Made by a program: the position numbers and the translations under genes
The notes under the pieces: model-generated
Seen by the model: the letters and a program-made list of their open reading frames with translations, nothing else
Told to the model about the DNA's origin: nothing
Database searches by the model: none
In this document: positions 1-64,000 of the stretch, one piece after another
Layout: every line of letters begins with the position of its first letter
How positions within the stretch are numbered: position 1 is the first letter of the stretch
Origin: Candidatus Peribacteria bacterium
GTDB lineage: Bacteria; Patescibacteriota; Gracilibacteria; UBA1369; LOWO2-01-FULL-3
Direction of reading: 5' to 3'
NCBI GenBank assembly: GCA_943358175.1
Contig: CALRGV010000003.1
Span: 34,941-98,940 of the forward strand
Length of the DNA: 64,000 nt

Positions 1-1
1 T

Positions 2-1885
2 TTTAGCGGTTATCCCTTTGCCGGAGATATTGAGTCAGGAATGTTTTATCCTGTGAACTGGATTTTTGCCTGGATTTTTGGTGCGATGAAATTTTCGCAA
101 TTGGGTTATTATTTTATTTTTCATTTCTTCCTGGGAGGAGTTCTGGCTTATGGGCTTTGTTATAAATTAACCAAGAATGTTTGCGCGGCTTTGATTGGAG
201 GAGTGGTTTTTGCTTATTCAGGATATGCGTTGGGACATATTTCTCATTTGGGCCAGATGGCAATGTATATGTGGATACCAGGCGTTTTTTGGGGATACAT
301 GAGAGCTTTAGAGAAAGGTGCAGCTACTCTAAGGGTTGGGTTTTCGGTTTTGCTCGCCGGTTTAGTTTTTGCCTTGGCTCTTTCCGTGGGTCATGCGAAT
401 ACTACGATTTATCTTTTGCTCGGGCTGATGATTTTCACTCTTTATAAAATGTTTGCAAATGGAGAATGGCGAGCGGATTGGTGGAGAACCGGACTTAAAT
501 CTTTAGTGGCCACCGTATTTGCAATGTGTCTTATGGCTGTTTTAATTTTTCCGGTTGCTGAATTAACAGCCAGATCAAATCGTGTTGAGCTTACCTATGA
601 GCAACAGTCCAAGGGGTGGTCGCTTAATCCTTTGAATCTTTTGGGGTTGGTTAATCCCAATCATAATCATGTTTTGAGTGAAAAGCCTATGGAGGATTTT
701 AATGGTTCGGTGGATATTACGCAGAATTATTTCTATATTGGTTTATTAGCTCTTTTGTTAATAATTTTTGGATTGTTTTCGAGAAATAAATATAAATGGT
801 ATTTTGTTTTTTTCGGCCTGTTGGCGCTTTTTGCGGCTTTTGGCAAATATTCTCCGGTAAATTTTTTGTTGTTTGAGTTTTTTCCGGGATTTAATAAAGT
901 GAGGATGGCGGTGCAGATTATGGCGGTTTGTTTTTTTGTGGGCAGTGTGTTGACAGCGCTGGGTGTAGCGGAAATTTCCTCATGGATTAAATCTACGAAG
1001 GTTAGAACATTTTGGCCCGCTCTCGCGGTAATTGCTATTTTCGTAGTAGTTTTCGATATTTTTTATCATGGTTTTGACAAAAGGTTTTATTCTGAAAAAA
1101 TTGGTCCGGAAAAAGTTTTTGATACGGTTGAGGAGGAGGCTTTTATTGAAAAACTCAAGGTAGATGAACCATTTCGCGTCGCCGATGAAGTTAATAATCT
1201 TTCCGCAAATAAATACGAATATTATGGACTTGATAACGTGTGGGGAAATGGCGGTATAAAAATAAAAAAATATAATGATCTTTTTGTCCGGCTGGATAGG
1301 ATGCACTGGGTGCCTATTTCAGATAGGTTGTACGATTTTTTGAATGTTAGGACTGTTTTGAGCGATAGGAAGTTTGAGGCTGAAGATTTTAGTGGGAGCA
1401 ATCAACGGGCTTATTTTGTTGAGGATTTTGTTGTGGAAAAAGATGAGGGTAAACAGCTCGAGTTGCTCAAAAATAATAAGATCGATTTAAAAAAACAGGT
1501 TATTTTGAGTGGAGAACCCGCTGTGTATTTGGGAGAGAGGGTTTTGGGTGGCTATGACTTTGAGTCACCGGAATATGTGAAGTTTTTGGCTAAGGAATCG
1601 GAGTATTTGAAATTGGAAACTTTTTCAACGAAAGATAAAATTCTTGTTTTGAGTGAAGTCGATTATCCTGGTTGGAATTTATATGTGGACGGTAAGGTGG
1701 AAAAATATATAACGGCAAATTATACCTTTAGGGCTGTGCCTCTTCGCGGTGGTAAACATGTGGTGGAGTTTAAATATCAGCCGGAGAGTGTGCGGATTGG
1801 CGCTTGGATTAGCGTTTCTGCTTTATGCTTGTTTATAATAGTTGGCGTCTGGAATTTTATTAAAAATAAGCGTAAAAATGACTAA
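2..1885 (+). CDS. YfhO-like polytopic membrane protein (putative GT-C type glycosyltransferase); 5' end cut by window edge
   Basis: The frame is open from base 2, upstream of the listed ATG at 41. There are multiple hydrophobic segments. The C-terminal soluble part carries DYPGWNLYVDG...GGKHVVEFKYQP, as in YfhO-family proteins. The stop overlaps the next start (ATGACTAA at 1878-1885). Confidence 0.55.
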   Translation, partial: FSGYPFAGDIESGMFYPVNWIFAWIFGAMKFSQLGYYFIFHFFLGGVLAYGLCYKLTKNVCAALIGGVVFAYSGYALGHISHLGQMAMYMWIPGVFWGYMRALEKGAATLRVGFSVLLAGLVFALALSVGHANTTIYLLLGLMIFTLYKMFANGEWRADWWRTGLKSLVATVFAMCLMAVLIFPVAELTARSNRVELTYEQQSKGWSLNPLNLLGLVNPNHNHVLSEKPMEDFNGSVDITQNYFYIGLLALLLIIFGLFSRNKYKWYFVFFGLLALFAAFGKYSPVNFLLFEFFPGFNKVRMAVQIMAVCFFVGSVLTALGVAEISSWIKSTKVRTFWPALAVIAIFVVVFDIFYHGFDKRFYSEKIGPEKVFDTVEEEAFIEKLKVDEPFRVADEVNNLSANKYEYYGLDNVWGNGGIKIKKYNDLFVRLDRMHWVPISDRLYDFLNVRTVLSDRKFEAEDFSGSNQRAYFVEDFVVEKDEGKQLELLKNNKIDLKKQVILSGEPAVYLGERVLGGYDFESPEYVKFLAKESEYLKLETFSTKDKILVLSEVDYPGWNLYVDGKVEKYITANYTFRAVPLRGGKHVVEFKYQPESVRIGAWISVSALCLFIIVGVWNFIKNKRKND

Positions 1886-2840
1886 AATTTTGGTGACAGG
1901 TGGAGCGGGTTATATCGGGTCGGTTGTCGTAGATATGCTGGTAAGTAATGATATTGGTGAGGTTTTTATTGTGGATAATTTGTCTACCGGTCACAAGGAA
2001 GCTGTTAATAAAAAAGCGAAGTTTTTTGAAGCTGATTTGACGGATTCGGAAGCGTTGAAGATCATTTTCAATGAAGTGAAGCCGGAAATAGTGATGCATT
2101 TTGCCGGACTTAGTCAGGTGGGAGAGTCAAATAAAGAGCCGGAAAAATATCATAGAAATAATGTTTTTGGTGGAGAATGTTTGCTGAAGGCGATGGTGGC
2201 GAATGGTTGTAAAAAAATTGTTTTTTCTTCTTCGGCAGCGGTATATGGTGAGCCAATGGAAATTCCAATTTCGGAAATGCATGCGCTGAAGCCGATCTCG
2301 GTTTATGGGGAGACGAAGGTTTTGTTTGAGGAAATGCTGGATAATTTTGATAGTGTTCACGGATTGAAATCTATTTGTTTGCGCTATTTTAACGCCGGAG
2401 GTTCTTCGGAGAATGGGCAATTTGGTGAAATGCATGAGCCGGAAAGTCACTTGATTCCAAATGTTTTGAAGGCGGCGAAAAACGGTTCGGAGTTTAAACT
2501 ATTTGGCGATAATTATGAGACTAAAGATGGGACTTGTGTGCGCGATTATATTCATGTAGTAGATTTGGCTAAAGCACACCTTTTGGCAGCAAAATATTTG
2601 TTGAGTGGTGGTCAGTCGGATACTATAAACTTGGGTACTGGAAAGGGTTTTTCTGTGAAAGAAATTGTAGAAATTTGCAAAGATGTTACAGGGAAAAATT
2701 TTAATATAAAAATTGAAGATAGGCGCGCGGGTGATCCGGCAGTTTTAGTTGCCAGCAATGAAAAAGCGGGGAAATTATTTCAATGGAAGCCTGAAAAGTC
2801 GATTAAAGAGATTGTGGAGAGCGCGTGGGGGATGGGGTGA
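1878..2840 (+). CDS. galE: UDP-glucose 4-epimerase
   Basis: MTKILVTGGAGYIGS Rossmann N-terminus, SSSAAVYG, YGETK (YxxxK), CLRYFNAGG and VRDYIHVVDLA. I prefer the ATG at 1878 over the longer listed ORF start at 1842. Confidence 0.85.
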   Translation: MTKILVTGGAGYIGSVVVDMLVSNDIGEVFIVDNLSTGHKEAVNKKAKFFEADLTDSEALKIIFNEVKPEIVMHFAGLSQVGESNKEPEKYHRNNVFGGECLLKAMVANGCKKIVFSSSAAVYGEPMEIPISEMHALKPISVYGETKVLFEEMLDNFDSVHGLKSICLRYFNAGGSSENGQFGEMHEPESHLIPNVLKAAKNGSEFKLFGDNYETKDGTCVRDYIHVVDLAKAHLLAAKYLLSGGQSDTINLGTGKGFSVKEIVEICKDVTGKNFNIKIEDRRAGDPAVLVASNEKAGKLFQWKPEKSIKEIVESAWGMG

Positions 2841-2855
2841 ATGTGTCCTACCGTT

Positions 2856-4748
2856 TTATTTTTTTCTGCAAATAAAAATAAGGATTACAGCGGCGAGACT
2901 TATTAATGAAACTATCGCTCCGGAGAAGAATGTTTTTGGTTTGAATGTAATTTTAATTTTCGTGCTTTGCGGAATTTTGTAGGACTGAATTAAATCATCG
3001 TAAATTTCTGCCTGAATTATTTTTGAGTTTGAAGATTTGGCTTCCCAGCCGGGATAATAACTTTGGTTTAAAATCAGTTTGTCCGGACCGGTCATGGTTG
3101 TTTTTAAAATAATTTCTCCCGGAGAGAATTTTTCTACCGTGACTTTGTTTTCGGGGTTTTCAAATTTTGCAAAAGGTGCGGGATGCGGATTTTCCCAGAT
3201 GGTGAAATCATCGCCTTCTGTAACCACCGGCTTCCATTGTTTTTGTTTGAGAAAATTTGTGACGGAAATTTTTGAGCTATTTGTTGGGAAGATATAATAT
3301 TTTAGACCGAATTTCACAAAGTTTTCGTAATAATCCGGAAAGTAATTTGAATTTAAAAAACCTCCATATCCGGCTACCGGAATTTTGTTGTAATAATTTT
3401 TTAAAAGCAGAGGATTATAGCCAATAATGTTTGCGGTTAGAGAAAGATAGTTACGATTGGGGAAGAGAAAGTTGCTACTGTTTAAAAAATATTGCGGCTC
3501 CGGAGTTGTTTTAAAAAGGTTTTTATTTTCAAATTGATACTGTTTGTAGGCATCTGTAATTTCGTGGCGTTCCAGAAAAACATTGGTAACAAAAATGGAA
3601 TTTATAATTATCGCAAGCGAGATGCAGTGGGCGAATTTGGAATAATTTTGGAATAAATAGGTCAAGAAAATTCCCAAGCAAATTGCGCTGCCAAAGTGAG
3701 AAATAATAATGAAGCGGGCTGAAACACGAGTAATGTTTAGGATCGGTACATTGAAAAGGATGTGCCTAATGGAGTCGATTCCTCCAAGAGCGCTTAGTGT
3801 TAGACCGAATAAGCTTAATGCTAATCCAATCAAATAAAGTTTTTTGAATTTTCCGGGAAATTTTTTGAAAAGGAAAAAACTTATTATAAAAACAATAAAA
3901 GCAATTGTGCCGAAGTGCACATATTTATCAATGCCGTTTTCAAATTGGTCTTTAAAGGGACTAAGGAAATTTAGGAGATTTTTCAGGTGCAGCGAGCCGT
4001 TTGCAAAATCCAGGAAGGATAATTCGTCTCTAACGGAAAGATTTTTTAGTTGCCAAAATGGGACGAGCTGAATGGCGCTTAGCAGTAAGCCGAGTATGAG
4101 TCCCGCTCCAACATAAAAAAGGTGACGCCATTTGCCGAAATTGTGGATTAAATTGAATATTGCAACAGCAAGAAGTACATACATAGCCGCTACCGGATGT
4201 CCGGCAAAGATCATTAGACAAGTGGCAATGGCGAGTTTTGGGATGATATTTTTTTTGCCAATAGAGATGAGTACCAGCCAAGGAAGATAGGAAAAGGTGG
4301 CCAACATATTCAGAAAAAAGAGTTTGCTAAGGAAACTGCCGGTGGTGCCAAGGATGATACTGGAAGTAGCGGCGGCTTTTTCGGAAATATCCAGTTTTTT
4401 GAATAACAGAAAAAATCCGATGGTCGCAAAGAGCAGGTGTAAAACTACCGAAATGTTGTGGGATTCAACCGGTGCAAAGATGGAAAATATCGCGATGTCC
4501 GGAAGATAAAAGGCCCCTACTTGGATGTCTGCCAGAAAAGGCAGGCCTATGAAGCTGTAAGGGTTCCAGAGTGGGGCGATGCCCTTTTGCAGGTAATGGG
4601 TGAGTAAAAATTTGTTTGTTATAGTTTGGCCTACGGGATCGCCGAAGTCGCCGATGAAACCGCCGTTGAGAAAAAACGGGGCATAGGCTGCTAAAATTAT
4701 AAGAGTTATTATGAGGAGGTAGCGATGTTTTTTTAAGAGATTTAGCAA
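2856..4748 (-). CDS. YfhO-like polytopic membrane protein (second copy, putative GT-C glycosyltransferase)
   Basis: 630 aa with many hydrophobic helices and N-terminal ...LWNPYSFIGLPFLADIQVGAFYLP. The C-terminal YYPGWEAKSSNSK...ITFKPK matches the tail pattern of the gene at 2-1885. Confidence 0.55.
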   Translation of the reverse strand: MLNLLKKHRYLLIITLIILAAYAPFFLNGGFIGDFGDPVGQTITNKFLLTHYLQKGIAPLWNPYSFIGLPFLADIQVGAFYLPDIAIFSIFAPVESHNISVVLHLLFATIGFFLLFKKLDISEKAAATSSIILGTTGSFLSKLFFLNMLATFSYLPWLVLISIGKKNIIPKLAIATCLMIFAGHPVAAMYVLLAVAIFNLIHNFGKWRHLFYVGAGLILGLLLSAIQLVPFWQLKNLSVRDELSFLDFANGSLHLKNLLNFLSPFKDQFENGIDKYVHFGTIAFIVFIISFFLFKKFPGKFKKLYLIGLALSLFGLTLSALGGIDSIRHILFNVPILNITRVSARFIIISHFGSAICLGIFLTYLFQNYSKFAHCISLAIIINSIFVTNVFLERHEITDAYKQYQFENKNLFKTTPEPQYFLNSSNFLFPNRNYLSLTANIIGYNPLLLKNYYNKIPVAGYGGFLNSNYFPDYYENFVKFGLKYYIFPTNSSKISVTNFLKQKQWKPVVTEGDDFTIWENPHPAPFAKFENPENKVTVEKFSPGEIILKTTMTGPDKLILNQSYYPGWEAKSSNSKIIQAEIYDDLIQSYKIPQSTKIKITFKPKTFFSGAIVSLISLAAVILIFICRKK

Positions 4749-4868
4749 ATTGGAATGATTATTTTCGCAGGCTTATTGTAGCAGTGAGGAGAAAAGTTTT
4801 GAAGCGTGGAGCTATATCAGGGCGTTAATTTTCGTAAATATCGTATAAATTATTCGATGTATGCGTTT

Positions 4869-5120
4869 TTAGATTACTCCATATTTTTTCATTATCTCTT
4901 CTTGAGTGTAGACCTCGCCTCTTTTTACTTGTTCTCTTGCTTCAGCGATGTCAGCTGCCAGTTTTTCCAGTGCGACAGTTTTTTTATCTATAGGTGTGAC
5001 TTCTAGAATTGGTTGGGCGTGGTACATGACTATATATTTAATTTTTTTCTTTTGAGCGGTTTTCCAGATTGAGGTGATGTTTTGGCGAAATTCTTTGATT
5101 CCGATGGTTTTGATGGTCAT
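4869..5120 (-). CDS. Phd/YefM-like antitoxin-type small protein
   Basis: 83 aa. The N-terminus TIGIKEFRQNITSIWKTAQKKKIKYIVMYHAQPILEVTPID has the Phd/YefM beta-alpha pattern (K.fr.n....l......v.i......p.avl). Confidence 0.5.
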   Translation of the reverse strand: MTIKTIGIKEFRQNITSIWKTAQKKKIKYIVMYHAQPILEVTPIDKKTVALEKLAADIAEAREQVKRGEVYTQEEIMKKYGVI

Positions 5121-5172
5121 CTTGCGGATTGATTAAAGTGTAACTAAAGTGTACACTTTCTTGTGCTTACCG

Positions 5173-5514
5173 TCAATTGGTCAACTTGGTGAATATTTCT
5201 TCGGTTGTTTTGTTGAAATGGAATTCCAATTCTTTTTGGCTTAGGCTTTCCTGATCGCTTTTGAAATAAATGTAGACTGGAGCTAGAAGATTTCTTTTGC
5301 GGTATAAATAAATATAACTTCGTAGTCCGCCCGATTTTCCTTTGTTCAGATCGCTGCTTTTTATTCTTATTTTATAAATAGATTTTCCTACGTGGATTTC
5401 ATTTTCCGGATTGAAAGTATTTGTTTTTTGTAGAAGATCTTTTTTGATATGAGGAAATTTATTTTGAAATTTTTTTATTTGTTTTTTGAAATGATTTGAG
5501 AAAAATATTTGCAT
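5173..5514 (-). CDS. RelE/HigB-like addiction-module toxin (GKSGGxR type)
   Basis: 113 aa with F..KQIKKF near the N-terminus. GKSGGLRSYIYLY...YIYFKSDQESLSQKEL resembles the GK.GG.RvIy...iy.K.e.enls motif of RelE-like toxins. Confidence 0.55.
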   Translation of the reverse strand: MQIFFSNHFKKQIKKFQNKFPHIKKDLLQKTNTFNPENEIHVGKSIYKIRIKSSDLNKGKSGGLRSYIYLYRKRNLLAPVYIYFKSDQESLSQKELEFHFNKTTEEIFTKLTN

Positions 5515-5515
5515 T

Positions 5516-5746
5516 TTAAATGTCTTTTAGTTGTTCTTCTGCGGATGGTAGTTTGGAAAGATCTATCAAGTCTAAAGCTTTATCGAGCATGGCAATGGAG
5601 ACATCCAGGCTGGATCTCTTGGTCAGAAAATAGTATTTTATAAGATAAATTATAGTTGCAGTTTGTGTTCCCAATCCTTCTTCTGAGCGGATGAGGTCTA
5701 ATTCGTCTTTGATTTTGTCGTCGACTTTTAGCATGATAGATTTCAT
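5516..5746 (-). CDS. small putative ribbon-helix-helix antitoxin/regulator
   Basis: 76 aa. The N-terminal IMLKVDDKIKDELDLI is RHH-like. Its stop lies 1 nt before the toxin start (5516/5514), and a palindromic operator lies just upstream. Confidence 0.35.
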   Translation of the reverse strand: MKSIMLKVDDKIKDELDLIRSEEGLGTQTATIIYLIKYYFLTKRSSLDVSIAMLDKALDLIDLSKLPSAEEQLKDI

Positions 5747-5757
5747 AAATGATAGTG

Positions 5758-5793
5758 GTTAGTATATAATTTTTATATAAATATTATATACTA
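5758..5793. promoter_or_regulatory. perfect 12-bp inverted repeat (candidate operator of the toxin-antitoxin operon)
   Basis: ttagtatataat (5758-5769) and attatatactaa (5782-5793) are exact reverse complements with a 12-nt spacer. They are flanked by direct repeats aatgatagt at 5747-5755 and 5792-5800. The element sits 12 nt upstream of the start at 5746. Confidence 0.5.
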
Positions 5794-6014
5794 ATGATAG
5801 TTTTGTCGTCAATTGACCTATCTGTATCTAGTAAATCATGCAAAGTTAAAATAATTCTAAATTCGGTGCGGATGCGCTTGACTTGCGTGGGTGAGTAATG
5901 GTGTAGAATATATTTGTAATCTTATAAAATAACAAAAATGTCCTATATCCGGAATAAATTGCCGTCCTGGGGAGTGAGTTTAATGGGCGGAAAAGATTTA
6001 ATGGCTTTGCAAAT

Positions 6015-6047
6015 AATAAAAAAGACCCGCTTGCGCGAGTCTTTTTT
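6015..6047 (-). terminator. bidirectional rho-independent terminator downstream of HU gene
   Basis: Stem agacccgc (6023-6030) / gcgagtct (6035-6042) with one mismatch and loop ttgc. An A-run lies on one side and a T-run on the other. A second short hairpin, cccggc-tagg-gccggg (6063-6078), directly abuts the hup stop. Confidence 0.55.
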
Positions 6048-6080
6048 AAATTTAAACCAATGCCCCGGCTAGGGCCGGGC

Positions 6081-6356
6081 TTATCTTACAGCGTCCTTCA
6101 AAGATTTACCTGCCTTGAAAGCTGGAAGCTTCATAGCTGGTATCTTGATTTTCTGAGATGGGTTGCGTGGGTTAACACCTGTACGAGCAGCTCTCTTTGA
6201 TACACGGAAAGTACCGAAACCAGTGATAGTAACGTTCTGACCACCCTTAAGGCTCTTTGTGATCATAGTAAGAACTGAATCGAGAACTTCGCTAGCGGCT
6301 TTTTTAGTTACGCCGGCAGCTTGTGCAGCACCTGCTACTAGGTCTTGCTTAGTCAT
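6081..6356 (-). CDS. hup: DNA-binding protein HU
   Basis: 91 aa: MTKQDLV...GFGTFRVSKRAARTGVNPRNPSQKIKIPAMKLPAFKAGKSLKDAV, the canonical HU/IHF arm sequence. Confidence 0.9.
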   Translation of the reverse strand: MTKQDLVAGAAQAAGVTKKAASEVLDSVLTMITKSLKGGQNVTITGFGTFRVSKRAARTGVNPRNPSQKIKIPAMKLPAFKAGKSLKDAVR

Positions 6357-6388
6357 GTGTGTGTGGGTTAGGTAAATAAAACATTCGT

Positions 6389-6416
6389 ATTATATGGGCT
6401 TAGAGCTTGGAAGCAA
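6389..6416 (-). promoter_or_regulatory. candidate sigma70-type promoter for hup
   Basis: On the minus strand: TTGCTT (6416-6411), 16-nt spacer, TATAAT (6394-6389), 33 nt upstream of the ATG. Confidence 0.4.
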
Positions 6417-6630
6417 GCTGATTTTTTCAGGAAAGGGCTTTTTTCAGCGGATAAATGGGTGCCGGTTTTGGCGAAATCCAGGTTTACGGCTTAGGGCTGC
6501 GGAGAAATTTTCGTTGCAAATCCGGGCGAGTTATTTCCGTGTGTATAAGCCATTTTTTACTTAATGGGTTGACGCGCGAGGTTAATTATTATAAGAATGG
6601 AAAGTAAAATTGAGTTTTTAAAACAGAATT

Positions 6631-9033
6631 ATGTCAAAAAATTTAGTGATTGTAGAGTCCCCGGCAAAGGCAAAAACGATCTCAAGATTCTTGGGAAGCG
6701 ACTATAAAGTGTTGGCTTCGATGGGTCATGTAATGGATTTGCCTAAATCAAAAATGAGCATTGATGTGGAAAATGATTTTAAGCCGGACTATGTGGTTTC
6801 CGAGGAGAAGAAAAAAGTGGTACAGCAATTAAGAGATGAATTGAAAAAGGCGGAGGAACTTTGGATCGCAACTGATGAGGACCGTGAAGGAGAGGCTATT
6901 GGCTGGCATTTATTGGATGCGTTGAAAGTTAATACAAAAAAAACTCCCACCCATAGAATTGTATTTCATGAAATTACGGAGGGAGCGATCAAGGATTCCT
7001 TGAAACACCCTCGTGATATTAATCAGCATATAGTGGATGCGCAGCAGGCAAGGAGGGTTTTGGATAGATTGGTTGGTTACGAATTGTCTCCTCTGCTTTG
7101 GAAAAAGATTCGTTATGGGCTTTCCGCAGGACGTGTGCAGAGTGTGGCGGTGCGTTTGGTAGTGGATAGGGAGCGGGAAATTTTGGCTTTCAAACCAGAA
7201 GAATACTGGACCGTGATTGGAAATTTTGAAAAGAAAGATAAGTCTTTGAAGGACCATGAAAAAAACTTCCAAGCGGAATTACAGAAATTTCAGGATAAAA
7301 AATTGGAGATTGTGAATGGAGAACAGGCGGAAAAAGTCTTGAAGGATATTGATGGGGCTGATTATAAAGTAATTTCCGTGGAAGAAAAGGAGACGAAGCG
7401 ATCGCCGGCCGCACCGTTTATTACTTCCACTTTGCAACAAGAGGCTTCCCGCAAGATGGGTTTTGCTGTGAAGAAAACTATGATGGTGGCTCAGAGATTG
7501 TATGAAGGTATTGATACTGGATCGGGGCAGACAGGTATGATTACTTATATGAGAACAGATAGTGTAAATCTTTCTGATTTTGCTTTGAAAGCTGCAAAGG
7601 AAGTGATTACGAAGCTTTTCGGCCCGCAATACGCCTTGGATGAACCGCGCAAGTATAAGGGCAGAAAGAGTGCTCAGGAAGCGCATGAGGCGATTCGTCC
7701 GGTGGATTTGAGTATGACTCCGGATATGGCCGCTAAATTTTTGGACCATGATCAGTCCAGATTGTACGAATTAATCTGGAAAAGAACCGTGGCTTGTCAG
7801 ATGAAAGAGGCGATTTTGGCCAAAGTTGGAGCAGATATTAATGCGTTTAAAGGGGCATCGGATACGGGATATAGTTTCAGGGCAACCGGTCAGACCGTGG
7901 TATTTCCCGGTTTTATGGAGGTTTATATGGAGGGTCGTGATCATGAAGAGGAGGAAGCTCAGGATGGTGAGAAAATTTTGCCAAAATTGGTCGAGGGAGA
8001 AATGGTGGATTTGAAGGATTTGGTGAATACTCAGCATTTTACGAAGCCGCCGGCGAGATATACCGAAGCGTCTTTGGTGAAAAAATTGGAAAGCGAGGGT
8101 ATTGGTAGACCGAGTACATATGCTCCGACAATTACTACGATTATGACTCGCGGATATATTGAAAAAGATGGAAAGGCTTTGAAGCCGACAGATGTGGCAA
8201 TGGTGGTGACGGATATGTTGGTGGAAAATTTCCATGAAATTGTGGATTATAAATTTACGGCGGAAATGGAGGAAAAATTGGATACCATTGAGGAAGGGAA
8301 ATTGGAATGGGTGCCGATGATCAGGGCTTTTTATGAGCCATTTCATAAGAAAGTTGTAGAGAAGGATGAGACTTTGAAGAAAGGAGATATGATTAAGGAT
8401 GAGACAAGTGAGATGTGTGAAAAATGCGGTTCTAAAATGATGATAAAATTGGGACGATTTGGGAAGTTTTTGTCCTGTTCCAATTATCCGGAATGTAAGA
8501 ATGCCAAGCCCTTGGATGGGGCCAGTGGAGCACCCGGAGCGGCAAAAGTAATGACGCCGGAAGAAGAAAAAGCGGTGGAGGAACTGAAGGCTAAACATGC
8601 GGATACCAAGTGCGAAAAATGCGGCAAGCCAATGGAAATAAAGTCAGGCAGATTTGGCCCTTTCTTGGGTTGTAGCGGTTATCCGGATTGTAAAACTATC
8701 GTGTCCATAGTGGTGTCTTCAGGAGTGAAATGTCCAAAATGTGGAGAAGGTGATTTGGTTGAACGTCATACTAAAAGGGGCGGCAAAATTTTCTGGGGCT
8801 GTAATAAATTTCCAAAATGTAAGCTGGCTACGTGGAATAAACCGGTGGATAAATGTGTGAAATGTGGAGGACTTCGAGTGGAGGATAAAAAATCAGGCGA
8901 AGTGAAGTGCATGGATTGTGAAATGGAGAAAAGGCCGGAGTATAAGGCGAAAGTGGTCGCGCCAAAAGGGAAGGCGAAAGCAAAGCCTGCAGCTCGCGCA
9001 AAGAAGGCGAAGAAGGAAGAAAAGAGTGAGTAA
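6631..9033 (+). CDS. topA: DNA topoisomerase I with multiple C-terminal zinc ribbons and Lys-rich tail
   Basis: LVIVESPAKAKTISRFLG Toprim start, ATDEDREGEAI and ITYMRTDS (active-site Tyr region). There are four CxxC...CxxC modules (CEKCGS.., CEKCGK.., CPKCGE.., CVKCGG..) and a KAKAKPAARAKKAKKEEK tail. Confidence 0.95.
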   Translation: MSKNLVIVESPAKAKTISRFLGSDYKVLASMGHVMDLPKSKMSIDVENDFKPDYVVSEEKKKVVQQLRDELKKAEELWIATDEDREGEAIGWHLLDALKVNTKKTPTHRIVFHEITEGAIKDSLKHPRDINQHIVDAQQARRVLDRLVGYELSPLLWKKIRYGLSAGRVQSVAVRLVVDREREILAFKPEEYWTVIGNFEKKDKSLKDHEKNFQAELQKFQDKKLEIVNGEQAEKVLKDIDGADYKVISVEEKETKRSPAAPFITSTLQQEASRKMGFAVKKTMMVAQRLYEGIDTGSGQTGMITYMRTDSVNLSDFALKAAKEVITKLFGPQYALDEPRKYKGRKSAQEAHEAIRPVDLSMTPDMAAKFLDHDQSRLYELIWKRTVACQMKEAILAKVGADINAFKGASDTGYSFRATGQTVVFPGFMEVYMEGRDHEEEEAQDGEKILPKLVEGEMVDLKDLVNTQHFTKPPARYTEASLVKKLESEGIGRPSTYAPTITTIMTRGYIEKDGKALKPTDVAMVVTDMLVENFHEIVDYKFTAEMEEKLDTIEEGKLEWVPMIRAFYEPFHKKVVEKDETLKKGDMIKDETSEMCEKCGSKMMIKLGRFGKFLSCSNYPECKNAKPLDGASGAPGAAKVMTPEEEKAVEELKAKHADTKCEKCGKPMEIKSGRFGPFLGCSGYPDCKTIVSIVVSSGVKCPKCGEGDLVERHTKRGGKIFWGCNKFPKCKLATWNKPVDKCVKCGGLRVEDKKSGEVKCMDCEMEKRPEYKAKVVAPKGKAKAKPAARAKKAKKEEKSE

Positions 9034-9061
9034 TAACGGATGAGGTGTCAGCGGGATGGAT

Positions 9062-10225
9062 TTATTCCGCTGGTTCCAGTTCAATGTCCACAACGTCAAA
9101 TTGGTCGCTTAATGTTTGGGTGGCGTTATTATCGTTGGTATCGTCCGTGGAGACTTCTAATAGTGGAAGTCCTCTGTCACTAGAAAATCCTTCAAAAAGC
9201 GGAATAGCGTCTTCGTCAACTCGATGAAGATCGTATTGTAATTTGTGTGGCGGTGCAATTTCTTCTCGAGAATCTTCGTTTTTGAAGGAATCCATAACTA
9301 TTCCATTGTTTCCCCAAACTTGGAATATTTTTACTTTTATATTCATTCCAACAGGGTAGCGAGCTTTTGCTTTATTGTAAAAAAAATTCTCATCTATAAG
9401 CATGCCAACAGGGTAATCTTCTCTTTTATCGCTTAAAAAATCCTCATTAGAAATATTTACTTCGCCTGTTATTCCTGGAAGAAATTCAACTACAACGATA
9501 AAAGCTCTGTCAATCCCTACAACTGTTCCCATGAAAACGTCGCCTTGTTTTGGTCTGTAGCTAAGGTATTCTCCCAGTGCGGCTACCGCCCTTAGATGTT
9601 GCATCTCTGTGCCGATCTGTGCTGGATTTTCATCCTTATATTGCTTGGTTATTACTTCGTCTGATCCGCTACATTCAATAAAATAGAGACGCTGAATAAG
9701 ATCCGGTCTTAATGTAGTGATTATGCGTAATTGATCCATGAGAGTGGCGGTTTTTTCCACGTTGAGATAAATAGGTCCGCCATTTTGCTTACATCTGAAT
9801 AGTCCAAGTGTATCAATTGGTATTTGATTACCATGTTTCCCTATGCCTGAATTCTTCTTTTTGATTGCCCCTACTTGTTCATTCGACAGAGCTTCGCCAA
9901 ATACGAAAAATTCCCACTTAGTTTTATTCATTGTATCAGCAACGCGTTGATGTGATTTTTGTTTTATTTCATCCGGTGCAGCTCTGAATATGTCTGTAGG
10001 ACTCAAAAGATTTTCGAAGAGAATGGCTATATCAGAATGTTGTTCTCCACCAACTTCTCTGAAAAATCTCGCAATTTCTGTTTTTTTTGCAAATACCACT
10101 TGTGCTACTTGAGCATGTCTAAGCGCATTTTCAAGTATTTGTCTTCTGCGATGTTCTAATACTGGTCCCCTTCGTTCTGCAGGGATTTGATCAAAATCTG
10201 TTGTTCTAAGTAATTTATCGAGCAT
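9062..10225 (-). CDS. hypothetical protein with S1/OB-like segment and acidic C-terminal tail
   Basis: 387-aa ORF convergent with topA. GDVFMGTVVGIDRAFIVVVEFLPGITGEVNISN resembles an S1 RNA-binding fold motif. The tail is rich in D/E. I recognise no other family. Confidence 0.45.
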   Translation of the reverse strand: MLDKLLRTTDFDQIPAERRGPVLEHRRRQILENALRHAQVAQVVFAKKTEIARFFREVGGEQHSDIAILFENLLSPTDIFRAAPDEIKQKSHQRVADTMNKTKWEFFVFGEALSNEQVGAIKKKNSGIGKHGNQIPIDTLGLFRCKQNGGPIYLNVEKTATLMDQLRIITTLRPDLIQRLYFIECSGSDEVITKQYKDENPAQIGTEMQHLRAVAALGEYLSYRPKQGDVFMGTVVGIDRAFIVVVEFLPGITGEVNISNEDFLSDKREDYPVGMLIDENFFYNKAKARYPVGMNIKVKIFQVWGNNGIVMDSFKNEDSREEIAPPHKLQYDLHRVDEDAIPLFEGFSSDRGLPLLEVSTDDTNDNNATQTLSDQFDVVDIELEPAE

Positions 10226-10308
10226 GTGTTTAAATATAAGGAAGTCCCTAACTGCGGATGCGTATTATAGTATAAATTCATTGAATGTCCAGTCGTTGGT
10301 TCGGGCCC

Positions 10309-10337
10309 TTGAGATTTTGGCTTATTTTTGCTATAAT
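10309..10337 (+). promoter_or_regulatory. candidate strong promoter for the 991-aa secreted protein gene
   Basis: TTGAGA (10309-10314), 17-nt spacer, TGcTATAAT extended -10 (10329-10337), 28 nt upstream of the ATG at 10366. Confidence 0.5.
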
Positions 10338-10365
10338 ATAGTTAACAAAAAATAAAAATAAAATC

Positions 10366-13341
10366 ATGATATTCAATAAAAAAGCTTTATTTATATTGAC
10401 GACAGTTTTGCTGTCTATTTTGCAGGTTCCTGCCGCTTTTGCTGAAGGAGATGTTGTTTGTAGTGGTAGGATTACGGGCACGACAAAGATTTATAATTTG
10501 AATTCGGGGGTGATTTCTTTTGATGCTCATTCGGGTCCCGGTGCTGAGGACAATATTCCTGTAAATTTAGGGGTGGCTGCGGCCGGTGCAGTGGGGCTTG
10601 CGCCAGCGAATCGTACTGATGCTGCTTGTATTAATAAAGAGGCCGGAACGGATGTAAACACCGGAAAGGCCTATGAATACGCTTTGAAGGGTTGGTCTTG
10701 GGATACCAATGGTGGGTTCGTTTCTTTAAATTGTAAAAATAAAGCGAATAATGCCGGAGGTGCGGACGTGGCTTGTGGCGATTATAATTATGGAGTTTAT
10801 GTTTCTGCGGACAAAGGTGGTGGTAATCGCGATCTTTCCGGTTATGCCTGGAATCCTACTTTTGGTTGGATTTCGATGAGCGGTAGTGGAGCGGGGAATG
10901 CCTTTACCTATGGAGTTAAAATTGATGCCAATGGCAAGAGTAGCGGCCATGCTTATACTCAGGCCGGAATTTATATTGATTTTACCGGTTTGAATTTGCA
11001 TTTGCCTGATAAAAAAATTGTAGTGGCTACGGAAAGTTGGTGCAAGAATAAACCGCATTTGTGCGTGGAAATTACGCCGAATCCGGCGAGCTTGCCTTTT
11101 GACCCTACTAGTCTGGGACTTGACGCGGCGGCAGGAGTGAAAATAGCCGATGGAAAGGATGGTTATTATTTGGATATTTATTTTAGGGATAAAGATGGGG
11201 TGAGTATTGATCCAAAGACTAAAATTAAAAATTTGGGTGATATCCAATTTAATTGGAGTGATACGGTGAGATTGGATCAGACGGTTGAAGTTGTAGCGGT
11301 TGATGGTGAAGCGGTTAAAAATAAGCCTAAAACGTTTGGCGATTTTCAGCCGTCTAGTGATGGTGATGTGGGGCACTATATTAGTACAAATAAAATTGTC
11401 AGTTATGCGCCGACTTCCGAGTCGAAGTTGTCTATAACCACGAGTACGAAACCGGCTTATTTGACTAATAATGAAACTTTTCTTTCCAAACCGGATGGCC
11501 TGGTTCCTCCAAAAGCCAATGACAATAAGTTGATATTGAATAGTATTTCTTATCCGAATTTGGTGGATACCACTGATCCTACCAAAGTATTGATTCCCGC
11601 TACTTCTTCCCCGATTTTTCCAAATGGAAAGGTGGGATTGCCGTTTAAATTCAGGCCGGCGATTTATGTGGATACTTTGTATTCCGGGGCTAAGCAAGAT
11701 ATTATTTCGGCTTATAGATCCGTGCCGACGGTGGTGAAGAGAGGGTTGAAAAAAATCGGCAGTTTGCCTAATGGAACAGATGGGAATGTAGAATTTAATG
11801 TGGCGTATTCTGATGCTCAGACTGTACTTGATCCGAATTGTTCTGGTAAATCCTTTAATTTTGCGGTGAAGGATGGTTTGGGTGGTAGTACGAAAACTCC
11901 TGAAACTCCTGCGGCCGCTGTGAGTATTTCAAGTGCCATAAGTTCTTTGTTGAGTGGAACTTTTGATTTGAGTATTACTCCGGAGATTCCTGTTGCTCCT
12001 GATGGTACCGAGGCTGATCTGTCTTGCAAAATAGCCAGTGGAGCGACGATTTATAGCAAAATTAGTTATACCGTTGGTGACAAGAATGTTTCTTATTACG
12101 ACAATAAATTGCCGAGAATTGGCGGTGGTGTCATTGCTAATCCTGCTGTCGTCGTACATGGAAAAATTCTTGCGCAGGCCACTGCCAATGTGCAGGGTGG
12201 TCAACCGGTGCTGACATCCGGATCGGTGAATATTAATTTGGTGCGAGATGCGATTAATGAGAATTTGCAGAAGAATGCGGATCAGACCAGCTTGAACGCT
12301 TTATCTGCCGGTACTTGTACTTTTACAGGATTTGATGATCAACTTTATAAAGATTATGTTTCTCCTGGTTGTTCTGCAGGTCGTTACAGGTTTGATGTTG
12401 GAAAGGAACATGTAGTTTATACAAAAGGTAGTGATATTACTTTGGATTTAGGGAGTGGTGGAAACTGGGATGGTAAATGGGTAATTATTTCTGATGGGGG
12501 AAATATTTTTGTGGATAATAATTTACTTTCGGATGATCCGGTTAATTCAAAAATTACCTTGCTTGCTTTCAGATCGGCTGGTGCGGGAAAATACTATGGA
12601 ACCGGAAATGTTTATATTAAGCCAACCGTAAAGAATATCGATGCTACTATCGTGGCTGATGGATCGATTTTTTCTTATGATGGAATTCATGCGAATATAT
12701 ATGCTGCTACGGGTGAACCAAAATGGGATGATTATTCTGCAATGATTAGTGCTTTGAAATCACAATTGTTGATTCGGGGAGCTATATCTTCTGGCAATAC
12801 CATAGGTGGAGCCAATCTCGATCAGGGATTAGATCCAAAAAAGTATTTGCTTGGTGGAGGAGGAAGAATCATTCCTTTGCCTGCGAGTCTTGCCGATCGT
12901 ATGAGGGCTCAGTATTATGATTTAAATTATTTGAGAATGTTTAAGCTGGATTTGAAGCTGAGTTCTGAAGGTCTGCCATGGGATCAAAAATGTGGCAAGG
13001 GCTGGACGCCGGAGGATGAGGTAAATTTGAATTTTTTGTTGGCAAACCCAGGCAAGGCTTTAAGTAATGAGGATACTGCTATTTGTGGAGAAAAGCAACC
13101 TTGCAAGCAGAATGGTGCTAATACTAATCAGCTTTATGCCTGCAATGGCATTGATCCGTTATTGAAATATGACGAAATAAATTCTCCTAACGGAGATTTG
13201 ATAGTTCCCGGTGATATTGTTCAGGCCAAGGGTCTTGATGAAGCCAATGATTTTAATCCGGTGTACGTGTACCACGTAGCTCCGGATAAGAATTCCTTTG
13301 TCTTCTCGAAAAAAGGCGCGATTAATATTAGTGGGAAGTAG
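10366..13341 (+). CDS. very large secreted protein of unknown function
   Basis: 991 aa with a signal peptide, MIFNKKALFILTTVLLSILQVPAAFA/EGD. It is Gly/Asn/Thr-rich with scattered Cys pairs. I recognise no enzymatic motif. Confidence 0.7.
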   Translation: MIFNKKALFILTTVLLSILQVPAAFAEGDVVCSGRITGTTKIYNLNSGVISFDAHSGPGAEDNIPVNLGVAAAGAVGLAPANRTDAACINKEAGTDVNTGKAYEYALKGWSWDTNGGFVSLNCKNKANNAGGADVACGDYNYGVYVSADKGGGNRDLSGYAWNPTFGWISMSGSGAGNAFTYGVKIDANGKSSGHAYTQAGIYIDFTGLNLHLPDKKIVVATESWCKNKPHLCVEITPNPASLPFDPTSLGLDAAAGVKIADGKDGYYLDIYFRDKDGVSIDPKTKIKNLGDIQFNWSDTVRLDQTVEVVAVDGEAVKNKPKTFGDFQPSSDGDVGHYISTNKIVSYAPTSESKLSITTSTKPAYLTNNETFLSKPDGLVPPKANDNKLILNSISYPNLVDTTDPTKVLIPATSSPIFPNGKVGLPFKFRPAIYVDTLYSGAKQDIISAYRSVPTVVKRGLKKIGSLPNGTDGNVEFNVAYSDAQTVLDPNCSGKSFNFAVKDGLGGSTKTPETPAAAVSISSAISSLLSGTFDLSITPEIPVAPDGTEADLSCKIASGATIYSKISYTVGDKNVSYYDNKLPRIGGGVIANPAVVVHGKILAQATANVQGGQPVLTSGSVNINLVRDAINENLQKNADQTSLNALSAGTCTFTGFDDQLYKDYVSPGCSAGRYRFDVGKEHVVYTKGSDITLDLGSGGNWDGKWVIISDGGNIFVDNNLLSDDPVNSKITLLAFRSAGAGKYYGTGNVYIKPTVKNIDATIVADGSIFSYDGIHANIYAATGEPKWDDYSAMISALKSQLLIRGAISSGNTIGGANLDQGLDPKKYLLGGGGRIIPLPASLADRMRAQYYDLNYLRMFKLDLKLSSEGLPWDQKCGKGWTPEDEVNLNFLLANPGKALSNEDTAICGEKQPCKQNGANTNQLYACNGIDPLLKYDEINSPNGDLIVPGDIVQAKGLDEANDFNPVYVYHVAPDKNSFVFSKKGAINISGK

Positions 13342-13350
13342 GTAGAGACT

Positions 13351-14520
13351 TTAAACAAGGCCGTTTAAAAACAAATCAGCGCTGATGACGCGGGTGTTGT
13401 TTTTAATTAAATCTATACCGGGGGGCATTATTACCTGATATGAAAATGGGATTTTTAAGCGTTTAGTAAAATATTGTATATTCTTGGCCGGTTCTTTGTC
13501 GGATAATTTCACTTCGACCGTGAACCAGGGTTTTTTGTCTATAGAAACAATGAAATCTACTTCCCTGCCTTCTATATCTCTGAGATAGTTTAATTCCGCT
13601 TTATAACCTTTTACGTCATATAAATAATGTACGAATTTCAGCAGATGTGAGGCTATTATGTTTTCAAATTTAGCGGCTTCGTTTTCAAGTTCAGACCAAT
13701 CCCAAAGATAGAGTTTAGGTTCTTTTCTAAGAGATTTAATAGCATTGCCGGTGAAAGGGTAAATTCTAAAATGATAATAAAATCTTTCCAAAACGTCTAC
13801 CCAGAGGCTCACGGTTTTATGGCTTACTTGTAGGTCTTCTTTGAGGCTGTTGATTGACAGCAGGGCTCCTACTTTTGATGGTAAGATGTCGGCTAAAATT
13901 TGTAGCGTTGATATATCTCTAACCAAAGTGGCATCTCGTATATCTTCTTTTATTAGGCGATCCAGTCTTTGATTATGCCAGCGGCGTAAAAATGTTTCGT
14001 CTTGTTTCAATAGCGGTTCGGGAAATCCGCCAAATCTAAATAAATTTTCGAAAGATTTTTTTGAGGGTGATTCCTCAAAAATCAGTTCTTTAAATGTTTG
14101 AAATTTTTGTTTTGTCTTGTTTAATTCGGCCACTGAAAACGGATGGAGTCGGTAATGGTAATAACGTCCGAGTAGGGAGTCTCCACCTTTTCTAAATATA
14201 TCAAGTCTTGCGCTGCCGGTAACCAGGATGGAAAACCGTTCTTTGTGTTTATCAAAAATTCCTTTAATCATGTTTTTCCACTGCTTATATTTGTGAATTT
14301 CATCAAAAATCATTAGTTTACTCTTGGCGTCAAAGCTACCTTCCATGATGGATCGTCTGTCATTTTTTTCGTCCCAGTTGAGGTATTGTGAAAATTCGTA
14401 GCTATCTGTAGCTATTGATTTTGCCATAGTAGTTTTTCCCACTTGTCGCGGACCTCCAATGAAAACCATTTTTTCTTTTAGGTCTTTGGTTACAAGTGGT
14501 TCAAGATAGCGTGATCTCAT
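13351..14520 (-). CDS. AAA+ ATPase (AAA_14 / DUF4143-type, COG1373-like)
   Basis: Walker A FIGGPRQVGKTT and Walker B LMIFDEIH. The C-terminal part (...EVDFIV...) is typical of DUF4143 proteins. I placed the start at the ATG at 14520 (MRSRYLEP...). The listed ORF extends to 14757, but that part overlaps the upstream gene's 3' end. Confidence 0.7.
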   Translation of the reverse strand: MRSRYLEPLVTKDLKEKMVFIGGPRQVGKTTMAKSIATDSYEFSQYLNWDEKNDRRSIMEGSFDAKSKLMIFDEIHKYKQWKNMIKGIFDKHKERFSILVTGSARLDIFRKGGDSLLGRYYHYRLHPFSVAELNKTKQKFQTFKELIFEESPSKKSFENLFRFGGFPEPLLKQDETFLRRWHNQRLDRLIKEDIRDATLVRDISTLQILADILPSKVGALLSINSLKEDLQVSHKTVSLWVDVLERFYYHFRIYPFTGNAIKSLRKEPKLYLWDWSELENEAAKFENIIASHLLKFVHYLYDVKGYKAELNYLRDIEGREVDFIVSIDKKPWFTVEVKLSDKEPAKNIQYFTKRLKIPFSYQVIMPPGIDLIKNNTRVISADLFLNGLV

Positions 14521-14606
14521 TTTTTTAGGACTTAGTGATTCGTGAATATTATACCAAGGTATAATAAAAATGCAAGTATTTTGTACTACGGTGGAAAAAT
14601 CTGGAA

Positions 14607-16073
14607 TTAGGTGGTGTACCAATCTAGGCTTATTTCCGGATATTTTTGTAGCTCTTCTACCATGATTTTTTGGATTTCGGCGAGACGTTCTGGGGTGAGA
14701 GCTTCGAAACGGAGGGTGAGATTTGGGCTGGTGTTTGAGGCGCGGATGGCTCCCCAAGAATTTTCGTCGAAGTTTACGCGGACGCCGTCGATGGTGATAC
14801 AGTCATAGAGCGAAGTGAAATGTTTTACGAGATTTTTTACGATGTCGAATTTTCTGTCATCGGGACAGTGAGCTTTGAATTCGGGAGTGGTGCAGGTTTT
14901 TGGCAAGTCGTCAAAAGAATTAGAGAACGGTTTAGGGCTTTTAGAAGCTATTTCCAGGATTCTGGCGGCGGCGAGTAGGGCATCGTCGAAACCATAATAA
15001 TTTTCTGCGAAGAAGAGATGTCCGGATACTTCACCGGCGAGAGGCGCGCCGATTTCTTTCATTTTTGCCTCGATAAAACTATGGCCCGTTTTGCTCATTA
15101 CGGGAATGGCACTGTGTTTTTTCAGATCATTGATGATGGCCTGGGAAACTTTTACATCAAAAACTATTTGTGAATTTGGTAGGCGAGCGAGGAGGTCGCG
15201 AGCGAGAAGTAGGAGCATGAAATCGGCAGAATAATGATGGCCTTTTTCATCGACAACACCCACGCGATCGCCGTCACCGTCGAAGCCGAGGCCGAGGTCC
15301 GCTTTGTGATCCAGGACGGTTTTGATGAGGTCTGTCATGTTGTGTAGTTCTTCCGGATTGGCTTCATGATTTGGAAAATTGCCGTCGAGTTCGCAATAAA
15401 GTTCTATTACTTCGCAGCCTAATTTTCGAAGCAATTCCGGTGCGAATTTTCCGGCGACGCCGTTGCCACAATCGACGACTACTTTGAACGTTGCGCCTGT
15501 CGGCGGGTAAGGGTGGGTGATCTTTGTGCGGGATGTGATGTCGGTAAGATATTGAGGCCAGATGTTGAGAGTGGGAATAGTTTCCGCACGGGTTGAAGAA
15601 TTAAACTCCGGCCAGTTCTTTTCTTCCGTTTGAATAATTTTTAGAATTTCCTGAAGTTCGTCGCCGCAAATTGAGTGAGCGCCTTTGGTGACGATTTTTA
15701 AGCCGTTGTATTCTTTCGGGTTGTGGCTGGCGGTAATGTTTGTGGCGGAATCAAAGGGTATGGCCATGCCCGCGCAGGTGGTCCAATAGACCATGGGAGA
15801 GGTGACGAGGCCAATGTCGGTAGGCTGGATGCCGGAGTCTATAAGGCCATGTATATAGGCTTTTTTTAGGGCTTCACCCGTGAGGCGATTGTCGGAACCG
15901 ACGGCCATGGTTTTTACAGCATATTTTTTTTGCAAATAAATTCCGGTGGCGCGACCGATGAGGTATACTGTTTTTTCTGTGAGGTCTGTCGGTTTTCCGT
16001 CTACCGGGTCCGCGATGCCGCGGATATCGTAGGCGCGGAAGATTAAAGGATTTATATTCATTTCAATACTCAT
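14607..16073 (-). CDS. phosphoglucomutase/phosphomannomutase family protein
   Basis: FRAYDIRG, active-site TASHNPKEYNGLK, metal loop GFDGDGDRVGVVD, and GEVSGH sugar-binding loop. An alternative start is MNINPL at 16061. Confidence 0.85.
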   Translation of the reverse strand: MSIEMNINPLIFRAYDIRGIADPVDGKPTDLTEKTVYLIGRATGIYLQKKYAVKTMAVGSDNRLTGEALKKAYIHGLIDSGIQPTDIGLVTSPMVYWTTCAGMAIPFDSATNITASHNPKEYNGLKIVTKGAHSICGDELQEILKIIQTEEKNWPEFNSSTRAETIPTLNIWPQYLTDITSRTKITHPYPPTGATFKVVVDCGNGVAGKFAPELLRKLGCEVIELYCELDGNFPNHEANPEELHNMTDLIKTVLDHKADLGLGFDGDGDRVGVVDEKGHHYSADFMLLLLARDLLARLPNSQIVFDVKVSQAIINDLKKHSAIPVMSKTGHSFIEAKMKEIGAPLAGEVSGHLFFAENYYGFDDALLAAARILEIASKSPKPFSNSFDDLPKTCTTPEFKAHCPDDRKFDIVKNLVKHFTSLYDCITIDGVRVNFDENSWGAIRASNTSPNLTLRFEALTPERLAEIQKIMVEELQKYPEISLDWYTT

Positions 16074-16629
16074 TGTTATATTTAGTGTAATCCATAGTTT
16101 CCTTGATGTCGCGGAGGCGACTTTGGGTGTTCCAGGATTTTAATAATTTGGCGCAGGCGGGTGGCACTAATTTTTCCCAGCCTTTTCCTTTTAAAATTCC
16201 ATCACGGACTTTTGTGGCGCTGATTTTTAGAATTCTTTTTAGTTGAAAAATTTCCGGTCCAGTTTTAGTTTTTTCATGAGTGCGGTGATATTTTCCTTCG
16301 TAGCAGGCTTTGACTATTTCTGATCCCGTGAAAAGGTGAGTATATGGCGGTACGTGGCAGTTTATGTGATTGACCCAAAGAGCGTAATTGTTGACGTTTC
16401 TGACCGGGATTATGCAATATTTTTCGGCTGGAATTTTTGCTTCGCGCAAAGAGTCTTCTATTAATTGAAAACGTTCGCCGGCAGTAAAAGGGTTGTCCGG
16501 GAGAAAGTTTTTTTCAGCGCTGCCTATGACGATAATTACTCGCTCGTTTTTTTTCAGGATTTTTTTTACAACATCCAGGTGGCCCAGGTGAAAAGGCTGA
16601 AAACGGCCGATAAAAAGTGCTGATTGCAT
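16063..16629 (-). CDS. nicotinamide-nucleotide adenylyltransferase, archaeal/NadM-type
   Basis: ALFIGRFQPFHLGHL (GRFQPxHxGH nucleotidyltransferase motif) and ISATKVRD near the C-terminus. It lies directly downstream of nadE. Confidence 0.75.
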   Translation of the reverse strand: MQSALFIGRFQPFHLGHLDVVKKILKKNERVIIVIGSAEKNFLPDNPFTAGERFQLIEDSLREAKIPAEKYCIIPVRNVNNYALWVNHINCHVPPYTHLFTGSEIVKACYEGKYHRTHEKTKTGPEIFQLKRILKISATKVRDGILKGKGWEKLVPPACAKLLKSWNTQSRLRDIKETMDYTKYNNEY

Positions 16630-16666
16630 GGGTCAATTATTAATTAACAGTTAGCAATGTACATTT

Positions 16667-17578
16667 CTATTTAACCCTGATCAAGTATGGCGGATTGAGT
16701 TTATGCTTATTTATTTCGTAAAGGCGGAAAATTTTGTGTACGATGTTTGGGCTTATGCCTTTGCTGATCAGATCTTCTTTACTTAGGCCTTCTTCCATTT
16801 TTCTGAGAACAATATCTATTTCACGGTAGGTCATGCCCAGTTCTCCTTCGTCTGTTTGTCCATTGTAAAGTTCTGCGGAAGGGGCTTTTTCAATAAATTC
16901 GTTCGGGAGACCCACGTGTTCTGCTAATTTATAAACTTCGTCTTTGAAAAGGTCGCCAATTATTTCTATATCCGCCGCAAGATCGCCGTATTTTGTACCG
17001 TAACCAAGCGCCAGTTCAGTTTTATTTGAAGTGCCGATGACGAGAGCGTTGCGGCTATTGGAAAAATTGTAGAGTACGGTCATGCGTACGCGAGCCTTGG
17101 TGTTTATCTGAGCGAGTTCGCTTGGTTTCCACGGGAGAGCAAGAAAATCCGTAAGGTATTTATTGATTGGAACATTGTAGTAATTCACGTTCAAAAATTG
17201 GCAGAGAGTACGAGCGTGAAGGAGGTTTTCATCGCTGGAAACTCCTTTTTCCGGCATGGTGACACCTGTGACATTTTCCGCTCCGATGGCATCAACTACG
17301 AGTTTGAGGCAAAGGGCTGAATCTACACCACCGCTCACGCCGATAACGGCTTGGCCTATTTGTGCTTCTTTGAAATATTTCTGGATGGCCGCGACGATTT
17401 TTGTATAAGTGTTGTGCATGGATTTTTGGTGGATTATTGGTGGAGGAGCGCTTTGCTTAGCCTTTTTTTTTGGCTCAATTTTTTTTATTATTTTTGGTAA
17501 TTTTATTGCTTCGGTGTGGGTGCTCGGTTCTTTTGGTTCTTCCACGAAGTCGAAGAGGTTGGATTGTGTTTTCTTCAT
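16667..17578 (-). CDS. nadE: NAD+ synthetase (ammonia-dependent type)
   Basis: VIGVSGGVDSA PP-loop, GTSNKTELALGYGTKYGD, and PSAELYNGQTDEGELG. An internal ATG at 17419 (MHNTYTKIV) would give a canonical-length N-terminus. The listed 53-aa Lys/Pro-rich extension is uncertain. Confidence 0.85.
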   Translation of the reverse strand: MKKTQSNLFDFVEEPKEPSTHTEAIKLPKIIKKIEPKKKAKQSAPPPIIHQKSMHNTYTKIVAAIQKYFKEAQIGQAVIGVSGGVDSALCLKLVVDAIGAENVTGVTMPEKGVSSDENLLHARTLCQFLNVNYYNVPINKYLTDFLALPWKPSELAQINTKARVRMTVLYNFSNSRNALVIGTSNKTELALGYGTKYGDLAADIEIIGDLFKDEVYKLAEHVGLPNEFIEKAPSAELYNGQTDEGELGMTYREIDIVLRKMEEGLSKEDLISKGISPNIVHKIFRLYEINKHKLNPPYLIRVK

Positions 17579-17673
17579 AGAGCCGAATTATAAAACTTTC
17601 GTAGAATATTGGAAGAGTGCGATATTCAAAATATCTTGCCGTTATTGGGGAAAGATGGTTTTAGCGAGAGTTG

Positions 17674-18147
17674 CTATCTATACTTCTTTACCTGTCGGTC
17701 GATTTCTATTTGCTGATCACGTTTTTTTAGGCTTTCGCGCTTGTCGTAGAGTTTTTTACCGCGGCAGATTCCTATTTGAACTTTTATCAGTCCTTTTTTG
17801 GGATAAAGTTCTATTGGAATACAAGTGACACCTTTTTGGGTAATGGCTTCTTCGATTTTTCCTATTTCTTTTTTGTGGAGAATTAATTTGCGGGCTCTGG
17901 TTGGATCCAGGCCTATGTTGCTGGATTGTTTGTAGTGGGAAATGTGCATATTATTGATGTAGGCTTCGTCTTTTGAGACGTCGATAAAAGAGCCTTTGAG
18001 GTTTGCCTGATTGCCTTTGATGGATTTTACTTCATCGCCAAGAAGGACTATTCCGGCTTCGAATTTTTCCAGGATTTCGTAGTCGTGGAAAACTTTTTTG
18101 TTCTTGGAATAGTAACTTTCCGCTATTTTGGCTTTGGATTTTTTCAC
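17674..18147 (-). CDS. smpB: SsrA-binding protein SmpB
   Basis: NKKVFHDYEILEKFEAGIVLLGDEVKSIK, HISHYKQ, RARKLILHKKEI, KGLIKVQIGICRGKKLYDKRE. The listed ORF starts at a TTG at 18207 that overlaps the divergent gene. The GTG at 18147 gives a normal N-terminal length. Confidence 0.85.
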   Translation of the reverse strand: MKKSKAKIAESYYSKNKKVFHDYEILEKFEAGIVLLGDEVKSIKGNQANLKGSFIDVSKDEAYINNMHISHYKQSSNIGLDPTRARKLILHKKEIGKIEEAITQKGVTCIPIELYPKKGLIKVQIGICRGKKLYDKRESLKKRDQQIEIDRQVKKYR

Positions 18148-18195
18148 TTTTGTATGATAAAATTTTTCCGTATTTTTATTTAACCTTATTTTCCT

Positions 18196-19344
18196 ATGGC
18201 TGATCAATACAAAGTCACTTCCGTTACAGGATTTGGTACGAGAATTGTCGATTCTATTAAAGGTATTGGATTTGGTATCCTTTTGTTTTTAGCCTCTTTT
18301 GGAGTGCTATATTGGAATGAAGGTCGGGTAGATCTTTCCCAAATTGCCAAAAGCGCGATAGAAGTTGATTCTTCAAAAGCCGCTCCGGCGGAAGCAAATG
18401 GCAAATTGGTTAGTACAAATGGAAAAATTACTTCCACAGAAACTCTCGGTGATGATTTATATTTGGTTCCGGGAAAATATTTGGCTCAAGATAGAAAGGT
18501 GGAGATGTATGCGTGGGTAGAAAAATCTTCCAGCAAGTCTACAAAAAATACCGGTGGTTCCGAGACAACATCTACTGACTATACTTACAATAAGGAATGG
18601 ACTTCCGTTCCTTCCGATTCCGGTAATTTCAAGGTGCCTGAAGGTCATGCCAATCCAATAAAAGGAATAGCTGATTCTAGAAAAACCGTTGCTACCGCCA
18701 AGATTGGAAATTTAGATTTGGATATGAGCAATATTGAGTTGCCGGCTTTTACAGCGGTTATGGTGAATGACACAAATATCAAAGTGAAAGATAATGCAAA
18801 AATTTCCGGCAATTATGTTTTTGTTACAGGAAGCGCGAGTACAGGCACGGTGGATCAGCCACAGCTTGGAGATATGAGAATTACTTATACGGCAATAAAA
18901 CAGGATATTGATGCGACTGTTTTTGGAAAACTGGATGGGTCTAAATTGATTCCCTATGTTGACGCAGGGAAGGACAATGCTAAACTCTATCGTATTTTTA
19001 CAGCAGGTGGAACTGATGCTGCGATAGGTCAATTATCAGGCGAACACAATACTATGAGCTGGATTCTCAGAGCTGTTGGATTCTTGATGATGTGGTTTGG
19101 TTTGAGCGCTTTGTTTGGACCTATCAGTACTTTACTTGATGTTCTACCTTTCTTTGGAAGTTTGAGTCGCGCAATGATTGGCGTGGTAACTTTTGTCGTA
19201 TCCTTGGTTCTCAGTATAGCGACAATTTTGGTTTCAATGATTGCTCATAATATCTACGCAGTAATTGGTACCGCGGTGGTATTGGTGGTTGGATCAATAG
19301 TTGTGCTTAAAATGAAAGGGAAGAAGGGAGCGGCTACGGCTTAG
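18196..19344 (+). CDS. TMEM43/DUF1625-like membrane protein
   Basis: N-terminal TM followed by LYWNEGR (GILLFLASFGVLYWNEGRV), a large soluble middle, and three C-terminal TM helices, as in the TMEM43 family. Confidence 0.55.
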   Translation: MADQYKVTSVTGFGTRIVDSIKGIGFGILLFLASFGVLYWNEGRVDLSQIAKSAIEVDSSKAAPAEANGKLVSTNGKITSTETLGDDLYLVPGKYLAQDRKVEMYAWVEKSSSKSTKNTGGSETTSTDYTYNKEWTSVPSDSGNFKVPEGHANPIKGIADSRKTVATAKIGNLDLDMSNIELPAFTAVMVNDTNIKVKDNAKISGNYVFVTGSASTGTVDQPQLGDMRITYTAIKQDIDATVFGKLDGSKLIPYVDAGKDNAKLYRIFTAGGTDAAIGQLSGEHNTMSWILRAVGFLMMWFGLSALFGPISTLLDVLPFFGSLSRAMIGVVTFVVSLVLSIATILVSMIAHNIYAVIGTAVVLVVGSIVVLKMKGKKGAATA

Positions 19345-19700
19345 AAGAAAGTCATTTTTATGGCAATTACCATAAAGACTATTCCGAAGCTTCTTTTCAA
19401 GGTTTCTGCGGAAATGCCTACCGATAAGGAGGCGCCGATTAGTCCGCCGATGAAAAAGCCCAGACAGATGAGGGCGGCGATCTTGAGGTCTACATGCCCT
19501 TCTTTGTAATAAGTCCAGGCGGCGAGTAGGCCGATGGGTGGGACCATGAGGGCGAGAGTAGTTCCCTGGGCGAGGTGTTGGTTCATACCGAAAATATAGA
19601 CGAGGGCTGGCACTATGATGATGCCGCCGCCGATGCCGAGGAGTCCACTGAGTGTGCCGGCGACTAGTCCGAGGAGGAGACAGAGAAGAATATTGGTCAT
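19341..19700 (-). CDS. TauE/SafE (TSUP) family membrane protein, half-size
   Basis: 119 aa with four hydrophobic helices: LLGIGGGIIIVPALVYIFGM...AQGTTLALMVP. This is about half the usual length of the family. Confidence 0.6.
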   Translation of the reverse strand: MTNILLCLLLGLVAGTLSGLLGIGGGIIIVPALVYIFGMNQHLAQGTTLALMVPPIGLLAAWTYYKEGHVDLKIAALICLGFFIGGLIGASLSVGISAETLKRSFGIVFMVIAIKMTFF

Positions 19701-19733
19701 AAATTTGTTTATTATAGTATTTAATTTAGAACA

Positions 19734-20438
19734 ATGTCCAGAATTGTTAAACGAAAAATTTCCTGTATTGTGCCGGTTTATAATGAAGGAAAGAGAGTTG
19801 GCGGTGTTTTAAAGGCTTTGGTAGGCCATCCTTTGATAAGTGAAGTGATTGTAGTGAACGATGGTTCTACGGACGATAGCGAGAAGGTTTTGAAGAAGGT
19901 GAGGGGAATTAATTTGATTTCGTATAAGAAAAATAAGGGGAAAAGTTTTGCGATGATGACGGGAATGAAAATGGCAAAAAATGATCTCGTGTTGATGATT
20001 GATTCGGATCTTCAGGGGCTGAGGGCCAAGGACGTTACGGCTTTGGTTGAACCGGTTTTGGAGGGCGTGGCGGACGTCGCGATGACTATGAGAAAAAATA
20101 GTTTGGGGATTTATAAAATGATGGGATTGGATTTTGTTTCGGGGGAGAGAATTTTTGATCGGCGGTCTATTCCGGATTTGGGTGAATTGGGAAAGCTGAG
20201 CTGTTTTGGCTTGGAATCTCATTTGAATAATTTGATTGTGAAGCAGGGAGCGAGGCTTGCCGTGGTGAATTGGAAAAATGTTGTTACTCCGAGAAAAGCG
20301 GTGAAATTCGGATTTTTTGAAGGCAGTAAGCGTGATTTTAAAATGGTAATGGAAATTGTGAATTACCTTGGAGTGAAAGGGATTTACAAACAAATTCGGG
20401 GGATGAAAAAATTGATGGTAAAAAGAAAAAAGGTCTAG
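19734..20438 (+). CDS. family 2 glycosyltransferase (polyprenol-phosphate glycosyltransferase-like)
   Basis: ISCIVPVYNEGKRV...VIVVNDGSTDDS...LMIDSDLQ, the GT2 DxD architecture. Confidence 0.8.
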   Translation: MSRIVKRKISCIVPVYNEGKRVGGVLKALVGHPLISEVIVVNDGSTDDSEKVLKKVRGINLISYKKNKGKSFAMMTGMKMAKNDLVLMIDSDLQGLRAKDVTALVEPVLEGVADVAMTMRKNSLGIYKMMGLDFVSGERIFDRRSIPDLGELGKLSCFGLESHLNNLIVKQGARLAVVNWKNVVTPRKAVKFGFFEGSKRDFKMVMEIVNYLGVKGIYKQIRGMKKLMVKRKKV

Positions 20439-21439
20439 ATGCGAGAAAGGTTTTTGATGAAGAGATCACACCATTTTGCGGAAGAAAATTTCAGAGCTTT
20501 TTTGATGCAGTTGGCTGGTTTTAGTTTGAGGCAGTTTAGGGCGTTTTTTTCGAGGTTTGGACCGAGAAAGCCATCTACGCCGTTTTTTATTAAATCCTTT
20601 GGTCCTTGGACATTGTAGGCAGCTACGGGAACTCCGCAAGCGAGGGCTTCGAGAATCACGAGCCCGAAGGTATCTGTTTTTGATGGGAAAACGAAAACGT
20701 CGGAAATTGAAAGCAAGTCGACCAATTCTTGGCCTGTTTTGCAGCCGGTGAAGACTGTGTCGTTTTTGAAGTGTTTTTTGAGAGATTTTAGAGCTGTGCC
20801 TTCGCCAATTACGAGTTTTGTGCCTGGAAGTTTGCACTTCAAGAAAGCTTCAATGTTTTTTTCAGCCGTGACTCGTCCGAGGAAGGTGAAAATCGGTTTT
20901 TTCAGATCCGGGGGGATTTTTGCTTCAGGATTTTTTTTGAAAAAATTGGTGTCGACGCCGAGGGGAATCAGAGCAACATTTTTGAATTTTTTCTTTTCGA
21001 GGAGATGCTTAAACATGGGAGAGCTGACCATGGTTTTTTCACTTTTTTTGTGAAACCAGCGCATGTAGTGGTAAATGGCATTTTTTGAGAGACCGGTGCG
21101 GATTTCGATATATTCCGGTAATTGAGTGTGATAGTGGGTGGTAAATTTCCACTTGTTTTTGCTGCAGGCGAGGCGGGCGGCAAAACCCACTGGGCCTTCG
21201 GTGGCAATATGGATGTAATCAGGGCTGAATTCCTTGATTATTTTTTCCATTTTGCGACGACCAAGAATAGCTAATTTTATGTCCGGATCTGTAAAAAGCG
21301 GGACATTTTTGAATTCTCCGGGATGAACTATTTTTACTGTAAAATTGCGTTTTTCGAGGCCTTCTTTGAGTTGTTTTATGCTGGTTACGACTCCGTTAAT
21401 GTTTTTCCAGACGTCGGTGGCGATTAAGATTTTTTTCAT
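20435..21439 (-). CDS. family 4 (GT-B) glycosyltransferase
   Basis: MKKILIATDVWKNINGVVTS, FLGRVTAEKNIE, and VFVFPSKTDTFGLVILEALACGVPVAA (EX7E region). Confidence 0.8.
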   Translation of the reverse strand: MKKILIATDVWKNINGVVTSIKQLKEGLEKRNFTVKIVHPGEFKNVPLFTDPDIKLAILGRRKMEKIIKEFSPDYIHIATEGPVGFAARLACSKNKWKFTTHYHTQLPEYIEIRTGLSKNAIYHYMRWFHKKSEKTMVSSPMFKHLLEKKKFKNVALIPLGVDTNFFKKNPEAKIPPDLKKPIFTFLGRVTAEKNIEAFLKCKLPGTKLVIGEGTALKSLKKHFKNDTVFTGCKTGQELVDLLSISDVFVFPSKTDTFGLVILEALACGVPVAAYNVQGPKDLIKNGVDGFLGPNLEKNALNCLKLKPANCIKKALKFSSAKWCDLFIKNLSRI

Positions 21440-21459
21440 GGGTGGGGTGGGGGTCTTTT

Positions 21460-21544
21460 ATAGGCTCACTTCGCTCAGAAGTGGCGGAGCCACATTCTTC
21501 GCTTGTTGCGCGCTCGCTATGCTCGCCATAGGCTCACTTCGCTC
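21460..21544. repeat. GC-rich intergenic repeat element, copy 1
   Basis: A 17-bp perfect direct repeat, ataggctcacttcgctc, occurs at 21460-21476 and 21528-21544. It brackets a hairpin, agaagtggc-gga-gccacattct (21477-21498). The 26-nt core at 21475-21500 recurs at 24946-24971 with one mismatch. Confidence 0.7.
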
Positions 21545-22106
21545 GCCGGCTATAAAAAAAGTAGGCGACAATTGGGATGGCGATGATGGTCAGGATGATT
21601 CCCGCATATTGGATATAACTATCCAGAGCAACATACGCTTCATTAAAATAATAGCCAAGAAGTAGCATAATTGGTATTTTGACGATACTGGCAGCGGTGT
21701 TAATTGTTATGAATTTTAAAAAGTTCATTTTCGCTGTACCGGCTGCGAAAAGAATCACGCTACCCCATGGTTGGGTTTTGCCGAGGAAGAGGGTTCTTTT
21801 TGGCGCGTGATTATGAAAGTGGTGATCGAGAGCGGCCATTTTTTCTTCTTTGATTTTGACCAAATAACCCCATCTTTTGATGAATGGGCGCCCGCCAAAG
21901 CGACCAAGACAATAATAGGCTGTGTCGCCGACAATGTCCCCAAGTAGTATTAGTAAATATGCTAAATAGGGATCCAGGAGGTTTCTGGCGATCAGCACGC
22001 CACATAGAATTGTTAACATCGGCCCTTCGATAATCGAAATAGGGAAGATTATCAGGTATTTGTAGGTGAGGAGTAGATTTAGGAGTTGGTCGAGTGGGTG
22101 GTCCAT
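21534..22106 (-). CDS. DedA/VTT-domain membrane protein
   Basis: 190 aa: YKYLIIFPISIIEGPMLTILCGVLI...GDTAYYCLGRFGGRPF, as in DedA family proteins. Confidence 0.75.
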   Translation of the reverse strand: MDHPLDQLLNLLLTYKYLIIFPISIIEGPMLTILCGVLIARNLLDPYLAYLLILLGDIVGDTAYYCLGRFGGRPFIKRWGYLVKIKEEKMAALDHHFHNHAPKRTLFLGKTQPWGSVILFAAGTAKMNFLKFITINTAASIVKIPIMLLLGYYFNEAYVALDSYIQYAGIILTIIAIPIVAYFFYSRRAK

Positions 22107-22168
22107 GTTGCTATTATGGCTGTTTTATGGTACAATTTCAATGTTAAAACAAATAAAAAAATAAATTT

Positions 22169-23686
22169 ATGTCAAAAGAAACAGGCGAAAAGTCTTTAGG
22201 GGTAGCGGCGCAAGCTCCAGATGGCAAGGAAAAAGCAGCCGAGATTGTTCTAAGTAAAGAGTCCGTGCAAGAAAGAGGAAAGAGAGCCCGTGAGGCCAAT
22301 GAGACTAATCATGACGTGATTTATACTTTTGATAATCATGAGCTGGGTAAATACGAACTATCCGCTGAACAATTGGCTAAAAGACCGAAGTTGAGCAATA
22401 AATATGAATTTCGTGCTCTTGGTGGAGTGGATTCCACACCTTTTAATCCGGATAAAATTGATCAGGCGATGGTTTTAAAGATGTCCGATTGGGCAAATAA
22501 ATTTGCCGCATTATGTGTAACGCAAAATTTTGTGACAAATTTTGAAACTATGCAACCTGCCAATCAGCCTAAAATGCTTGCAATTATTGATAAAATTGCT
22601 CAGGCCAGCTTGAAAATGAAGCAGGGAACTTTTGATTTGGAAGCATTTAAAGAAAAGTTGGTAAAGGATTATGGTGACGATTGGATTAATGGTCCTCAGG
22701 GTGCCTGGAATCTTTTGTTGGCTGTACATCGTGCGGATGAGGCCGTGAAGGGTATGGATGTATCAAAGGTTGTTTATGATTTACGTGTCGGTAAGAAAAA
22801 ATTACAACAGGCTTTGAGATATTCGGAAATTTGGCAGAAAGGAGCTGTCGATAATTCCAAGCAAATTGATGGAAAAAAGCAGCAAGAGCTTGATTCAAAA
22901 GTAGTGGATGTTCAAATCGCAAAATTGCAAAAAGAGGAAGCTTTGAAGCTAGAAAGGGAAAAATCCGCGGTGGAATTGGGAATATCTTTGGAGGCTTTGG
23001 GCGGTGAGTTTAAGGCTAAATATGGTTATGAAGTGAAATTCAAGAGAGAGGTTGGGAAAAATGGTGATGTTGGATTTACGACTAAAGTGAAAAATAAAGC
23101 CGGTAATTTGGAGAGAACTTTTAATGCCAGAGTGTTGATACGTGATGGGAAGGTGGCTATTTCTTTGTCCAGTGTATCTTTCCGGGATGATGTTTTTCAC
23201 GATAACGTAAAGGATGCCGTAGAAGCCCTCAAGGCTAAAATGGATGTCAAACTTAAGGGTATGAAGGATTATGATAAAACGGAGGTGGAGGATTTGAATA
23301 AGAATTTTTTAGCCGATTTGAAAGTTTTCTTTAGTGGTAATTATTTGAGAAGTTCGGTGAGAGTCTCCAAAGAATCAAACGGTCTTTATGCCGGTGGAGT
23401 GAAGGTTGAGGATGCGTTTTGTTCTTTACAGGTTGGTAATGAAGTTTACTTTGTTTATCCAAATGCTGATGCCAGAACTATAGATTTAAAGAAAGTTGAG
23501 GAGTTTGATACGAATAAATTTGCTTTGAAAACTGTCAAAACAATTCCTGTTTCTAATCTTAGAAAAGCTGATGGATCCGGTCAAATTGATGAAGATGCTT
23601 CTGATAAATTTGGAACCGATTTGTCTGAAATTTTATTTAGTTTAACTCATAAAAAACCAATATATGTCTCTAGAAAGGCCGAATAA
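22169..23686 (+). CDS. hypothetical protein, paralog A of a tandem pair
   Basis: 505 aa, no signal peptide. It shares blocks with the next gene: YEFRALGGVDSTPF / YTYRAIGGVDATSF, KQGTFDLEAFK / KKGTFDLEKFK, LLAVHRADEAVK / LLAIHRADEAVK, VVYDLRVGKKKL / VVYDLRIGNKKL, and FFSGNYL...YFVYP / FFSGKYL...YFVYP. Confidence 0.6.
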   Translation: MSKETGEKSLGVAAQAPDGKEKAAEIVLSKESVQERGKRAREANETNHDVIYTFDNHELGKYELSAEQLAKRPKLSNKYEFRALGGVDSTPFNPDKIDQAMVLKMSDWANKFAALCVTQNFVTNFETMQPANQPKMLAIIDKIAQASLKMKQGTFDLEAFKEKLVKDYGDDWINGPQGAWNLLLAVHRADEAVKGMDVSKVVYDLRVGKKKLQQALRYSEIWQKGAVDNSKQIDGKKQQELDSKVVDVQIAKLQKEEALKLEREKSAVELGISLEALGGEFKAKYGYEVKFKREVGKNGDVGFTTKVKNKAGNLERTFNARVLIRDGKVAISLSSVSFRDDVFHDNVKDAVEALKAKMDVKLKGMKDYDKTEVEDLNKNFLADLKVFFSGNYLRSSVRVSKESNGLYAGGVKVEDAFCSLQVGNEVYFVYPNADARTIDLKKVEEFDTNKFALKTVKTIPVSNLRKADGSGQIDEDASDKFGTDLSEILFSLTHKKPIYVSRKAE

Positions 23687-24824
23687 ATTGGGTGAGAAGC
23701 TTGAAGCTCAAAAGCCTCAAGTGGACGTGAAGAAACTTCGCGAAAACCGTGATCAAAGGAACAGGGCTATTCGAATATCAAAAAATAAACAGGAAGCTCA
23801 AAAAAATGGTGAAGAGATTCTTTTGGTTCATGATGCCCTTGGGTTAGGGAAGTATGAGTCAAAGCTAAGAGCTCCACCAATGGAAAAGGAATATACTTAC
23901 CGTGCTATCGGTGGCGTGGATGCAACATCTTTTGAGGAAAAAAAGATTAATACCGCAGATCTTGTTAAGATGTCCGCTTTGGCTCGAAAATTTGCTGATT
24001 TATATCTTGGTGAGGGAAGGATTGTTTCAAATTTTAGTACCTTGAAGGGTGAGGATTCCGAAGCTGAAGTTTTGGCAATTATAGAAGATATTGGAAATGT
24101 TGATGCACAGGTAAAGAAGGGGACTTTTGATCTTGAAAAATTCAAAAATAGTCTCAAAGATCGTTCATATGATTTGGTTTATGGTCCACAGGGTGTTTTT
24201 AATATTTTACTTGCCATTCATCGTGCGGATGAAGCGGTAAAGGATAAAAACTCAACGAATGTTGTTTATGATTTACGTATTGGAAATAAAAAACTTTCTC
24301 AATCTTTGAGATATACGGAGTTGAGACGTAAGACAATTAAGGTGAAGGGTGTTCAATCACCCGAAGAGGTTATGGCTGATGCGGAAAAGGGTCTTGATAG
24401 AAAGGCGGCCGTGAAAGAAAAAGTACAGGCTGTTTTTGATAGAAATATTTTTGATAAAAATGTTGCAGAATTTTTTAGCGGAAAATATTTGAAAGAAGTT
24501 TGCCCAGGTTGTGATGTGGCGAAGGATAAGATTAAGGGAAAATATGAGGGTGGCGTGGAGGTTAATGATGCTAAATATCTTATTATGACAAAACATGGTA
24601 AGTATTTTGTTTATCCGAGTGGTGGAAAGATGGGAACAGTAGAATTGAAAGTTATAAAGGAAGTTTCAAATAATAAGTTTGAGCTTGTGGTGGTAGACGA
24701 AATTTTAACCGGAAATTTGGATGGCGAAGATGCTAAAAAAGCTTTAGCTGTTGCAATTAATAAGACAATTGAAAAACAAGAGGGTAGAGGTCCTAAGAAA
24801 GAAGGCGCAGGGCTTGTTGATTAG
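23664..24824 (+). CDS. hypothetical protein, paralog B of a tandem pair
   Basis: 386 aa with the same conserved blocks as 22169-23686, but lacking about 120 aa in the middle. Its start overlaps the upstream stop by 23 nt. Confidence 0.6.
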   Translation: MSLERPNKLGEKLEAQKPQVDVKKLRENRDQRNRAIRISKNKQEAQKNGEEILLVHDALGLGKYESKLRAPPMEKEYTYRAIGGVDATSFEEKKINTADLVKMSALARKFADLYLGEGRIVSNFSTLKGEDSEAEVLAIIEDIGNVDAQVKKGTFDLEKFKNSLKDRSYDLVYGPQGVFNILLAIHRADEAVKDKNSTNVVYDLRIGNKKLSQSLRYTELRRKTIKVKGVQSPEEVMADAEKGLDRKAAVKEKVQAVFDRNIFDKNVAEFFSGKYLKEVCPGCDVAKDKIKGKYEGGVEVNDAKYLIMTKHGKYFVYPSGGKMGTVELKVIKEVSNNKFELVVVDEILTGNLDGEDAKKALAVAINKTIEKQEGRGPKKEGAGLVD

Positions 24825-24834
24825 TGGATTTTGA

Positions 24835-24924
24835 TGGCGGAGGGAGAGAGATTCGAACTCTCGAGAGTCTTGCGACCCTACATCGTTTCCAACGATGCGC
24901 ACTCGGCCACTATGCGATCCCTCC
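24835..24924 (-). tRNA. tRNA-Ser (anticodon GGA), CCA encoded
   Basis: The reverse complement reads GGAGGGA-TC-GCA..TGC-G-CATCG-TTGGAAA-CGATG-long variable arm (GGGTC-GCAA-GACTC)-GAGAG-TTCGAAT-CTCTC-TCCCTCC-G-CCA. This is a class II cloverleaf of 90 nt. Confidence 0.9.
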
Positions 24925-24930
24925 TGATTG

Positions 24931-25125
24931 ATAAGCTCGCGTCGTTCAGAAGTGGCAGAGCCACATTCTTCCCTAGCTGCGCGCTCGTGCCGTGCACTCG
25001 CGTGGTGCTTCGATGCTTGTGAGCCACACGCTTCACTTGTTCGCGCTCGCGCCGTGCGCTTGCCCCTTAGTACTTTGCGTCCGTGCTTAATTGTAAGCTC
25101 ACTGCGTTCAGCGATGGCAGCTCAG
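24931..25125. repeat. GC-rich intergenic repeat element, copies 2-3 (degenerate tandem)
   Basis: 24931-24991 aligns with 21460-21520 (ataagctcgcgtcgttcagaagtggcagagccacattcttc...tgcgcgctcg). 25021-25064 repeats the second half (gagccaca..cttgttcgcgctcgc). 25093-25125 repeats the first half (gtaagctcactgcgttcagcgatggcagctcag). Confidence 0.65.
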
Positions 25126-25184
25126 TTTTTATAGCATTTAAATGCTTTTTGTGGCAAGTTGTTCGCAGTATTTAATAAATTTTT

Positions 25185-25832
25185 ATGGGATTTTTTCAGA
25201 TGGATGTGTGGCAGGTTATAACTTTTATCCTCGCCCTCTTGGCTACCCTTACTTTTCATGAAGCTTCGCATGCGCTGGTGGCCTATTATCTAGGTGATCC
25301 TACAGCCAAAATGGAAGGGCGCGTGAGTTTCAACCCTATTCGTCATTTGGATCCTATGGGGACTTTGGTTTTTTTGATAACATGGACTGTGGGCTGGGGC
25401 AAGCCTGTTCCGGTGAATCCGCGTAATTTCAAACATCCTGTGCGCGATAGTGCCTTGGTGGCCTTGGCCGGGCCGGTGTCGAATCTTGTTTTCGCTTTTG
25501 TGATAGCGCTTTTGTGGAAATATTTGGGGGATTATATGTGGGCTCCTTTGCTGCTTTTTGTGCAAACACTTTTTCATATGAATGTGTTTCTGGCGATTTT
25601 TAACTTTTTTCCTTTCCCTCCTCTTGATGGTTCGAAGGTGTTGGGACTGATAATTCCTCGCGCTTGGTATTCAAAATATGACGATTATTTGGAAAATGGA
25701 GTTAAATATTTTGTTGTCATAATACTGATTGATGTTTTTATTCTGGGTAATGTCTTGGGATTCTCTGTTTTCAGCTACGTGATGCAATTCCTGCATGAGC
25801 GAGTAAGCACAATTTTACTTTTGGGCACCTAG
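25185..25832 (+). CDS. site-2 protease family (peptidase M50) membrane metalloprotease
   Basis: HEASHALVAYYLGD (HExxH) and NFFPFPPLDGSKVLG (second metal-ligand motif), with several TM helices. Confidence 0.8.
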   Translation: MGFFQMDVWQVITFILALLATLTFHEASHALVAYYLGDPTAKMEGRVSFNPIRHLDPMGTLVFLITWTVGWGKPVPVNPRNFKHPVRDSALVALAGPVSNLVFAFVIALLWKYLGDYMWAPLLLFVQTLFHMNVFLAIFNFFPFPPLDGSKVLGLIIPRAWYSKYDDYLENGVKYFVVIILIDVFILGNVLGFSVFSYVMQFLHERVSTILLLGT

Positions 25833-26246
25833 GGGTAGTGGTGTTTTTGGATTTTGAGCAGCCTTATGTTGTGGGGCTTGCAGTCTAGAAATGGCTTTGC
25901 CAAGCCTTTACTTCGCCTTAGTTTCTGATACTATGTGGGCATGCTCTACTTTGTTTGTAAGAGTTCTGTCTACTCTCTCTATCAAACTGCAATCGGGAGT
26001 CCAATTATTACTTTCAGCCTTGGTTGAAAGTTGCGGACACCCACCTTGTACCCATGGGGGCCAAGTAATTAGGATCAAAACGGCACGGCAGAGCAATAGT
26101 GCGATTGAAAATTAGTTAGGGGTGCGATTTGAGCCTTCATGTAGGGGAATCGCAATGGAATCCACCGCTTTCAGTGGTCGATTGCTTGAAAATTCAGATA
26201 GGACTCACTCAGGAGTTCAGAATCTAAGCCCGGATATGGGCTTTTT
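25833..26246 (+). ncRNA. candidate structured non-coding RNA or structured 3' UTR, family unassigned
   Basis: 414 nt with no credible CDS (only mutually overlapping ORFs on both strands). By eye it is richer in G+C than its surroundings. Local hairpins include ggctt-tgcc-aagcc (25892-25905), agagt-tctgtct-actct, ctttca-gccttggt-tgaaag and gtgcgatt...aatcgca. It ends in a plus-strand terminator. Confidence 0.3.
26226..26246 (+). terminator. rho-independent terminator (plus-strand orientation)
   Basis: aagccc-ggatat-gggctt followed by TTTTT. The T-run is present only on the plus strand. Confidence 0.55.
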
Positions 26247-26266
26247 AAGGATGTGGTGGTGGCGGA

Positions 26267-26875
26267 TTATTTAATCGTAAGAGTGTTTTCAATCAATGAT
26301 ACGAAATCATCATATGGTTTGTATTCAGCCTGATTTATCTTTTTCGGTGCTTTGATCTTTTTGATGTAGTTTTCTTCGAGACAATTTAAGGAAGGCCCTT
26401 TCTCTGAGGCTTTGAATCTGTTGCTAAAATCATTTAATATGACGGAATAGATCTTGTCTCCCTGATGGGCTTTAAGTTCATACATTGGTGAAGGTATTCC
26501 ATCCCAGCTTTCGGGTCCTGAACAATATACGGTCAAAGAACCTTTTCCTCCTTTGAAATTAATTATTCCGGGTGCAGTGCCATTTTCAATATCTTGTTGT
26601 ATTTTTTTTTCATCTTGCTGGCATCCTCCGAGTTCTCCGCATACGGTTTGCATTTCACTTATATTTCCCTCGTAAACATATAGATGAGGCGTTTTTTCGT
26701 ATGAAGCGTTGGCATATTCCAGTGACCAAGCGGCTGGGTATTCGAAGCTTAAGTTGGATTTGGGACTTGAGTATTGTTTTGTGATTGTTTTAACGGGATT
26801 GTCGGCAGGCTGTGGTTGCGTGCATCCTAAAAGAAGTGCTGAAATCACAAACAAAACGGAGATGATTTTTTTCAT
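26267..26875 (-). CDS. lipoprotein of unknown function
   Basis: MKKIISVLFVISALLLG/C lipobox. 202 aa with five further Cys. Its start overlaps the stop of the upstream RnfD-like gene (ATGA). Confidence 0.6.
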   Translation of the reverse strand: MKKIISVLFVISALLLGCTQPQPADNPVKTITKQYSSPKSNLSFEYPAAWSLEYANASYEKTPHLYVYEGNISEMQTVCGELGGCQQDEKKIQQDIENGTAPGIINFKGGKGSLTVYCSGPESWDGIPSPMYELKAHQGDKIYSVILNDFSNRFKASEKGPSLNCLEENYIKKIKAPKKINQAEYKPYDDFVSLIENTLTIK

Positions 26876-27717
26876 GTTGTCTCTGGGTTATTTTTTGGCT
26901 TGGCCATCTTTTTAATCATCATCCATTTGGTAATGAAGAAGTAGAGGTTTGGAATGAGGATTGCGAGTAGGCTTGAAGTTGGGAAATTTGTTGTCAGGTA
27001 TAGGGTGGAGAAGATTGCGGCGATTAGACCGTAGATGATTTGTTGTTTTCGCATAAGTGGGGAAGTGCGCGGTTCGCAGAGCATGATGAACGCGAAGAAA
27101 TAAATTGTGCTGTCGGTGAAAGTGAATTTGAGGAAATCGAGGATACTTGGGTCGCCGGCCATTTGCATTGTGATGAAGGCTCCTATTGTAAAAAATATGA
27201 GATAACTCAGTGCCACAGGCCATTTTCTCCAGTTTTTGAAACTAAAAATAATCCAGATTGCAATTAAAATTAAGGCGAATGGTATAGATCCAAAAGAGTA
27301 GGAAGCGCCCCACCAGGAGATGAAATTTAAGTTAATTGAAGGGAAAATGTTCGCAAAAAGTTCTAAAGCAAAAAGTCCCAGAACTACCGGATTGAAAATT
27401 GGTGAGCCTTTCCATTTTATGAAAAATTTTGAGAAAATCACCAGAGTGATGATGAACATTGTGGTTAAAGCATCGGTTGGTTTTGAGCCGTAGTGAAGTA
27501 CTAGGAAAATAATTAAACAACTGATAATGGTGTTCGCGATGTTTTTATTTTGATTTGTGAGGTATTTGAAAACGTAAAAAATAATTATACCGAAGCCAAC
27601 TGTGGCGGCCAAGTGGATGAAAATTTGTAGCTGAAAATTGTTTTTGACAATTGCTCCGATGGCGAGGAGCTGCAATAGGATTGTGATTTCTTGAGTGGAA
27701 TTCAGCTTGAGTTTCAT
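26872..27717 (-). CDS. RnfD/NqrB-family-like integral membrane protein (short)
   Basis: 281 aa, polytopic. FAFIMLCEPRTSPLMRKQQIIYGLIAAIF resembles the conserved FFMxTDPxTSP...G..iYG motif of the NQR2/RnfD/RnfE family. Confidence 0.5.
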   Translation of the reverse strand: MKLKLNSTQEITILLQLLAIGAIVKNNFQLQIFIHLAATVGFGIIIFYVFKYLTNQNKNIANTIISCLIIFLVLHYGSKPTDALTTMFIITLVIFSKFFIKWKGSPIFNPVVLGLFALELFANIFPSINLNFISWWGASYSFGSIPFALILIAIWIIFSFKNWRKWPVALSYLIFFTIGAFITMQMAGDPSILDFLKFTFTDSTIYFFAFIMLCEPRTSPLMRKQQIIYGLIAAIFSTLYLTTNFPTSSLLAILIPNLYFFITKWMMIKKMAKPKNNPETT

Positions 27718-27720
27718 AGG

Positions 27721-27750
27721 TTGTTGGGGTATGTTTTTTTTACTTATAAT
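27721..27750 (+). promoter_or_regulatory. candidate promoter for the FMN-binding lipoprotein/ApbE operon
   Basis: TTGTTG (27721-27726), 18-nt spacer, TATAAT (27745-27750), 13 nt before the ATG at 27764. Confidence 0.35.
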
Positions 27751-27763
27751 TTATTCTCAATTT

Positions 27764-28432
27764 ATGGAAAAGACAACTTTACGTTCACTGCTTCTTTTAA
27801 TGGTTATTACCGGTTCTATTTTTACTTTTACAGCCTGTGGGCCTAGTGATGTCGTGCAGGTTGAAACTGATGTGTCTGAAAAAAATGACGCGAAAATTGA
27901 GGTGAAGGATGAGGTAAAAGCAAAGGTAGAGACTAAAGTGGATGAAACAAAAACTGATGGAAAACCAGGAATGAATGTAAATGCGGAAATTAAGGCAAAC
28001 GCAGAAGTGAAAACGGATTCAAAGGTAGATGCAAAAGAGGAGAATGGTCCGGCAACTGAGGCACCAAAGGCTGTTACACCTAAAGTTAATACGACTATCT
28101 CAATTACTCCTCAGCCTGAAGTGAAGGTTACGACAAAATATAACGATGGTTCATATATTAAAACAGGTGGCTATCAGTCTCCAGGTGGTAGTGAGACTGT
28201 GACTGTTAATGTGAGTGTGAAGGATGATATGGTGCAATCGGTGAGTGTTGCAGGTGGTACGGATAATGATGTTTCAAAAAATTTCCAAAAACTTTTTATT
28301 GATGGTGTAAATGCTCAGGTTGTTGGTAAAAAATTGGCTGATGTGAAGGTTGGCGTGGTCAACGGATCTTCTTTGACCGGCATTGGTTTCAATCAGGCTA
28401 TTGATGCTATCAGGTCTTCCGCTCAGAAGTAA
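27764..28432 (+). CDS. lipoprotein with Lys/Glu/Val-rich linker and C-terminal FMN_bind-like domain
   Basis: I chose the start at MEKTTLRSLLLLMVITGSIFTFTA/C (lipobox). The C-terminal YNDGSYIKTGGYQSPGGSETVTVNVSVKDDMVQSVSV...VVNGSSLTGIGFNQAIDAI resembles NqrC/RnfG-type FMN-binding domains. The flavinylation motif is degenerate. Confidence 0.45.
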   Translation: MEKTTLRSLLLLMVITGSIFTFTACGPSDVVQVETDVSEKNDAKIEVKDEVKAKVETKVDETKTDGKPGMNVNAEIKANAEVKTDSKVDAKEENGPATEAPKAVTPKVNTTISITPQPEVKVTTKYNDGSYIKTGGYQSPGGSETVTVNVSVKDDMVQSVSVAGGTDNDVSKNFQKLFIDGVNAQVVGKKLADVKVGVVNGSSLTGIGFNQAIDAIRSSAQK

Positions 28433-28441
28433 AAAGATTTT

Positions 28442-29347
28442 ATGGAACTTGTTTCCAGGGACTGTGATGTATTAGGCACGAAAGTGTGGATTAGTGTCGT
28501 GGCACCAATGCAGGACTCTCCCATTGTTGCTGCAATTGATAAAGCCTTTTCTCGTGTGAAAGAGATTGAGCAGAAATATTCCCGTTTTATTAAGGGGAAT
28601 GTTTTGGCGGATTTGAATGCGAGCGTTGGTAAGTGGGCGAGGGTGGATGAAGAGACTTGGGGTTTGCTGAAATTCGGTGAGGAGTTGAAGGTCAAAAGTG
28701 GTGGAGTTTTTGATTTATCCGTGAAAGGGATTTTGGAAAGCTGGGGTTATGATGAGAATTATTCTTTTGAAGAGCATGGGGAAGGGAATTTAGGGGGAAT
28801 GGAATTTTCAGATGATGGGCGCGTGAGATTGAGCGCGGAAATTGAGTTTGGGGGAATCGGAAAGGGGTATGCCGTTGATCAAATGGCTGATATTTTGGAG
28901 AATTTTTCTGATCGGTATTTTATCAATGCCGGTGGAGATATTTTCGCGAAGGGGTTGAATGAAAAAGGTGAGAAATGGAGAGTGTATTTTGAGGATCCCC
29001 TTAATCCGGAGCAGGTGATTGGTTTTGTTGATGTAGATGAGAGCGGGCGCGGGTTGGCTTGCACGAGCCCGAGCAAAAGAAAGTGGGTCGACAAACATCA
29101 TTTGGTTGATCCACGGACTAAGCAGCCGGCGGATAAAATGTTGGCGGTGTATACGCAGGCCGCAGATCCCCGGAGTGGGGCGAAAAATTGTTTTTTGGCG
29201 GATGCGTATGCAACGGTGCTTTTTGTGATGGGTTATAAAGAGGCGCAGAAGATGGTGAAGAACTTTCCGGTGGAAGCGATGCTGGTAGATGTGAGTGGTG
29301 CCATTTATATGACTGAAGGGTTTCAGGGAGAATTGTTTAGGGAGTGA
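28442..29347 (+). CDS. apbE: ApbE-family FAD:protein FMN transferase
   Basis: FDLSVKGILESWGY, FGGIGKGYAVDQ, INAGGDIF, CTSPSKRKW...HHLVDPRT, ADAYATVLFVMG: the ApbE signature blocks. Confidence 0.8.
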   Translation: MELVSRDCDVLGTKVWISVVAPMQDSPIVAAIDKAFSRVKEIEQKYSRFIKGNVLADLNASVGKWARVDEETWGLLKFGEELKVKSGGVFDLSVKGILESWGYDENYSFEEHGEGNLGGMEFSDDGRVRLSAEIEFGGIGKGYAVDQMADILENFSDRYFINAGGDIFAKGLNEKGEKWRVYFEDPLNPEQVIGFVDVDESGRGLACTSPSKRKWVDKHHLVDPRTKQPADKMLAVYTQAADPRSGAKNCFLADAYATVLFVMGYKEAQKMVKNFPVEAMLVDVSGAIYMTEGFQGELFRE

Positions 29348-29356
29348 AGCAATTAT

Positions 29357-29393
29357 AAAAAAGATCCATCATTGCTGACGGATCTTTTTTTTG
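29357..29393. terminator. bidirectional rho-independent terminator between convergent genes
   Basis: aaaagatcc (29358-29366) pairs with ggatctttt (29380-29388) across a 13-nt loop. An A-run precedes the stem and a T-run follows it. Confidence 0.65.
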
Positions 29394-29406
29394 TTTTGTA
29401 GGGCTG

Positions 29407-30294
29407 TTACTGTGGCATTGCCGTTAAAATTTGACCGAATGGGAAATTACCTTCTTCGGTGGAACCGGCGAATTCATAGTTAGCTTTTACTCTACCTTTC
29501 GTATCATCAACGGATACTACTGTAGCTTTTTGGAATGAACCAATAGGGGCTGCATAGATAGTGTCACCGGCTTTTAGGGTATTTTTTAGTGGTACAGGAG
29601 TACAATCTGATTTAGTAAGAACCTTGATAGTTCCTCCCCAACCGCTTGTAAGCACTTTGTCGCCTGACACGTTAAGTAAAATTAAATTGTTGTATCCACC
29701 GCTGCCTTTGCAGGCAATAGTAGTACCTACTTGCCAGTCAGCTGAGAGAACCGTGAAAGAATCTGCTTTCAATTTTTCTGTAGCCAGGTCGTCTCCGTCA
29801 AGATAAGTAACTGTAGGAGTAGTGCCACCTTCGCTTACATAAGCTCTTTGCATGCCGGAACCAGATTGCCACCAAGTCAAAACGATATCACCTTTTTTAG
29901 CTGATTGACCGGCTTTGATTGGGATAATTAAGGAATTTGGGATCGTGGTTTCATCGAGAAGTTCCTTTACTTTTGTAGCAGTGTCTCCAATTTCAACAAC
30001 GGTTGCATTATAGAAAATGTAAGAAATATAGGATGGATCTTTGATTGAACTGGCGATCATTGTGAAGCTAGGAGCTAAAATTGTGTCACCCTTCTTTGCA
30101 TCTGTTTTTACAGAAGGATAGTCGAAAGGAACTTTGTCCGGTGCCGGAACTTCTGCAGTTTTTGCCGGTTCAACAACAGGTGTTGTAGTTGTGGCAGGTT
30201 CCACTTTTACGATAGTTTCGGTTTTGCCACTGCATGCCACGAGTGTGATGCTGAGTAAGCCGAGAGAGACGAGAGGGAGCAATTTTTTGCTCAT
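29407..30294 (-). CDS. lipoprotein of unknown function
   Basis: MSKKLLPLVSLGLLSITLVA/C lipobox, a Thr/Pro/Val-rich linker, and beta-rich remainder. Confidence 0.6.
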   Translation of the reverse strand: MSKKLLPLVSLGLLSITLVACSGKTETIVKVEPATTTTPVVEPAKTAEVPAPDKVPFDYPSVKTDAKKGDTILAPSFTMIASSIKDPSYISYIFYNATVVEIGDTATKVKELLDETTIPNSLIIPIKAGQSAKKGDIVLTWWQSGSGMQRAYVSEGGTTPTVTYLDGDDLATEKLKADSFTVLSADWQVGTTIACKGSGGYNNLILLNVSGDKVLTSGWGGTIKVLTKSDCTPVPLKNTLKAGDTIYAAPIGSFQKATVVSVDDTKGRVKANYEFAGSTEEGNFPFGQILTAMPQ

Positions 30295-30527
30295 TGTGAC
30301 AGGGGTTTAAAAAATAAATAGTAACTATGATATTTTGAGCAAATAGATCTGTTTTGTCTAGACTTTTGGAGAATTTTGAACTGCGCAAGTTTGTTGAATG
30401 TGTTGTTGTTTTGAAAATCTTTAAAAACCTTGCATATATTTTTTAATTTTATTAAGATGCTCTGCGAAACAGATAGAAAGTTTGGAGAAATCTTCTTAGC
30501 CCTAAAAAGTTAAGAGGCGCTCTCCAG

Positions 30528-30556
30528 CTTGCCCGAATTTCGAAAATTAGGTATAA
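30528..30556 (+). promoter_or_regulatory. candidate promoter for tRNA-Thr
   Basis: TTGCCC (30528-30533), 17-nt spacer, TATAAA (30551-30556), 30 nt upstream of the tRNA 5' end. Confidence 0.45.
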
Positions 30557-30586
30557 AGGGGCAGCTGTTTATCTGAAAATTAGCGT

Positions 30587-30661
30587 GCCGTCGTAGCTCA
30601 GTGATAGAGCACCCCCTTGGTAAGGGGGAGGTCAGGAGTTTGATTCTCCCCGACGGCTCCA
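30587..30661 (+). tRNA. tRNA-Thr (anticodon GGU), CCA encoded
   Basis: GCCGTCG-TA-GCTC-AGTGATA-GAGC-A-CCCCC-TTGGTAA-GGGGG-AGGTC-AGGAG-TTTGATT-CTCCC-CGACGGC-T-CCA. There is one A-C mismatch at the base of the T stem. Confidence 0.9.
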
Positions 30662-30740
30662 GAGTTGCTTAATTAAGCCGGGTACTTCGTTAAAACCAAA
30701 ATTTTAGTTTCGCCTCGTACCCGGCTTAATTAAGCAACTC
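30662..30740. repeat. perfect 24-bp inverted repeat (long hairpin) abutting the tRNA-Thr CCA end
   Basis: gagttgcttaattaagccgggtac (30662-30685) and gtacccggcttaattaagcaactc (30717-30740) are exact reverse complements, separated by a 31-nt loop. The element lies between the tRNA 3' end and the stop of the convergent helicase gene. Confidence 0.9.
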
Positions 30741-30745
30741 ACACT

Positions 30746-32071
30746 TTAAGCATTTGACTTTAATTGCGCGAAATACTGCACGATTTTTTTATCCATCCAG
30801 ATGTGGCGTTTCATGATTTGTTTTTTGAGTGTTATTCCTTCGAGGCTGCGGCAGCGGCTGAGGGCGACGTAAACTTGGCCGTGGGCAAAGGCGCCATTTC
30901 CAATATCAATGATGACTTTGTCGAAGGTTTTTCCCTGGCTTTTGTGAATAGTCACAGCCCAGGCGAGGCGCATTGGGAATTGAGTGAAGGAGCCGGCGAC
31001 TTCCGTGTCGATGGATTTTTTTTCTTCGTTGTAAAAATATTTGTGAATATTCCAGCTGTGCTTTTTTACTTTGGCGTTGAGGCCATTGTTTAATTTTATT
31101 TCAATAATGTCGTCTCCTTCGAATTCGTCGAAGCTGATTTTTGTGACTTTGCCGATGCTGCCGTTGACCCAGCGGCTCGAGGTGTCGTTGTTGAGCATCA
31201 TGATTTGGGCGCCGACTTTCAGGTCGAGAATTTCCATGGTAGGGAGGTGGCCGCGAGGAAATTCTCCATCTAGTTCGCCTCTGAATGTTTCTTCCGAATC
31301 GCGAAGTTTGGCTAATTCCAGGCGATTTTTTTCGTCTGCGGCGGCGTTGGTGGTGGTGAGGGTGATGACGAATTCTTTGGTGAGATTTTCAGTGTTTGTA
31401 GAATAGCGGAGGTTGAGTTTGTTTAGTTCTTCTTGAGTGACGGTGTTGTTGCGAACTTTGTTTAAGAGGCCGATGAAATGATCGTCGTTTTGGCGATAAA
31501 TTTTTTGTAATTCGAGAAATTCCAGTTCCACATTTTCTAAACATTTTGCAGAGAAAAAATATGGGCTGGCATAATAATTTTGAAATAATTGTTTTTCCTC
31601 CGGGCTGGCGACGACCGGTGGTAGTTGATAAAGATCGCCGATGAAAACCATCTGGAGTCCACCGAAAGGCAGATTTTCTTCTCCGCGATGATGCCGCAAG
31701 GAAACATCAATACAATCGAGAAGATCGGCGCGGAGCATGGAGGATTCATCGATAATAATCATATCGAGATTTGCGATGAGTTTTTTCTTTTTTTCAGATA
31801 ATTTGTGCTCGAGAACTTTGTCCGGAGTGATGTTTGGCGGAATTAAAAAGAAGGAATGAATTGTTTGGCCGTTGACGTTTAGGGCTGCTACTCCTGTCGG
31901 TGCAAGAATAGCGACATTTTTCTTTGTGTGGAGTTGGAAATGTTCCAGTAAAGTAGATTTACCGGTACCGGCATTTCCGGTGATAAAAAGATTTTTGTCG
32001 GAATGATCGAGAAATTTCAAGGCGCGCGCAAAATCTTCATTGATTTCAATTTCCAGGTTTGATTGGGTCAT
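30746..32071 (-). CDS. PIF1/RecD-like superfamily 1 DNA helicase
   Basis: Walker A FITGNAGTGKSTLL, MIIIDESSML, FIGDLYQLPPV, and WAVTIHKSQGKTFDKVII...YVALSRCRS. Confidence 0.8.
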   Translation of the reverse strand: MTQSNLEIEINEDFARALKFLDHSDKNLFITGNAGTGKSTLLEHFQLHTKKNVAILAPTGVAALNVNGQTIHSFFLIPPNITPDKVLEHKLSEKKKKLIANLDMIIIDESSMLRADLLDCIDVSLRHHRGEENLPFGGLQMVFIGDLYQLPPVVASPEEKQLFQNYYASPYFFSAKCLENVELEFLELQKIYRQNDDHFIGLLNKVRNNTVTQEELNKLNLRYSTNTENLTKEFVITLTTTNAAADEKNRLELAKLRDSEETFRGELDGEFPRGHLPTMEILDLKVGAQIMMLNNDTSSRWVNGSIGKVTKISFDEFEGDDIIEIKLNNGLNAKVKKHSWNIHKYFYNEEKKSIDTEVAGSFTQFPMRLAWAVTIHKSQGKTFDKVIIDIGNGAFAHGQVYVALSRCRSLEGITLKKQIMKRHIWMDKKIVQYFAQLKSNA

Positions 32072-32335
32072 GCCACGATTGTACAGGAAATTAGATTAAA
32101 TCGAATAGCATTGGTATGGCGCCTAATCTTTTTTTAGCTTTTTTGAAGGCTGATTTGTTTTCAAGATAGTCGACAAACCATTTTGCTTGATTTCATGTGA
32201 GTGAGAATGGGATTTGTTAGCGTTTGCAGGTTTAGTAAAGAACGACGGAGGAGCGAATATCTTCAATCACTTGCGTTTTTAGGCGAGAAGTGTTAAAAGG
32301 TAATCTTTTCGTAATTACAATTTGTGTTATAATTT

Positions 32336-33373
32336 ATGGCTAAAGAAAAATTACTTTCTACACAACTGGAACCTGTAGATTGTTTGGCTGAAGTAAGTGC
32401 TGAATTAGTGAGTATTGCCCCTGGAATTGAAGAGGGCGAAATTCGTGATTTAAATTTGTTTTTGACTCCTTCGGCAGAGATTGATGGCATTCAAACTCAA
32501 TTGCAGCAAGGGATTTTGCGACATATGCATCACAGAAGTGTAGAATTACCAGATAGATATAATTCAACAAATGAAGCCGGAGTTTTCAGTTGTAGAAGGC
32601 TGAAGGGAGCTGGTCTTTATAGTGGCCCAAGTGAAGAGTGGTTACACAAAGTAAGGAATGTAAAAAAAGATCAAACCGGATTAGTTCTTGGTTTACAGTC
32701 ATTGCCAGAATTTCAAGGCGCTTTTGATGCTCATACAAGACTTGTTCAAATGGGAATTGAGACTGAATTTCCTCTCGGCGCTCTCAAGCTTGGTGAAATT
32801 ATTTATCAAAATAGAGATGGTGTTTCCAGAGTGGCAATTGGTGAGGCATTTGATGATGCCGGCCTGCCGCCTGAGTATAAAGAAATTCCTTTCGTAATTA
32901 GGGTTGATGCGATTGGTATTAATCATCGTCTTAAGGATTACATTTTTGCAGGGGAACTTCTCTACAACGCTGAACTAGATACCGAGAAAGTGAGAGCTAT
33001 GTTGATGGAAGACGTGACAGCCTACTTACTACAAGAAGCAAAAGTTTTAGGAAATGACTTGCCAGACATTGAGGGAAATTTAGATTTGTACCTAGAATTT
33101 ATTCTAAAGAGAATTTATAAAAACGTTGCATTGCTTCACAAAAATGGGGGAGTGCACGGACAGCTTACTGAACAAAATTTAACAATGGATGGAAAATTTA
33201 TTGATTATGACACTTTGAAGTGGCTTTCGGGAGATATTTTTGAAGAAAAAAGACAGGCAGATCTTGTTAGACTTGAAGTTAGTGCAAGAGCTTTTCTACA
33301 GGTGTGGACAAAGGATCCTGGCAAAGTTGAAAAACTTTTAGAAACTGCTAAAAAAGAATATGGAAAATTTTGA
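32336..33373 (+). CDS. hypothetical protein, possible protein-kinase-like/APH-like fold
   Basis: 345 aa. The C-terminal ALLHKNGGVHGQLTEQNLTMDGKFIDYD resembles the lH..g..HgDl...N......iDfd catalytic segment of Kdo/APH/RIO-type kinases, but has Gln where the catalytic Asp is expected. Confidence 0.3.
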   Translation: MAKEKLLSTQLEPVDCLAEVSAELVSIAPGIEEGEIRDLNLFLTPSAEIDGIQTQLQQGILRHMHHRSVELPDRYNSTNEAGVFSCRRLKGAGLYSGPSEEWLHKVRNVKKDQTGLVLGLQSLPEFQGAFDAHTRLVQMGIETEFPLGALKLGEIIYQNRDGVSRVAIGEAFDDAGLPPEYKEIPFVIRVDAIGINHRLKDYIFAGELLYNAELDTEKVRAMLMEDVTAYLLQEAKVLGNDLPDIEGNLDLYLEFILKRIYKNVALLHKNGGVHGQLTEQNLTMDGKFIDYDTLKWLSGDIFEEKRQADLVRLEVSARAFLQVWTKDPGKVEKLLETAKKEYGKF

Positions 33374-34325
33374 AAGACGTACAAATGATCTCGGAGATAA
33401 TGAGAGGTTGGTGCTATTTCTAGGTACCGAACGAGGCCTTCAAGTAATGCAAAGGATAGTTCAGGACAGAATTGGTGAAGTGGCCGCTGTTTGTGTGCAA
33501 TATGATACTGGGTATGGTGCTCAGGCAAGTGAAGAAATCGCCAGAGTAGCAAAAGAGGCAGGTGCAGATGTCTACTCTTCTAATGATGTGAAATCTACTC
33601 AATATGCTGAATTAATAAGAAGATATGATGCCAATACAGCTCTTTGTATAAATTGGCGAAAGCTTTTTCCTATGGATGCTGTGAATGCTGCACACAGGGG
33701 GCTCACTGTAGCTCATGATAGTTTACTGCCACATTTGAGAGGATTTGCCCCATTAAACCATTCACTAAGATTGGGAGAAAACAAAACCGGGGTAACACTC
33801 TTTTACGCAGCTAAAGAAACGGATTCAGGGGATATTATTGGTGCCAAGGAAACTGCAATTGGCAGTGATGAATATGTGAGAGAGGTGAGAGATAGGGTTA
33901 CTGGATTGACTGTAGAATTAGTTTCGGAAGAATTGCCTAGGATATTGGCCGGTAGATCTGTGGGATCACCACAGGATGAATCAAAAGCAACTTTCGGGGT
34001 GAGACTTACTCCAGATGATGGACGCATTGATTTTTCTAGAACCAGAAGAGAAATATTCAATTTAATTAGGGCCACATCTCATCCATATCCGGGAGCTTTT
34101 ACTGGTTTGGAAGGTAGAGAAATGAGAGTATGGACAGCTTCTTTGCCTGAAGATACTCCAGTGTTAGCAACTACAATTCCAGGAAGAGTAGTGAAAAGAG
34201 AAGAGAACAGGGGTGTTTTTGTTTCTGCCGGTGACGGTGCAATTCTACTGGAAAATGTAGAAATAAATGGAGATAACGCTAGTGCAGATGCCTTTATCAG
34301 AAATCATTCCACAACCCTCAAATAA
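33360..34325 (+). CDS. formyltransferase (Fmt/ArnA-N-terminal type; putative sugar N-formyltransferase)
   Basis: VAHDSLLPHLRGFAPLNHSLRLGENKTGVTLFYAAKETDSGDII (the HxSLLPxxRG...D motif set), plus a C-terminal domain PYPGAFTGLEGREMRVW. The start overlaps the upstream gene by 14 nt. Confidence 0.8.
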   Translation: MENFERRTNDLGDNERLVLFLGTERGLQVMQRIVQDRIGEVAAVCVQYDTGYGAQASEEIARVAKEAGADVYSSNDVKSTQYAELIRRYDANTALCINWRKLFPMDAVNAAHRGLTVAHDSLLPHLRGFAPLNHSLRLGENKTGVTLFYAAKETDSGDIIGAKETAIGSDEYVREVRDRVTGLTVELVSEELPRILAGRSVGSPQDESKATFGVRLTPDDGRIDFSRTRREIFNLIRATSHPYPGAFTGLEGREMRVWTASLPEDTPVLATTIPGRVVKREENRGVFVSAGDGAILLENVEINGDNASADAFIRNHSTTLK

Positions 34326-35351
34326 ATGAAAGAAACACTACTTATTACAGGAGCTGGTGGATATGTGGGAACACATTTAGTTGAGCAAGCTTTAGATAAA
34401 GGTTATCGCGTCAAAGCGCTTGACACCTATGTTTTTGGCAAAGATAAAATGGCTCACGTTGAGGCGAGAGATGATCTAACAATGATTAAGGCTGACATTA
34501 GAGGAGTAGGTAAAGACTTGTTTAAAGATGTAGATTTTGTAGCGGATTTAGCAGGGTTTTCAAATGATCCTTCAGCAGAAATTGATCCAGATCTTACGAG
34601 GTCAGTGAATTTTGGTGGATGTGCAAATGTAGCGAAAATGGCGAAGGGAAGTGGTGTTAAACGTTATGTGGAAATGTCTTCTTGCTCCGTTTATGGAGCC
34701 AATGAAGGTATCTGTGATGAATCTACGAGTCCCAATCCACAATCTTTATATGCACAAATAAAAGCTGAAGTAGAAGAGCACCTTATGGAACTTTCTGATA
34801 ATGATTTTTGCGCTACAGCATTAAGGAATTCTACATGTTTTGGACTGAGTAATCGCATGAGATACGACTTAGTTGTAAATCTTATGTCTTTGAATGCTTT
34901 TGAAGATAGGAGTTTGAAAGTTTTTGGAAGCGGCAACCAGAGAAGACCTCTAATTCACGCAGCAGATTCTGCCGCAATTGTATTACATTTACTTGAGCAA
35001 GATCCTTCATTAGTTCGTGGGGAAATATTTAATATAGGTAGTGAAAATACTAGAGTTATAGATTTAGCGGATAGAATTCGTGGCGTTGTTGGTGATGCCC
35101 TTGGTGAAGAAATAGGAGTTGAACACGTAGGAGAAAACACAGACATTAGAGATTATGAGGTTTCTTTTGCTAAATTTACAAATAGATTTGGAATTGTAAC
35201 AAGTTTATCGGTAGAGGACGGATCACGTGAAATAATTAGAGCCTTGATGGGGGGAAAAGCTTTGCCCAATCTAGACACTATGACTTTGCAATTTTATCAA
35301 TCATTAATGCATAAATATGGAAGTTCCTTTTTATCGACATTCGGTCAATAA
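34326..35351 (+). CDS. NAD-dependent epimerase/dehydratase (extended SDR)
   Basis: LLITGAGGYVGTHL, SSCSVYG and YAQIK (YxxxK). The start immediately follows the formyltransferase stop. Confidence 0.8.
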   Translation: MKETLLITGAGGYVGTHLVEQALDKGYRVKALDTYVFGKDKMAHVEARDDLTMIKADIRGVGKDLFKDVDFVADLAGFSNDPSAEIDPDLTRSVNFGGCANVAKMAKGSGVKRYVEMSSCSVYGANEGICDESTSPNPQSLYAQIKAEVEEHLMELSDNDFCATALRNSTCFGLSNRMRYDLVVNLMSLNAFEDRSLKVFGSGNQRRPLIHAADSAAIVLHLLEQDPSLVRGEIFNIGSENTRVIDLADRIRGVVGDALGEEIGVEHVGENTDIRDYEVSFAKFTNRFGIVTSLSVEDGSREIIRALMGGKALPNLDTMTLQFYQSLMHKYGSSFLSTFGQ

Positions 35352-36453
35352 AGACGATATAGCTCGAGTTGTGTCTACCCTTGAGGGGATGTTTTTGACG
35401 ACCGGAGGAGTTACTACTGAGTTTGAATGTAAATTTGCGGATCTTTTTGAAGTGAATCATTGTATTGGAACTACCAATTGCACAAGTGCCGCTGAATTAG
35501 CTTTAAGAATTTGGGATGTAGGTCCAGGCGATGAAGTTATCGTTCCTACGATGAGTTATGTAGCCACGGCTCAATCAGTGGCGCTACGCGGGGCAAAACC
35601 AGTTTTCGTGGACAGCGATGGGCAAACAGGTTTGATAGACTTAAATCAAATAGAAGCGGCTATTACGGAAAACACGAAAGTCATTATGCCGGTACACTTG
35701 TATGGAGTGATGGTGGATATGGTTGCTCTTAAGGTGATTGCAGATAAACACGGATTAAAAATTTTAGAGGATAGTGCTCACGCTGTAGTCTCATCGAGAG
35801 ATGGAATTAAACCAGGGCAAATGAGTGATGCTGCAGTTTTTAGTTTTTATGCTACTAAAAATATTACCAGTGGAGAAGGAGGAGCTTTAATTTGTAACGA
35901 TGATAAATTTGCTGAGGATTTTCGTCGCGGTACTTGTTGTGGAGTGACAAAAACGGCTCATAGCAGACGTAAAGAGGGAGAGAAAGCCTATGTTGGTTAC
36001 GACAGTGTTCAAGTTGCCGGGAAGTGCAATATGACCAATATTCAAGCAAGTTTGCTCATTGGCCAGATAGATAGACTTCCTATGGACCGAGCAAAAAGAG
36101 GTGAATTAGTTGCACTATATAGAAAACTTTTAGCAGACTTTGGTCCTGTGGAATTGCCTCATGCACCAGATGGTATAGATAGTTCACACTACGTGATGGT
36201 CGCTTTACTCCAAGATGGAACAAGAGATGGTATTTTTAGGACTTTTGGAGAAAAAGGAATTGGTTGCGCTGTTAATTTTGATCCAATCCACTTGAAAACA
36301 ATTTTTAAACAGTTGAGTGGTTATAAAGAAGGTGATTTTCCAGTTGCTGAAAATTGGGGAAGAAGGTGTATTACATTACCTCTCTATAACGGACTAGAAG
36401 AAGAGCAGGTGAGATATGTAACTGATACGATTAAAGCAGCTTATGGAAAATAA
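35317..36453 (+). CDS. DegT/DnrJ/EryC1/StrS-family PLP-dependent sugar aminotransferase (AT1)
   Basis: N-terminal VPFYRHSVNKDDIARV..., EDSAHAV, and FSFYATKNITSGEGGALI (catalytic Lys). It overlaps the SDR gene by 35 nt. Confidence 0.85.
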   Translation: MEVPFYRHSVNKDDIARVVSTLEGMFLTTGGVTTEFECKFADLFEVNHCIGTTNCTSAAELALRIWDVGPGDEVIVPTMSYVATAQSVALRGAKPVFVDSDGQTGLIDLNQIEAAITENTKVIMPVHLYGVMVDMVALKVIADKHGLKILEDSAHAVVSSRDGIKPGQMSDAAVFSFYATKNITSGEGGALICNDDKFAEDFRRGTCCGVTKTAHSRRKEGEKAYVGYDSVQVAGKCNMTNIQASLLIGQIDRLPMDRAKRGELVALYRKLLADFGPVELPHAPDGIDSSHYVMVALLQDGTRDGIFRTFGEKGIGCAVNFDPIHLKTIFKQLSGYKEGDFPVAENWGRRCITLPLYNGLEEEQVRYVTDTIKAAYGK

Positions 36454-37729
36454 ATTACAAATTTTAGGAGCTGCCCAAGCATTTGGATTTGGAGGGATTA
36501 GTGAAATGTGTGCAATTGAGGGAGCCCTTAGAATAGACCCGAGATCTGAAGATTGCACTGTGCACATGATTGAAAATACACAGTTCAAAGCTGTTGTAGC
36601 TGGATCCAGGCAAAGATTTCAATTACATAGTGGTGATATTTTTGATAGTGATCAATTTAAGGATGTTGATGTGGTAGTTCCAAGTTATGATACGGCAGCT
36701 GTATTCTATGGGTGGTTCAATAATTTGCCAGTTTATTTTTACGATGGAATGCTTTGGTTTTGGGATTTTGAAAAATACGAGCAAAAATTAGATGCTGAAA
36801 TTTCAGAGCTTGAATCATTAAAGGCTTCTTCTAACTTGGAAGCTTTGAAACAAAAATATCAAGAATATTTAGGGAATGATTTTCATTTCACTGTTTTAAT
36901 TGCCTATCATTTAGCAAAAAAAATTTATGCGAGAGGGGCTTTAGGCGTAAACGAAAGAGTTTCAGCAATGGGGGAATTAGGTAAAAAAATTCAAGTGATA
37001 GGGGCAATGATAGATCCTTTAGTTGATCCTAACGAGAAAAGCTCTGAAGGTGAACACGTATTGGTGACACTGAGTGGCAGTTTAGCTCCAACATTAAGTT
37101 TCGAGCAGAACATGGTTTTTGCCAGAGGGGCATTGGCCTTTGCTCGTGAGGCTCATGACAAGTTCGAAGTGGATATTCCATTTATTTTTTCTTGTCATCC
37201 AAAAATTTTCGAGCAACTGACGAAGGAAGGATCCTGTGATTCTTTACCTAATAATTTCAAGGTTGTTCCAAGCTTTCCCTATGAAGAAAATTTGAGAATG
37301 ATCAGAGATGCTTATGCTGTTTTTGCTTCACCAGGATTTTCTACTGTTCAAGAGGCTGCTCATTTTAGAACTCCATTATTTTTCTTGCCGGAGCAAAATG
37401 GAGGTCAACCAACAGGCTTTCAGACTTTGAAGAAAGCTGGATATCCAACAGAACATAATCTCACGGTTACTGATAAAATATATGGAGGTGATTGCAACAT
37501 TGGAGATTACGACACTCCGCGATTATACAGAAATGTTGGTGAATTATGGAGTGACGAAATGGCTGAAGTGAGAGAAGGAGTTTTGAGAAGCTTTGTAGAT
37601 GCGTTGAGAGACAAAGATGAAAGGGAAGCGCTTACAAATGGTCAGAGAGAAGCCGTTTCCAGTATGATTGGTGGTTTTGATGGCGCACGGGAAATGGTGA
37701 ATGATTTACTCAGTGATCTACTGAAATGA
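36443..37729 (+). CDS. hypothetical protein, possible GT-B fold (MurG/PseG-like) enzyme
   Basis: 428 aa. The C-terminal AVFASPGFSTVQEAAHFRTPLFFLPEQNGGQP resembles the G..t..E....g.P.i..P....Q motif of GT28/GT1 enzymes. The N-terminal half is not recognised. Confidence 0.35.
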   Translation: MENKLQILGAAQAFGFGGISEMCAIEGALRIDPRSEDCTVHMIENTQFKAVVAGSRQRFQLHSGDIFDSDQFKDVDVVVPSYDTAAVFYGWFNNLPVYFYDGMLWFWDFEKYEQKLDAEISELESLKASSNLEALKQKYQEYLGNDFHFTVLIAYHLAKKIYARGALGVNERVSAMGELGKKIQVIGAMIDPLVDPNEKSSEGEHVLVTLSGSLAPTLSFEQNMVFARGALAFAREAHDKFEVDIPFIFSCHPKIFEQLTKEGSCDSLPNNFKVVPSFPYEENLRMIRDAYAVFASPGFSTVQEAAHFRTPLFFLPEQNGGQPTGFQTLKKAGYPTEHNLTVTDKIYGGDCNIGDYDTPRLYRNVGELWSDEMAEVREGVLRSFVDALRDKDEREALTNGQREAVSSMIGGFDGAREMVNDLLSDLLK

Positions 37730-38700
37730 ATCAAAAAAACTACTTAAATTTTGCTGAAGGAGAGGCTGGTGTCTATCGTGATGGAGAGCTTATTCCATTT
37801 GCGGAAGCACATCTTGGTAGTGGAGAACATACGGATTCTACTTTAATTGTAACTTGTTTTAATCGTGCCCATACTATTAAGCAAGCTATTGAAAGTGCGT
37901 TGAGATGCCAGCAAGAAAAAGGATCCATTGATGTTCTAGCCGTAGACGATGGGTCTACAGATGGAAGTGTCGATATCCTGAGAGGTTTTGCCCAACAAAG
38001 ACTCATTAAATTAGTAGCATTGGCAAATAATTCCGGTTCCGAAGCTTTGCCTAAGAATATTGCAGCCTTCTTAGCAAATTCAGATTATTTATCCTATTTA
38101 GATAGTGATGATCGCATAGGAGAAGTAGATGCTTTTGATACATCTCTAGCTGCACTTAAGGGAAAGGATGAATTTGTAATGAGTGTTTCAAACTTAGTAT
38201 TTGAATTGGGTTGTACTCTCGATGAAGTGGCGGCAAATATGCCATGGTTACTTGATGTTGATAATTATGAACCATCAGCAGTTATTAGAAATACTGTAGC
38301 CAAGCAATACAAAATGAGAGTTGCGAAAGAACATTCAGTATTTGAACTCTTGAACCATGGCTACTACGATGCTTTTAAACTAATGAGAAGAAGTGCATTT
38401 TTAAAGAGTGGAGGAGTAGTAGAAGATATGGGTTCATGTGGAGATTTTGGTACTTATCTGCGACTAAATCGTTTTGGTAGGTGTTTAGCCATTCCTAGGG
38501 ATTTTTATGTCTATGTGATTAATGGCGAGAATGATAGCTTTTATTCCGATGGCAAAAGACAGTGGCTAGAAGCTCAACACCGATCTTTTTCCTTAGGCGA
38601 AATTCGTCACAGGGGAATTAAATATGATGAATTACAATCTCATTGCGAACCGGAGTTTTTTACCAGGTACAAATTTACTCGCGCAGAAGTTGAAGAATAA
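37726..38700 (+). CDS. family 2 glycosyltransferase
   Basis: LIVTCFNRAHTIKQAIESAL...VLAVDDGSTDGS...SYLDSDD. ATGA overlap with the upstream gene. Confidence 0.8.
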   Translation: MNQKNYLNFAEGEAGVYRDGELIPFAEAHLGSGEHTDSTLIVTCFNRAHTIKQAIESALRCQQEKGSIDVLAVDDGSTDGSVDILRGFAQQRLIKLVALANNSGSEALPKNIAAFLANSDYLSYLDSDDRIGEVDAFDTSLAALKGKDEFVMSVSNLVFELGCTLDEVAANMPWLLDVDNYEPSAVIRNTVAKQYKMRVAKEHSVFELLNHGYYDAFKLMRRSAFLKSGGVVEDMGSCGDFGTYLRLNRFGRCLAIPRDFYVYVINGENDSFYSDGKRQWLEAQHRSFSLGEIRHRGIKYDELQSHCEPEFFTRYKFTRAEVEE

Positions 38701-39427
38701 ATTGATGATCTCTTGGATCATATAAAGTTTCACCTCCATTCGCTATTTGGGCCATTTCAGCAAGTTGTGATTGTGATTGAAAGTGATAGTGTTCGAAAAC
38801 TTTTGGATCAAAATATTGTAAGTCTATTTGCTGACTTGCGTATGCTGCCATCGCTTCCGCTTTTCTGGAATCTGGAGGCACAGCCATTGATTGCCATGAT
38901 TTATGTCGGGCTATTCTCTCATTATGAGTAATTTCCTCCCCCTTTTTTGAATAGAGTGGTGTCTCACAAACTGTGATGTTATTTTGAGTTTCACTAAGTA
39001 TTTTCCAGATTGCTGCCACAACGAGATCGTGATCCAAATGACCACCTTCATAAGAATGAGTGATGATGAGATCAGGATCTAATTCTTTAATTATTCCCCT
39101 TACTCCACTGAGAAGTTGAGTAATTTGTAGATGAAGGCGGGAATCTGTTAGCCCTGCAAAATGTAATGGTCGGCTAATGCCTGAAATATCTGCAACCTTT
39201 TTTGCCTCTGCCCGTCTAAAGGCAATATATTCCGGGCCATATAGATGCGGGGTATTTGGATAGTAGTATTCAGGAGAATCTTCCTCCAGAGGCGCTCCAT
39301 CAGTGACAAACGCTAAGGATAGGAGCTGAGAACATTCGCGCATAGCATGAGTAGCTCCGATAACCTCATCATCGGGATGTGCATATATTGCCAGTGGGCT
39401 TTTTGATTTAAAAAACATAAGGAACAA
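38675..39427 (-). CDS. PIG-L/LmbE-family N-deacetylase
   Basis: LAIYAHPDDEVIG and HSYEGGHLDHD zinc-ligand motifs. It is the only minus-strand gene in the island and overlaps the GT2 3' end by 26 nt. Confidence 0.8.
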   Translation of the reverse strand: MFLMFFKSKSPLAIYAHPDDEVIGATHAMRECSQLLSLAFVTDGAPLEEDSPEYYYPNTPHLYGPEYIAFRRAEAKKVADISGISRPLHFAGLTDSRLHLQITQLLSGVRGIIKELDPDLIITHSYEGGHLDHDLVVAAIWKILSETQNNITVCETPLYSKKGEEITHNERIARHKSWQSMAVPPDSRKAEAMAAYASQQIDLQYFDPKVFEHYHFQSQSQLAEMAQIANGGETLYDPRDHQFILQLLRE

Positions 39428-39474
39428 AGGTACGTTTTTTGGCTTTAACTTGTCAAGTGGTATATATTTTAGAC

Positions 39475-40197
39475 ATGAATGATGAATACTCGATTTTATT
39501 CGACAAATATTTGAAACTCAGTGACGAGAAGAAAGCTTTAAACGACTGTGTTTTTAAGGCTATAGAAGATTCGTTTGGGAGAAAGTCCTTAGATATTTTA
39601 GATGTAGGATGTGGCGAGGGGAAATTGAGTAGTTCCTTAGCAAAAGAAGGCCACAAAGTTTCCGCTATAGACGTGAGAGACTCATTTATTGAAGCTAATG
39701 TAAACTTTGAGAGTATTGGTTTTTTTGAGTATTCAACGGAGAAAAAGTTTGATCTGATCATTATGGCTTACTTTTTGTGGGAACTTCCTTTGTATAAATG
39801 GGATGATGTTTTTTTGAAATGCAGTCAAATGATTAAGGGAGGAGGGAAAATTTTTGTGGTGGATGTCTGTAATGAAGGGAAATTTGATAATATTTTTTTT
39901 GAATTCAATCTTATTCAAGATAGGGAATCTCAGGATCTTCAAGATTACTGGGAGAGATATTGTGAGAAAAAATGCGCGAGAGAAAAGAAAATCAATTTTA
40001 ATTCTTCACTTACCGCAGCTAATCCTTCCGACATATATGAAGCCATCGCTTTCTTCTTTAAAGAGCCATTATTAAAAGATATTTATATTAAGAATAAACA
40101 AGAGTTTATTGATTTTTTTGAGAGGAAAAAAAAGAAAAATGGGAAAATAATCCTAACCAGTAAACATGCTCTTGACGTAATTGGGAATACCTTGTAG
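39475..40197 (+). CDS. class I SAM-dependent methyltransferase
   Basis: ILDVGCGEGKLSSSLAKEGHKVSAIDV (motif I) and FDLIIMAYFLWE. I prefer the ATG at 39475 to the listed TTG at 39439. Confidence 0.7.
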   Translation: MNDEYSILFDKYLKLSDEKKALNDCVFKAIEDSFGRKSLDILDVGCGEGKLSSSLAKEGHKVSAIDVRDSFIEANVNFESIGFFEYSTEKKFDLIIMAYFLWELPLYKWDDVFLKCSQMIKGGGKIFVVDVCNEGKFDNIFFEFNLIQDRESQDLQDYWERYCEKKCAREKKINFNSSLTAANPSDIYEAIAFFFKEPLLKDIYIKNKQEFIDFFERKKKKNGKIILTSKHALDVIGNTL

Positions 40198-40223
40198 GGT
40201 TACATCTTTTCTTAATCGGTTAT

Positions 40224-41126
40224 ATGGAAGACCCACAAGGCATAGAAACTAGTTTCCAAATAGTAAATAGAGTAGCTGCTCAGGATGGAAGCATTTCTAA
40301 ATATATTCTTGAGACACCTGGACAAAAAGGGACCTTTGAATTGGGGACATTTACATCAGAGGGCACTTTTGATATTTGTGTTTCAACTATGGCTGGCTGT
40401 CCTTTACAGTGTCAGTTCTGTGCCATTCCGTATAGTGAAATACCATATGAAAGAAAACTCTCAGCTGGAGAGTTACATGAACAGGTATCTCTTGCCTTTC
40501 AGAACAGAGGAGAAATCGAAAATGTAGTGGTTGGATTTATGGGTAACGGAGAACCATTCCTCAATTTTGACGCTGTAGTTGATGCTTCATCTAGAATATT
40601 GAATGATCCAAGTCTTTCAATTAGTTCATTGAATATATCCACTACCGGAGTAAGACCTGAAAGAATTTCTGAGCTTGCAAATACTGATTTTGGGAGATCT
40701 GGAAGAGGGAAGATTCAGTTCAGTTTGCTTTCTCTTGATCCAGCAATACGTAATAAATTTATTCCTAAGGTTAAATCTCTGGAAGAGTGCCTACCTCACT
40801 TAGATTATTTTGCAGCCACCACTGGACAACCCGTGAAGTACAACGTGATGTTAGTTGATGGACTTAATGATTCTATTGAACACGCAAAGGAGTTAGCAAA
40901 ATTTATTCAGGCAGCACCACATTTAAGACGAATAAAGGTTTCTACATTTAATCCCTTCCCCGGGATTGAGATGAAGCCAGCAACCGCAGAAAAATTTGAA
41001 TCTTTCATCGCTCATTTGGAGTCACAGGGAGTAGATGTGAAAGTATTTAAAGGAGATGCAGACGAAAAAGTTTTGGCAAGTTGTGGGCAAATGAGAGCAA
41101 GAGTTGGCAGAATCTTAACTCAATAA
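40224..41126 (+). CDS. RlmN/Cfr-type radical SAM methyl synthase homolog lacking the N-terminal accessory domain
   Basis: DICVSTMAGCPLQCQFC (extra Cys, six residues, then CxxxCxxC), GFMGNGEPFLN, NISTTGV, FSLLSLDPAIRNKFIP, STFNPFPG and LASCGQM align block by block with RlmN. Only about 57 aa precede the first Cys. Confidence 0.8.
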   Translation: MEDPQGIETSFQIVNRVAAQDGSISKYILETPGQKGTFELGTFTSEGTFDICVSTMAGCPLQCQFCAIPYSEIPYERKLSAGELHEQVSLAFQNRGEIENVVVGFMGNGEPFLNFDAVVDASSRILNDPSLSISSLNISTTGVRPERISELANTDFGRSGRGKIQFSLLSLDPAIRNKFIPKVKSLEECLPHLDYFAATTGQPVKYNVMLVDGLNDSIEHAKELAKFIQAAPHLRRIKVSTFNPFPGIEMKPATAEKFESFIAHLESQGVDVKVFKGDADEKVLASCGQMRARVGRILTQ

Positions 41127-41725
41127 TGATGTTAAACCGAATAGTTCTTGCATCAAGTAATCCTGAAAAGCAAAGAGTTGCCAATGAAGTTTGGAGGCCT
41201 GACATGCAGGTTTTATCCCCGCGTGATTTTGGTTATCAATTACCAGATGACATAGAAGGCGAAGATGATTATTCAACAAACGCACGAATCAAAGCTGATT
41301 GGGTAGGTGGTCGCGTTAAATTGCCTGTGATAGCTGATGATAGTGGTATGGAGATTAAAGGATTGGAAGGAAAGCCTGGTGTTAGCACTCGCAGATGGGC
41401 TGATGGATCAAATGACGAAAGACTTATCACGAGGACTGTAGAAGAAATAAGTAGGCTTTCCGAAAGTGAACGTGCTTGTACTTTTAGAATTTGCGCTATC
41501 TATAGAGATGTTAATGGAAAGACTACAGAAGTTGTGGAACAAGATAATGGAGTGCTCTTGCTTGAACCTCAAGGAGATATTTTGCCAGGCCACCCTTTGG
41601 CCTCACTTCTATATCTACCAGAATATGGTGCTACTTTAGCTGAACTAAGAAATAACCCAGATTTTGTAGCCAAAGATGTACGCGCTCACAAGCGGTTAAA
41701 AGAATTATTGTTAAAATCAATTTAA
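41126..41725 (+). CDS. HAM1/RdgB-family non-canonical NTP pyrophosphatase
   Basis: IVLASSNPEKQRV and PVIADDSGMEIKGLEGKPGVSTRRWA. The start overlaps the upstream stop (TAATG at 41124-41128). Confidence 0.75.
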   Translation: MMLNRIVLASSNPEKQRVANEVWRPDMQVLSPRDFGYQLPDDIEGEDDYSTNARIKADWVGGRVKLPVIADDSGMEIKGLEGKPGVSTRRWADGSNDERLITRTVEEISRLSESERACTFRICAIYRDVNGKTTEVVEQDNGVLLLEPQGDILPGHPLASLLYLPEYGATLAELRNNPDFVAKDVRAHKRLKELLLKSI

Positions 41726-41726
41726 T

Positions 41727-42884
41727 ATGGAAGATTTAAAAGTGCCAGAAAGGGTAATACCTGCCGCTCAAATACATTTTCCGGAAGAAGATATTGTCGC
41801 CATGCAAAGTGAGTTTGCTGATATTTTGAGGACAGGACAGCTTGTCTTAGGAGAAAGAACCAAAATTTTCGAGAGAGAATTTGCTGACTATTTAGGTGCA
41901 GATAAAGCTCTAGCGGTAAATAGCGGCACTTCTGCTTTAGAAATTGCTATGAGGTGTATTGGAGTTGAAGGGAAAAATGTAATCGTCCCTGCAAATACTT
42001 TTTATGCTACTGCCGGTGCCGTATTACATGCCGGTGGAAATTTGAAATTTGGAGATATCGAAAGTGAAACTTTTGGATTAGACAGTGAGAATGCATCTAG
42101 ATTAATTGATGAAAATACTGCTGCAATAGTGGTAGTACATATTGGAGGAACTCCCTCTCGCGACTTGATGAAATTAAGACAGCTTTGTGACGAGAGAGGA
42201 ATTAAATTAATTGAAGATAGCGCTCATGCTCATGGCTCTTCAGTGAATGGTCAAAAAGTTGGAACCATTGGAGATGTAGGAACCTTTTCATTTTTCCCTA
42301 CAAAAGTAGTGACTAGTGGAGAAGGTGGAATGGTAGTTGCTAAAGATCCACGCGTAATTGAAGAAGGACGTATTTATAGAGACCAAGGAAAAGCATCCGG
42401 AGGAAGAAATTTCCATACGCATCAAGGCTATGCCTGGAGAATGAGTGAAATTCATGCCTTGCTTGGTATTTCACAATTAAGGAGATTAGATGAATTTATC
42501 GATCATAGAAAAATGATTGCTCGCATTTATGACGATGGTTTAAATGGATTGCCGGATTTAAGTCCAGCGGTAATTCCTGCCGGTTCAGAAAGTAATTATT
42601 ATAAGTATGTTGTAAATTTGAGGCCTTCAATTAATAGAGAATTATTAAAAGCAAAGATGAAAGAATTAGGAGTTTCGCTAAGTGGTGAAGTTTATGCCGA
42701 TGGACTACATTCTCAACCTGTTTTTCAGAATAAATTTGAGGGAGGAGAAAATGGATTTCCTAACGCGGATCATTTTTGTGCAAATCATATTTGCTTACCT
42801 GTCTCTGCAGTCGTGAGTGAAGAAGATGCTAAATACGTAATTGAAAAATTATATGAATTTTGTGGATATTCCAAAACAAGATGA
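41727..42884 (+). CDS. DegT/DnrJ/EryC1/StrS-family aminotransferase (AT2)
   Basis: LGERTKIFEREFADYLG, NSGTSALEIA, EDSAHAHG, and FSFFPTKVVTSGEGGMVV (catalytic Lys). Confidence 0.85.
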   Translation: MEDLKVPERVIPAAQIHFPEEDIVAMQSEFADILRTGQLVLGERTKIFEREFADYLGADKALAVNSGTSALEIAMRCIGVEGKNVIVPANTFYATAGAVLHAGGNLKFGDIESETFGLDSENASRLIDENTAAIVVVHIGGTPSRDLMKLRQLCDERGIKLIEDSAHAHGSSVNGQKVGTIGDVGTFSFFPTKVVTSGEGGMVVAKDPRVIEEGRIYRDQGKASGGRNFHTHQGYAWRMSEIHALLGISQLRRLDEFIDHRKMIARIYDDGLNGLPDLSPAVIPAGSESNYYKYVVNLRPSINRELLKAKMKELGVSLSGEVYADGLHSQPVFQNKFEGGENGFPNADHFCANHICLPVSAVVSEEDAKYVIEKLYEFCGYSKTR

Positions 42885-43950
42885 ATCACTTCAGGCTGAA
42901 ATTTTAACTGCAATAGCTGATATTATTCGTCGTGGAGATTTTATTTTGGGACGAGAAGTCGGTGAATTGGAAGAAATGCTCAAAGACTATTTAGGGGTTA
43001 AGAATGCCATTCTAGTTTCTTCAGGAACGGATGCAATGGCCTTAGCGCTGAGAGCTCTCGATTTACCTAAAGGCAGCTCTGTAATAACTACTCCATTTAC
43101 ATTTTTTGCCACTAGCGAAGTGATTTTAAACGAGGGGCTCATACCTAAATATGTTGATATAGATCCATCTACTTATAATATTTCACCAGAAGCTATTGCT
43201 GCTGCGATTGATTATAATACTTCTGCTATTATGCCAGTTCATATTTTTGGAGGGCCATGTGATATAGAAGGAATCATGAGGGTTGCAAACAAGCAGGGAC
43301 TCCCTGTAATTGAGGATTGCGCTCAAGCTTTTGGAGCAAGCGTAGGCGGAAAAATGGTGGGAAGTTTTGGTCAGTTCGGATGCTATTCATTTTATCCTAC
43401 AAAAAATTTAGGAGCATATGGTGATGCTGGTTTAATGGTTACTGATGATGACGCTATGGCCGTAAAAATTAGAATATTGAGAAATCAGGGCTCTGCTGCT
43501 CCATACAGACATGATTTTGCAGGATTTAACTCTAGGTGCGATACGGTTCAGGCGGCTATTTTAAAAGCAAAACTGCCACATGTTAACGCATTGAATGATA
43601 GACGTAGAGAAATTGCAGCACGTTATAGAGAAGGTCTCCGGAAAGTTAAAGGATTAATTTTGCCAGAAGAATCTGCAGGCACTAATCATGTATATCACCA
43701 ATTTACTATTCAAGTAGAAGCGCGAGACGATTTGAGAAAAGCTCTAAGCGAGCAAGGAATTCCCACCGCCGTTTATTATGATATGGGTTTAAATGAACAA
43801 GAGGCTTTAAGTGGTATTGAGTCATCCGTTTATTTGCCACAGACAAAAGAAGTTTGTTCACGTGTCTTATCCTTGCCAATTCATCCAGGCTTAACTGAAG
43901 AAGATGTAGCTAGAGTAATTACCAATGTAAATAAATTATTAGATGTCTGA
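42853..43950 (+). CDS. DegT/DnrJ/EryC1/StrS-family aminotransferase (AT3)
   Basis: MNFVDIPKQDESLQAEIL..., EDCAQAFGA, and YSFYPTKNLGAYGDAGLMVT (catalytic Lys, WecE-like context). I prefer the ATG at 42853 to the listed TTG at 42841. Confidence 0.85.
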   Translation: MNFVDIPKQDESLQAEILTAIADIIRRGDFILGREVGELEEMLKDYLGVKNAILVSSGTDAMALALRALDLPKGSSVITTPFTFFATSEVILNEGLIPKYVDIDPSTYNISPEAIAAAIDYNTSAIMPVHIFGGPCDIEGIMRVANKQGLPVIEDCAQAFGASVGGKMVGSFGQFGCYSFYPTKNLGAYGDAGLMVTDDDAMAVKIRILRNQGSAAPYRHDFAGFNSRCDTVQAAILKAKLPHVNALNDRRREIAARYREGLRKVKGLILPEESAGTNHVYHQFTIQVEARDDLRKALSEQGIPTAVYYDMGLNEQEALSGIESSVYLPQTKEVCSRVLSLPIHPGLTEEDVARVITNVNKLLDV

Positions 43951-44986
43951 ATTTTGCGTAGAAAAACTAGGTCTATTCCCGCAGAAATTAGCAGCGGTTC
44001 GTGAAGCCCGGAATGGTATTGTTGACACTAGTTATCCAGTGAGCGTGGAGCTTTCTTTGACCGACAAGTGTAACTTTGAATGTGATTGGTGTTCTGATCT
44101 CATGCTTCGTGCAAAGCAAAATGGTCACATGCAAGAAAGAGTAGTTTATAGCTTACTCGATGACCTTGCTGAAGGTGGTACAAAAGGTGTGGTTATTGAA
44201 GGTGGTGGTGAACCAACTTTACATAAAAGTTTTGCAAACATTACAAGAAGAATTGGTGAAACCGGAATGGCCGCAGGCTTGATTACTAATGGAAGTAAAT
44301 TTGATTATGAAGACGTTTTTGGCGTTTTTGAATGGGTGAGAGTGAGCTTAGATGTTTCTTCTCCTGCTCAAATGAACGAGTTGAAATCTAGACAAAAAGC
44401 CATGTTCGATAGAGTGATAGCAAATATTGAAAGGATGGCTAGATTAAAAACTCACACCGTCTTGGGAGTTTCGTACATTATCACCAGAAAAACTAGAGAG
44501 GGAATTGCTGAAATGGTCCAACAATTAAGAGATATGGGAGTAGATTATGTGCAAATTAAACCGGTAGTTGGGCAGCCTCAACTTTCTCTAGATAATTATT
44601 CTGAATTTGAAGATTTGCGGAAATATACAAGAGATGGATTTAAAGTTTTTGTTGATGCATTGAAAGAGAATACTACGAGGGGAAATGCCGGGCTACCTTG
44701 TACAGCTCACAGCTTATCATCAATTGTTGGAGCAAATGGTTCTGTCTATTTATGTGGAAGACTTAATTCTTATCCAGACTGGCCGGCAATTGGTAATATA
44801 AACGACGCTTCATTTAATGAAATTTGGAATAGCTCTGAAAGATTCAGGCAAGCAAATTTAACTTTAGATAAAGATTTTTGTGCTGCAAAATGTCCAGAAT
44901 GTAGATTAACTAAATTCAATGTAGCGCTCGATAAGGGAGAGGATCTTACTCCACCTGATGATGTTAAAACCCCTAATTTTATTTAA
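43943..44986 (+). CDS. radical SAM enzyme with Cys-rich C-terminal (SPASM/twitch-like) extension
   Basis: LSLTDKCNFECDWCSD (CxxxCxxC) and VIEGGGEPTL. The C-terminal Cys cluster is CTAHS...YLCGRL...CAAKCPEC. It overlaps AT3 by 8 nt. Confidence 0.75.
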   Translation: MSEFCVEKLGLFPQKLAAVREARNGIVDTSYPVSVELSLTDKCNFECDWCSDLMLRAKQNGHMQERVVYSLLDDLAEGGTKGVVIEGGGEPTLHKSFANITRRIGETGMAAGLITNGSKFDYEDVFGVFEWVRVSLDVSSPAQMNELKSRQKAMFDRVIANIERMARLKTHTVLGVSYIITRKTREGIAEMVQQLRDMGVDYVQIKPVVGQPQLSLDNYSEFEDLRKYTRDGFKVFVDALKENTTRGNAGLPCTAHSLSSIVGANGSVYLCGRLNSYPDWPAIGNINDASFNEIWNSSERFRQANLTLDKDFCAAKCPECRLTKFNVALDKGEDLTPPDDVKTPNFI

Positions 44987-46071
44987 TGAGCGAAGAACCC
45001 TTAAGAGAAGTAAGAAATCAAAATTTGGCTCTAGCATATGCCCCAGTTGTTAAAAACAATATGGAGGAAGAAGGTGATGATTTTGGAATTCCACTTATAG
45101 ATTTATATGTTAACGATGCGTGCAATTTACGATGCAATTTTTGTATGACAGCTTTTGGGCCCACTGTTTTGCCTGTAAGTGCTGTGCCGGTAATTGCTCA
45201 GCTTAAACCACGAGTTATAACTATTACCGGTGGTGGAGAGCCTTCAATTTATAGAGACGGTGAAAATAGAATTGATGATTTCGTAGCCGCTATTCGTAGA
45301 GAAATGGGACCTATACCAATCGGAATGATGTCCAATGGGGTGAAAGCTTTGCCAGAAGGCGTATTGAGCGAATTAGATTGGTTGAGAGTTTCTTTAAATG
45401 CTCCAAATCGTGGACTTTATAATCAAGTTCATAACAGAGATAAATTTGAGGATGTGATGAAAAATATAACGGATTATCTGAATGGGCCTTTGGAAAAATT
45501 AGGCATTGGTTTTGTTTTCAACGAATTGACTGCTCACGCTCTAATTGATTTCGCTCGTACTATATTTGATGGAATTAAACCTCAAACAGATGCAGATAAA
45601 TTTTCAGGACTTACTTTGCAGTTTAGGCCTGAAGCCAATGAGGACTATAGTAGGTTTTTGATAAATATTGGTCTGAGACAAAAATTGATTGTAGAAATCG
45701 GAGTCTTAAATGGAGAGTTTAGAGATTTTCTTCTTAAGCAAACAAATATTATGCAAGTCTTGGATAATGAATGCTTTCTGCTTCATGCTGCTTTTAGGAA
45801 TTGCTTCATATCCTTTTTACAGATGAATATTGATGCGAGAGGAGATGCTTATCCTTGTCCTCAAAAGGCGCATGAAAAAAAAGATAGCTATGGAAATATC
45901 TTCGATGATGGATTTGTCTCAGGCGTCAGAGATAGAGTGAGGCAGTCTTTTGGATGCCATAATTCAGATAGTTGTGGCGGATGTGCCCAATCAAGAGTCA
46001 ACTCCATTTATGAAGGCGTGGACTTTTCTAAACTCTCCTTTGACGGCAAGGTTAAGCCAGTTTTCTTTTAG
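44986..46071 (+). CDS. radical SAM enzyme, second copy, with Cys-rich C-terminal extension
   Basis: YVNDACNLRCNFCMT (CxxxCxxC) and ITITGGGEPS. C-terminal Cys residues are AYPCPQKA...CHNSDSCGGCAQS. TAATG overlap with the upstream gene. Confidence 0.7.
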   Translation: MSEEPLREVRNQNLALAYAPVVKNNMEEEGDDFGIPLIDLYVNDACNLRCNFCMTAFGPTVLPVSAVPVIAQLKPRVITITGGGEPSIYRDGENRIDDFVAAIRREMGPIPIGMMSNGVKALPEGVLSELDWLRVSLNAPNRGLYNQVHNRDKFEDVMKNITDYLNGPLEKLGIGFVFNELTAHALIDFARTIFDGIKPQTDADKFSGLTLQFRPEANEDYSRFLINIGLRQKLIVEIGVLNGEFRDFLLKQTNIMQVLDNECFLLHAAFRNCFISFLQMNIDARGDAYPCPQKAHEKKDSYGNIFDDGFVSGVRDRVRQSFGCHNSDSCGGCAQSRVNSIYEGVDFSKLSFDGKVKPVFF

Positions 46072-46223
46072 AAATAAGGCATGTTTTCTCTACAGCTTGT
46101 CTGCAAATACCACCAGTAATCGTTTAACGGAGAGTTCGGATGAAACACAGATATTTCTAGTGGAAAATGGGGATATCACAAAAAAATCATGGATGTGTTT
46201 TTGAGGTTTGAGGCGTTATTCCT

Positions 46224-46251
46224 TTGACAACAGCGAGAATTTAGCTAATAT
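46224..46251 (+). promoter_or_regulatory. candidate promoter for the L33-like gene
   Basis: TTGACA (46224-46229), 16-nt spacer, TAATAT (46246-46251), 40 nt upstream of the ATG at 46292. Confidence 0.4.
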
Positions 46252-46291
46252 GCTTTTGCTCTTATGAAGTTATAAGTTTTAATTTAAGAAT

Positions 46292-46501
46292 ATGTCACAC
46301 GGAAAAAGTCAATTTACAACCTGGTATTGCAAGGAAGATGTAGATGGAAAACCTTGTAATCTGGCACACCAAAGCATAACAGCTTACGACAAGCGTCGTG
46401 ATAGCGAAATTGCTAAGGATTTGAGCCTGTTTTGTCCTAAATGCCGCAAGCATACTACTCACAAAAGGAAGGATACAAGAAAAGGATCAGCTACTAAATA
46501 A
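46292..46501 (+). CDS. zinc-ribbon protein resembling ribosomal protein L33
   Basis: 69 aa. AYDKRRDSEIAKDLSLFCPKCRKHTTHKRKD parallels Y.t.KNKRn.pekLeLkKYCP.C.KHT.HrE.K of zinc-type L33. The first Cys pair is spaced Cx8C rather than CxxC, and the protein is longer than usual. Confidence 0.45.
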   Translation: MSHGKSQFTTWYCKEDVDGKPCNLAHQSITAYDKRRDSEIAKDLSLFCPKCRKHTTHKRKDTRKGSATK

Positions 46502-46569
46502 TGCCGGTTTTGTTGCGGCGACTGTAGCTTTTTGTTAAAGTCTCTTTGTTAATTTTTTCACAAACTTAT

Positions 46570-48384
46570 ATGAAAAATAGCAGGAGATTTTTTTTCGCGG
46601 GAGTGATGTCTCTGGTGGTTTTGACTTTGGCGGCTTGTGGCTTTGGTAAATCCGGAAATAGAGATTTGGAAGCGGCTTTCCCAAAGGATGGCGCAATGAT
46701 TTTTGTGGTTGATTATACCAGCGATAAGCAGGCGGCCAATTTGGAGCGCATGATAAATCAATTTCCGACTACGGGATTAATAGGTATGTATAAAAAGCTT
46801 TTTAACGGAAGTTTAAAGGCTGCAAATTTATCTTGGGAAGAGGATTTGGTACCGATTTTTAAAGGAAAGTGGAAAGCGGGAATTTCTGTCACTTCTGGTG
46901 ATTTAGGGGAAATGATTTTTGCCGGGAAATTCGAAGAAAGTAGTAAAATTTCTGTTTTAATAGGTAAATTGATTGCCAGTGGAGAGGGTTTTTGGAAGGA
47001 TGTGAAATATGAAAAAGATGATGGCGTGGAGTATTGGACTAATGATTCCGGTTCCGTTTATTTGGCTTTGAGTAGGGATATTTTTGTGATTGGAAAGAGT
47101 GGGGATGATCGTAAAGCCGCAATGAAGAGAATAGCTAAAAATGATGGATTGAATAAGAATCAGGAATTTAAGGATTATGTTTCCAAGTCTGAGGGAAGAA
47201 TTTTTTATATGTTTCAGAGCGGAACTCTCTTTAATTCGGGAATTGGAAAAGTTTTTGGTGAAAAGTATGCGGAGGTTTTGCAAGCTTTGAAAAGTACTTT
47301 TGCGGAAATGGTCATGGTTGAGGATGGATTGAGGTCTTACTATGGAAGCAGTATTGATGAAAATAATCCGGGATTTAGTGTTTTAGTTCCAAGTCCAAAT
47401 TACAAAATATCACTTGTGGATAAGGTGAACAGCAAAGGTCTTTTTTATTATTCCGAGTCGGTTGGTTTTATGAGTATTTTGTTAGATTCTTTAGTGGAGA
47501 AGGAGCCTAGTGTCTCCCCTGATGAGGCTGAGGCTTCCGTTCAAAGTGGGTTTTTGCAGACGAGTGTTTTGGGAGGTTTGGGCATTGAACCAGGTGAAAA
47601 AGCAACAGCTGATAGTTCGGGAGGTTTGAAAGAGTTAATTAGTTCTTTTGTTCAGAAAATAAAATTTCTTTTGGATTCACCTCATGCAATTTCAATTTCC
47701 GACAGGGAAAACTTTTTGCCGGCGATAGCGTTTTATTTTCAGCTTCAAGATGATGATTTGGAAAAAGCAAAAAATTTGCTGGTGGATTTTGACGGCTATG
47801 TGGATGAAATAATTTTGGAGGTGAACAAGCTTATTCCGGCTATCGAGGGCCAGACAAGTTTTATGAAAAAAGATATTGCGGCTGTGAATGGTGGAGCTCT
47901 GCACAAGGTTTTTGTTGATTGGAAGTCTGTTCCGCAGGATTCAATTGCGGAGTGGAGTATGTTGAGTGGAATTGATGTCACCAGCGTGAAAAACGAATTC
48001 TATTATGGTTTAATGGGGGATGGCGTGTTTGTAGTGGCCTGGTATCCGGATTTTCCGACTTTTTACGGTCAGAATGTTCTTTCTCAGGATGCTGATTATA
48101 AAGAAGCTTTTGGTCAGTTGAAAAATAATTATGATAGATCGGTATCTTATTTGAATACTAAGCCGTTGGTGATTTTCATGGATAAGTTTTTGAAAATGGC
48201 GGTGACGATGAATACCACTGATGGACTGGGTCAAGATATTGCTTTGGGATATGTGAAATTGGCAGAAAAATTTATTGGAACGGTGAAATATTTTGTAGCC
48301 TCCTCGGGTTATGAGGATGGACATCTGAGTTCCGAGAGTTTTGTGAGAATAGAAAAAGTGGAGGATGAGGATGGGGTAAAGTAG
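46570..48384 (+). CDS. large lipoprotein of unknown function
   Basis: MKNSRRFFFAGVMSLVVLTLAA/C lipobox, about 600 aa. I prefer the ATG at 46570 over the listed start at 46546. Confidence 0.6.
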   Translation: MKNSRRFFFAGVMSLVVLTLAACGFGKSGNRDLEAAFPKDGAMIFVVDYTSDKQAANLERMINQFPTTGLIGMYKKLFNGSLKAANLSWEEDLVPIFKGKWKAGISVTSGDLGEMIFAGKFEESSKISVLIGKLIASGEGFWKDVKYEKDDGVEYWTNDSGSVYLALSRDIFVIGKSGDDRKAAMKRIAKNDGLNKNQEFKDYVSKSEGRIFYMFQSGTLFNSGIGKVFGEKYAEVLQALKSTFAEMVMVEDGLRSYYGSSIDENNPGFSVLVPSPNYKISLVDKVNSKGLFYYSESVGFMSILLDSLVEKEPSVSPDEAEASVQSGFLQTSVLGGLGIEPGEKATADSSGGLKELISSFVQKIKFLLDSPHAISISDRENFLPAIAFYFQLQDDDLEKAKNLLVDFDGYVDEIILEVNKLIPAIEGQTSFMKKDIAAVNGGALHKVFVDWKSVPQDSIAEWSMLSGIDVTSVKNEFYYGLMGDGVFVVAWYPDFPTFYGQNVLSQDADYKEAFGQLKNNYDRSVSYLNTKPLVIFMDKFLKMAVTMNTTDGLGQDIALGYVKLAEKFIGTVKYFVASSGYEDGHLSSESFVRIEKVEDEDGVK

Positions 48385-48496
48385 TACGGTGATTGCTACA
48401 GACATCTGTATAATGCCTATTTGTTTTGTCAATTTTGTTTTTGTAATGTTTTGAATTTTTATCTGTATACTATATTTGGTATTTAATTATTATTTT

Positions 48497-49453
48497 ATGT
48501 TTGAAAAATTTAAATCAGCTTTCAATTCAACGGTAGAGACGGCGAAAAGCGCGTTTTCTTTTGGAAAAAAATCGGAAGGCTCTAAGCTGGTAGAATTAGC
48601 TCCGGAAGTTGACGTGAGACCGGAAATTCATCAGCGAGTTAGTAATGCAATGCATGATAATGCAGTTGATGATTGGGCTGCGGGAGGTGGATGGAGTGTC
48701 GGCGCGACGAAGGCTGAGCCGGTGAAAGCAAGAACTCCCGGGAAACTTGATCATCTAATGTTTGAAATGCCTGATAAAGCCAATGCTAGGCCGGACTTGA
48801 GTGTTTTTAGTAAACAATCTGTTTTGAGGGATGAAACCGCTGAACGGCCTGTTCTTCAACCCAAGGTTAGTTCCGGAAAACTTGATAATATGATCTTAGA
48901 TTTACCTAAAACTCTAGCGCAAACTTTTAAGGTGGATGTAAAAGCTGGAAATGGTGGGTGGTTTGGAGTGAAAGCTTGGCCTACTGCTGAGCAGGGAAGA
49001 ATGATTGAATCGGTAGATAGTCCTATGTCTGTTTTTGCGGAGTTTGGTGAGGCCGGTAAATTAGATGAGACTCCTACTACGGCGATGTTTATGGAAGCAG
49101 CGAAGGAGGCTTTGAGACGTGAGCCCGCATATGCTCCAAGACCTATTGAGGTACCGGTACGGGCGGTGGCACCTGTGCGTGCACCTGTTCAGCAACCTGT
49201 TCGTGCTCCACGGCCACGTCCTGTGTTTGCGGATATTCAGCCTTTTGCTTATGAATCATTTTTTGATAAAGTTTTTGGGTTTCGTATGAAGACGGCATTT
49301 GCCGTGGCGGCTTTGATGGCGACCGTGGGCGGAGTGGCTCATGCTTCTGCTAACAACTCTCCAAAGCCAAGAAGCTATAGCATCGAGGATATTGTCCCTT
49401 TAACTAATGAGCAGGCAGCGCAAATGGAGGCGGAAAGGTTAGTTCAAAAATAA
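48497..49453 (+). CDS. hypothetical protein with internal repeats, Pro/Arg/Val-rich segment and one C-proximal TM helix
   Basis: GKLDHLMFEMPDK and GKLDNMILDLPKT form a repeated motif. The Pro/Arg/Val-rich stretch is VPVRAVAPVRAPVQQPVRAPRPRPV, and the hydrophobic helix is TAFAVAALMATVGGVAHA. The start ATG at 48497 is preferred. Confidence 0.5.
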   Translation: MFEKFKSAFNSTVETAKSAFSFGKKSEGSKLVELAPEVDVRPEIHQRVSNAMHDNAVDDWAAGGGWSVGATKAEPVKARTPGKLDHLMFEMPDKANARPDLSVFSKQSVLRDETAERPVLQPKVSSGKLDNMILDLPKTLAQTFKVDVKAGNGGWFGVKAWPTAEQGRMIESVDSPMSVFAEFGEAGKLDETPTTAMFMEAAKEALRREPAYAPRPIEVPVRAVAPVRAPVQQPVRAPRPRPVFADIQPFAYESFFDKVFGFRMKTAFAVAALMATVGGVAHASANNSPKPRSYSIEDIVPLTNEQAAQMEAERLVQK

Positions 49454-49461
49454 TTTTTACT

Positions 49462-49505
49462 GATCGGCGGATTGATTTTTGCCTTGAAACGGTTTAGAAG
49501 ATAGT
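49462..49505 (+). repeat. 44-bp direct repeat, left copy
   Basis: gatcggcggattgatttttgccttgaaacggtttagaagatagt. It matches 50484-50527 at 36 of 44 positions, and all 8 differences are transitions. Confidence 0.8.
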
Positions 49506-49753
49506 GCCAAGGGATACAACTATTACTACGCATGGTCAGTAGGTAAAATGGATCACAATTACTGGAATCAATATTAGATGGGAAACCGATGAAATTTTAA
49601 AACTGTGTAGTTGAAAGTTGTCCATCGAGGATGGTTTTTTCTGCTAAAGTTAAAAATTTTTCCCGACTCGATATAGGCCGCGCATTTGACAAATCGTCTG
49701 CATCACGCATAGTTCGTCAACAAGATTGCATTTCAAATTAGAAATAGTACATA

Positions 49754-50476
49754 ATGAGTACCACTTCCAATTCAAAATGTAATCCAGGTGACACACCGCC
49801 TCCACCCATGACTTCAAAAATTTTCACTAAAAAGGACCTTCAACTTCATTCCAAAAAATCTCCCCACGCCCTCGATGCAGAAATCAAACGAGCCCTGAAA
49901 AATCGCAAGTTGATAAAATTAAAAAGAGGACTCTACGCTAAGACGGAGACTTATTTGAACGAATCTAACAAGTTACAATTTGCGGAATTTTTAGCATCGC
50001 AAATTCATTCACCTTCATATTTAAGCCTGAATTATGTGCTCCATAAACACGGTCTTATGCCAAATACTGAAGATGCCTCGACTTACACTTCCATAACTCT
50101 TAAAAATGCCAGTGAGAACCGAAATTTTCTCGGAACTTTTCGCTATTCCAATCTCAAAAAATCTCTCTACTATGGCTTCCAAGAAGTCACCTACGACGGC
50201 CACATCTACTCTGTAGCCACTAAGGCCAAAGCACTCTTCGATTACCTTTACCTTGAGCCAAAACTCCAATATCGCAATCAAAGAAAACTAAAATATAATC
50301 TTTTCACAAAACTTCGCCTTAGCCTCGAAAATTTTTTCGAAAAAGATTTTCAAGAATTTGAAGATTACGTCTGGAAATCCAACTGCAAAAAAATGATGCG
50401 CATCCGCCACTGCCTGGAATCACATTTTGCTAACAAGAAATTCGACATTTGGGCTAAAGAATTTTTGAAAGGATAG
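49754..50476 (+). CDS. AbiEi-like (type IV toxin-antitoxin antitoxin-type) wHTH protein
   Basis: IFTKKDLQLHSKKSPHALDAEIKRALKNRKLIKLKRGLYAK and SPSYLSLNYVLHKHGLMPN match the AbiEi pattern (...l.rGlY... sYiSlesAL..hGl). An alternative start is at 49808. Confidence 0.5.
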   Translation: MSTTSNSKCNPGDTPPPPMTSKIFTKKDLQLHSKKSPHALDAEIKRALKNRKLIKLKRGLYAKTETYLNESNKLQFAEFLASQIHSPSYLSLNYVLHKHGLMPNTEDASTYTSITLKNASENRNFLGTFRYSNLKKSLYYGFQEVTYDGHIYSVATKAKALFDYLYLEPKLQYRNQRKLKYNLFTKLRLSLENFFEKDFQEFEDYVWKSNCKKMMRIRHCLESHFANKKFDIWAKEFLKG

Positions 50477-50483
50477 AATTCAA

Positions 50484-50527
50484 GATCGGCGAATTGACTT
50501 TCATCTTAAAACAGTTTAGAAGGTAGT
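50484..50527 (+). repeat. 44-bp direct repeat, right copy
   Basis: gatcggcgaattgactttcatcttaaaacagtttagaaggtagt, located 1022 bp downstream of the left copy. It begins 6 nt after the AbiEi-like stop codon and ends 20 nt before the next ATG. Confidence 0.8.
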
Positions 50528-50547
50528 CTTCTTAATTGCTATTTTTA

Positions 50548-51249
50548 ATGGGAAAGGCTGGAGAGGAAAAAAAGGCTGTCGAGAGTGATGATCAAGGTGT
50601 TGAGTTTCTTAATTCTGTTGATGTTTTGAGAAACTCTGTGCGTAGGTTGATGACTGAATATGGTGGGGTGGTTTTGTCCGTGGATTGTTTTGCCAATACT
50701 GTAGAGGTGGTCGCTTCCGCTGATGGAATGAAGGAAATTGGCGATGTTATGCGTCAATTGATAAGTGCCGTGGGCCAGGTGTTTTCGGATGAAAATATAG
50801 CTTTTAAAATTACTGTTGGGGATAGTAATGTTAAGGTTGAGCAATCTGATGAATATGCCAAGAATTTTGGACACCAAGCTTTCACCTGTAAAATGGATGA
50901 TAAGGGGCGCTTTTCGGCTCGTAAGCTTCAGTTTTTGAAAGAAGGATTTCCGGTCAATGTATACTCAAAAAAAGTGAATGAAAAATTCTATGTGGTAGTT
51001 TCAAATCGAGGGGATTTTGGTTTATTTAGACATGGTTATGACCAGAGGTGTACGAAATTAGAAAAACATGGAAGAGTAATAGTGGGGGATGAAATTAATT
51101 CTGGAACTGTTGGTAGCGATGGCCGTGTAAAAATTATTGCCAGAGGTTTTTATGCAGTGCTTGTGAGTGCCGATGGTAATGACTCCGCATTTGCTTCTAT
51201 TGCAGATTACGATAAAAATGTCCTGCCATTGCTGGAAGTTCATCGATAA
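50548..51249 (+). CDS. hypothetical protein
   Basis: 233 aa from the ATG at 50548 (the listed TTG is at 50536). It has no signal peptide and no motif I recognise. Confidence 0.5.
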   Translation: MGKAGEEKKAVESDDQGVEFLNSVDVLRNSVRRLMTEYGGVVLSVDCFANTVEVVASADGMKEIGDVMRQLISAVGQVFSDENIAFKITVGDSNVKVEQSDEYAKNFGHQAFTCKMDDKGRFSARKLQFLKEGFPVNVYSKKVNEKFYVVVSNRGDFGLFRHGYDQRCTKLEKHGRVIVGDEINSGTVGSDGRVKIIARGFYAVLVSADGNDSAFASIADYDKNVLPLLEVHR

Positions 51250-51286
51250 TATATAATTTCGCAGGTTTTATCTGATAAATTTTTTT

Positions 51287-51730
51287 ATGAAAAAACTTTT
51301 TATATTATTTGCGATTTTGACTTTGTTTACAGCGTGCAAAGCTTCACCAAAATTTAAGGTGAATGATGTCGTTTTGGCTGATTGGTATCAGGGGAATTGG
51401 CATATTGGAAAGGTGAGTGAAGTGTGCAAGGAAGGTGGTTGGAAGATAGCTTATGGCGATAATTTTTATAATTCCGGAGAAAGTCAGAAGCCGGCTTGTT
51501 ATACCGAGGATAGGCTGGTTCAGAATGTGGCTCCATCAGCAGATGAAATTAAAATTGGAGATATTGTTATAGCAGAATGGATGGAAGATGCTTATTATAC
51601 GGCAAAAGTTGAAAAAATAGATGGTGATAAATATTCCGTTAAATTTGTTTCCGATGGTTGGGAGTCCAAGCTTACTTTGGATAAAGTAAGAGTTTTGCCG
51701 GCAGGGGCAAAGAGCGGCGAAAAAAAATAA
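51287..51730 (+). CDS. lipoprotein with two Tudor/Agenet-like (SH3-fold) repeats
   Basis: MKKLFILFAILTLFTA/C lipobox. The repeats are FKVNDVVLADWYQGNWHIGKVSEV... and IKIGDIVIAEWMEDAYYTAKVEKIDGDKYSVKF. Confidence 0.55.
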   Translation: MKKLFILFAILTLFTACKASPKFKVNDVVLADWYQGNWHIGKVSEVCKEGGWKIAYGDNFYNSGESQKPACYTEDRLVQNVAPSADEIKIGDIVIAEWMEDAYYTAKVEKIDGDKYSVKFVSDGWESKLTLDKVRVLPAGAKSGEKK

Positions 51731-51762
51731 AGGTTTTTTTATAATATAATCTAATTAATTTT

Positions 51763-52569
51763 ATGGTTTCAGCATTAATTATAACTCTAAGGGAGACTTT
51801 AGAGGCGGCATTGGTTGTTGGTATAATTTTGGCTTATTTGAATAAAGTGGTGAGCCCGAAGGCTAAGAAATTTGTTTGGCAAGGTGTTTTGGTTGGAGTG
51901 ATTTTTAGTGCTCTGGTTGCTTTTTTGTTTGCGACATATTTTGGTGGTTTTGTGGGAAAATCCGAGGAATTGTATGAGGGGGTAACAATGTTGGTAGCGG
52001 CCGGACTTTTGACTTGGATGATTTTGTGGATGATGAAACAAAGAAATTCGATAAAGAAAAATATTGAAGCCAAGGTTGATGCTCATGTCTCAAAAAATTA
52101 TTATTTTGGTTTGTTTTTACTTAGTTTTGTTGCCGTTGTTCGTGAAGGTGTAGAGACGGTGATTTTCCTGCAAGGTGCGAGAATTCAGGCTGAAGCTGAG
52201 GGCGTGCAGGTGCTTATGGGAGCGCTTTTGGGTATTTTTGTGGCGATAGTAATTAGTTATATTTTGTTCAAAGGTATTGCTAAAATTCCTTTGCGTAAAT
52301 TTTTTACTTTCACGACAGTGTTACTGATTTTGTTTGCGGCAGGTTTAGTGGCTCATGGAGTGCATGAATTTCAGGAAGCGGGAGTGTTGGCTACTTATAA
52401 TGAACATTTGTGGGATTTGAATTCTATTTTGAATGAAAAAAGTGGCTTGGGAGAATTTTTGAAACATCTTTTTGGATATAATGCCAATCCATCTTTTGAA
52501 GAAGTGGTGGTGTATTTTGCTTATTTAATTGGAATGTGGGCGGTTAGTTGGAGGATTGTCAGAGCGTAA
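51763..52569 (+). CDS. FTR1/EfeU-family high-affinity iron permease
   Basis: Two REXXE motifs in TM helices (LRETLEAALVV and VREGVETVIFL) and about seven hydrophobic segments. Confidence 0.8.
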   Translation: MVSALIITLRETLEAALVVGIILAYLNKVVSPKAKKFVWQGVLVGVIFSALVAFLFATYFGGFVGKSEELYEGVTMLVAAGLLTWMILWMMKQRNSIKKNIEAKVDAHVSKNYYFGLFLLSFVAVVREGVETVIFLQGARIQAEAEGVQVLMGALLGIFVAIVISYILFKGIAKIPLRKFFTFTTVLLILFAAGLVAHGVHEFQEAGVLATYNEHLWDLNSILNEKSGLGEFLKHLFGYNANPSFEEVVVYFAYLIGMWAVSWRIVRA

Positions 52570-54393
52570 AAACGCTCTGGCACGGAAGTTCCAATTTCTT
52601 CCCGCTTCTCTGATTATTGCTTGTGAGCGGGCTAAAACTTCTGCGGATAGTACTGATGGATCCGGTGTTTTGCCTTTTTCTCCGGCATGAATTTGAATTT
52701 CAGGATGTTTGTCCTGAAGTTCTTTGAGAGTTGTCAATAATCTTCGTTTGAAAACGCTGATGGCCGCGCCTACATCCTGGACTTCGTCCTGTCTCACAAT
52801 TTCACCGGGCGCTTTTTCATTTGACCAGATTGTGAAGCGCGTGTGAGGATCTCGACCCAGGTGTCCGTAGCGGTACATTTTTATGTTGGAGTGTTTGGTT
52901 TTTGCAATTCCTCCGATGTAGGTCATAACGTGTTCTTCGTAATCGAAGAAAGCGCGAAGGATCTCGTGGTAAATTGATTGGAGTTGAGTTGGGTTTAGTT
53001 GGTGATTTTTATCAATGCTGAAATTGATGTCTAATGAAGTGGAAAATGGTTTTGTTTGTGAATGAGTCACTTGTCTCTTTGCCAGTTCCGGAATTGCTTC
53101 TCTCAAAATACGCATGCTTTCCAGGTTTTCGGCAATATCTTTTGATCCTGCCGTTTCGCCGGCCACCGGAATTACCTCGGCAATTTTTTCCAGTTCCCCT
53201 AGAGTTGATAGTATATTGTCGTTGGCATCTTCGCATAATTGGTGAAAAGTTTTTGTGGAATTTCCTGTCACGTATACGCAGTATTCTGAATTTGCTCGAG
53301 TCATTTCTTTGAGAATTTGGTCGGTGAGAGAATCTTGGCGAGTTTTGTTTACCAATTCTATCGAGGCTTTATCCATTATTTCTATTCCATCTACGCTATC
53401 AGATCCTGCAGCTGAGGATAGGATGCCATTGTCGAATTTTAAATTAAAATATGGTGCAAGTTTGGCCAATATGGCTGCGGCGTTTTTTGAATAGTCCTGG
53501 TGGCCGGTCGTGTTTTTCAGAATGATTCTAAAGCCGAAACGGTTAACAGGTCGTTTTAAAACTTTTAATTCCAGTTTCGTGTGCCCTCCTTCGTGCCCTC
53601 CAAGGCCTTCGTGTTCTTTAATTTCTTCTTTAGTTTTTAGGCTTTTAATTTCTTTTCCATTTGTCATGTTTATTTTGATGGCAATTTCAGAGAGTTTAAT
53701 GCCGGATGGTCCTTGGCCACCTGTGGCATAAACGGCTCCAACAAGAGCTTCTTCTATGCTGGTAATATCTACGGCCACCCAGTATTCAGGCCCCAATTCT
53801 TTGGCTATTATTTTGTTTACTTGGTCGTAAGTTAGGCCGGCACCGATAGTGACGGTGTGCATGTCGGTGCCAAGTTTGTCCCGATTTATTAGGAGCTGGT
53901 TACTTTTGTTTTCTATGTATTCTTTGGGATCGGTGGATCTCAATTCTGCGTTATCCGAAATACCTTTTGGTTTAATGGCAATTACGCCGCGAAGACCTTC
54001 GGGTTGTCTTTTGTCTGAGCCAAAATTTTCTGTGGCACTGGTGAGAGCTCCAATGAAAACTATGCCGAGATTTAATTTCAAAGCGAGTTTTGCGGCTTCG
54101 TGAGGATTATCTGTTTCAAGTTTAAAATTACAAGGTAGGGCCTTGCCGGCGTAGTCTTTGAGGGGGGCTTTGGCGTTGATGAAAGTAGTTTCGCCGAGGT
54201 GTCGGAATCTCATCATGAGGGCCGCATGCTCTATTGCTTGGGCTATTTCGTTTGTTGGTGAGGGAAGTGGGTCGCTATGTGTTGGAGCGCGTTCGACTAT
54301 GATGTGTTGGGGGCCTGTTTCCGTTGTAAAATTACCGGCGCTTTGTGCGCTATTTGAGGGGTTTTCCGGAGCGCTTAGTGTATCTCTATCCAT
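52525..54393 (-). CDS. large protein with FAD_binding_4 (PCMH-type) oxidase-like domain
   Basis: IVFIGALTSATENFG and VTIGAGLTYDQVNKIIAKELGPEYWVAVDITSIEEALVGAVYATGGQGPSG resemble the FAD-binding domain of FAD-linked oxidases. The 3' end overlaps the convergent FTR1 gene by 45 nt. Confidence 0.45.
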   Translation of the reverse strand: MDRDTLSAPENPSNSAQSAGNFTTETGPQHIIVERAPTHSDPLPSPTNEIAQAIEHAALMMRFRHLGETTFINAKAPLKDYAGKALPCNFKLETDNPHEAAKLALKLNLGIVFIGALTSATENFGSDKRQPEGLRGVIAIKPKGISDNAELRSTDPKEYIENKSNQLLINRDKLGTDMHTVTIGAGLTYDQVNKIIAKELGPEYWVAVDITSIEEALVGAVYATGGQGPSGIKLSEIAIKINMTNGKEIKSLKTKEEIKEHEGLGGHEGGHTKLELKVLKRPVNRFGFRIILKNTTGHQDYSKNAAAILAKLAPYFNLKFDNGILSSAAGSDSVDGIEIMDKASIELVNKTRQDSLTDQILKEMTRANSEYCVYVTGNSTKTFHQLCEDANDNILSTLGELEKIAEVIPVAGETAGSKDIAENLESMRILREAIPELAKRQVTHSQTKPFSTSLDINFSIDKNHQLNPTQLQSIYHEILRAFFDYEEHVMTYIGGIAKTKHSNIKMYRYGHLGRDPHTRFTIWSNEKAPGEIVRQDEVQDVGAAISVFKRRLLTTLKELQDKHPEIQIHAGEKGKTPDPSVLSAEVLARSQAIIREAGRNWNFRARAFLRSDNPPTNRPHSN

Positions 54394-54532
54394 AGGTTTG
54401 TATTATCTGTTGCGGAGATTAATCTACAGGTTTTTTGGATGAATTATAGTGTGTGTTATTTGTTTGATGAAATGACTCTTGTGTAAGCCGTTTTCTCTGA
54501 TATGATCTGTGTGTTGAAGTATCGTCAACATT

Positions 54533-55297
54533 ATGTCCCAACTAATCGAATCGTTTCTCAGAAACAATAATTTTAATAAAAAAGATGAGCAGATCTATCT
54601 GGATATTTTTAAACATGGGCAGTCTTTTGCGAGTTCAATTGCGGTGAGGACTGGAATTGATAGGACGACGGTTTATTCCGCGTTGAAGAGGTTGCTCAAA
54701 AAAGGTGTTATCGTGCAGACTCAGATGAATGATGTGAAGGCTTATATGGCGGTGTCGCCGGAGATTTTTATGGATAGTATTGAGAGGAAAATTAATGATT
54801 TAGAGGGGGAGAAAAAAATGGCTAGTTTGTTTGTGATGGAAATGAAAAATTTGAAAAAAAATGATTTTGTTGAACCGAAAATTAAGATTTTCGAAGGAGA
54901 TGATGCGATCATTAATTTATACAGTCAGACTTTAGAAAAGGGCGGTTTGCAGAAATCTTTTCTGACTTTGGATTCTTTTCCTGTGGGTTTAAAAGATTTT
55001 TTAACGAAGCAATTTATTGAATTAAAAAAACGAAAAAAAGTTTTCAGTAGGGTTATTGTGGCGGAAGGAAAAAGGAGCGAGAGGTATAAGTCTTTGGATG
55101 GCGTTTCCAATCGAGAAACGAAGATTGTACGTGGCCATCCCTTTCAGCTTCACGCAGAAATTATTTTATTTGGCGGGACTCAAGTGGCGATCATCGATTT
55201 TCATCAGCAAATTTATGGCATGGTGATAAATAGCGAGACTTTTTATAAGACGGTGGAGACGCTGTTTGATTTTGTGTGGCAGGCGAAGGTTTCTTAG
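54533..55297 (+). CDS. TrmB-family transcriptional regulator
   Basis: The N-terminal wHTH NFNKKDEQIYLDIFKHGQSFASSIAVRTGIDRTTVYSALKRLLKKGVIV matches the TrmB pattern. A C-terminal effector-like domain follows. Confidence 0.65.
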   Translation: MSQLIESFLRNNNFNKKDEQIYLDIFKHGQSFASSIAVRTGIDRTTVYSALKRLLKKGVIVQTQMNDVKAYMAVSPEIFMDSIERKINDLEGEKKMASLFVMEMKNLKKNDFVEPKIKIFEGDDAIINLYSQTLEKGGLQKSFLTLDSFPVGLKDFLTKQFIELKKRKKVFSRVIVAEGKRSERYKSLDGVSNRETKIVRGHPFQLHAEIILFGGTQVAIIDFHQQIYGMVINSETFYKTVETLFDFVWQAKVS

Positions 55298-55683
55298 AAA
55301 CCCAGCATCAAATCGCGAATATCCTGATCAATGAAATCTTGGTTCCAGACGGGGTCCCAGACGATGTTTATTTTGACGGATTTGATGTCGTGGTAGAGGA
55401 GCATGCGCGCTTCTATGTCTTTGAGGAGGGTAGGGGCATAGGGGCAAGCGGGCGTAGTCAGGCTCATGGTGATTTTGGCTTTGCCTGCTTTTATTTGGAC
55501 GTTGTAAATGAGTCCGAGGTCCACGACGCCGAGATTGATTTCCGGGTCGATGACTTTGTTTAGTTCTTGCCAGTAGGGCTCAACGCGCAGTTCGCGGGGG
55601 ACGGGAAATTTGCGCTTGGCTGGCGCAGGGTGGGTAGTGCCAGATTTTTTTGATGTAGGCTTTTTTGTTATTTTCTTTGTCAT
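55294..55683 (-). CDS. DUF59/MIP18-family Fe-S assembly protein (SufT-like)
   Basis: VIDPEINLGVVDLGLIYNV...MSLTTPACPYAPTLLKDIE. Confidence 0.75.
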   Translation of the reverse strand: MTKKITKKPTSKKSGTTHPAPAKRKFPVPRELRVEPYWQELNKVIDPEINLGVVDLGLIYNVQIKAGKAKITMSLTTPACPYAPTLLKDIEARMLLYHDIKSVKINIVWDPVWNQDFIDQDIRDLMLGF

Positions 55684-55755
55684 CTTGATTAGTGTTTAAA
55701 TTATTTTGTAATTCATCGGCGCCGGTACTTTCTGATCTGTAAATTTCGACAAGTC

Positions 55756-56142
55756 TTATTTTTTAGCTGCGGGGGCGCCGCAAAGTATTGCCGCCTTTTT
55801 TGCCGTAACTAATCCAAGCAGTGCGCATTTTACACGAGCTGGGCTGATGGGAATGTTAAGCATTTTGTAAATCATTTCGTTGTCGATTTTTTTTATTTGG
55901 GCGGGAGTTTTGCCGATTAATTTTTCGGTGAGCATGGAGGTGGCGGCTTGGCTGATGGCGCAGCCTTCTCCGCTGAATTTGGCTTCGAGGACTTTGCCTT
56001 TTTTGTCTAACAGTAAGTCCACGCGGATTTTGTCACCGCAGGTGGGATTATCTTCCGTGGCGGTGCCTGTAGGTTCGACGATTTTACCTTTGTTTACAGG
56101 ATTTTTGAAGTAGTCGAGAATGATTTCGGAGTAGAGATCCAT
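55756..56142 (-). CDS. sufU: SufU/IscU-type Fe-S cluster scaffold / sulfur acceptor
   Basis: LYSEIILDYFKNPVNKG, NPTCGDKIRV, GEGCAISQAATSML, ARVKCALL. Confidence 0.85.
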   Translation of the reverse strand: MDLYSEIILDYFKNPVNKGKIVEPTGTATEDNPTCGDKIRVDLLLDKKGKVLEAKFSGEGCAISQAATSMLTEKLIGKTPAQIKKIDNEMIYKMLNIPISPARVKCALLGLVTAKKAAILCGAPAAKK

Positions 56143-57389
56143 TATTTGAATAATTTTATAGTTTTTTTCAGTGCTATTTCGGCACGATCGATGTCAGCCT
56201 TCGTGTTGTAAAAATAAAAGCTCATACGGGCGGTGGAAGAAAGGTTGAGATGTTCGATTAATGGCTGGCTGCAGTGATAACCGGAGCGAATTGCTACGCC
56301 TTCGTCATTGAAAATTGTGGCAATGTCGTGGGGGTGGATGCCTTTGATTGAGAAAGAAAGGATAGAGCTGACTTGGGAGGAGTCGAAGGTGGCGGATTTG
56401 TATGTTGGCAGGATAAGGCTGACACCGTGTTTTTCATATTTGGAAAATTTCGCTACAGCATATTTTAATAATTTTTGATCGTGCTTGTGAATGTTTTCCA
56501 GGCCGATTTTTTCTAGATAGGTGAGAGCGGCATCGAAGGCAATTACATCGGCAATATTTGGGGTGCCGGCTTCGAATTTCCAAGGGAGATCGTTCCAATA
56601 AGCTTTGTGTTGTTCCACGGATTTCACCATGTCGCCGCCGAACATAAAGGGATTCATGTCGGAGAGAATTTCGTATTTGCCATAGAGTACGCCAACGCCG
56701 GTAGGTCCGAGCATTTTGTGGCTGGAGAATGCTAGGAAATCGCAGTCGAGTTTTTTTACATCGGTGGGTAGGTGAGCGACGCTTTGAGCGGCATCGACGA
56801 GTACTAGTGCGCCGACTTTATGTGCTGCTTTGATAATTTTTGAAAGGTCTGGCATGTAGCCGAGCACATTCGACATGGCGGTGATACTGACTAGTTTAGT
56901 TTTCTTGCTTAGCATTTTTTCGTAAGCGGGGAGGTCTAGAGTGAGATCTTTTTTGATCGGAATAATTTTCAGAGTGGCATTTTTGCGACGACAAAGTTCC
57001 TGCCAAGGTACGAGGTTAGAGTGATGTTCGATAGCGCTGACAATGATTTCATCGCCTGACTTTATGTTCTCTTCTCCCCAGCTGTAAGCTACTAAATTAA
57101 TTGCTTCGGTTGTATTGCGAGTGAAAATAATTTCTTTTGGAAGATTGGCGTTGATGAATTTCATCACGTGTTCACGGGTGTTTTCGTAGGCGATGGTGGC
57201 TTCTTCGGACATAGTGTGAATGCCGCGGTGAGTGTTGGAATTAAAATTTTCGTAGTAATTGGAAATGGTATTGATAACGGATTTTGGCTTCTGGCTGGTT
57301 GAGGCATTATCAAGATAGACAAGCGGTTTGCCGTTTATCTTGCGGGAGAGAATAGGAAAGTCTTTTTTTACTTTTTTCGGGTCGAACAT
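56142..57389 (-). CDS. sufS: cysteine desulfurase SufS (group II)
   Basis: YLDNASTSQKP, SAIEHHSN, FSSHKMLGPTGVGVLYG (PLP Lys), RSGYHCSQPL (active-site Cys loop). Confidence 0.9.
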   Translation of the reverse strand: MFDPKKVKKDFPILSRKINGKPLVYLDNASTSQKPKSVINTISNYYENFNSNTHRGIHTMSEEATIAYENTREHVMKFINANLPKEIIFTRNTTEAINLVAYSWGEENIKSGDEIIVSAIEHHSNLVPWQELCRRKNATLKIIPIKKDLTLDLPAYEKMLSKKTKLVSITAMSNVLGYMPDLSKIIKAAHKVGALVLVDAAQSVAHLPTDVKKLDCDFLAFSSHKMLGPTGVGVLYGKYEILSDMNPFMFGGDMVKSVEQHKAYWNDLPWKFEAGTPNIADVIAFDAALTYLEKIGLENIHKHDQKLLKYAVAKFSKYEKHGVSLILPTYKSATFDSSQVSSILSFSIKGIHPHDIATIFNDEGVAIRSGYHCSQPLIEHLNLSSTARMSFYFYNTKADIDRAEIALKKTIKLFK

Positions 57390-58012
57390 TAGGCGAGTTT
57401 GATTCCTTTAAGAGCTGTTTCTATTTGGTCCATTAATGATTTTTGCACTTTTTCATCTGGAATATGTTTGAGTTCGCTTTCCAGAAAATTTCTGATGAGC
57501 AATACTTTTGCAGATTTTTTGTCTAGGCCGCGACTCTCTAAATAAAAGGAAAGATCTTCGTCTATGCTGCCAATGGTTGCGGCGTGACCGGCTTTAACAT
57601 CGTCATTTTCAATTTCAAGACAAGGTACGGTAGTGGTCTTGGCGTTCTTGGATAACATCAATGTGTGATGAGCGAGATAACAATCAGTTGAGCTGGCATT
57701 TTTTTCAATTTTTAAATTGCCGGTATAGGCGACTTCCGATTCATCAAAAAGTGCGGAGCGTACGGTATAATAGGCTTTAGTATTGCGATTTTTGTGAAGG
57801 GAAAGTGTTTCCATGGGAAATTTTTCTTTGTTGCGGCCAATCATAATCGCTAGAAAATGGAGGGTGGCGTTTTCTTCTTTGAATTCGAAAGTGAGACGTT
57901 GGGTTTCGTCCCAACCTTTATCGAGAAAAACCACATAGCCCAGAGTCTGGTCACGTTTGACCTGAATGGTTTGGTTGGAAATTTTGTCTGTGATGGTGAG
58001 TTTGTAGGACAT
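57389..58012 (-). CDS. sufD: SufD-like Fe-S assembly protein, short form
   Basis: HTLMLSKNAKTTTVPCLEIENDDVKAGHAATIGSIDEDLSFYLESRGL is the conserved SufB/D C-terminal core. At 207 aa it is about half the usual SufD length. Confidence 0.7.
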   Translation of the reverse strand: MSYKLTITDKISNQTIQVKRDQTLGYVVFLDKGWDETQRLTFEFKEENATLHFLAIMIGRNKEKFPMETLSLHKNRNTKAYYTVRSALFDESEVAYTGNLKIEKNASSTDCYLAHHTLMLSKNAKTTTVPCLEIENDDVKAGHAATIGSIDEDLSFYLESRGLDKKSAKVLLIRNFLESELKHIPDEKVQKSLMDQIETALKGIKLA

Positions 58013-58020
58013 AATATTTG

Positions 58021-59442
58021 TTAGCCGACGCTGCCGGTCATTTCCAATTCAATTAGGCGATTCAATTCTAGAGCGTATTCCATTGGCAATTGCTTGATAA
58101 TTGGTTTTGCAAAGCCGTTTACGATGGCGGAGGCGGCTTCTTCTTCGGTGAGACCACGTGACATTAAATAGAATAATTGTTCCTCGCCGATTTTAGAAAC
58201 GGTTGCTTCGTGAGCAATAGTTACTTCGCTTTCTTCGATTTGCATGGTTGGATATGTGTCGGAACGGGAAGCGCCATCCAGTAAAAGTGCGTCACAGGAG
58301 ACGTGACTCTTGATGTTTTTGGCACCTTTGGAAACTTTTAGCAGTCCGCGATACGTCGAGCGGCCACTGCCTTTACTGATTGATTTAGCAACGATTTTTG
58401 AAGTGGTATTTGGGGCATTATGAACGATTTTTGCACCGGCGTCTTGATGCTGATTCGTATTGGCAAAAGCCAAAGATTGCACTTCGCCGCGGGCACCCGG
58501 TTCCATCAAAAAGATTGCCGGATATTTCATGGTGAGCTTTGAGCCCAGATTACAATCGAGCCAGAACATTTCGGCGTCGCGATAGGCGAAAGCGCGCTTG
58601 GTAACAAGGTTGTAGACGTTAGTAGACCAGTTTTGAATAGTCGTATATTGGACGCGAGCACCTTTTTTTACGATGATTTCCACTACTGCCGAGTGGAGGG
58701 AATCGGTGGAATAAGTGGGCGCTGTGCAACCCTCTACATAATGTACGGAAGAGCCTTCGTCGGCGATAATTAGCGTTCTTTCAAATTGGCCCATGTTCTC
58801 GGCATTGATGCGGAAGTAAGCTTGTAGAGGAAGTTCTATGTGGACATTTTTTGGGACATAAATAAATGAGCCGCCGGACCAAACTGCTGAGTTTAAAGCG
58901 GAAAATTTGTTGTCGTGAGCGGGAATTACTTTGCCAAAATATTGTTTGAAAAGTTCGGGATATTTTTGGAGAGCGACATCGGTAGATTCGAAAATTACGC
59001 CTTTTTTTGTGAGATTTTTTTGGAGAGAATGGTAAATCATCTCGGATTCAAATTGGGCTCCGGTGCCTGCGAGGAATTTTCTTTCAGCTTCCGGAATTCC
59101 CAGTTTTTCGAAAGTATTTTTAATGTCTAACGGTACGTCATTCCAATCTGTTTTTGGTTTATCTTGCGGTTGCAAATAATAGTGAATTTTTTCAAAATTA
59201 ATTCCAGAGAGATCGCCGCCCCATTTTGGCATGGCTTTTTTTTCGAAAATTTCCAGAGCTTTGAGACGATAATCGAGCATCCATTTTGGTTCTTTTTTGC
59301 GATTGGAGATGCTTTCGACTATTTCGCGAGTCAGCCCTCCTTGAGGCGTTTTGAAAATCGCTTTATTTTTGGTTTTGAAACCAAATTTATAATTATCTAA
59401 AGTGTTTTTAACTAAATTTTGAGTTGAAACTGGAACTGCCAT
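58021..59442 (-). CDS. sufB: Fe-S cluster assembly protein SufB
   Basis: 473 aa: [60 protein letters not shown]. Confidence 0.9.
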
Positions 59443-59443
59443 G

Positions 59444-60277
59444 TTATTTGATGTTTTTTAAAATTTTTTCATAACCATTTTTCTCCAATTCTTTCGCGAG
59501 TTTTTTATCTCCGGATTGGATGATTTTTCCTTTAGCCATAATGTGAACAAAATCAGGAGTGATGTAATTTAATAATCTTTGGTAATGAGTAATCAGGAGA
59601 ATTCCCATGCCATTTTTTTTGAATGTTTCAACTATACCTTCGGCAACAATTTTTAGTGCATCAATGTCGAGGCCGGAATCTATTTCATCGAGCATGGCAA
59701 TTTTTGGTTGTAATACGGCCATTTGGACAATTTCAGCGCGTTTTTTTTCGCCACCGGAGAATCCTTCATTCACAGAACGAGTGATGAATTTTTCATCCAT
59801 TTTAAGTAGGTTGGCAGTACCTTTAAGCATTGGCATGAATTCCATTGGAGAAATTTGTTTGGTTTCGCCGTTGGCTTTTAAATTTAAATTTCTGGCTAAT
59901 CGGAGAAAGCTTCCCATGCTTACGCCACTGATTTCAAGTGGGTTCTGGAAGCCAAGAAATAAGCCCAGGTGAGCTCTTTCATTTGGTTCGAGTTCGAGAA
60001 TTTCTTTGCCGTTAAATTTTGCGGATCCTTTGGTGACTTCGTACTTTGGATGTCCCATTAGAACATTGCAAAGCGTACTTTTACCGGAGCCGTTTGGTCC
60101 CATGATGGCGTGGATTTCGTTCGAACGGATAGTCAAATTTATGCCGTTCAAAATTTTCAATTCACCAATATTGGCGTGGAGATTGGTTATTTCCAATACA
60201 TCTATTTTATTTGGTCTTTCGTGGGAGCTAATTTTTTTGCTAGTTTTTGCCATTGGCTTAGTCAATGTTAGAGGCAT
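59444..60277 (-). CDS. sufC: Fe-S cluster assembly ATPase SufC
   Basis: Walker [11 protein letters not shown], signature FSGGEKKR, Walker [12 protein letters not shown]. The true start may be the internal MAKTSKK. Confidence 0.9.
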
Positions 60278-60281
60278 GTTG

Positions 60282-60722
60282 TTATATGAAGTTATCTAAT
60301 GTTTTAGTATTGATCGCGTCTTGAATTTCTTTATTAATTTTTTCAAAAGTTGGACGCACTGAGCAATAATTTACTCTTTTGCAGGTGATTTTGCTAAGTT
60401 TATTTAAACAGGGGACTATGGCTATAGGACCTTCGAGTGCTTCAATGACTTGTCCGAGATTATAATCTTTCAATTCTCCGTTCAAACTATAGCCGCCAAG
60501 CTTACCTCTTTCCGATCTTATAAAACCGGCTTTTTGCAATAGTCCGGCGATTTTTTGCAGAAAAAGAAACGATACATCGTTTTCTACGGCAACTTTCTTG
60601 ATTGAAATCTGATTTTTGTCTTTGGCAAGAGCGGTTAATAAAATCATCCCATAATCCACTTTTTGGGTGAGATGGAGAGCGCCACTGCGTTGTTTCGGAT
60701 TGCAGGCGAAAGTTGTATTCAT
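60282..60722 (-). CDS. Rrf2-family transcriptional regulator (likely suf operon regulator)
   Basis: LTQKVDYGMILLTALAK...ISIKKVAVENDVSFLFLQKIAGLLQKAGFIRSERGKLGGY, with three Cys in the C-terminal part (CLNKLSKITCKRVNYC). The N-terminal about 17 aa of the listed ORF are doubtful. Confidence 0.75.
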   Translation of the reverse strand: MNTTFACNPKQRSGALHLTQKVDYGMILLTALAKDKNQISIKKVAVENDVSFLFLQKIAGLLQKAGFIRSERGKLGGYSLNGELKDYNLGQVIEALEGPIAIVPCLNKLSKITCKRVNYCSVRPTFEKINKEIQDAINTKTLDNFI

Positions 60723-60749
60723 ACCAATCTAGTATTAATTGGGAGTTTT

Positions 60750-60778
60750 AATCTATAGTAAAGGCTAAAGTGTGTCAA
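60750..60778 (-). promoter_or_regulatory. candidate promoter for Rrf2-suf operon
   Basis: On the minus strand: TTGACA (60778-60773), 17-nt spacer, TAGATT (60755-60750). Confidence 0.4.
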
Positions 60779-60819
60779 ATTACTTTGGTATTGGTCGCGC
60801 ACTCCGCGCGACACGCGCT

Positions 60820-60847
60820 TTGAGCTTGTAACGTGAGTAGTTATAAT
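60820..60847 (+). promoter_or_regulatory. candidate promoter for the SLH/beta-propeller gene
   Basis: TTGAGC (60820-60825), 16-nt spacer, TATAAT (60842-60847). It is preceded by a GC-rich hairpin, gtcgcgc-actcc-gcgcgac (60794-60812). Confidence 0.45.
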
Positions 60848-60885
60848 CCGTATCAACTCAATGTTAGTAGATTTATTTTTTAAAA

Positions 60886-63447
60886 ATGAGAAAAATGAAA
60901 AAAATATTTTTGAAATTAGGGATTATGCAGCTTGTGATGGTTTTGCTTTTAACTAATGTCTTTACCGCCAATGCGCTCGATACCGACTCTTCGGCGAAAG
61001 TTTTTAGTGATGTTAGTTCAAGTAATCCTAATTTTAAAGCTATTAATTATTTGAGAGAACAGAAGATAGTGCAAGGTTACGGAAAGGATTACTATACTGC
61101 TGAAAATGAATTTAAGCCTGAGAATAAGATTAATCGTGCAGAATTTATAAAAATTGTGATGGAAGCGGCCGATAAGGCTCCGGAGTTTGGTGATTGTGTT
61201 TATAAAGATGTTGGGAAGAGTGTCTGGTATACTCATTATATCTGTACAGCAACAAAACTTGGTTTTGTGAAAGGATATGATGATGGTACGTTTAGGCCAG
61301 GGCAATATATAAATTTTGCCGAGGCTGCGAAAATTATTGTTAATACCCTGGGATTGGAGATGACAGCTGACGATAATGGAGTTTGGTATAAGGTTTATGT
61401 AAAGGCACTTAGTGACTTATCTGTAATCCCTCAGGATGTAGCGGGATTTAATTACAATATTACTCGCGGCCAGATGGCGGAGATGATTTGGAGAATTAAA
61501 ACAAAGCAAATTTATGCTCCAACGGCTGATTATAAAATGCTTAAGAATAGAGAATTGGCTGCCGCTTCCGGTGGAAAGTTTCAGCAATTTGATTCTTGTC
61601 TCGATTTGAAAACTTATCTTGAGGATAATTCAACACAGGAAGTCTATTATAATAAAATGTTTAAAACTACCGGAGCTTTGCCCGAAGCAGTCTCGGAGAC
61701 AGAGGATACGGGCAGTATGGATGCAGGTATAGGTGATTCGTCGAGTCCGGAGTATTCCACTACGAACATACAGGTTCAGGGTGTAGATGAAGCTGATATC
61801 GTAAAAAATGACGGTAAATATGTGTATTTAGTGAAGGGTAGTACTGTAAGAATTGTTCAGGCTTATCCCGCGGATTCCATGAAGGAAATGGATAAAGTGA
61901 CTTTTGATGATGATGATTTTTATCCAAGTAATATGTATGTGGATGGAAATAGAATGGTGATTATTGGATCTGTATACGGTTCCTTATGGGATAAACCATA
62001 TGTGACTCAAAATACCAATCAGAAAATGATGATGCCGATTATTGGTGATTATTATTCCGGTCAGATGACAAGAATGTATATTTTCGATCTTAGTGATAAA
62101 TCTAAAATTAAAAAAATCAGAGAGTTGTCTTATGAGGGTAGCTATAGTTCTTCAAGGAAGGTTGGGGATACGGTGTACCTGGTGATGAATAAATCTGAGT
62201 ATGCTTACAACTTTCCAAAAGGATGGACCGAGCATGAAGTTTTGCCTTTGTATAAAGATTCGAATACTTCAAAGGTAGATACTGTTGGAAGATGTGAGGA
62301 TGTGCTCTATGTTCCGGGTTCAGAGAGTACGAACTATGTGGTGGTGGCAGGTGTGCCAACGACTGATGCTCAAGGTAAAGTGGAAGAGGAAATAATTGTT
62401 GGATCAAGTGGTACGATTTATGCTTCTCCAAAAAATCTTTATGTGGCCGAAGAAAAATCCAATTGGTTTTATGCGAATCCAAATGCTAATAATCAGGAGC
62501 AAACTATTGTTCATAAATTCAGCTTGAATCCTGAGGATATTAAATATCTTGGCAAGGCTGATGTTCCGGGACACATTATCAATCAATTCTCTATGGATGA
62601 GAATGGTGGTGATTTCAGAATAGCCACGACGCTGGGAAATGCTTGGGATTCCGAGAAGCCCTCTACAAATAATATCTACGTGCTCGATTCGGGCTTGAAG
62701 ATAGCGGGGAAAATCGAAGGCATTGCTCCAGGTGAAACAATTTATTCCGTGCGTTTTGTAGGGGAACGCGCTTACATGGTTACTTTCAAAAAAATTGATC
62801 CATTCTTTGTAATTGATTTGTCTGACGCGAAAAATCCAAAAATTTTAGGTAAATTGAAAATTCCCGGATATAGCGATTATCTGCATCCATATGACGAAAA
62901 TCATATTATCGGTTTTGGAAAGGATGCCGTGGATGCCGGGGAGGAGGAAATGAATGGTTTGAATTTCGCCTGGTATCAGGGACTCAAGATTGCGATGTTT
63001 GACGTGACGGATGTTGCTAATCCCGTGGAAATGCATAAGACATCAATTGGTGATAGAGGAAGCTCTAGTCCGCTTTTGTATGATCATAAAGCTTTGTTGT
63101 TTGATAAGGCCAAGGGACTTATGGCTTTACCTGTAACCGTTGCCGAGATTTCAAAAGCGCTGAAAGATGATCCTAAAGCTTCGGCAAGTACTTACGGAGA
63201 AATCGTTTTCCAGGGTGCTTATGTCTATAACGTGAGCTTGGAAAAAGGCTTTGAATTGAAAGGTAAAATTGGTCACTATGCTCCAAATGAAGTGAAAGAT
63301 AAATCTGGATATTACTGGTCCGGGGATAGTGATATTCAGAGAATTCTTTACATTGGGGAATATCTATACACAGTTTCGCAAGCAATAGTGAGGGCGAATA
63401 TGTTGAATGATTTGAGCGAAGTGAAGAGTTTGGAATTGGTGAAATAA
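60886..63447 (+). CDS. secreted protein with two N-terminal SLH domains and a C-terminal beta-propeller domain (COG4880/PF09826-like)
   Basis: A signal peptide is present. SLH motifs are FSDVSSSNPNFKAINYL...INRAEFIKIV and YKDV...GFVKGYDDGTFRPGQYINFAEAAKII. The propeller part has VQGVDEADIVKNDGKYVYLV and FFVIDLSDAKNPKILGKLKIPGYSDYLHPYDENHIIGFG. Confidence 0.65.
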   Translation: MRKMKKIFLKLGIMQLVMVLLLTNVFTANALDTDSSAKVFSDVSSSNPNFKAINYLREQKIVQGYGKDYYTAENEFKPENKINRAEFIKIVMEAADKAPEFGDCVYKDVGKSVWYTHYICTATKLGFVKGYDDGTFRPGQYINFAEAAKIIVNTLGLEMTADDNGVWYKVYVKALSDLSVIPQDVAGFNYNITRGQMAEMIWRIKTKQIYAPTADYKMLKNRELAAASGGKFQQFDSCLDLKTYLEDNSTQEVYYNKMFKTTGALPEAVSETEDTGSMDAGIGDSSSPEYSTTNIQVQGVDEADIVKNDGKYVYLVKGSTVRIVQAYPADSMKEMDKVTFDDDDFYPSNMYVDGNRMVIIGSVYGSLWDKPYVTQNTNQKMMMPIIGDYYSGQMTRMYIFDLSDKSKIKKIRELSYEGSYSSSRKVGDTVYLVMNKSEYAYNFPKGWTEHEVLPLYKDSNTSKVDTVGRCEDVLYVPGSESTNYVVVAGVPTTDAQGKVEEEIIVGSSGTIYASPKNLYVAEEKSNWFYANPNANNQEQTIVHKFSLNPEDIKYLGKADVPGHIINQFSMDENGGDFRIATTLGNAWDSEKPSTNNIYVLDSGLKIAGKIEGIAPGETIYSVRFVGERAYMVTFKKIDPFFVIDLSDAKNPKILGKLKIPGYSDYLHPYDENHIIGFGKDAVDAGEEEMNGLNFAWYQGLKIAMFDVTDVANPVEMHKTSIGDRGSSSPLLYDHKALLFDKAKGLMALPVTVAEISKALKDDPKASASTYGEIVFQGAYVYNVSLEKGFELKGKIGHYAPNEVKDKSGYYWSGDSDIQRILYIGEYLYTVSQAIVRANMLNDLSEVKSLELVK

Positions 63448-63456
63448 GGAAGGTTA

Positions 63457-63975
63457 TTAGTGGGCGTGTCCATGTCCACTATCTCCGAGTCCGATTGTTG
63501 AAAGTATTTTGTCACGGAAGGCAGCACAGGTGTTTTTTACTGTTTCACTGCCGCTGTCAATTTTTTTCATCGAGATGTCGCGGAGATCCTTTACCCATTT
63601 TGATGGGCGACCGATAAGGCTGGCGAGGTAATCTGCAAAAATCAATGGTGGTCTTAATGAGAATCTTAATCCGTCTGCCGCAATTCTGGGTACGTTCAGG
63701 GCGAGACCTATTGGATTGGTGACTAATTGAGTGGCTATTTTTGTAGTGCCGGAAAGAATGTTTACGGCCGTGTTTCCTACAGCTGCAATTGGAGTCGTGA
63801 TTATTGAGCTGGCTGCTTTCAAGGTATCTCTTGCTCCGTCTTTTAACATTGTAGGTATTGCTTTGAATTTTTCAAATTCGGTGCGAGTATTGTTTATGGC
63901 GTCTGCAACAGGTGTCTGGAGCTCTTCGGCAGCTTTAGTCGTCATATTTACGTTATGACTTGTGGAGGCTTCCAC
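63457..63975 (-). CDS. hypothetical protein ending in GHGHAH
   Basis: The ORF has a GTG start at 63975, but the frame stays open to the window edge. The gene may therefore start at the ATG at 63945 or extend beyond base 64000. No motif recognised. Confidence 0.4.
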   Translation of the reverse strand: MEASTSHNVNMTTKAAEELQTPVADAINNTRTEFEKFKAIPTMLKDGARDTLKAASSIITTPIAAVGNTAVNILSGTTKIATQLVTNPIGLALNVPRIAADGLRFSLRPPLIFADYLASLIGRPSKWVKDLRDISMKKIDSGSETVKNTCAAFRDKILSTIGLGDSGHGHAH

Positions 63976-64000
63976 ACTGTTTAATTGGTCCGCCCTTTTA

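Follow-up and report, generated by a model that had tools for sequence, protein, structure and literature searches.

Several described systems each resemble one part of the locus analysed here. The logic of its aminotransferase and radical-SAM core can be likened to that of DesI/DesII/DesV and BlsE/BlsH, an SDR-aminotransferase-acyltransferase arm recalls the ArnA/ArnB logic, and the pairing of a glycosyltransferase with a PIG-L enzyme recalls MshA/MshB, BshA/BshB, and BtrM/BtrD. The whole locus, kept as a unit in only a handful of tiny-genome CPR bacteria, appears to combine radical-SAM and vitamin-B6 chemistry and matches no characterised pathway. It lies in a window (the whole stretch of DNA analysed, 64,000 nucleotides) of what looks like a reduced genome, as the original prediction had supposed, and one of Patescibacteria. 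I lean slightly towards a reading in which the cassette tailors a probably GlcNAc-derived nucleotide-sugar, which would be multiply aminated, N-acylated, and methylated, and then transfers the sugar(s) to an acceptor. What was observed is which genes are present, their active-site motifs, their conservation as a set, and their nearest families and folds; I infer the substrates, the order of the steps, and the product, each step by family resemblance.

Gene content and layout of the cassette

The original prediction described fourteen tightly packed genes. All 14 ORFs were found within positions 32336-46071, each at its predicted place, and the same genes had been called independently on three public copies of this DNA:

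32336..33373, plus strand: putative kinase-fold protein of 345 aa (unk345), nearest SelO/YdiU
33360..34325, plus strand: ArnA-N/Fmt-like N-acyl (formyl) transferase (FT) with an atypical active site; Formyl_trans_N and Formyl_trans_C
34326..35351, plus strand: extended SDR of the nucleotide-sugar C4 oxidoreductase/epimerase type; Epimerase family
35317..36453, plus strand: DegT aminotransferase AT1; DegT 349 bits
36443..37729, plus strand: GT-B-like protein of 428 aa; sub-threshold Epimerase_2/GT-B signal
37726..38700, plus strand: soluble GT2 glycosyltransferase; Glycos_transf_2 57 bits
38675..39427, minus strand: PIG-L/LmbE-family N-deacetylase (gene callers' start 39418); PIG-L 71 bits
39439..40197, plus strand: class-I SAM methyltransferase (MT; alternative start 39457); Methyltransf_23/25/11
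40224..41126, plus strand: RlmN/Cfr-type class-A radical-SAM methylase without an N-terminal RNA-binding domain; RlmN model
41126..41725, plus strand: divergent HAM1/RdgB-like nucleoside-triphosphate pyrophosphatase (longest ORF from 41081); Ham1p_like 74 bits
41727..42884, plus strand: DegT aminotransferase AT2; DegT 341 bits
42853..43950, plus strand: DegT aminotransferase AT3, apparently of the sugar C3-aminotransferase type (longest ORF from 42841); DegT 380 bits
43943..44986, plus strand: radical-SAM/SPASM-twitch enzyme rSAM1, predicted to be sugar-acting; Radical_SAM and SPASM
44986..46071, plus strand: second radical-SAM enzyme rSAM2 with a partial SPASM/twitch C-terminus; Radical_SAM 33 bits

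The short or overlapping junctions were also confirmed. In the two plus-strand blocks, the gap is 1 nt or less at 10 of the 11 same-strand junctions and 26 nt at the remaining one (block 1: -14, 0, -35, -11, and -4 nt; block 2: 26, -1, 1, -32, -8, and -1 nt). The PIG-L gene lies antisense between both blocks, overlapping the 3′ end of the GT2 gene by 26 nt, and its distance to the MT start is 20-38 nt, varying with the start codons chosen. Pfam bore out most of the predicted families; the kinase-fold first gene, the RlmN-type methylase, and the weak GT-B protein are the revised ones. Three proteins do match Radical_SAM, with a clear SPASM match in one and a sub-threshold SPASM match in a second, while the third is of the RlmN/Cfr type without the RNA-binding N-domain. 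One of the two predicted glycosyltransferases is a GT2 (Glycos_transf_2), and the other is only weakly GT-B-like. The PLP lysine is retained in all three DegT proteins.

None of the 14 proteins reached a curated NCBIfam equivalog cutoff (Arn, Pse, Leg, Des, ECA, RlmN, and RdgB). Thus, the regiochemistry is uncertain, and the earlier view that the cluster fits no nameable pathway held for Arn, Pse, Leg, Des, and ECA. A sugar nucleotidyltransferase, NeuB, and DOI synthase, all reported absent, were found neither among the 14 cassette genes nor in the other window ORFs scanned, where the sole nucleotidyltransferase is NadD-like and adjoins NadE. A hydropathy scan of the 14 proteins detected two isolated hydrophobic stretches, one in AT1 and one in rSAM2, and no membrane-protein pattern. 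For this reason, a cytoplasmic pathway is somewhat favoured as part of the whole reading.

Recurrence of the gene set in other CPR lineages

At least six further CPR lineages carry the cassette as a unit, at 27-83% identity and with differing flanks. The identity is 74-83% in L090, 45-75% in L087, 38-63% in L086/L092, 33-59% in L006/L008/L093, and 27-46% in L012/L088, in which the gene order is rearranged. Since the same gene set recurs with different flanking genes, the cassette is more than a chance assembly, in agreement with the coherent unit proposed earlier. Neither an unconserved arrangement nor a set of characterised orthologs within one glycan pathway was found. Taken jointly with the whole reading, it is a little more probable than its opposite that the cassette is one conserved biosynthetic unit restricted to some Patescibacteria (CPR).

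The GT-B-like and PIG-L genes are kept in all versions. The RlmN-like and HAM1-like genes are missing from the L006/L093 version, and the FT, SDR, AT1, and MT genes from the Peribacteria version, in which both cassette flanks are covered. Thus, the cassette does not require every one of the 14 genes. The MT gene is present in the window, L006, L086, and L087. The rSAM2 orthologs directly follow rSAM1 wherever the region is covered (L006 and L012/L088). The RlmN-like and HAM1-like genes occur in every lineage examined of the window, L086, L087, and L012 groups, and still adjoin AT2 in the rearranged Peribacteria version. They are cassette members, each forming a short, divergent clade that occurs with the cassette.

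The AT2-AT3-rSAM1-rSAM2 core

The family of rSAM1 spans many phyla, with 507 homologs at E <= 1e-10. Among the matches listed from other phyla, most are about 570 aa long with an N-terminal cytidylyltransferase fusion, which is carried by hundreds of homologs at 42-49% identity. In most non-CPR rSAM1 loci with flanking sequence (about 30; the termite-gut group left out), the next gene encodes an AT2-like DegT protein, and a PIG-L gene often follows the pair. In Desulfovibrio-type loci, the pair lies beside NeuB/PseI-like, PseG-like, and KdsB-like genes. The best PDB sequence match of rSAM1 is BlsE (E 4e-6). Its AF2 model (pLDDT 95) gave BlsE the best mutual TM in Foldseek (0.67/0.71), with DesII at 0.61-0.67 and BtrN at 0.41. 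Cysteines 43, 47, and 50 and 253, 271, 313, 317, and 320 are invariant. Because of the cytidylyltransferase fusions, the DegT and PIG-L neighbours, the NeuB loci, and the BlsE/DesII-like model, rSAM1 is predicted to act on a nucleotide-linked sugar. The SPASM/twitch radical-SAM enzymes also include peptide maturases. SkfB, SuiB, PqqE, and anSME ranked high as well, and the peptide-type SkfB and SuiB equal DesII in Foldseek score, which argues against the sugar-acting reading.

These neighbours also bear on the aminoglycoside- or aminocyclitol-type product suggested by the original prediction. The enzyme logic of radical-SAM with DegT and of glycosyltransferase with PIG-L is indeed shared with such pathways. 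However, the cassette has no cyclitol synthase, and the wider rSAM1 family points to nucleotide-linked sugars through its cytidylyltransferase fusion and Pse-like NeuB clusters. Thus, that product class is not established.

In the favoured nucleotide-sugar pathway, rSAM1 and rSAM2 would oxidise, dehydrate, or deaminate secondary sugar carbons without NAD, yielding keto-sugars. rSAM2 shares only 23% identity with rSAM1 and has a SPASM match of 19 bits, a CX3CX2C motif (Cys 46/50/53), and C-terminal cysteines at 273...291 and 324/330/333. AT3 would aminate C3 of the keto-sugar, and AT2 a second position. By sequence, AT3 clearly belongs with the sugar C3-aminotransferases WbpE, QdtB, and DesV: its PDB matches are 7b0d (334 bits), WbpE (265), QdtB (252), and DesV (2oga, 244), as against about 160-177 bits for ArnB-type enzymes and perosamine synthases. 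Its PLP lysine lies within SFYPTKNLGAYGDA. The PLP lysine of AT2 lies within SFFPTKVVTSGEGG; its closest PDB chain is TlmJ, and it is the best of the three aminotransferases against the DegT proteins adjoining the rSAM1 homologs (about 30 loci).

Proposed acylation, glycosyl transfer, and nucleotide-handling trio

In the second arm, the SDR would generate a 4-keto sugar, AT1 would aminate it, and the ArnA-N-like enzyme would N-acylate the new amine. The SDR (Epimerase family, 127 bits in Pfam; no NCBIfam equivalog cutoff reached) has the motifs TGAGGYVG, SSCSVYG, and YAQIK. It groups with C4-acting nucleotide-sugar enzymes, the closest PDB chains being the putative sugar-nucleotide epimerase/dehydratase 6vo6, UDP-GlcA 4-epimerases, and UDP-GlcA decarboxylases. 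AT1 scored 285 bits with the PseC model (cutoff 423) and 227 with ArnB (cutoff 631). Its PLP lysine lies within SFYATKNIT, and QdtB, an ArnB-like protein, and perosamine synthase are the closest PDB chains. FT matched PRK06988 best (165 bits, cutoff 316), with ArnA at 151 (cutoff 777). In the PDB alignment, 'NLHGSLLP' of ArnA corresponds to 'VAHDSLLP', so that the His and the downstream Asp are retained, while the catalytic-triad Asn102 is replaced by Val, as it is in three orthologs. Since this conserved Asn is missing, formyl-THF may not be the substrate of FT, or the enzyme may have no activity.

The GT-B-like protein and the soluble GT2 would transfer the sugars, after which the PIG-L enzyme would remove an N-acetyl group (GlcNAc-type deacetylation); the class-I methyltransferase (motif LDVGCGEG) would methylate N or O. 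The 36443-37729 protein has only sub-threshold matches (Epimerase_2, E 1e-4; Glyco_trans_1_3). A profile of five orthologs weakly matched UDP-GlcNAc 2-epimerase and GT1 structures in the PDB over a nucleotide-binding region (236-319), suggesting a weakly GT-B-like glycosyltransferase or 2-epimerase/hydrolase-type enzyme. The GT2 has intact DDGSTDGS and LDSDD motifs and no ArnC-type match in NCBIfam; unlike polyprenyl-phosphate GT2s, it carries no TM segment. The metal motifs of PIG-L (AHPDDE and HLDHD) are intact, and it weakly matches BshB1/BshB2. The cassette contains neither a 4,6-dehydratase-type SDR nor a nucleotidyltransferase nor an export/lipid-carrier step, which counts against the proposed pathway.

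The SelO-like, RlmN-like, and HAM1-like proteins may form a nucleotide-handling trio. My best guess is that, in place of the absent nucleotidyltransferase, they activate, exchange, or modify the nucleotide carrier. No Pfam family matched unk345 even at E=5 or any of 190 representatives from a profile search. Its 10 word-index homologs have the cassette on every inspectable contig, and unk345 was never seen outside it where flanks are available. Its AF2 model (pLDDT 64; C-terminal half >80) resembled YdiU/SelO best (E 2.5e-4, TM 0.40), then Bud32/PRPK/Abl; the modest E-values and the low-confidence N-terminal half of the model weigh against the explanation. The motif HG(Q/R)LTxxNxTxDGKFIDYDT is conserved. 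This putative kinase-fold protein is a candidate phospho- or nucleotidyl-transferase.

The RlmN-like protein matched TIGR00048 (135 bits, cutoff 290) from model position 69, and PDB RlmN 6fz6 at E 1.5e-21. Two of its cysteines, one upstream of CX3CX2C and the other within the C-terminal 'SCGQ', align with RlmN cysteines and are conserved in 20 of 20 relatives. Homologs close to it (35-92% identity) have lengths of 293-322 aa and no PF21016, and for several of them the longest contig has the same listed length as for cassette proteins; canonical-length relatives share only 27-36% identity, and one of them, from CPR, has a housekeeping gene context. The HAM1-like protein (best NCBIfam match 83 bits, cutoff 234) retains NPEK, ADDSGMEI, and PGVSTRRWA, but 'GFGYDPIFY' of PDB 3tqu is replaced by 'GHPLASLLY', a version kept in four cassette orthologs. 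It is a divergent, cassette-specific family member. The truncated RlmN-type methylase, the divergent HAM1, the triad loss in FT, and the SelO-like first gene had all been overlooked in the original prediction.

Arrangement and conservation of the cassette

The original prediction placed 14 ORFs in the cassette (32336-46071). All of them were reproduced, coordinates included, by the ORF list, and the same genes are called in three public copies of this DNA (ENA ERZ27280196 contig k141_1492385, 174.7 kb; Logan ERR4405442; NCBI GCA_964684425.1). The genes and the sites beyond them are arranged as follows.

32336-38700, plus strand: block 1, with unk345 (a 345-aa SelO-like protein), FT (an ArnA-N/Fmt-like acyltransferase), an SDR, the DegT aminotransferase AT1, GTB428 (a GT-B-like protein of 428 aa) and GT2; junction gaps of −14, 0, −35, −11 and −4 nt
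38675-39418 or 39427, antisense: PIG-L, overlapping the 3′ end of GT2 by 26 nt and lying 20-38 nt from the methyltransferase start, depending on the start codon chosen
39439-46071, plus strand: block 2, with the methyltransferase MT, the RlmN-like gene (40224-41126), the HAM1-like gene, the DegT aminotransferases AT2 and AT3, and the radical-SAM/SPASM-type rSAM1 and rSAM2; junction gaps of 26, −1, 1, −32, −8 and −1 nt
46224-46251: promoter-like site TTGACA-16-TAATAT, preceding the 69-aa ORF
46292-46501: Cys-rich ORF of 69 aa with a sub-threshold match to ribosomal protein L33 (21 bits, cutoff 25)
46512-46528: terminator-like hairpin, following the 69-aa ORF

The 3′ boundary of the cassette is clear, with the last three features lying after position 46071. 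The promoter/terminator scan gave counts no higher than the shuffled expectation and was of use for this boundary only. Upstream of the cassette lie a tRNA-Thr gene and a divergently oriented PIF1-family helicase gene (30587-32071). No compositional island signature was found, the GC content being 0.375-0.396 in the cassette and 0.37-0.44 elsewhere in the window.

Is this arrangement found in other genomes? It is conserved: the cassette recurs as a unit in five sets of loci from genomes and metagenomes.

Loci carrying the cassette, with identity to the window proteins
L087 (SRR22387799): 45-75%; gene order of the window; the locus ends within AT3
L090 (JGI contig): 74-83%; unk345 to GT2, then the contig end
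L086 (ERZ27293351) and L092 (JGI): 38-63%; order as in the window, with a second SDR
L006, L008 and L093 (Patescibacteria MAG GCA_018816805.1 and JGI): 33-59%; no RlmN-like or HAM1-like gene; a second SDR and a B12-binding radical-SAM gene added
L012 and L088 (Ca. Peribacteria): 27-46%; rearranged and partly inverted; no FT, SDR, AT1 or MT; a GNAT and a PP-loop ATPase gene added

The two Peribacteria loci retain unk345, the GT-B gene, GT2, PIG-L, the RlmN-like and HAM1-like genes, AT2, AT3, rSAM1 and rSAM2. The nearest named relatives of the cassette proteins come from Patescibacteria and Peribacteria MAGs, and the window itself most probably belongs to a cellular CPR genome. Only 10 homologs of unk345 were found in a word-indexed set of 5.8 billion proteins, with five further loci in JGI metagenomes, and wherever flanks exist the gene lies in the cassette. 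The arrangement is thus conserved, modular and rare. The flanks differ in every case: PIF1 and tRNA genes in the window, UvrA in L086, an ABC transporter and EamA in L087, and pyruvate kinase and an integrase in L006. This hints that the cassette moves as a unit. The L087 locus has PIF1 helicase and MmeI-type restriction-modification genes upstream of the cassette (2344-3900), and the integrase of L006, a tyrosine integrase, lies downstream of it (16723-17532).

The cassette proteins and the place of the RlmN-like, HAM1-like and SelO-like members

Most of the family calls of the original prediction are borne out by Pfam: Formyl_trans_N and C, an extended SDR, three DegT proteins, GT2, PIG-L, a class-I methyltransferase, Ham1 and three Radical_SAM proteins. 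One of the last three (40224-41126) had been taken for a generic radical-SAM enzyme and is an RlmN/Cfr-type class-A methylase. Of the two proposed glycosyltransferases, GT2 stands. GTB428 has no significant Pfam match; a profile search against the PDB gave only weak GT-B/2-epimerase matches, and its Epimerase_2 match is sub-threshold. The active-site motifs that could be read are intact, namely the PLP lysine in all three DegT proteins, DDGSxD and DSDD in GT2, AHPDDE and HxDH in PIG-L, GxxGxxG and YxxxK in the SDR, and motif I in the methyltransferase. In a hydropathy scan, none of the 14 proteins has a membrane-protein pattern; isolated hydrophobic stretches occur in AT1 and rSAM2 only. It was also predicted that the cassette would map onto no named pathway, and none of the 14 proteins reached a curated NCBIfam cutoff. 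The genes reported as missing were not found either. There is no NeuB or CTP_transf_3 match in the cassette or the other window ORFs scanned, and no DHQ-synthase-like domain (2-deoxy-scyllo-inosose synthase) in the 14 proteins or the flanking ORFs scanned. The sole nucleotidyltransferase candidate elsewhere in the window is NadD-like and adjoins NadE.

On TIGR00048 (cutoff 290) the RlmN-like protein reaches 135 bits, with an alignment that starts only at model position 69 and so indicates a missing N-terminal domain. RlmN structures are its best PDB matches, and the CX3CX2C motif (Cys59/63/66), the upstream Cys52 and Cys287 of the C-terminal SCGQ segment align with them and are conserved in all of 20 relatives; both mechanistic cysteines of RlmN/Cfr are kept. 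On the other hand, the N-terminal RNA-binding domain (PF21016) is absent. Among 23 homologs, the close ones (35-92% identity) have 293-322 residues and also lack PF21016, which is present only in relatives of 27-30% identity. Relatives of canonical length are 27-36% identical to it, and one of them lies in an ordinary CPR housekeeping neighbourhood. The protein differs from RlmN/Cfr in belonging to a small clade that occurs with the cassette, and it has an extra conserved cysteine, Cys189. This residue is common to the closest homologs (the window protein and eight others, 47-92% identical), while Ala, Ile, Val or Leu takes its place in more distant relatives, among them the cassette copy of Peribacteria and the proteins of canonical length. 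Several close homologs share longest-contig values with cassette proteins. The HAM1-like protein is similarly divergent. Its best NCBIfam score is 83 bits (cutoff 234), below the RdgB/HAM1 equivalog level. It retains the NPEK, ADDSGMEI and PGVSTRRWA segments but reads GHPLASLLY opposite GFGYDPIFY of the pyrophosphatase PDB 3tqu, a version conserved in four cassette orthologs.

From the recurrence of the cassette and the finding of this RlmN-like clade with it, it follows that the RlmN-like and HAM1-like genes belong to it as accessory members and are not there by accident. It might be argued that the cassette is not one system, but an ordinary surface-glycan cluster interrupted by housekeeping rlmN and rdgB, with an unrelated first gene and a unity that reflects nothing but inherited gene order in compact genomes. 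RlmN and RdgB are indeed housekeeping families of wide distribution, the RlmN-like protein keeps its catalytic cysteines, the L006/L093 version lacks both genes, and the overlap of unrelated genes is routine in compact CPR genomes. However, the two genes still adjoin AT2 in the Peribacteria version, where the rest is rearranged and inverted, and the set stays together while the flanks change from genome to genome. Furthermore, both proteins are short and form divergent clades far below the cutoffs; the RlmN-like protein has lost the RNA-binding domain, the HAM1-like loop is altered at the GFGYDPIF position, and it is the RlmN-like relative of canonical length that has the housekeeping context. 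Since the Peribacteria version is rearranged and the clades are divergent and truncated, a chance juxtaposition with rlmN and rdgB is unlikely.

The first gene product, unk345, has no Pfam match at E ≤ 5, and the same is true of distant members of its superfamily, for which 190 representatives were found at E < 1e-3 (among proteins P0160-P0308). Fourteen columns are invariant across 22 superfamily members, including H65, R67, K90, G91, G93, R198, H268, H274, N281, D285 and D290. With an AF2 model (pLDDT 64), Foldseek ranked YdiU/SelO first (E 2.5e-4, TM 0.40), followed by Bud32, PRPK and Abl. By this moderate model, whose N-lobe is poorly predicted, unk345 appears to be a kinase-fold protein. 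The catalytic-loop pattern of SelO, HG-x-[LM]-x-x-x-N ... IDY[DG], resembles that of unk345. Unlike SelO/YdiU, however, unk345 is about 130 residues shorter and shows no Pfam or other sequence-level match to that family, and the TM-score is only 0.4 on a model with a poor N-lobe.

Three cassette proteins thus have nucleotide-handling folds, and the system might modify a nucleotide or nucleic acid, the RlmN-like, HAM1-like and SelO-like proteins being central and the sugar enzymes decorating the base; the product might, for instance, be a hypermodified base that is glycosylated or aminated, or else a nucleotide cofactor of an unusual kind. The altered GFGYDPIF segment would fit a non-standard nucleotide, and BlsE, the best neighbour of rSAM1, acts on a nucleoside-sugar. 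Nevertheless, the cassette has no DNA- or RNA-binding domains, glycosylases, transglycosylases or polymerase-linked genes, most of its genes encode typical nucleotide-sugar tailoring enzymes, and the trio counts as dispensable in L006/L093, where the RlmN-like and HAM1-like genes are gone. I regard this reading as quite improbable. Somewhat less doubtful, though still speculative, is the idea that the three proteins act on a small-molecule purine nucleotide or nucleoside-sugar and not on RNA, so that these ultra-small CPR bacteria would make either a nucleoside-glycoside that is C-methylated and poly-aminated or a nucleotide-sugar of an unusual kind.

The rSAM1 family and known sugar pathways

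At E ≤ 1e-10, 507 homologs of rSAM1 were found. Most of those outside the CPR are about 570 residues long and carry a cytidylyltransferase domain (PF02348/PF12804) at the N-terminus. Across the 185,579 species genomes scanned, 78 loci were found in many bacterial phyla and Woesearchaeota, with a distant match in Methanomassiliicoccales. In about 30 of them a DegT gene adjoins the radical-SAM gene, and AT2 is its best match among the three window aminotransferases. Other recurring neighbours are PIG-L, a second rSAM/SPASM gene, NeuA/KdsB-like cytidylyltransferases, WbqC, NeuB/PseI-like and PseG-like proteins and B12-dependent radical-SAM proteins; none of these reaches a curated cutoff either. 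The fusions of Desulfovibrio, Nitrospirota, Planctomycetota and others belong to the same family as rSAM1 (40-49% identity) and are followed by an AT2-like DegT gene, often with PIG-L and a second rSAM/SPASM gene. Their Pse-like clusters, in contrast, carry NeuB/PseI-, PseG- and KdsB-like, WbqC and carbamoyltransferase genes, none of which is in the CPR cassette. Instead, the cassette has unk345, FT, the SDR, AT1, the GT-B-like gene, GT2 and the RlmN-like and HAM1-like genes. No characterised member of the rSAM1 family was found, and the wider Pse-like system itself looks uncharacterised.

A phylum-spanning cluster of this kind is found at L004 (10001-20831, Pseudodesulfovibrio sp. CP182342.1) and about 30 other loci (L009-L051). 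It comprises the cytidylyltransferase-rSAM/SPASM fusion, DegT, PIG-L, a KdsB-like cytidylyltransferase, WbqC, a carbamoyltransferase, NeuB/PseI-like and PseG-like proteins, a second rSAM/SPASM protein and a methyltransferase, all scoring below the NCBIfam cutoffs. In L009 (2260-4122), L010 and L011, a truncated alanyl-tRNA-synthetase-like protein (about 620 residues, judged by eye) is encoded directly upstream of an rSAM1-DegT-PIG-L triad, and ORFs that by eye are TIM-barrel-, SDR- and APH-kinase-like come after it; one of these loci is in a Patescibacteria single-cell genome. Near the rSAM1 relatives of termite-gut ‘Deltaproteobacteria’, the conserved neighbours resemble, by eye, genes of housekeeping or flagellar function, such as those for methionine-aminopeptidase-like and FliI-like proteins.

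The AF2 model of rSAM1 (pLDDT 95) has its best mutual TM-score with BlsE (0.67/0.71), which is also the best PDB sequence match (E 4e-6), at an identity of only 18%. DesII (TM 0.61-0.67, E about 1e-12, 17-19% identity), SkfB, SuiB, PqqE and anSME also rank high. The match to BtrN is weaker (TMq 0.41) and is not accompanied by a sequence-level match. Five C-terminal cysteines of rSAM1 are invariant and fit one auxiliary cluster of the twitch or partial-SPASM type.

BlsE and BlsH of blasticidin S are a radical-SAM enzyme acting on cytosylglucuronic acid and a DegT-family PLP enzyme. The cassette resembles this pair in joining a radical-SAM protein with DegT proteins that would act on a nucleoside- or nucleotide-linked hexose. 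It differs in having no genes for CGA synthase, CMP hydrolase, arginine aminomutase or peptide ligase. Could the cassette then make a diffusible specialised metabolite, similar to a pseudo-oligosaccharide or aminoglycoside or to a hexopyranosyl nucleoside? The RlmN/Cfr-like protein would confer self-resistance by ribosome methylation, and the HAM1-like protein would either remove a nucleotide analogue that is toxic or provide a precursor nucleotide. The enzymes are all soluble, no flippase, polymerase or lipid-carrier step is present, and the pairs of radical-SAM with DegT and of glycosyltransferase with PIG-L follow the logic of butirosin/neomycin and blasticidin. BlsE as the closest neighbour of rSAM1, an rRNA-methylase-type gene conserved inside the cluster, and the variable, island-like flanks all speak for it as well. 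Against it, the cassette has no cyclitol synthase, nucleobase-releasing enzyme, exporter or regulator; the absence of the N-terminal domain of canonical RlmN/Cfr makes it less likely that the ribosome is recognised; in the L006/L093 version the supposed resistance gene is missing and the rest is kept; and members of the wider rSAM1 family occur in surface-sugar clusters of the Pse-like type. A diffusible product is rather doubtful.

The desosamine module of Streptomyces venezuelae consists of the 4-aminotransferase DesI, the radical-SAM deaminase/dehydrogenase DesII, the 3-aminotransferase DesV and the N-methyltransferase DesVI. Likewise, block 2 joins two DegT sub-types (K..TSGEGG in AT2, KNLG..GD in AT3) with radical-SAM genes and a small SAM methyltransferase gene. 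DesII ranks near the top of the structural matches to rSAM1, and DesV (2oga) is a strong sequence neighbour of AT3 (244 bits); both are resemblances, not orthologies. With 244-334 bits against 7b0d, WbpE, QdtB and DesV, compared with about 160-177 bits for perosamine synthases and ArnB-type enzymes, AT3 is clearly of the sugar C3-aminotransferase kind. The module differs from the cassette in several ways: rSAM1 has a twitch/SPASM-type cysteine set, a second radical-SAM gene is present, and the CPR host has no macrolide genes. On the DesI equivalog TIGR04427 (cutoff 650 bits), AT1, AT2 and AT3 score 180, 161 and 184 bits. The cassette encodes no NDP-hexose synthase and probably no 4,6-dehydratase. 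The SDR motif, SSCSVYG, lacks the Asp-Glu pair usual in 4,6-dehydratases and the acidic residue usual in decarboxylases. Other SDRs are the Polysacc_synt_2-type second SDR of L006 and L086 and an SDR of the window outside the cassette.

The cassette might also be a diverged copy of a known pathway: Arn (L-Ara4N), pseudaminic or legionaminic acid, or a RiPP with two SPASM enzymes. The order formyltransferase, SDR, DegT, with GT2 two genes downstream, recalls ArnA/B/C, and ArnA, with the same Fmt-type C-terminal domain, is the top PDB match of FT. On the other hand, FT reads VAHDSLLP where ArnA has NLHGSLLP. Its His and downstream Asp are kept, but the Asn-His-Asp triad (N102/H104/D140 in ArnA) is incomplete with Asn102 replaced by Val, as in three orthologs. 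The scores lie far below the Arn equivalog cutoffs (FT 151 bits on PRK08125, cutoff 777; AT1/AT2/AT3 227/149/202 bits on PRK11658, cutoff 631). Moreover, the SDR lacks the decarboxylase-type motif, GT2 is soluble with no TM segment, and none of the 14 proteins corresponds to ArnC with TM helices, the deformylase ArnD, the GT-C protein ArnT or the flippase ArnE/F. PseC is the best NCBIfam match of all three aminotransferases, yet AT1, AT2 and AT3 reach 285, 250 and 209 bits on it (cutoff 423.5) and 187, 208 and 191 bits on LegC (cutoff 420). No NeuB-type synthase, PseG/LegG hydrolase or CMP-transferase was found in the cassette and the window ORFs scanned. As for a RiPP, peptide maturation is a frequent role of SPASM enzymes, SkfB and SuiB are among the high-ranking structural matches, and a Cys-rich ORF follows rSAM2. 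However, the rSAM1 family is fused to cytidylyltransferases and paired with DegT proteins rather than peptides. The 69-aa ORF is the sole small ORF, has promoter- and terminator-like sites of its own and is weakly L33-like; because it is missing from all other cassette versions, the RiPP reading was rejected. Derivation from any of these pathways is largely refuted by the membership tests and is highly improbable.

MshA/MshB, BshA/BshB and BtrM/BtrD resemble the cassette in combining a GT-B-like protein with a PIG-L/LmbE protein, here with intact metal motifs, in a soluble pathway. The sole NCBIfam matches of PIG-L are BshB1 and BshB2 (21-28 bits, cutoffs about 190). In contrast to these systems, the cassette has no Cys ligase, inositol-phosphate synthase or DOI synthase, and its own GT-B assignment is weak.

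Proposed chemistry and the rest of the window

In DesI/DesII/DesV, BlsE/BlsH and BtrN/BtrS, a radical-SAM enzyme adjoining a DegT protein makes the keto-sugar for PLP-dependent amination or processes the aminated product. By analogy, rSAM1 and rSAM2 with AT2 and AT3 would aminate a nucleotide-linked hexose at two positions, including C3. The SDR, AT1 and the acyltransferase may make an N-acylated 4-amino (or similar) sugar, as in ArnA/ArnB. The GT-B-like and GT2 proteins would transfer sugars in the cytoplasm, PIG-L would remove acetyl from a GlcNAc-type residue like MshB, BshB and BtrD, and the class-I methyltransferase would methylate an amine or hydroxyl. The sole cassette version with no RlmN-like gene (the L006 type) has a B12-dependent radical-SAM gene instead, which could be a non-orthologous replacement for a C-methylation step of the RlmN-like protein. 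More speculatively, the SelO-like protein might functionally replace the absent nucleotidyltransferase. The product and function of the cassette are proposed here entirely by inference.

The type of chemistry, sugar-nucleotide tailoring by radical-SAM, PLP and SDR enzymes, is known. As far as curated families and the searchable literature show, what is new is the gene combination, its restriction to the CPR, a radical-SAM family with no characterised member, and the RlmN-, HAM1- and SelO-like members. The searchable literature, which leaves out subscription journals, holds no description of this cassette or of the rSAM1 family.

CPR/Patescibacteria are host-attached cells with minimal genomes, and very little is known of their surface and secreted chemistry. 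An investment of 13.7 kb and 14 genes signals something important for this host-attached lifestyle, and the cassette is a solid, conserved and enzymologically rich target. The radical-SAM/SPASM family paired with DegT proteins is probably an anaerobic, NAD-independent route to amino- or deoxy-sugars. If the RlmN-type clade, stripped of the RNA-binding domain and embedded in sugar metabolism, acts on small molecules, class-A radical-SAM methylation extends beyond RNA, and this would be the first non-RNA substrate for such a methylase. On the same reading, the RlmN-like, HAM1-like and SelO-like proteins would provide a route of nucleotide-sugar activation bypassing canonical nucleotidyltransferases. 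Further targets for enzymology are the formyltransferase-like enzyme with its Asn-to-Val change and the SelO-like protein itself, which represents a kinase-fold family absent from Pfam.

Some glycan-related genes of the window lie outside the cassette.

41-1885: YfhO/GT-C-like membrane protein
1842-2840: SDR with strong GDP_Man_Dehyd/Epimerase matches
14607-16073: phosphoglucomutase
19734-20438: second GT2
20435-21439: GT4

Precursors or membrane steps could come from these genes. Also encoded in the window are topoisomerase I, SmpB, NadD/NadE, a full SUF operon and an SLH-domain protein, and many further ORFs have no Pfam match. The large ORFs (612-991 aa) at 2856-4748, 10366-13341, 46546-48384 and 52525-54393 gave no match in Pfam or NCBIfam. 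Among these, the 612-aa protein encoded just after the cassette has a single hydrophobic segment, at its N-terminal end, and is shared by same-species copies only. An FTR1 iron permease gene and the complete SUF operon (Rrf2, SufC, SufB, SufD, SufS, NifU-like, FeS_assembly_P) lie at 51763-60722, 6-15 kb downstream of the three Fe-S-dependent radical-SAM genes, and are probably housekeeping genes. The 853-aa product of 60886-63447 combines SLH domains with a beta-propeller domain (571 bits), which implies an envelope of the S-layer/secondary-cell-wall-polymer type, a possible destination for unusual sugars. Throughout the window (1-64000), each 2-kb bin has a strongly positive GC skew (+0.11 to +0.34), irrespective of gene strand; such a skew is unusually high for a bacterial chromosome arm.

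Follow-up and report, generated by a model that had tools for sequence, protein, structure and literature searches.

The short RlmN-like gene examined here lies in a window of 64,000 nucleotides, the whole stretch of DNA that was analysed, and its product is best read as a neofunctionalised member of a new and rare subfamily of the RlmN/Cfr class A methyl synthases. As judged from alignments and a structure model, this protein (P0001) appears to be without the RNA-docking parts of RlmN and Cfr while its predicted catalytic apparatus is whole. We propose, with a confidence a little short of an even chance, that its substrate, as a class A methyl synthase, is a free purine nucleotide, and that a dedicated NTP pyrophosphatase encoded directly downstream serves it. 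A sequence-only reading of this region had offered three explanations: a housekeeping enzyme merely residing in the island, Cfr-like self-protection, and recruitment of the methyl-synthase chemistry to a nucleotide or another small molecule. The third is the best supported, by the gene fusions and neighbourhoods of the relatives. The genes concerned are as follows.

32336..39427, + strand: left half of the island, with genes for a kinase-fold-like protein, a formyltransferase, an SDR, a DegT aminotransferase, an Epimerase_2-like protein and a GT2.
Within 32336..39427, - strand: PIG-L deacetylase of the left half of the island.
39439..40197, + strand: class I SAM-dependent methyltransferase, 252 aa, the upstream partner (order kept in loci L018, L019 and L021).
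40224..41126, + strand: putative RlmN-like class A radical SAM methyl synthase without the N-terminal helical domain, 300 aa, with E39, C52, C59/C63/C66 and C287 kept.
41126..41725, + strand: HAM1-family NTP pyrophosphatase paralog, 199 aa, Pfam Ham1p_like, with (S/A)KD instead of SHR.
41727..46071, + strand: cassette of two DegT aminotransferases followed by two radical SAM/SPASM enzymes, co-inherited with the RlmN-like/HAM1 pair.
41727-42884 and 42841-43950, + strand: the two DegT aminotransferases of this cassette (Pfam).

The open reading frame at 40224..41126 encodes a 300-aa protein homologous to RlmN, as had been claimed from the letters of the sequence, and the resemblance is far above chance. 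Among NCBIfam models the best match was TIGR00048 (RlmN), with 134.9 bits where the cut-off is 290 (E 3e-39; profile positions 69-345 of 355), and phmmer searches of the PDB gave RlmN 6fz6 at 1.5e-21 and Cfr 9p0p at 5e-17. Radical_SAM was the sole Pfam match of the protein, and a Pfam search for RlmN_N (PF21016) in it gave no match. The AlphaFold2 model (pLDDT 90.1) found its best Foldseek matches in RlmN 6fz6 and 5hr7 (TM 0.81), with Cfr 9p0p at TM 0.66. Four beta strands, equivalent to the sheet extension of RlmN, open the predicted structure, and the helical lobe is absent; the earlier suggestion that the N-terminal domain is missing, for which a structure model had been recommended, was thus borne out. 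The frame holds 316 open codons in total and the methyltransferase gene upstream ends at 40197. Since just 16 extra codons are open beyond the annotated start, the short N-terminus is real, and it is common to fourteen homologs of 293-322 aa.

Both mechanistic cysteines had been said to be retained and both were found: CVSTMAGCPLQCQFC holds C52 and then C59/C63/C66 of the CxxxCxxC cluster, and C287 lies in the C-terminal ASCGQM. We counted 51 residues ahead of the first cysteine where about 57 had been estimated, the shortness of the N-terminus itself being correct. The residues C52, C59/C63/C66, C287 and E39 were invariant across A1/A2, and in the wider RlmN-like family C287 was kept in 42 of 43 members and C52 in 39 of 43. 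RlmN, a dual-specificity C2-methyltransferase of 23S rRNA A2503 and tRNA A37 (PDB 3rfa, 5hr7, 6fz6), shares with the window protein the fold, the CxxxCxxC cluster, the GxGEP motif, the methyl-carrier cysteine (C287, equivalent to C355), the resolving cysteine (C52, equivalent to C118) and the glutamate E39 (equivalent to Glu105). However, the window protein is 25-33% identical to RlmN, acidic and without the N-terminal helical domain, it departs from RlmN in the basic RNA-contact residues and at eight or more family-invariant positions, and its gene sits in an accessory island, coupled to HAM1. One radical SAM domain, the RlmN/Cfr fold and the two conserved cysteines, the traits that mark class A methylases, were all recognised or predicted in the protein.

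A profile search that covered 1.84 billion representatives (50% identity level) returned about 30 proteins at 224 bits or more, followed by a plateau at about 170 bits that marks the onset of ordinary RlmN. A tree built from 87 proteins put the window protein in a clade of 43 rows, 29 of them in a 'short' group and 14 in a 'distant' group. The phylogeny against RlmN and Cfr that had been suggested as a check placed the protein apart from both: in the maximum-likelihood (ML) tree, the 43-row clade was split from canonical RlmN and Cfr with an SH-aLRT of 100, and Cfr and Cfr(C) both nested in canonical RlmN. Earlier, Kaminska et al. had described a small third subfamily beside RlmN and Cfr whose function was unknown (PMC2836569).

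It may alternatively be supposed that the gene encodes an RNA methyltransferase for another purpose, a Cfr-style or other rRNA/tRNA C-methylase that shields the producer's ribosome from the island product; this product may be aminoglycoside- or aminonucleoside-like, and HAM1 would clear the methylated purine NTPs set free as the modified RNA is turned over. We regard this as rather unlikely. Every class A enzyme characterised so far has RNA as its methylation target (PMC9692996), which argues for such a role and counts against the free-nucleotide reading, and the association of DegT and radical SAM genes with PIG-L deacetylase and GT genes follows an aminoglycoside-like logic. However, the window protein is without the N-terminal lobe of RlmN and Cfr, for which RNA binding had been predicted (PMC2836569). 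The basic rRNA-contact residues in a model of Cfr include K27, K35, K98, R184, R185 and K250 (PMC12887959). K27 and K35 fall in the missing lobe, and R184, R185 and K250 align with S134, S135 and P203 of the window protein. Of 30 canonical proteins, 25 have Arg at the R184 position and 19 have Arg or Lys at the K250 position; the latter is Pro in 32 of the 43 RlmN-like family members. The window protein is acidic (pI 5.38, net charge -7) whereas the RlmN of the same genome is basic (8.89, +7), and the median pI was 6.2 in the short group and 5.8 in the distant group against 8.7 in the canonical proteins.

The positions that have changed can be set beside those that have not. The RlmN-like family and RlmN/Cfr have 27 catalytic or structural positions in common, the five cysteines and E39 among them, and at eleven positions the family has one conserved residue and RlmN/Cfr a different one. 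Near-invariant residues of RlmN/Cfr were replaced by N108 (Met in the GxGEP motif), N207 (Glu), K238 (Asn), S240 (Ile) and F275 (Arg), each 80-100% conserved in the family, and R235 is a new invariant residue there. Taken together, the 27 kept and eleven switched positions form the pattern expected when the chemistry stays the same and the substrate changes.

Loss of the N-terminal domain alone is no proof of a lost RNA substrate, since Stenotrophomonas phage ANB28 carries a 319-aa RlmN-like gene without the lobe among its tRNA genes. Other matches in the phage collection were host-type or distant RlmN-like genes at no more than 31% identity, and the family patterns detected no member among viral contigs. 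Three genomes with a distant-clade gene were without a canonical rlmN, so the distant clade could supply the RNA enzyme of those genomes; however, with P0001 as the query no match whatever was obtained in 17 of 41 searched genomes (40 relatives and its own) either. Cfr and Cfr(C), 23S rRNA A2503 C8-methyltransferases that act as resistance enzymes (PDB 9p0p), belong to the same class A mechanistic family, have the same two cysteines and, like the window gene, are accessory and horizontally moving. However, their identity to the window protein is 26-28%, and the Cfr models (NF000424 / TIGR04432) gave 86-90 bits against cut-offs of 468-550, below the 135 of the RlmN model. Cfr, unlike the window protein, retains the N-terminal lobe and the basic rRNA-binding surface (PMC12887959). 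The position of Cfr within canonical RlmN also speaks against Cfr-like self-protection, and a tree in which Cfr and the RlmN-like family were forced into one clade was 36.6 log-likelihood units lower; the AU test did not reject it (p 0.145), so a deeper link to Cfr may exist. Self-protection as first suggested is thus disfavoured by the tree and by the lost RNA contacts, with the AU result left on its side.

The last A of the TAA stop codon of the RlmN-like gene (41124-41126) is also the first letter of the ATG at 41126 with which the HAM1 gene begins, and this confirmed the TAATG overlap with an ITPase-family gene that had been noticed in the sequence. The product matched Pfam Ham1p_like (PF01725) with 74.5 bits (cut-off 22.5) and fell below the NCBIfam equivalogs (83 against a cut-off of 234; 53 against 145). 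As in the HAM1/RdgB/ITPA family of house-cleaning ITP/XTP pyrophosphatases, the phosphate/Mg motifs are kept (N12/K15, NAxxKA, ADDSGM and PGxxTRRW; N12, K15 and D72 invariant). It differs from that family in being a second copy beside a canonical one and at the position of the SHR base-specificity signature. There, in a diverged C-terminal stretch left unaligned to the PDB ITPases by HMMER, all four cluster HAM1 copies and the HAM1 half of a fusion protein have AKD or SKD by our alignment, whereas the housekeeping copy has SHR. The Arg of SHR in human ITPase forms a hydrogen bond with the 6-keto oxygen of ITP, in a pocket unfavourable to the 6-amino group of ATP (PMC5075207). If the alignment holds in so diverged a stretch, an Asp here would suit a 6-amino purine.

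The partners of related genes point to a nucleotide. P0036 (505 aa) is a fusion of an RlmN-like protein to HAM1, and the variant motifs GHPL/SKD of the island copy recur in its HAM1 half. Two further proteins, P0033 (548 aa) and P0037 (567 aa), join an RlmN-like part to a C-terminal P-loop domain that matches AAA_18/AAA_17 (NMP-kinase-like). P0065 is a NUDIX fusion; it lies outside the 43-row clade, among intermediate short forms. We read the contexts of about a dozen RlmN-like family members. In the distant clade, one gene adjoins a NUDIX gene (L015), one a nucleoside 2-deoxyribosyltransferase-family gene and a methyltransferase (L014), and one two methyltransferases (L022). Neighbours conserved in sequence were sought among the distant-clade loci and none was found; only the functional theme recurs (methyltransferase, NUDIX, deoxyribosyltransferase-like). 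Longer fused forms (638-2000 aa) were also sought and none was found, which is weak evidence. The HAM1 and P-loop kinase-like fusions and the NUDIX and deoxyribosyltransferase-like neighbours favour a nucleotide substrate, and the P-loop nucleotide-kinase-like fusion and the nucleoside deoxyribosyltransferase-like neighbour are hard to explain if the enzyme methylates RNA. The P-loop fusions recall the prokaryotic viperins (pVip, pVip-kinase), radical SAM enzymes that act on a free NTP and are often fused or adjacent to a kinase. However, pVip belongs to another radical SAM subfamily and its chemistry is dehydration, not methylation. A defence-system reading was set aside, as PADLOC matched neither the RlmN-like protein nor HAM1, nor any of the fusions P0033, P0036 and P0037.

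Related loci were drawn from genome and metagenome collections and compared with the island proteins. The order RlmN-like then HAM1 was kept in all five loci with 40-70% identity (L013, L018, L019, L020 and L021); at each junction the two genes overlap or lie 5-10 nt apart. L021 (49% identity) has all fourteen island genes in unchanged order, L018 and L019 (70%) have methyltransferase, RlmN-like, HAM1 and DegT in this order, and L020 (51%) has RlmN-like then HAM1. The trio of methyltransferase, RlmN-like and HAM1 together with the island recurs in two other metagenomic lineages and the RlmN-like/HAM1 pair in four. In L013, from a Peribacteria MAG (40%), the gene order is rearranged: the pair adjoins DegT and rSAM genes on the opposite strand, kinase-like, PIG-L, GT2 and Epimerase_2-like genes are also present, and a PP-loop (ThiI-like) protein and a GNAT come after the pair in place of the methyltransferase. 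The placement in the window between a SAM methyltransferase (39439-40197) and two aminotransferases (DegT genes, 41727-43950) is as had been described earlier.

This embedding and co-inheritance with sugar-tailoring genes, and the arrangement in L013 with PP-loop and GNAT genes and no methyltransferase, would be consistent with a different target, namely an sp2 carbon of a pathway intermediate, for example in the base carried by an NDP-sugar or by an adenylylated or nucleoside-type compound, or in a keto-sugar in its enol or enamine form, with HAM1 as a generic sanitiser. However, the distant clade has nucleotide-handling neighbours and no sugar genes, the HAM1 fusion and the remodelled HAM1 base pocket point to a specific NTP, and C-methylation of keto-sugars is normally the task of class I methyltransferases. 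An intermediate as the acceptor is improbable on balance.

The genome of the window (1.38 Mb, 99% complete) holds a canonical rlmN on another contig (C1:20191-21183, 350 aa), which answers the earlier question of a second full-length gene; it scored 345 bits against the RlmN model (cut-off 290) versus 135 for the island copy. A canonical HAM1/RdgB is likewise encoded elsewhere in the genome (136.5 bits versus 74 for the island HAM1). The island RlmN-like and HAM1 genes are therefore diverged second copies. An ortholog of the RlmN-like gene was sought in 40 relatives (same genus, family and order) and none was found; the matches to P0001 there were housekeeping rlmN genes only, at no more than 34% identity. 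The neighbouring rSAM1 was not found in these 40 relatives either, and a search of 400 other genomes of the phylum with the family profile returned one member (200 bits). In that genome (G126) the neighbours are fasciclin, TenA and Cpn60, an uninformative context. A tRNA-Thr gene stands at the left edge of the island. The whole island is accessory, and our best explanation would make it a horizontally mobile island for the biosynthesis of an amino-sugar or nucleoside-type product. A housekeeping RlmN (m2A2503/m2A37) lying in the island by chance, the first of the three original explanations, has the RlmN model TIGR00048 as its best family match in its favour and is rejected, given a score of 135 against the cut-off of 290, the canonical rlmN elsewhere, its detection in none of 40 relatives and one of 400 phylum genomes, and its separate clade.

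The free-nucleotide reading can be put in mechanistic terms. In RlmN and Cfr, the enzyme's own cysteine is methylated first, a 5'-deoxyadenosyl radical makes a methylene radical from it that adds to C2 or C8 of adenine, and the second cysteine resolves the adduct (PMC9692996). All parts of this mechanism, the [4Fe-4S]/SAM site, the methyl-carrier cysteine, the resolving cysteine and the glutamate, are predicted to be present in the window protein. The RlmN-like enzyme would methylate an sp2 carbon (C2 or C8) in the purine ring of a free nucleotide, the acceptor most likely being an adenine nucleoside triphosphate. The translationally coupled HAM1, with its base pocket remodelled, would then cleave the methylated NTP to NMP and pyrophosphate, and this cleavage may either release a pathway intermediate or bar the analogue from RNA and DNA. 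Together with the class I methyltransferase upstream, the pair would form a module of an accessory biosynthetic island.

What such an island makes is a further question, and a puromycin-like logic offers one answer. The nucleoside core pathway of puromycin, A201A and 3'-amino-3'-deoxyguanosine comprises Pur10 (NTP dehydrogenase), Pur4 (aminotransferase), Pur7 (NUDIX NTP pyrophosphatase), Pur3 and Pur5. Like these pathways, the island groups aminotransferases, possible radical SAM oxidisers, a methyltransferase and an NTP pyrophosphatase, a likeness by analogy. Unlike the Pur pathways, it would use HAM1 for NUDIX and radical SAM/SPASM for the NAD dehydrogenase, the two being likened by function only, and those pathways have no counterpart to the C-methyl synthase. 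The puromycin, A201A and aminodeoxyguanosine pathways tailor a purine NTP, which the NUDIX enzyme Pur7 turns, once altered, into the NMP (PMC11641026, PMC9239236). By the same logic, a purine NTP would here be C-methylated by the RlmN-like enzyme, oxidised by radical SAM/SPASM and aminated by DegT, then cut to the NMP by HAM1 and N-methylated, and a formylated amino sugar would be attached. The DegT and rSAM cassette may work on this nucleotide or, alternatively, on an NDP-sugar of its own. That the island product is a C-methylated purine aminonucleoside or glycosylated nucleoside made in this way is a doubtful proposition at present. In the literature that was searched we found no link between RlmN and HAM1 and no RlmN-like genes in nucleoside clusters.

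Class A methylases are known solely as RNA enzymes, RlmN with its part in translational fidelity and Cfr in multidrug resistance. If the puromycin-like reading is true, the window protein would open the class A radical SAM methylases to small-molecule substrates for the first time, and the island would make a nucleoside-type natural product in a bacterium of the candidate phyla radiation. A sister family wired to nucleotides would extend the methyl-Cys, Minisci-type chemistry to free nucleotides and would offer a route to 2-/8-methylpurine nucleotides, the biosynthetic origin of which outside RNA is not established. It would also warn that a short gene labelled 'RlmN/Cfr family' need not encode an rRNA methylase or confer resistance. 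As the RlmN-like family is small (about 30 representatives) and its window member is soluble and 300 aa long, the proposal is directly testable in vitro.

The short form of RlmN-like protein was found in other sequences as well. A third short set (P0053-P0066, 270-300 aa) took a position in the tree between the family of P0001, the 300-aa RlmN-like radical SAM protein of the window, and canonical RlmN; one of its members, P0065, was a NUDIX fusion. Pentapeptide repeats were fused to the short RlmN-like protein P0051, and P0072, which was left out of the tree, combined a radical SAM RlmN-like part with a Beta-lactamase2 domain. Look-alike clusters of about 290 aa in the ESM Atlas were viral for the most part. 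In Stenotrophomonas phage ANB28, a 319-aa RlmN-like gene (L049:4992-5951) also lacked the N-terminal lobe, and its product shared 25% identity with P0001. Around this gene, the phage carries a group of tRNA genes for Ile, Pro, Leu, Thr and Ser, which suggests that its product is a tRNA C-methylase encoded by the phage.

GC skew was positive in all 2-kb bins of the window (1-64000; 0.11-0.34) independently of gene orientation, and thus the whole window lies on a single replichore. The amino-sugar island in it begins with the following gene:

32336-33373, first island gene, no Pfam family, weak NCBIfam match to Bud32 kinase (19 bits)

This gene was kept, with 39-47% identity, in both L021, a locus with the whole 14-gene order, and L013, a Peribacteria locus with a rearranged island. 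In L013, the DegT2 ortholog (5264-6034, minus strand; 256 aa) was shortened at its N-terminus and matched residues 136-378 only, and the place of the island methyltransferase was taken by a PP-loop protein with weak likeness to ThiI, together with a GNAT acetyltransferase (7538-8695). The first radical SAM/SPASM protein of the window (43943-44986) gave sub-threshold matches to MoaA (55 bits) and prokaryotic viperin (52 bits) in NCBIfam and to pVip in PADLOC (60 bits). All three are enzymes with NTP substrates, and the likeness may be merely generic.

With P0001 as the query, we failed to detect any match at E 1e-5 in 17 of the 41 genomes searched (40 relatives and the window's own), including some with a completeness rating of 100%; these entries fall within G006-G040. 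If the absence also holds with the family model, this lineage may be able to do without m2A2503/m2A37 modification.

Follow-up and report, generated by a model that had tools for sequence, protein, structure and literature searches.

Four neighbouring, co-directional genes in the window (the whole 64,000-nucleotide stretch analysed), encoding two DegT aminotransferases (AT2, AT3) and two radical SAM enzymes (rSAM1, rSAM2), raise the question of whether radical SAM chemistry here makes ketones for aminotransferases to aminate. The preliminary description had proposed this on the model of butirosin biosynthesis (BtrN/BtrS), and its interpretation as a whole is partly supported. An amino-sugar tailoring cassette, in which radical SAM enzymes make ketones that DegT enzymes aminate, is the best explanation overall, which we hold tentatively, at slightly less than even probability.

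A conserved cassette within a carbohydrate cluster

All four reading frames were confirmed in position, strand and order (Table 1), and they overlap at every junction, by from 1 base (rSAM1/rSAM2) up to 32 bases (AT2/AT3); for AT3 the mechanical reading frame opens at TTG 42841, and other assemblies call a 365-aa ATG form. At least six separate loci related to this one keep the gene order, with rSAM2 identity as low as 38%: AT2-AT3-rSAM1-rSAM2 recurs in L086, L088, L003/L099, L087 and L007, and L089 keeps the AT3-rSAM1-rSAM2 part before its contig ends. This recurrence is beyond chance. The four genes are most likely a tailoring cassette within a 14-gene amino-sugar glycoconjugate cluster of ~14 kb (32336-46071). 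The host is an uncultivated "candidate phyla radiation" (CPR) bacterium.

Table 1. Genes of the cluster, with positions in the window and related loci that hold an orthologue
Gene	Position	Strand	Assignment	Supporting match	Loci
345-aa protein	32336-33373	+	weakly protein-kinase-like, conserved member	no Pfam match	L005, L007, L087
Formyltransferase	33360-34325	+	accessory module	Pfam; NCBIfam formyltransferase/ArnA-N-like 1.5e-48	
Extended SDR	34326-35351	+	accessory module	Pfam	
AT1	35317-36453	+	accessory module; third DegT aminotransferase, C4-type	Pfam; NCBIfam PseC-like 285 bits	
428-aa protein	36443-37729	+	weakly GT-B-like, conserved member	weak Epimerase_2 match 1e-4	L003, L005, L007, L086, L087, L088
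GT2	37726-38700	+	glycosyltransferase, conserved member	PF00535 2.5e-15	every related locus
PIG-L	38675-39427	-	PIG-L/LmbE-family de-N-acetylase, conserved member	PF02585 2.3e-19	L003, L005, L007, L086, L087, L088
Methyltransferase	39439-40197	+	class I, SAM-dependent	Methyltransf_23/25/11, 1e-8 to 1e-9	L003, L086, L087, L088
RlmN-like	40224-41126	+	short RlmN/Cfr-like (class A) radical SAM methyl synthase, cluster-specific	TIGR00048 3e-39	L007, L086, L088
Ham1/RdgB-like	41081-41725	+	non-canonical purine NTP pyrophosphatase	PF01725 1.6e-20	L007, L086, L088
AT2	41727-42884	+	DegT-family PLP aminotransferase, C4-like subtype	motif FFPTKVVTSGEGG	
AT3	42853-43950	+	DegT-family PLP aminotransferase, C3 subtype	motif FYPTKNLGAYGDAG	
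rSAM1	43943-44986	+	radical SAM enzyme	predicted C-terminal truncated SPASM (twitch-like) domain	
rSAM2	44986-46071	+	radical SAM enzyme, rare family	predicted 4-Cys twitch-like C-terminal domain	

The conserved core, kept in Patescibacteria, Peribacteria and Bacillus pseudomycoides, consists of the GT-B-like protein, GT2, PIG-L, the kinase-like protein, AT2, AT3 and rSAM2, usually with rSAM1. Profile searches with the 428-aa protein against the PDB gave weak GT-B glycosyltransferase matches (0.06-0.11), and those with the 345-aa protein gave weak matches to kinase catalytic loops and nothing stronger (E = 0.15-0.5); in the latter protein the catalytic Asp is replaced (motif HG[Q/R]xTxxN...DxDT). 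The methyltransferase is found in most CPR-type loci. The accessory module (33360-36453) is present in L003, L086 and L088 and missing from L005, L007 and L087. The RlmN-like protein covers only positions 69-345 of its profile (135 bits against a cut-off of 290), lacks the N-terminal RNA-recognition domain and has invariant cysteines C52, C59, C63, C66 and C287; its ~15 close homologues lie on rSAM2-bearing contigs, and its gene is always adjoined by the Ham1/RdgB-like gene.

Two aminotransferase subfamilies

AT2 and AT3 match PF01041 (DegT_DnrJ_EryC1) at 1e-101 and 2e-113, and each retains the Schiff-base Lys in the motif given in Table 1; the region surrounding this Lys reportedly tells C3 from C4 aminotransferases (bioRxiv 10.1101/2021.09.04.459008). 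The PDB matches of AT3 are 7b0d (7e-99), WbpE (6e-78), QdtB (8.5e-74) and DesV (2oga, 2e-71). AT2 has PseC as its top NCBIfam match (250 bits, under the 423.5 cut-off), and TlmJ (1e-50) and perosamine synthetase as its top PDB matches. By these likenesses AT3 is a predicted C3-type enzyme of the WbpE/QdtB/DesV clade, whose named members act on 3-keto sugars, and AT2 is closer to C4-type enzymes, in keeping with the earlier assignment of the two to different subfamilies.

Two radical SAM families with twitch-like domains

Both rSAM1 and rSAM2 match PF04055 (for rSAM2 1e-7, 32.7 bits against a cut-off of 29.5). The SPASM profiles recognise rSAM1 (PF13186, 38.3 bits against a gathering score of 21.5), and rSAM2 falls below threshold (PF13186, 19.2 against 21.5; TIGR04085, 17.2 against 27). 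The CxxxCxxC cysteines (C43/C47/C50) and five C-terminal cysteines (C253, C271, C313, C317, C320) of rSAM1 are 100% conserved among 120 homologues; those of rSAM2 (C46/C50/C53; then C273, C291, C330 and C333, spaced C-x17-C-x38-CxxC) are invariant in 16, with C273, G286 and C291 retained as well when the comparison is widened to the superfamily's 150 best representatives. Of the SPASM/twitch-type domains previously suggested, the twitch-like part holds: the C-terminal Cys pattern indicates a truncated domain that would carry one auxiliary cluster. A full SPASM domain was rejected, since it needs 7-8 conserved cysteines against the five and four present.

The two enzymes are distant paralogues (23% identity across ~190 aa, E = 1e-12). 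The rSAM1 family has more than 500 homologues, many with a fused cytidylyltransferase-like domain, in nonulosonic-acid-like clusters; the rSAM2 family is rare, with only 16 close homologues found, and a search of 1.84 billion representatives yields 5-6 clusters at the 50% identity level. All homologue names are generic and literature searches gave no proven function for either family; these represent two enzyme families without characterised members.

The earlier alternative, that rSAM1 and rSAM2 mature peptides (RiPPs), is very unlikely: no conserved precursor ORF or peptide was found at the loci, the enzymes have no space for a peptide-recognition domain, and the contexts are all carbohydrate (PIG-L deacetylase, GT2, GT-B-like, NeuB, PseG/PseF-like). 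None of the three outcomes that the preliminary description had named as refuting its reading was seen, the C-terminal cysteines being conserved, precursor genes not being found, and no unrelated function having been proven.

Each radical SAM enzyme keeps its own aminotransferase

A DegT gene directly adjoins the rSAM1 homologue in 23 of 37 loci (a count made outside the termite-gut group), 21 of the 23 being AT2-like, and the pair often extends to rSAM1-DegT-PIG-L, as in nonulosonic-acid-like clusters. The partner of rSAM2 is AT3, in three kinds of gene arrangement: AT3-rSAM1-rSAM2 in CPR, rSAM2-AT3 in Bacillus, and X384-rSAM2-AT3 in marine polysaccharide loci. Each enzyme thus keeps its partner across unrelated cluster architectures. 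Against this, 28 termite-gut Deltaproteobacteria loci carry rSAM1 homologues (36-43% identity) in housekeeping surroundings, where no DegT gene is close by.

Among 17 nonulosonic-acid-like loci of the rSAM1 type (NeuB, PseG-like, PseF-like, WbqC), 15 have DegT but only four an extended SDR of any kind; in the 13 others it is absent, so the PseB/LegB-type dehydratase that ordinarily makes the 4-keto sugar is usually absent nearby. This fits an NAD-independent way to the keto sugar, although a PseB-type gene could sit elsewhere in these genomes. In the Bacillus pseudomycoides locus, without rSAM1, an extended SDR adjoins AT2. The two are not strictly exclusive, because L003/L099 and L088 hold rSAM1 together with an extra GalE-like SDR.

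The cytidylyltransferase-like fusion, seen in most rSAM1 homologues, points to a nucleotide-linked substrate. That same fusion would also suit a finished CMP-nonulosonic acid, which could be the substrate instead of an early nucleotide hexose.

A proposed route to a poly-amino sugar

The genes present, their domains and conserved cysteines, the synteny and the enzyme-aminotransferase co-occurrence are observed; we infer the substrate, the regiochemistry and a two-electron oxidation in preference to elimination. Most likely the cassette adds amino groups to a sugar without NAD-dependent dehydrogenases. In rSAM1 and rSAM2 a 5'-deoxyadenosyl radical would remove H from a hydroxyl-bearing carbon of a GlcNAc-derived, probably nucleotide-activated sugar; the α-hydroxyalkyl radical would become a ketone, its electron probably passing to the twitch-like domain's one auxiliary [4Fe-4S] cluster, and the partner DegT enzyme would convert ketone to amine. 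rSAM1 may supply AT2 at a C4-type position, and rSAM2 may supply AT3 at C3. De-N-acetylation by PIG-L, with accessory methylation or formylation, could then give a poly-amino sugar, which the two glycosyltransferases would attach to an acceptor that is either part of the envelope or secreted. The order of reactions is not readable from gene order. Of the sugar or inositol substrates first suggested, a GlcNAc-derived sugar is more likely than an aminocyclitol. The cluster and its orthologous loci have no 2-deoxy-scyllo-inosose synthase or other cyclase.

Comparison with known radical SAM enzymes

The butirosin model keeps its ketone-then-DegT scheme as plausible and loses its relatives as well as its cyclase. 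Membership of the BtrN family was rejected for rSAM1 (phmmer E = 0.011; Foldseek rank 26, TMq 0.41) and for rSAM2 (BtrN outside the Foldseek top 50). The best structural matches of the AF2 models (pLDDT 95 and 87) are DesII (8e-15) and BlsE (TMq 0.67) for rSAM1, and DesII (2e-11) for rSAM2. By sequence and fold both are nearer to DesII, BlsE, SkfB and MoaA than to the proven dehydrogenases BtrN and SpeY.

There is a plausible rival which the preliminary description did not consider: a desosamine-like DesI/DesII/DesV scheme, with an aminotransferase, then a radical SAM deaminase, then a second aminotransferase, fits a C4-type aminotransferase, a radical SAM enzyme, a C3-type aminotransferase and a methyltransferase equally well. 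For oxidation to the ketone, twitch-domain auxiliary clusters go with two-electron oxidations in BtrN, PqqE and SuiB; an auxiliary cluster does not by itself imply oxidation, because MoaA has one and is redox-neutral. The nearest folds, DesII and BlsE, take nucleotide-linked sugars as substrates, and DesII itself takes the C3'-H from a TDP-hexose to give a 3-keto sugar, via either dehydrogenation or deamination.

The aminotransferase and radical SAM genes and their cluster

The genes for two DegT-family aminotransferases (AT2 and AT3) and two radical SAM enzymes (rSAM1 and rSAM2) lie where the preliminary description had placed them, all on the forward strand and with an overlap of 1 to 32 bases at each junction; public assemblies call a 365-aa ATG form of AT3. 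They are the last four genes of a cluster at 32336-46071, which is bordered upstream by a Pif1-like helicase gene and followed downstream by an L33-like small ORF and an unannotated putative lipoprotein. The remainder of the window is ordinary chromosome (TopA, a GlmM-like mutase, NadD/NadE, glycosyltransferases, a SUF operon and an SLH protein). Each 2-kb bin of the window has a strongly positive GC skew (0.11-0.34), regardless of gene strand, and G+C is 37-44%.

Features of the window, with the genes of the cluster in their order from the 345-aa protein to rSAM2
Feature	Position	Strand	Assignment
YfhO-like membrane protein; further GT2 and GT4 glycosyltransferases; SLH-domain beta-propeller protein	41-1885, 19734-21439, 60886-63447		
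345-aa protein	32336-33373		no Pfam match
Formyltransferase			
Extended SDR			
AT1	35317-36453		third DegT-family aminotransferase
428-aa protein			weakly GT-B-like
GT2			glycosyltransferase
PIG-L		-	de-N-acetylase
SAM methyltransferase	39439-40197		
Short RlmN/Cfr-like protein	40224-41126		
Ham1-like pyrophosphatase			
AT2	41727-42884	+	DegT_DnrJ_EryC1 (PF01041), 1e-101; C4-like
AT3	42853-43950	+	DegT_DnrJ_EryC1 (PF01041), 2e-113; C3-type
rSAM1	43943-44986	+	Radical_SAM and SPASM above Pfam cut-offs
rSAM2	44986-46071	+	Radical_SAM above cut-off; SPASM below
L33-like small ORF	46292-46501	+	69 aa; Pfam 3.5e-4, below cut-off

AT2 and AT3 are sugar aminotransferases of the DegT/DnrJ/EryC1/StrS family, and both keep the Schiff-base Lys (FFPTK, FYPTK) rather than the His of ColD/E1 dehydratases. 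The segment following this Lys has been reported to discriminate between C3- and C4-aminotransferases (bioRxiv 10.1101/2021.09.04.459008). AT2, like AT1, carries the ...T-S-GEGG form and scores best against PseC, TlmJ and perosamine synthetase. AT3 finds the C3-aminotransferases WbpE (6e-78), QdtB (8.5e-74) and DesV (2e-71) in the PDB, its top match being 7b0d (7e-99), annotated as a glutamine--scyllo-inositol transaminase. The earlier assignment of AT2 and AT3 to different subfamilies is thus borne out.

With the rSAM1 and rSAM2 homologues as entry points, orthologous loci (numbered with L) were retrieved and their genes compared one by one; Patescibacteria and Peribacteria MAGs are the closest relatives. 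The order AT2-AT3-rSAM1-rSAM2 is kept in L086, L088, L003/L099, L087 and L007 (rSAM2 identities of 66%, 47%, 47%, 45% and 38%, respectively), and L089 (74%) carries AT3-rSAM1-rSAM2 before its contig ends. The conserved core of the cluster consists of the 345-aa protein, the GT-B-like protein, GT2, PIG-L, AT2, AT3 and rSAM2. In Bacillus pseudomycoides (L005/L006; GCA_036962245, with the locus on contig JBALMQ010000019, and GCA_002572065) this core is present without rSAM1, an extended SDR being found instead, and AT3 directly follows rSAM2; the partial cluster there comprises PIG-L, SDR, GT2, a kinase-like protein, AT2, the GT-B-like protein, rSAM2 and AT3, together with a RelA/SpoT-family protein, a Nudix hydrolase and a SufS-like PLP enzyme. 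Transposase genes flank the Bacillus locus, which suggests horizontal acquisition; a plasmid origin was dismissed after megablast against a plasmid collection gave no match. The methyltransferase is missing from both L005 and L007.

Two core proteins resisted naming. Orthologues of the 345-aa protein (L005 6444-7544, L007 3305-4420 and L087 5442-6506) share with it an invariant HG[Q/R]xTxxNxxMDGxxxDxDTxK, which is like a kinase catalytic loop with the catalytic Asp replaced, and a PDB profile search returned weak kinase or pseudokinase loop matches only (E = 0.15-0.5); the same search with the 428-aa protein gave weak GT-B matches only. The sole NCBIfam matches of the PIG-L protein are BshB1 and BshB2, both very weak (1.6e-6). 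We also tried to deduce the product from the accessory genes (formyltransferase, SDRs, B12 radical SAM and SufS-like), and their family matches were all sub-threshold. An S-layer with a secondary cell-wall polymer as its anchor is probable in these organisms, and the sugar of the cluster may be destined for that polymer. In L086 a gene for an SLH-domain protein (11139-13886) stands directly after rSAM2.

The RlmN/Cfr-like gene encodes a protein of about 300 aa without the N-terminal RNA-recognition domain (PF21016), scoring 135 bits against a cut-off of 290, but all the catalytic cysteines are kept, namely C59/C63/C66 and, outside the CxxxCxxC motif, the invariant catalytic equivalents C52 and C287. 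This short subfamily is rare (about 15 sequences) and is found on the same contigs as rSAM2. A gene for a Ham1/RdgB-like NTP pyrophosphatase always follows it (window 40224-41725, L007 5592-7277, L086 5236-6748 and L088 5093-6674). The recurrence of this pair beside the cassette in L007, L086 and L088, and the confinement of so rare a family to these contigs, led us to reject the idea that the two genes are housekeeping RlmN/RdgB insertions. The pair and a B12-binding radical SAM gene (present in L003/L099 and L087) are mutually exclusive, suggesting that they are alternative C-methylases in the same pathway. The RlmN/Cfr-like protein may be a methylase of class A whose substrate is a small molecule or nucleotide and not RNA.

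Two new radical SAM families with truncated C-terminal domains

Both rSAM1 and rSAM2 are members of the radical SAM superfamily, having the CxxxCxxC motif, PF04055 scores of 46.8 and 32.7 bits (cut-off 29.5) and the beta/alpha core in confident AF2 models (pLDDT 95 and 87, respectively). As their appearance had suggested, they are distant paralogues, with 23% identity over about 190 residues (E = 1e-12). The three motif cysteines of rSAM1 (C43/C47/C50) and five in its C-terminus, in the pattern C253-x17-C271-x41-C313-x3-C317-x2-C320, are 100% conserved among 120 homologues. For rSAM2, C46/C50/C53 and the C-terminal C273-x17-C291-x38-C330-x2-C333 (with Gx4 before C291) are invariant among 16 homologues, in which C263 is mostly conserved and C324 is not. 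In the wider rSAM2-like superfamily (its best 150 representatives), every protein that aligns at C273, G286 and C291 keeps them, and C330 and C333 are retained in those proteins that extend so far.

A full SPASM domain has a motif of 7-8 cysteines (CX9-15GX4C ... CX2CX5CX3C ... C) and two auxiliary clusters. rSAM1 scores above the SPASM cut-off (PF13186, 38.3 against 21.5) and rSAM2 falls below (PF13186, 19.2 against 21.5; TIGR04085, 17.2 against 27), and with five and four conserved C-terminal cysteines neither has the complement of the two-cluster domain. Twitch domains are truncated C-terminal SPASM domains, in which 3-4 cysteines hold a single auxiliary cluster, as in BtrN and MoaA (PMC9012708). 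Because of the five or four cysteines and the Gx4C element, rSAM1 and rSAM2 fit, at sequence level, the twitch definition rather than the full SPASM one, that is, a truncated SPASM domain with a single predicted auxiliary cluster. Of the auxiliary Fe-S domains of SPASM or twitch type proposed earlier, the twitch form and the conservation of its cysteines therefore stand, and full SPASM does not.

Neither enzyme proved to be a relative of BtrN, the dehydrogenase of butirosin biosynthesis with which they had been compared. In single-sequence PDB searches rSAM1 matched BlsE best (3.8e-6), then BtrN (0.011) and DesII (0.029), and rSAM2 matched MoaA best (8e-5) and, by phmmer, did not match BtrN. 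The rSAM1 family profile found SkfB (7e-16), viperin-like enzymes (6e-11), MoaA (2e-10), BtrN (3.9e-9, limited to the N-terminal 80 residues), BlsE (1e-8) and DesII (2e-7); that of rSAM2 found MoaA (1e-5) and DesII (0.1). All of these PDB matches, by sequence or profile, are generic ones to the radical SAM core. When the AF2 models were compared by Foldseek, DesII came first for both (8e-15, TMq 0.61-0.67 for rSAM1; 2e-11, TMq 0.60-0.64 for rSAM2), with SkfB, BlsE and SuiB close behind. For rSAM1, SkfB, BlsE (TMq 0.67, TMt 0.70), SuiB and PqqE all precede anSME, which had been suggested for comparison and does figure among the matches, and BtrN ranks 26th (TMq 0.41) and SpeY 48th; BtrN is not in the top 50 for rSAM2. 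The nearest folds of the two models are enzymes that act on nucleotide-linked sugars. Naming by NCBIfam failed, all matches being far under cut-off (the best, a tungsten-cofactor maturase model, reached 82 bits against 380), and we found no characterised member, curated equivalog or describing paper for either family in databases and literature. rSAM1 and rSAM2 each represent a new family that belongs to the twitch/SPASM part of the superfamily, outside that of BtrN and probably outside that of DesII.

The SPASM Pfam match, sub-threshold NCBIfam matches to PapB, WgkB, SCIFF and similar maturases, and the presence of SkfB, SuiB and CteB among the fold matches could be taken to mean that the two SPASM-like enzymes cross-link or epimerise a ribosomal precursor peptide, as the preliminary description had offered as its alternative. 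We regard this as very improbable. No intergenic small ORF is conserved by tblastn among the window, L003, L005 and L007, where matches between loci are antisense or out-of-frame shadows within conserved large genes; the auxiliary cysteines number only 4-5; and in both enzymes only about 35-40 residues precede the radical SAM core, too few for an N-terminal peptide-recognition (RRE) domain. Moreover, every neighbour is a sugar enzyme, and fused forms with a cytidylyltransferase-like domain exist. The sole nearby small ORF with cysteines, in the 475-bp gap after rSAM2, ends in FCPKCRKHTTHKRKD; this ending is like the zinc ribbon of ribosomal protein L33, and the ORF is not a Cys/Gly-rich precursor.

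Distribution and genomic contexts of the rSAM1 and rSAM2 families

The rSAM1 family is broad, with 509 matches at E <= 1e-5 in Desulfobacterota, Nitrospirota, Omnitrophota, Planctomycetota, Elusimicrobia, Lachnospiraceae and the candidate phyla radiation (CPR). Its homologues at about 45% identity are mostly fusions of about 570 aa with an N-terminal SpsF-like (PF02348/PF12804) cytidylyltransferase-like (CT) domain, which matches the PDB cytidylyltransferase 6oew at 2.7e-8 and has a signature motif that appears altered. Complete genomes with the fused form include CP182342 and CP026657. Our survey of 77 genome loci gave three contexts, of which the third comprises the CPR arrangements.

The first context is that of nonulosonic-acid-like clusters in many, mostly anaerobic, phyla, with the typical order [CT::rSAM1]-DegT-PIG-L-CT-WbqC-NeuB-PseG-like followed by another radical SAM gene, a B12 radical SAM gene and a methyltransferase gene. 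The fusions head the clusters in L016/L001, L020, L026, L033, L034, L047 and others, and in L033 the genes score as PseC-, PseF-, NeuB/PseI- and PseG-like, all far under the equivalog cut-offs. N-acetyltransferases and SDRs of the PseB/LegB type are mostly absent from these fusion-headed clusters; 15 of 17 loci of this context have a DegT gene and 4 of the 17 any extended SDR. The enzyme that should provide a 4-keto sugar to a PseC/LegC-type aminotransferase is thus usually missing nearby, which suggests that rSAM1 supplies the keto substrate of AT2, and this is our strongest comparative argument. In 23 of the 37 loci outside the second context a DegT gene immediately adjoins the rSAM1 homologue, and in 21 of these 23 it is AT2-like. 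L010-L012 (a Gammaproteobacteria MAG, an unclassified bacterial MAG and a Patescibacteria SAG) have, after alaS, a compact cassette of rSAM1, AT2-like DegT and PIG-L with a xylose-isomerase-like TIM barrel, a short-chain dehydrogenase and an APH-like kinase, these last three being assigned by eye from the sequences and not by family search; this content is reminiscent of inositol/inosamine metabolism.

The second context consists of 28 loci in termite-gut Deltaproteobacteria, including Candidatus Adiutrix MAGs (L039, L051, L053-L064, L066-L077 and L085), where an unfused rSAM1 homologue (36-43% identity) has housekeeping neighbours; the neighbourhood reads methionine aminopeptidase, Sel1-like repeat protein, rSAM1, RecO-like protein, pseudouridine synthase, FliI. 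None of these loci has a DegT gene near the rSAM1 homologue, so the family has at least one role without an adjacent aminotransferase. This could mean that one or both of the radical SAM enzymes do other radical chemistry on sugars, the aminotransferases being fed by SDRs: epimerisation as by NeoN, decarboxylation as by BlsE, diol dehydration as by AprD4, ring contraction or C-C bond formation as by HpnJ after a glycosyltransferase and a deacetylase, or nucleotide dehydration as by viperin. The place of BlsE as best single-sequence match and among the best folds of rSAM1, the viperin-like enzymes and MoaA that score equal to sugar enzymes in profile searches, and the SDRs in several loci are all consistent with such chemistry. 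However, the adjacency of rSAM1 to AT2-like genes and of rSAM2 to AT3 persists across unrelated architectures, most nonulosonic-acid-like loci have no SDR, and no uronic-acid-forming dehydrogenase that could provide a BlsE-type substrate was seen in the window cluster, and we consider this explanation unlikely.

The rSAM2 family is rare. Only 16 close homologues were found among 5.8 billion clusters, and an exhaustive HMM search of 1.84 billion representatives gave 5-6 at E < 1e-120 (5-6 clusters at 50% identity) and 83 at E <= 1e-30. AT3 is always beside rSAM2, in three architectures: AT3-rSAM1-rSAM2 in CPR, rSAM2-AT3 in Bacillus, and X384-rSAM2-AT3, where X384 is an unannotated 384-aa protein, in the marine metagenome contigs L091-L098 (rSAM2 identities of 39-42%; for example L092 8833-12178). 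The marine polysaccharide loci contain two SDRs, a methyltransferase, an ABC exporter, UDP-GlcNAc 2-epimerase and NeuB, and neither rSAM1 nor a recognisable AT2 was found in L091-L098.

In the ranking by the rSAM2 profile, the orthologues are followed by Omnitrophota proteins of 4,305-6,428 aa, which have 2-5 rSAM2-like domains each: P0163 (4318 aa), P0164 (4305 aa) and P0165 (6428 aa; NCBI MCF7892147.1, Candidatus Omnitrophica), the last of which fills a whole 19.3-kb contig. Pfam scans of P0163 and P0164 detected a DHQ-synthase-like sugar-phosphate cyclase, a ROK kinase, an NAD epimerase/dehydratase, a phosphoribosyltransferase and AAA_28 domains, with a B12-binding domain in P0164 and not in P0163, and no DegT domain in either. 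These giants look like a whole pathway fused in a single polypeptide, and the DHQ-synthase-like fusion, found in such distant relatives, is the sole hint of a connection to cyclitols.

That hint bears on the idea that the cluster is butirosin-like in the strict sense, with BtrN-type dehydrogenases acting on a cyclitol or aminocyclitol, BtrS-like aminotransferases and an aminoglycoside-like pseudo-oligosaccharide as product. The cyclase and ROK kinase of the giants, the scyllo-inositol annotation of the best PDB match of AT3 and the gene content of L010-L012 all point that way. So does the four-cysteine spacing of rSAM2, which we take to resemble the auxiliary-cluster pattern of BtrN; and a PIG-L deacetylase with a glycosyltransferase is the logic of paromamine formation too (BtrM/BtrD). 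However, the window cluster and L003, L005, L007, L086, L087 and L088 contain no cyclase, be it DHQS-like, as 2-deoxy-scyllo-inosose synthase is (PF01761), or inositol-phosphate-synthase-like, and the reading is disfavoured because of this. The poor BtrN matches and the location of most relatives in surface-polysaccharide or nonulosonic-acid-type clusters also stand against it, and an aminocyclitol substrate seems improbable.

A proposed route to keto and amino sugars

DesII takes the C3' hydrogen off a TDP-hexose; where C4 bears an ammonium group, ammonia is eliminated to give a 3-keto-4-deoxy sugar, and where it bears a hydroxyl, dehydrogenation gives a 3-keto sugar (PMC11434129). Since either course yields a 3-keto sugar, the product is a substrate for a C3-aminotransferase. 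In BtrN, PqqE and SuiB, which perform two-electron oxidations, low-potential Cys-ligated auxiliary clusters are thought to be the electron acceptors (PMC9012708).

We tentatively favour, with slightly less than even confidence, a reading in which each radical SAM enzyme makes the ketone for its partner aminotransferase on a GlcNAc-derived, probably nucleotide-activated sugar. rSAM1 would form a ketone at a C4-type position for amination by AT2, and rSAM2 would form one at C3 for amination by AT3; PIG-L would then free the C2 amine and the glycosyltransferases would install the product. The coupling of radical SAM ketone formation to DegT amination, as first proposed, stays plausible, without kinship to BtrN, through the pairing of each radical SAM family with its own aminotransferase subtype and the scarcity of SDRs in the nonulosonic-acid-like clusters.

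The same genes might instead act as DesI, DesII, DesV and DesVI do in desosamine formation: AT2 would aminate a 4-keto sugar, a radical SAM enzyme (most likely rSAM2) would take the C3 hydrogen and eliminate the C4 amine, AT3 would aminate C3 and the methyltransferase would N-methylate, giving a 3-amino-3,4-dideoxy sugar and not a vicinal diamine, with rSAM1 supplying the initial 4-keto sugar or acting otherwise. The chemistry of DesII is documented (PMC11434129), its fold is the top match of both enzymes, and the window cluster holds the Des set of a C4-like aminotransferase, a C3-type one near DesV and a SAM methyltransferase; in Bacillus pseudomycoides the extended SDR, AT2, rSAM2 and AT3 would suffice for this scheme. 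Against it are the marginal likeness of the DesII sequence, the invariant auxiliary-cluster cysteines of rSAM1 and rSAM2, when the DesII structure paper (PMC11434129) mentions no auxiliary cluster, the lack of a methyltransferase in L005 and L007, and the marine pairing of rSAM2 and AT3 without a recognisable AT2, which suggests that rSAM2 need not always have a C4-amino substrate. On balance we doubt that the cluster works in this manner.

Returning to ketone formation by each enzyme for its partner, a bolder joint proposal, which we put forward as speculation that is more probably wrong than right, is that both twitch families are NAD-independent nucleotide-sugar oxidants, rSAM1 replacing the PseB/LegB-type dehydratase as entry enzyme in nonulosonic-acid-like pathways of many anaerobic phyla and rSAM2 replacing the WbpB/GnnA 3-dehydrogenases. 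The CPR cluster would then build a vicinal C3,C4-diamino sugar (2,3,4-triamino after PIG-L), and would have recruited the class A methylase without RNA domain, together with the Ham1-like pyrophosphatase; this methylase would be the first of its class to have a small molecule or nucleotide as substrate.

Sugar-tailoring radical SAM enzymes are few and individually famous (BtrN, DesII, AprD4, BlsE and SpeY). The logic of radical SAM plus DegT on a sugar is already known from butirosin and desosamine; new here are the pairing of each radical SAM family with its own aminotransferase subtype, the apparent replacement of PseB/LegB by rSAM1 in nonulosonic-acid-like clusters of anaerobes, and the conservation of the cluster in genome-reduced CPR bacteria. 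If these families do form keto sugars, they would provide an O2- and NAD-independent entry to amino-sugar and nonulosonic-acid biosynthesis in anaerobes, and would explain the many clusters that have no PseB/LegB gene. As one of the few large conserved accessory pathways of genome-reduced CPR bacteria, the cluster probably makes a product that is important for the envelope or for host interaction, and its partial counterpart in Bacillus pseudomycoides offers a cultivable entry point for experiments.

Comparison with known systems

The GT-B-like protein and PIG-L in the conserved core are like MshA/MshB, BshA/BshB and BtrM/BtrD, in which a glycosyltransferase and a de-N-acetylase of the PIG-L family lead to GlcN-alpha-X, but the matches are very weak and no cysteine ligase accompanies them. 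With BtrN/BtrS the cluster shares a radical SAM enzyme that has the CxxxCxxC motif and a single domain for a Cys-ligated auxiliary cluster (here predicted at sequence level) beside DegT aminotransferases, a glycosyltransferase and PIG-L deacetylase in the same cluster and, as we propose, a route from alcohol to amine without O2 or NAD. Unlike BtrN, to which they have no meaningful affinity in sequence or fold, rSAM1 and rSAM2 are about 100 aa longer, form two families each with its own aminotransferase subtype, and occur without 2-deoxy-scyllo-inosose synthase in a surface-glycan-like context rather than an antibiotic cluster.

The Des system is similar in its C4-type aminotransferase, its radical SAM enzyme for a sugar carbinol carbon, its C3-type aminotransferase and its methyltransferase, and DesII, which makes 3-keto sugars by deamination or dehydrogenation (PMC11434129), is the best fold match of both our enzymes. 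It differs in having one radical SAM enzyme, for which the structure paper describes no auxiliary-cluster cysteines (PMC11434129), where there are two here that both conserve them; a 4,6-dehydratase is not consistently present here.

In WbpB/WbpE and GnnA/GnnB an NAD 3-dehydrogenase and a C3-aminotransferase act on UDP-GlcNAc(A), and in PseB/PseC and LegB/LegC an SDR dehydratase is joined to a C4-aminotransferase. As in our reading, a keto-forming enzyme and a DegT enzyme work on a substrate derived from UDP-GlcNAc; AT3 matches WbpE, the AT2-like genes have their best model scores with PseC/LegC, and rSAM1-type clusters contain PseG-, PseI/NeuB- and PseF-like genes, although all matches to the Pse and Leg enzymes are far under equivalog cut-offs. 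The differences are that a PIG-L deacetylase here replaces the usual N-acetyltransferase and that oxidation would fall to a radical SAM enzyme in place of one that uses NAD(P).
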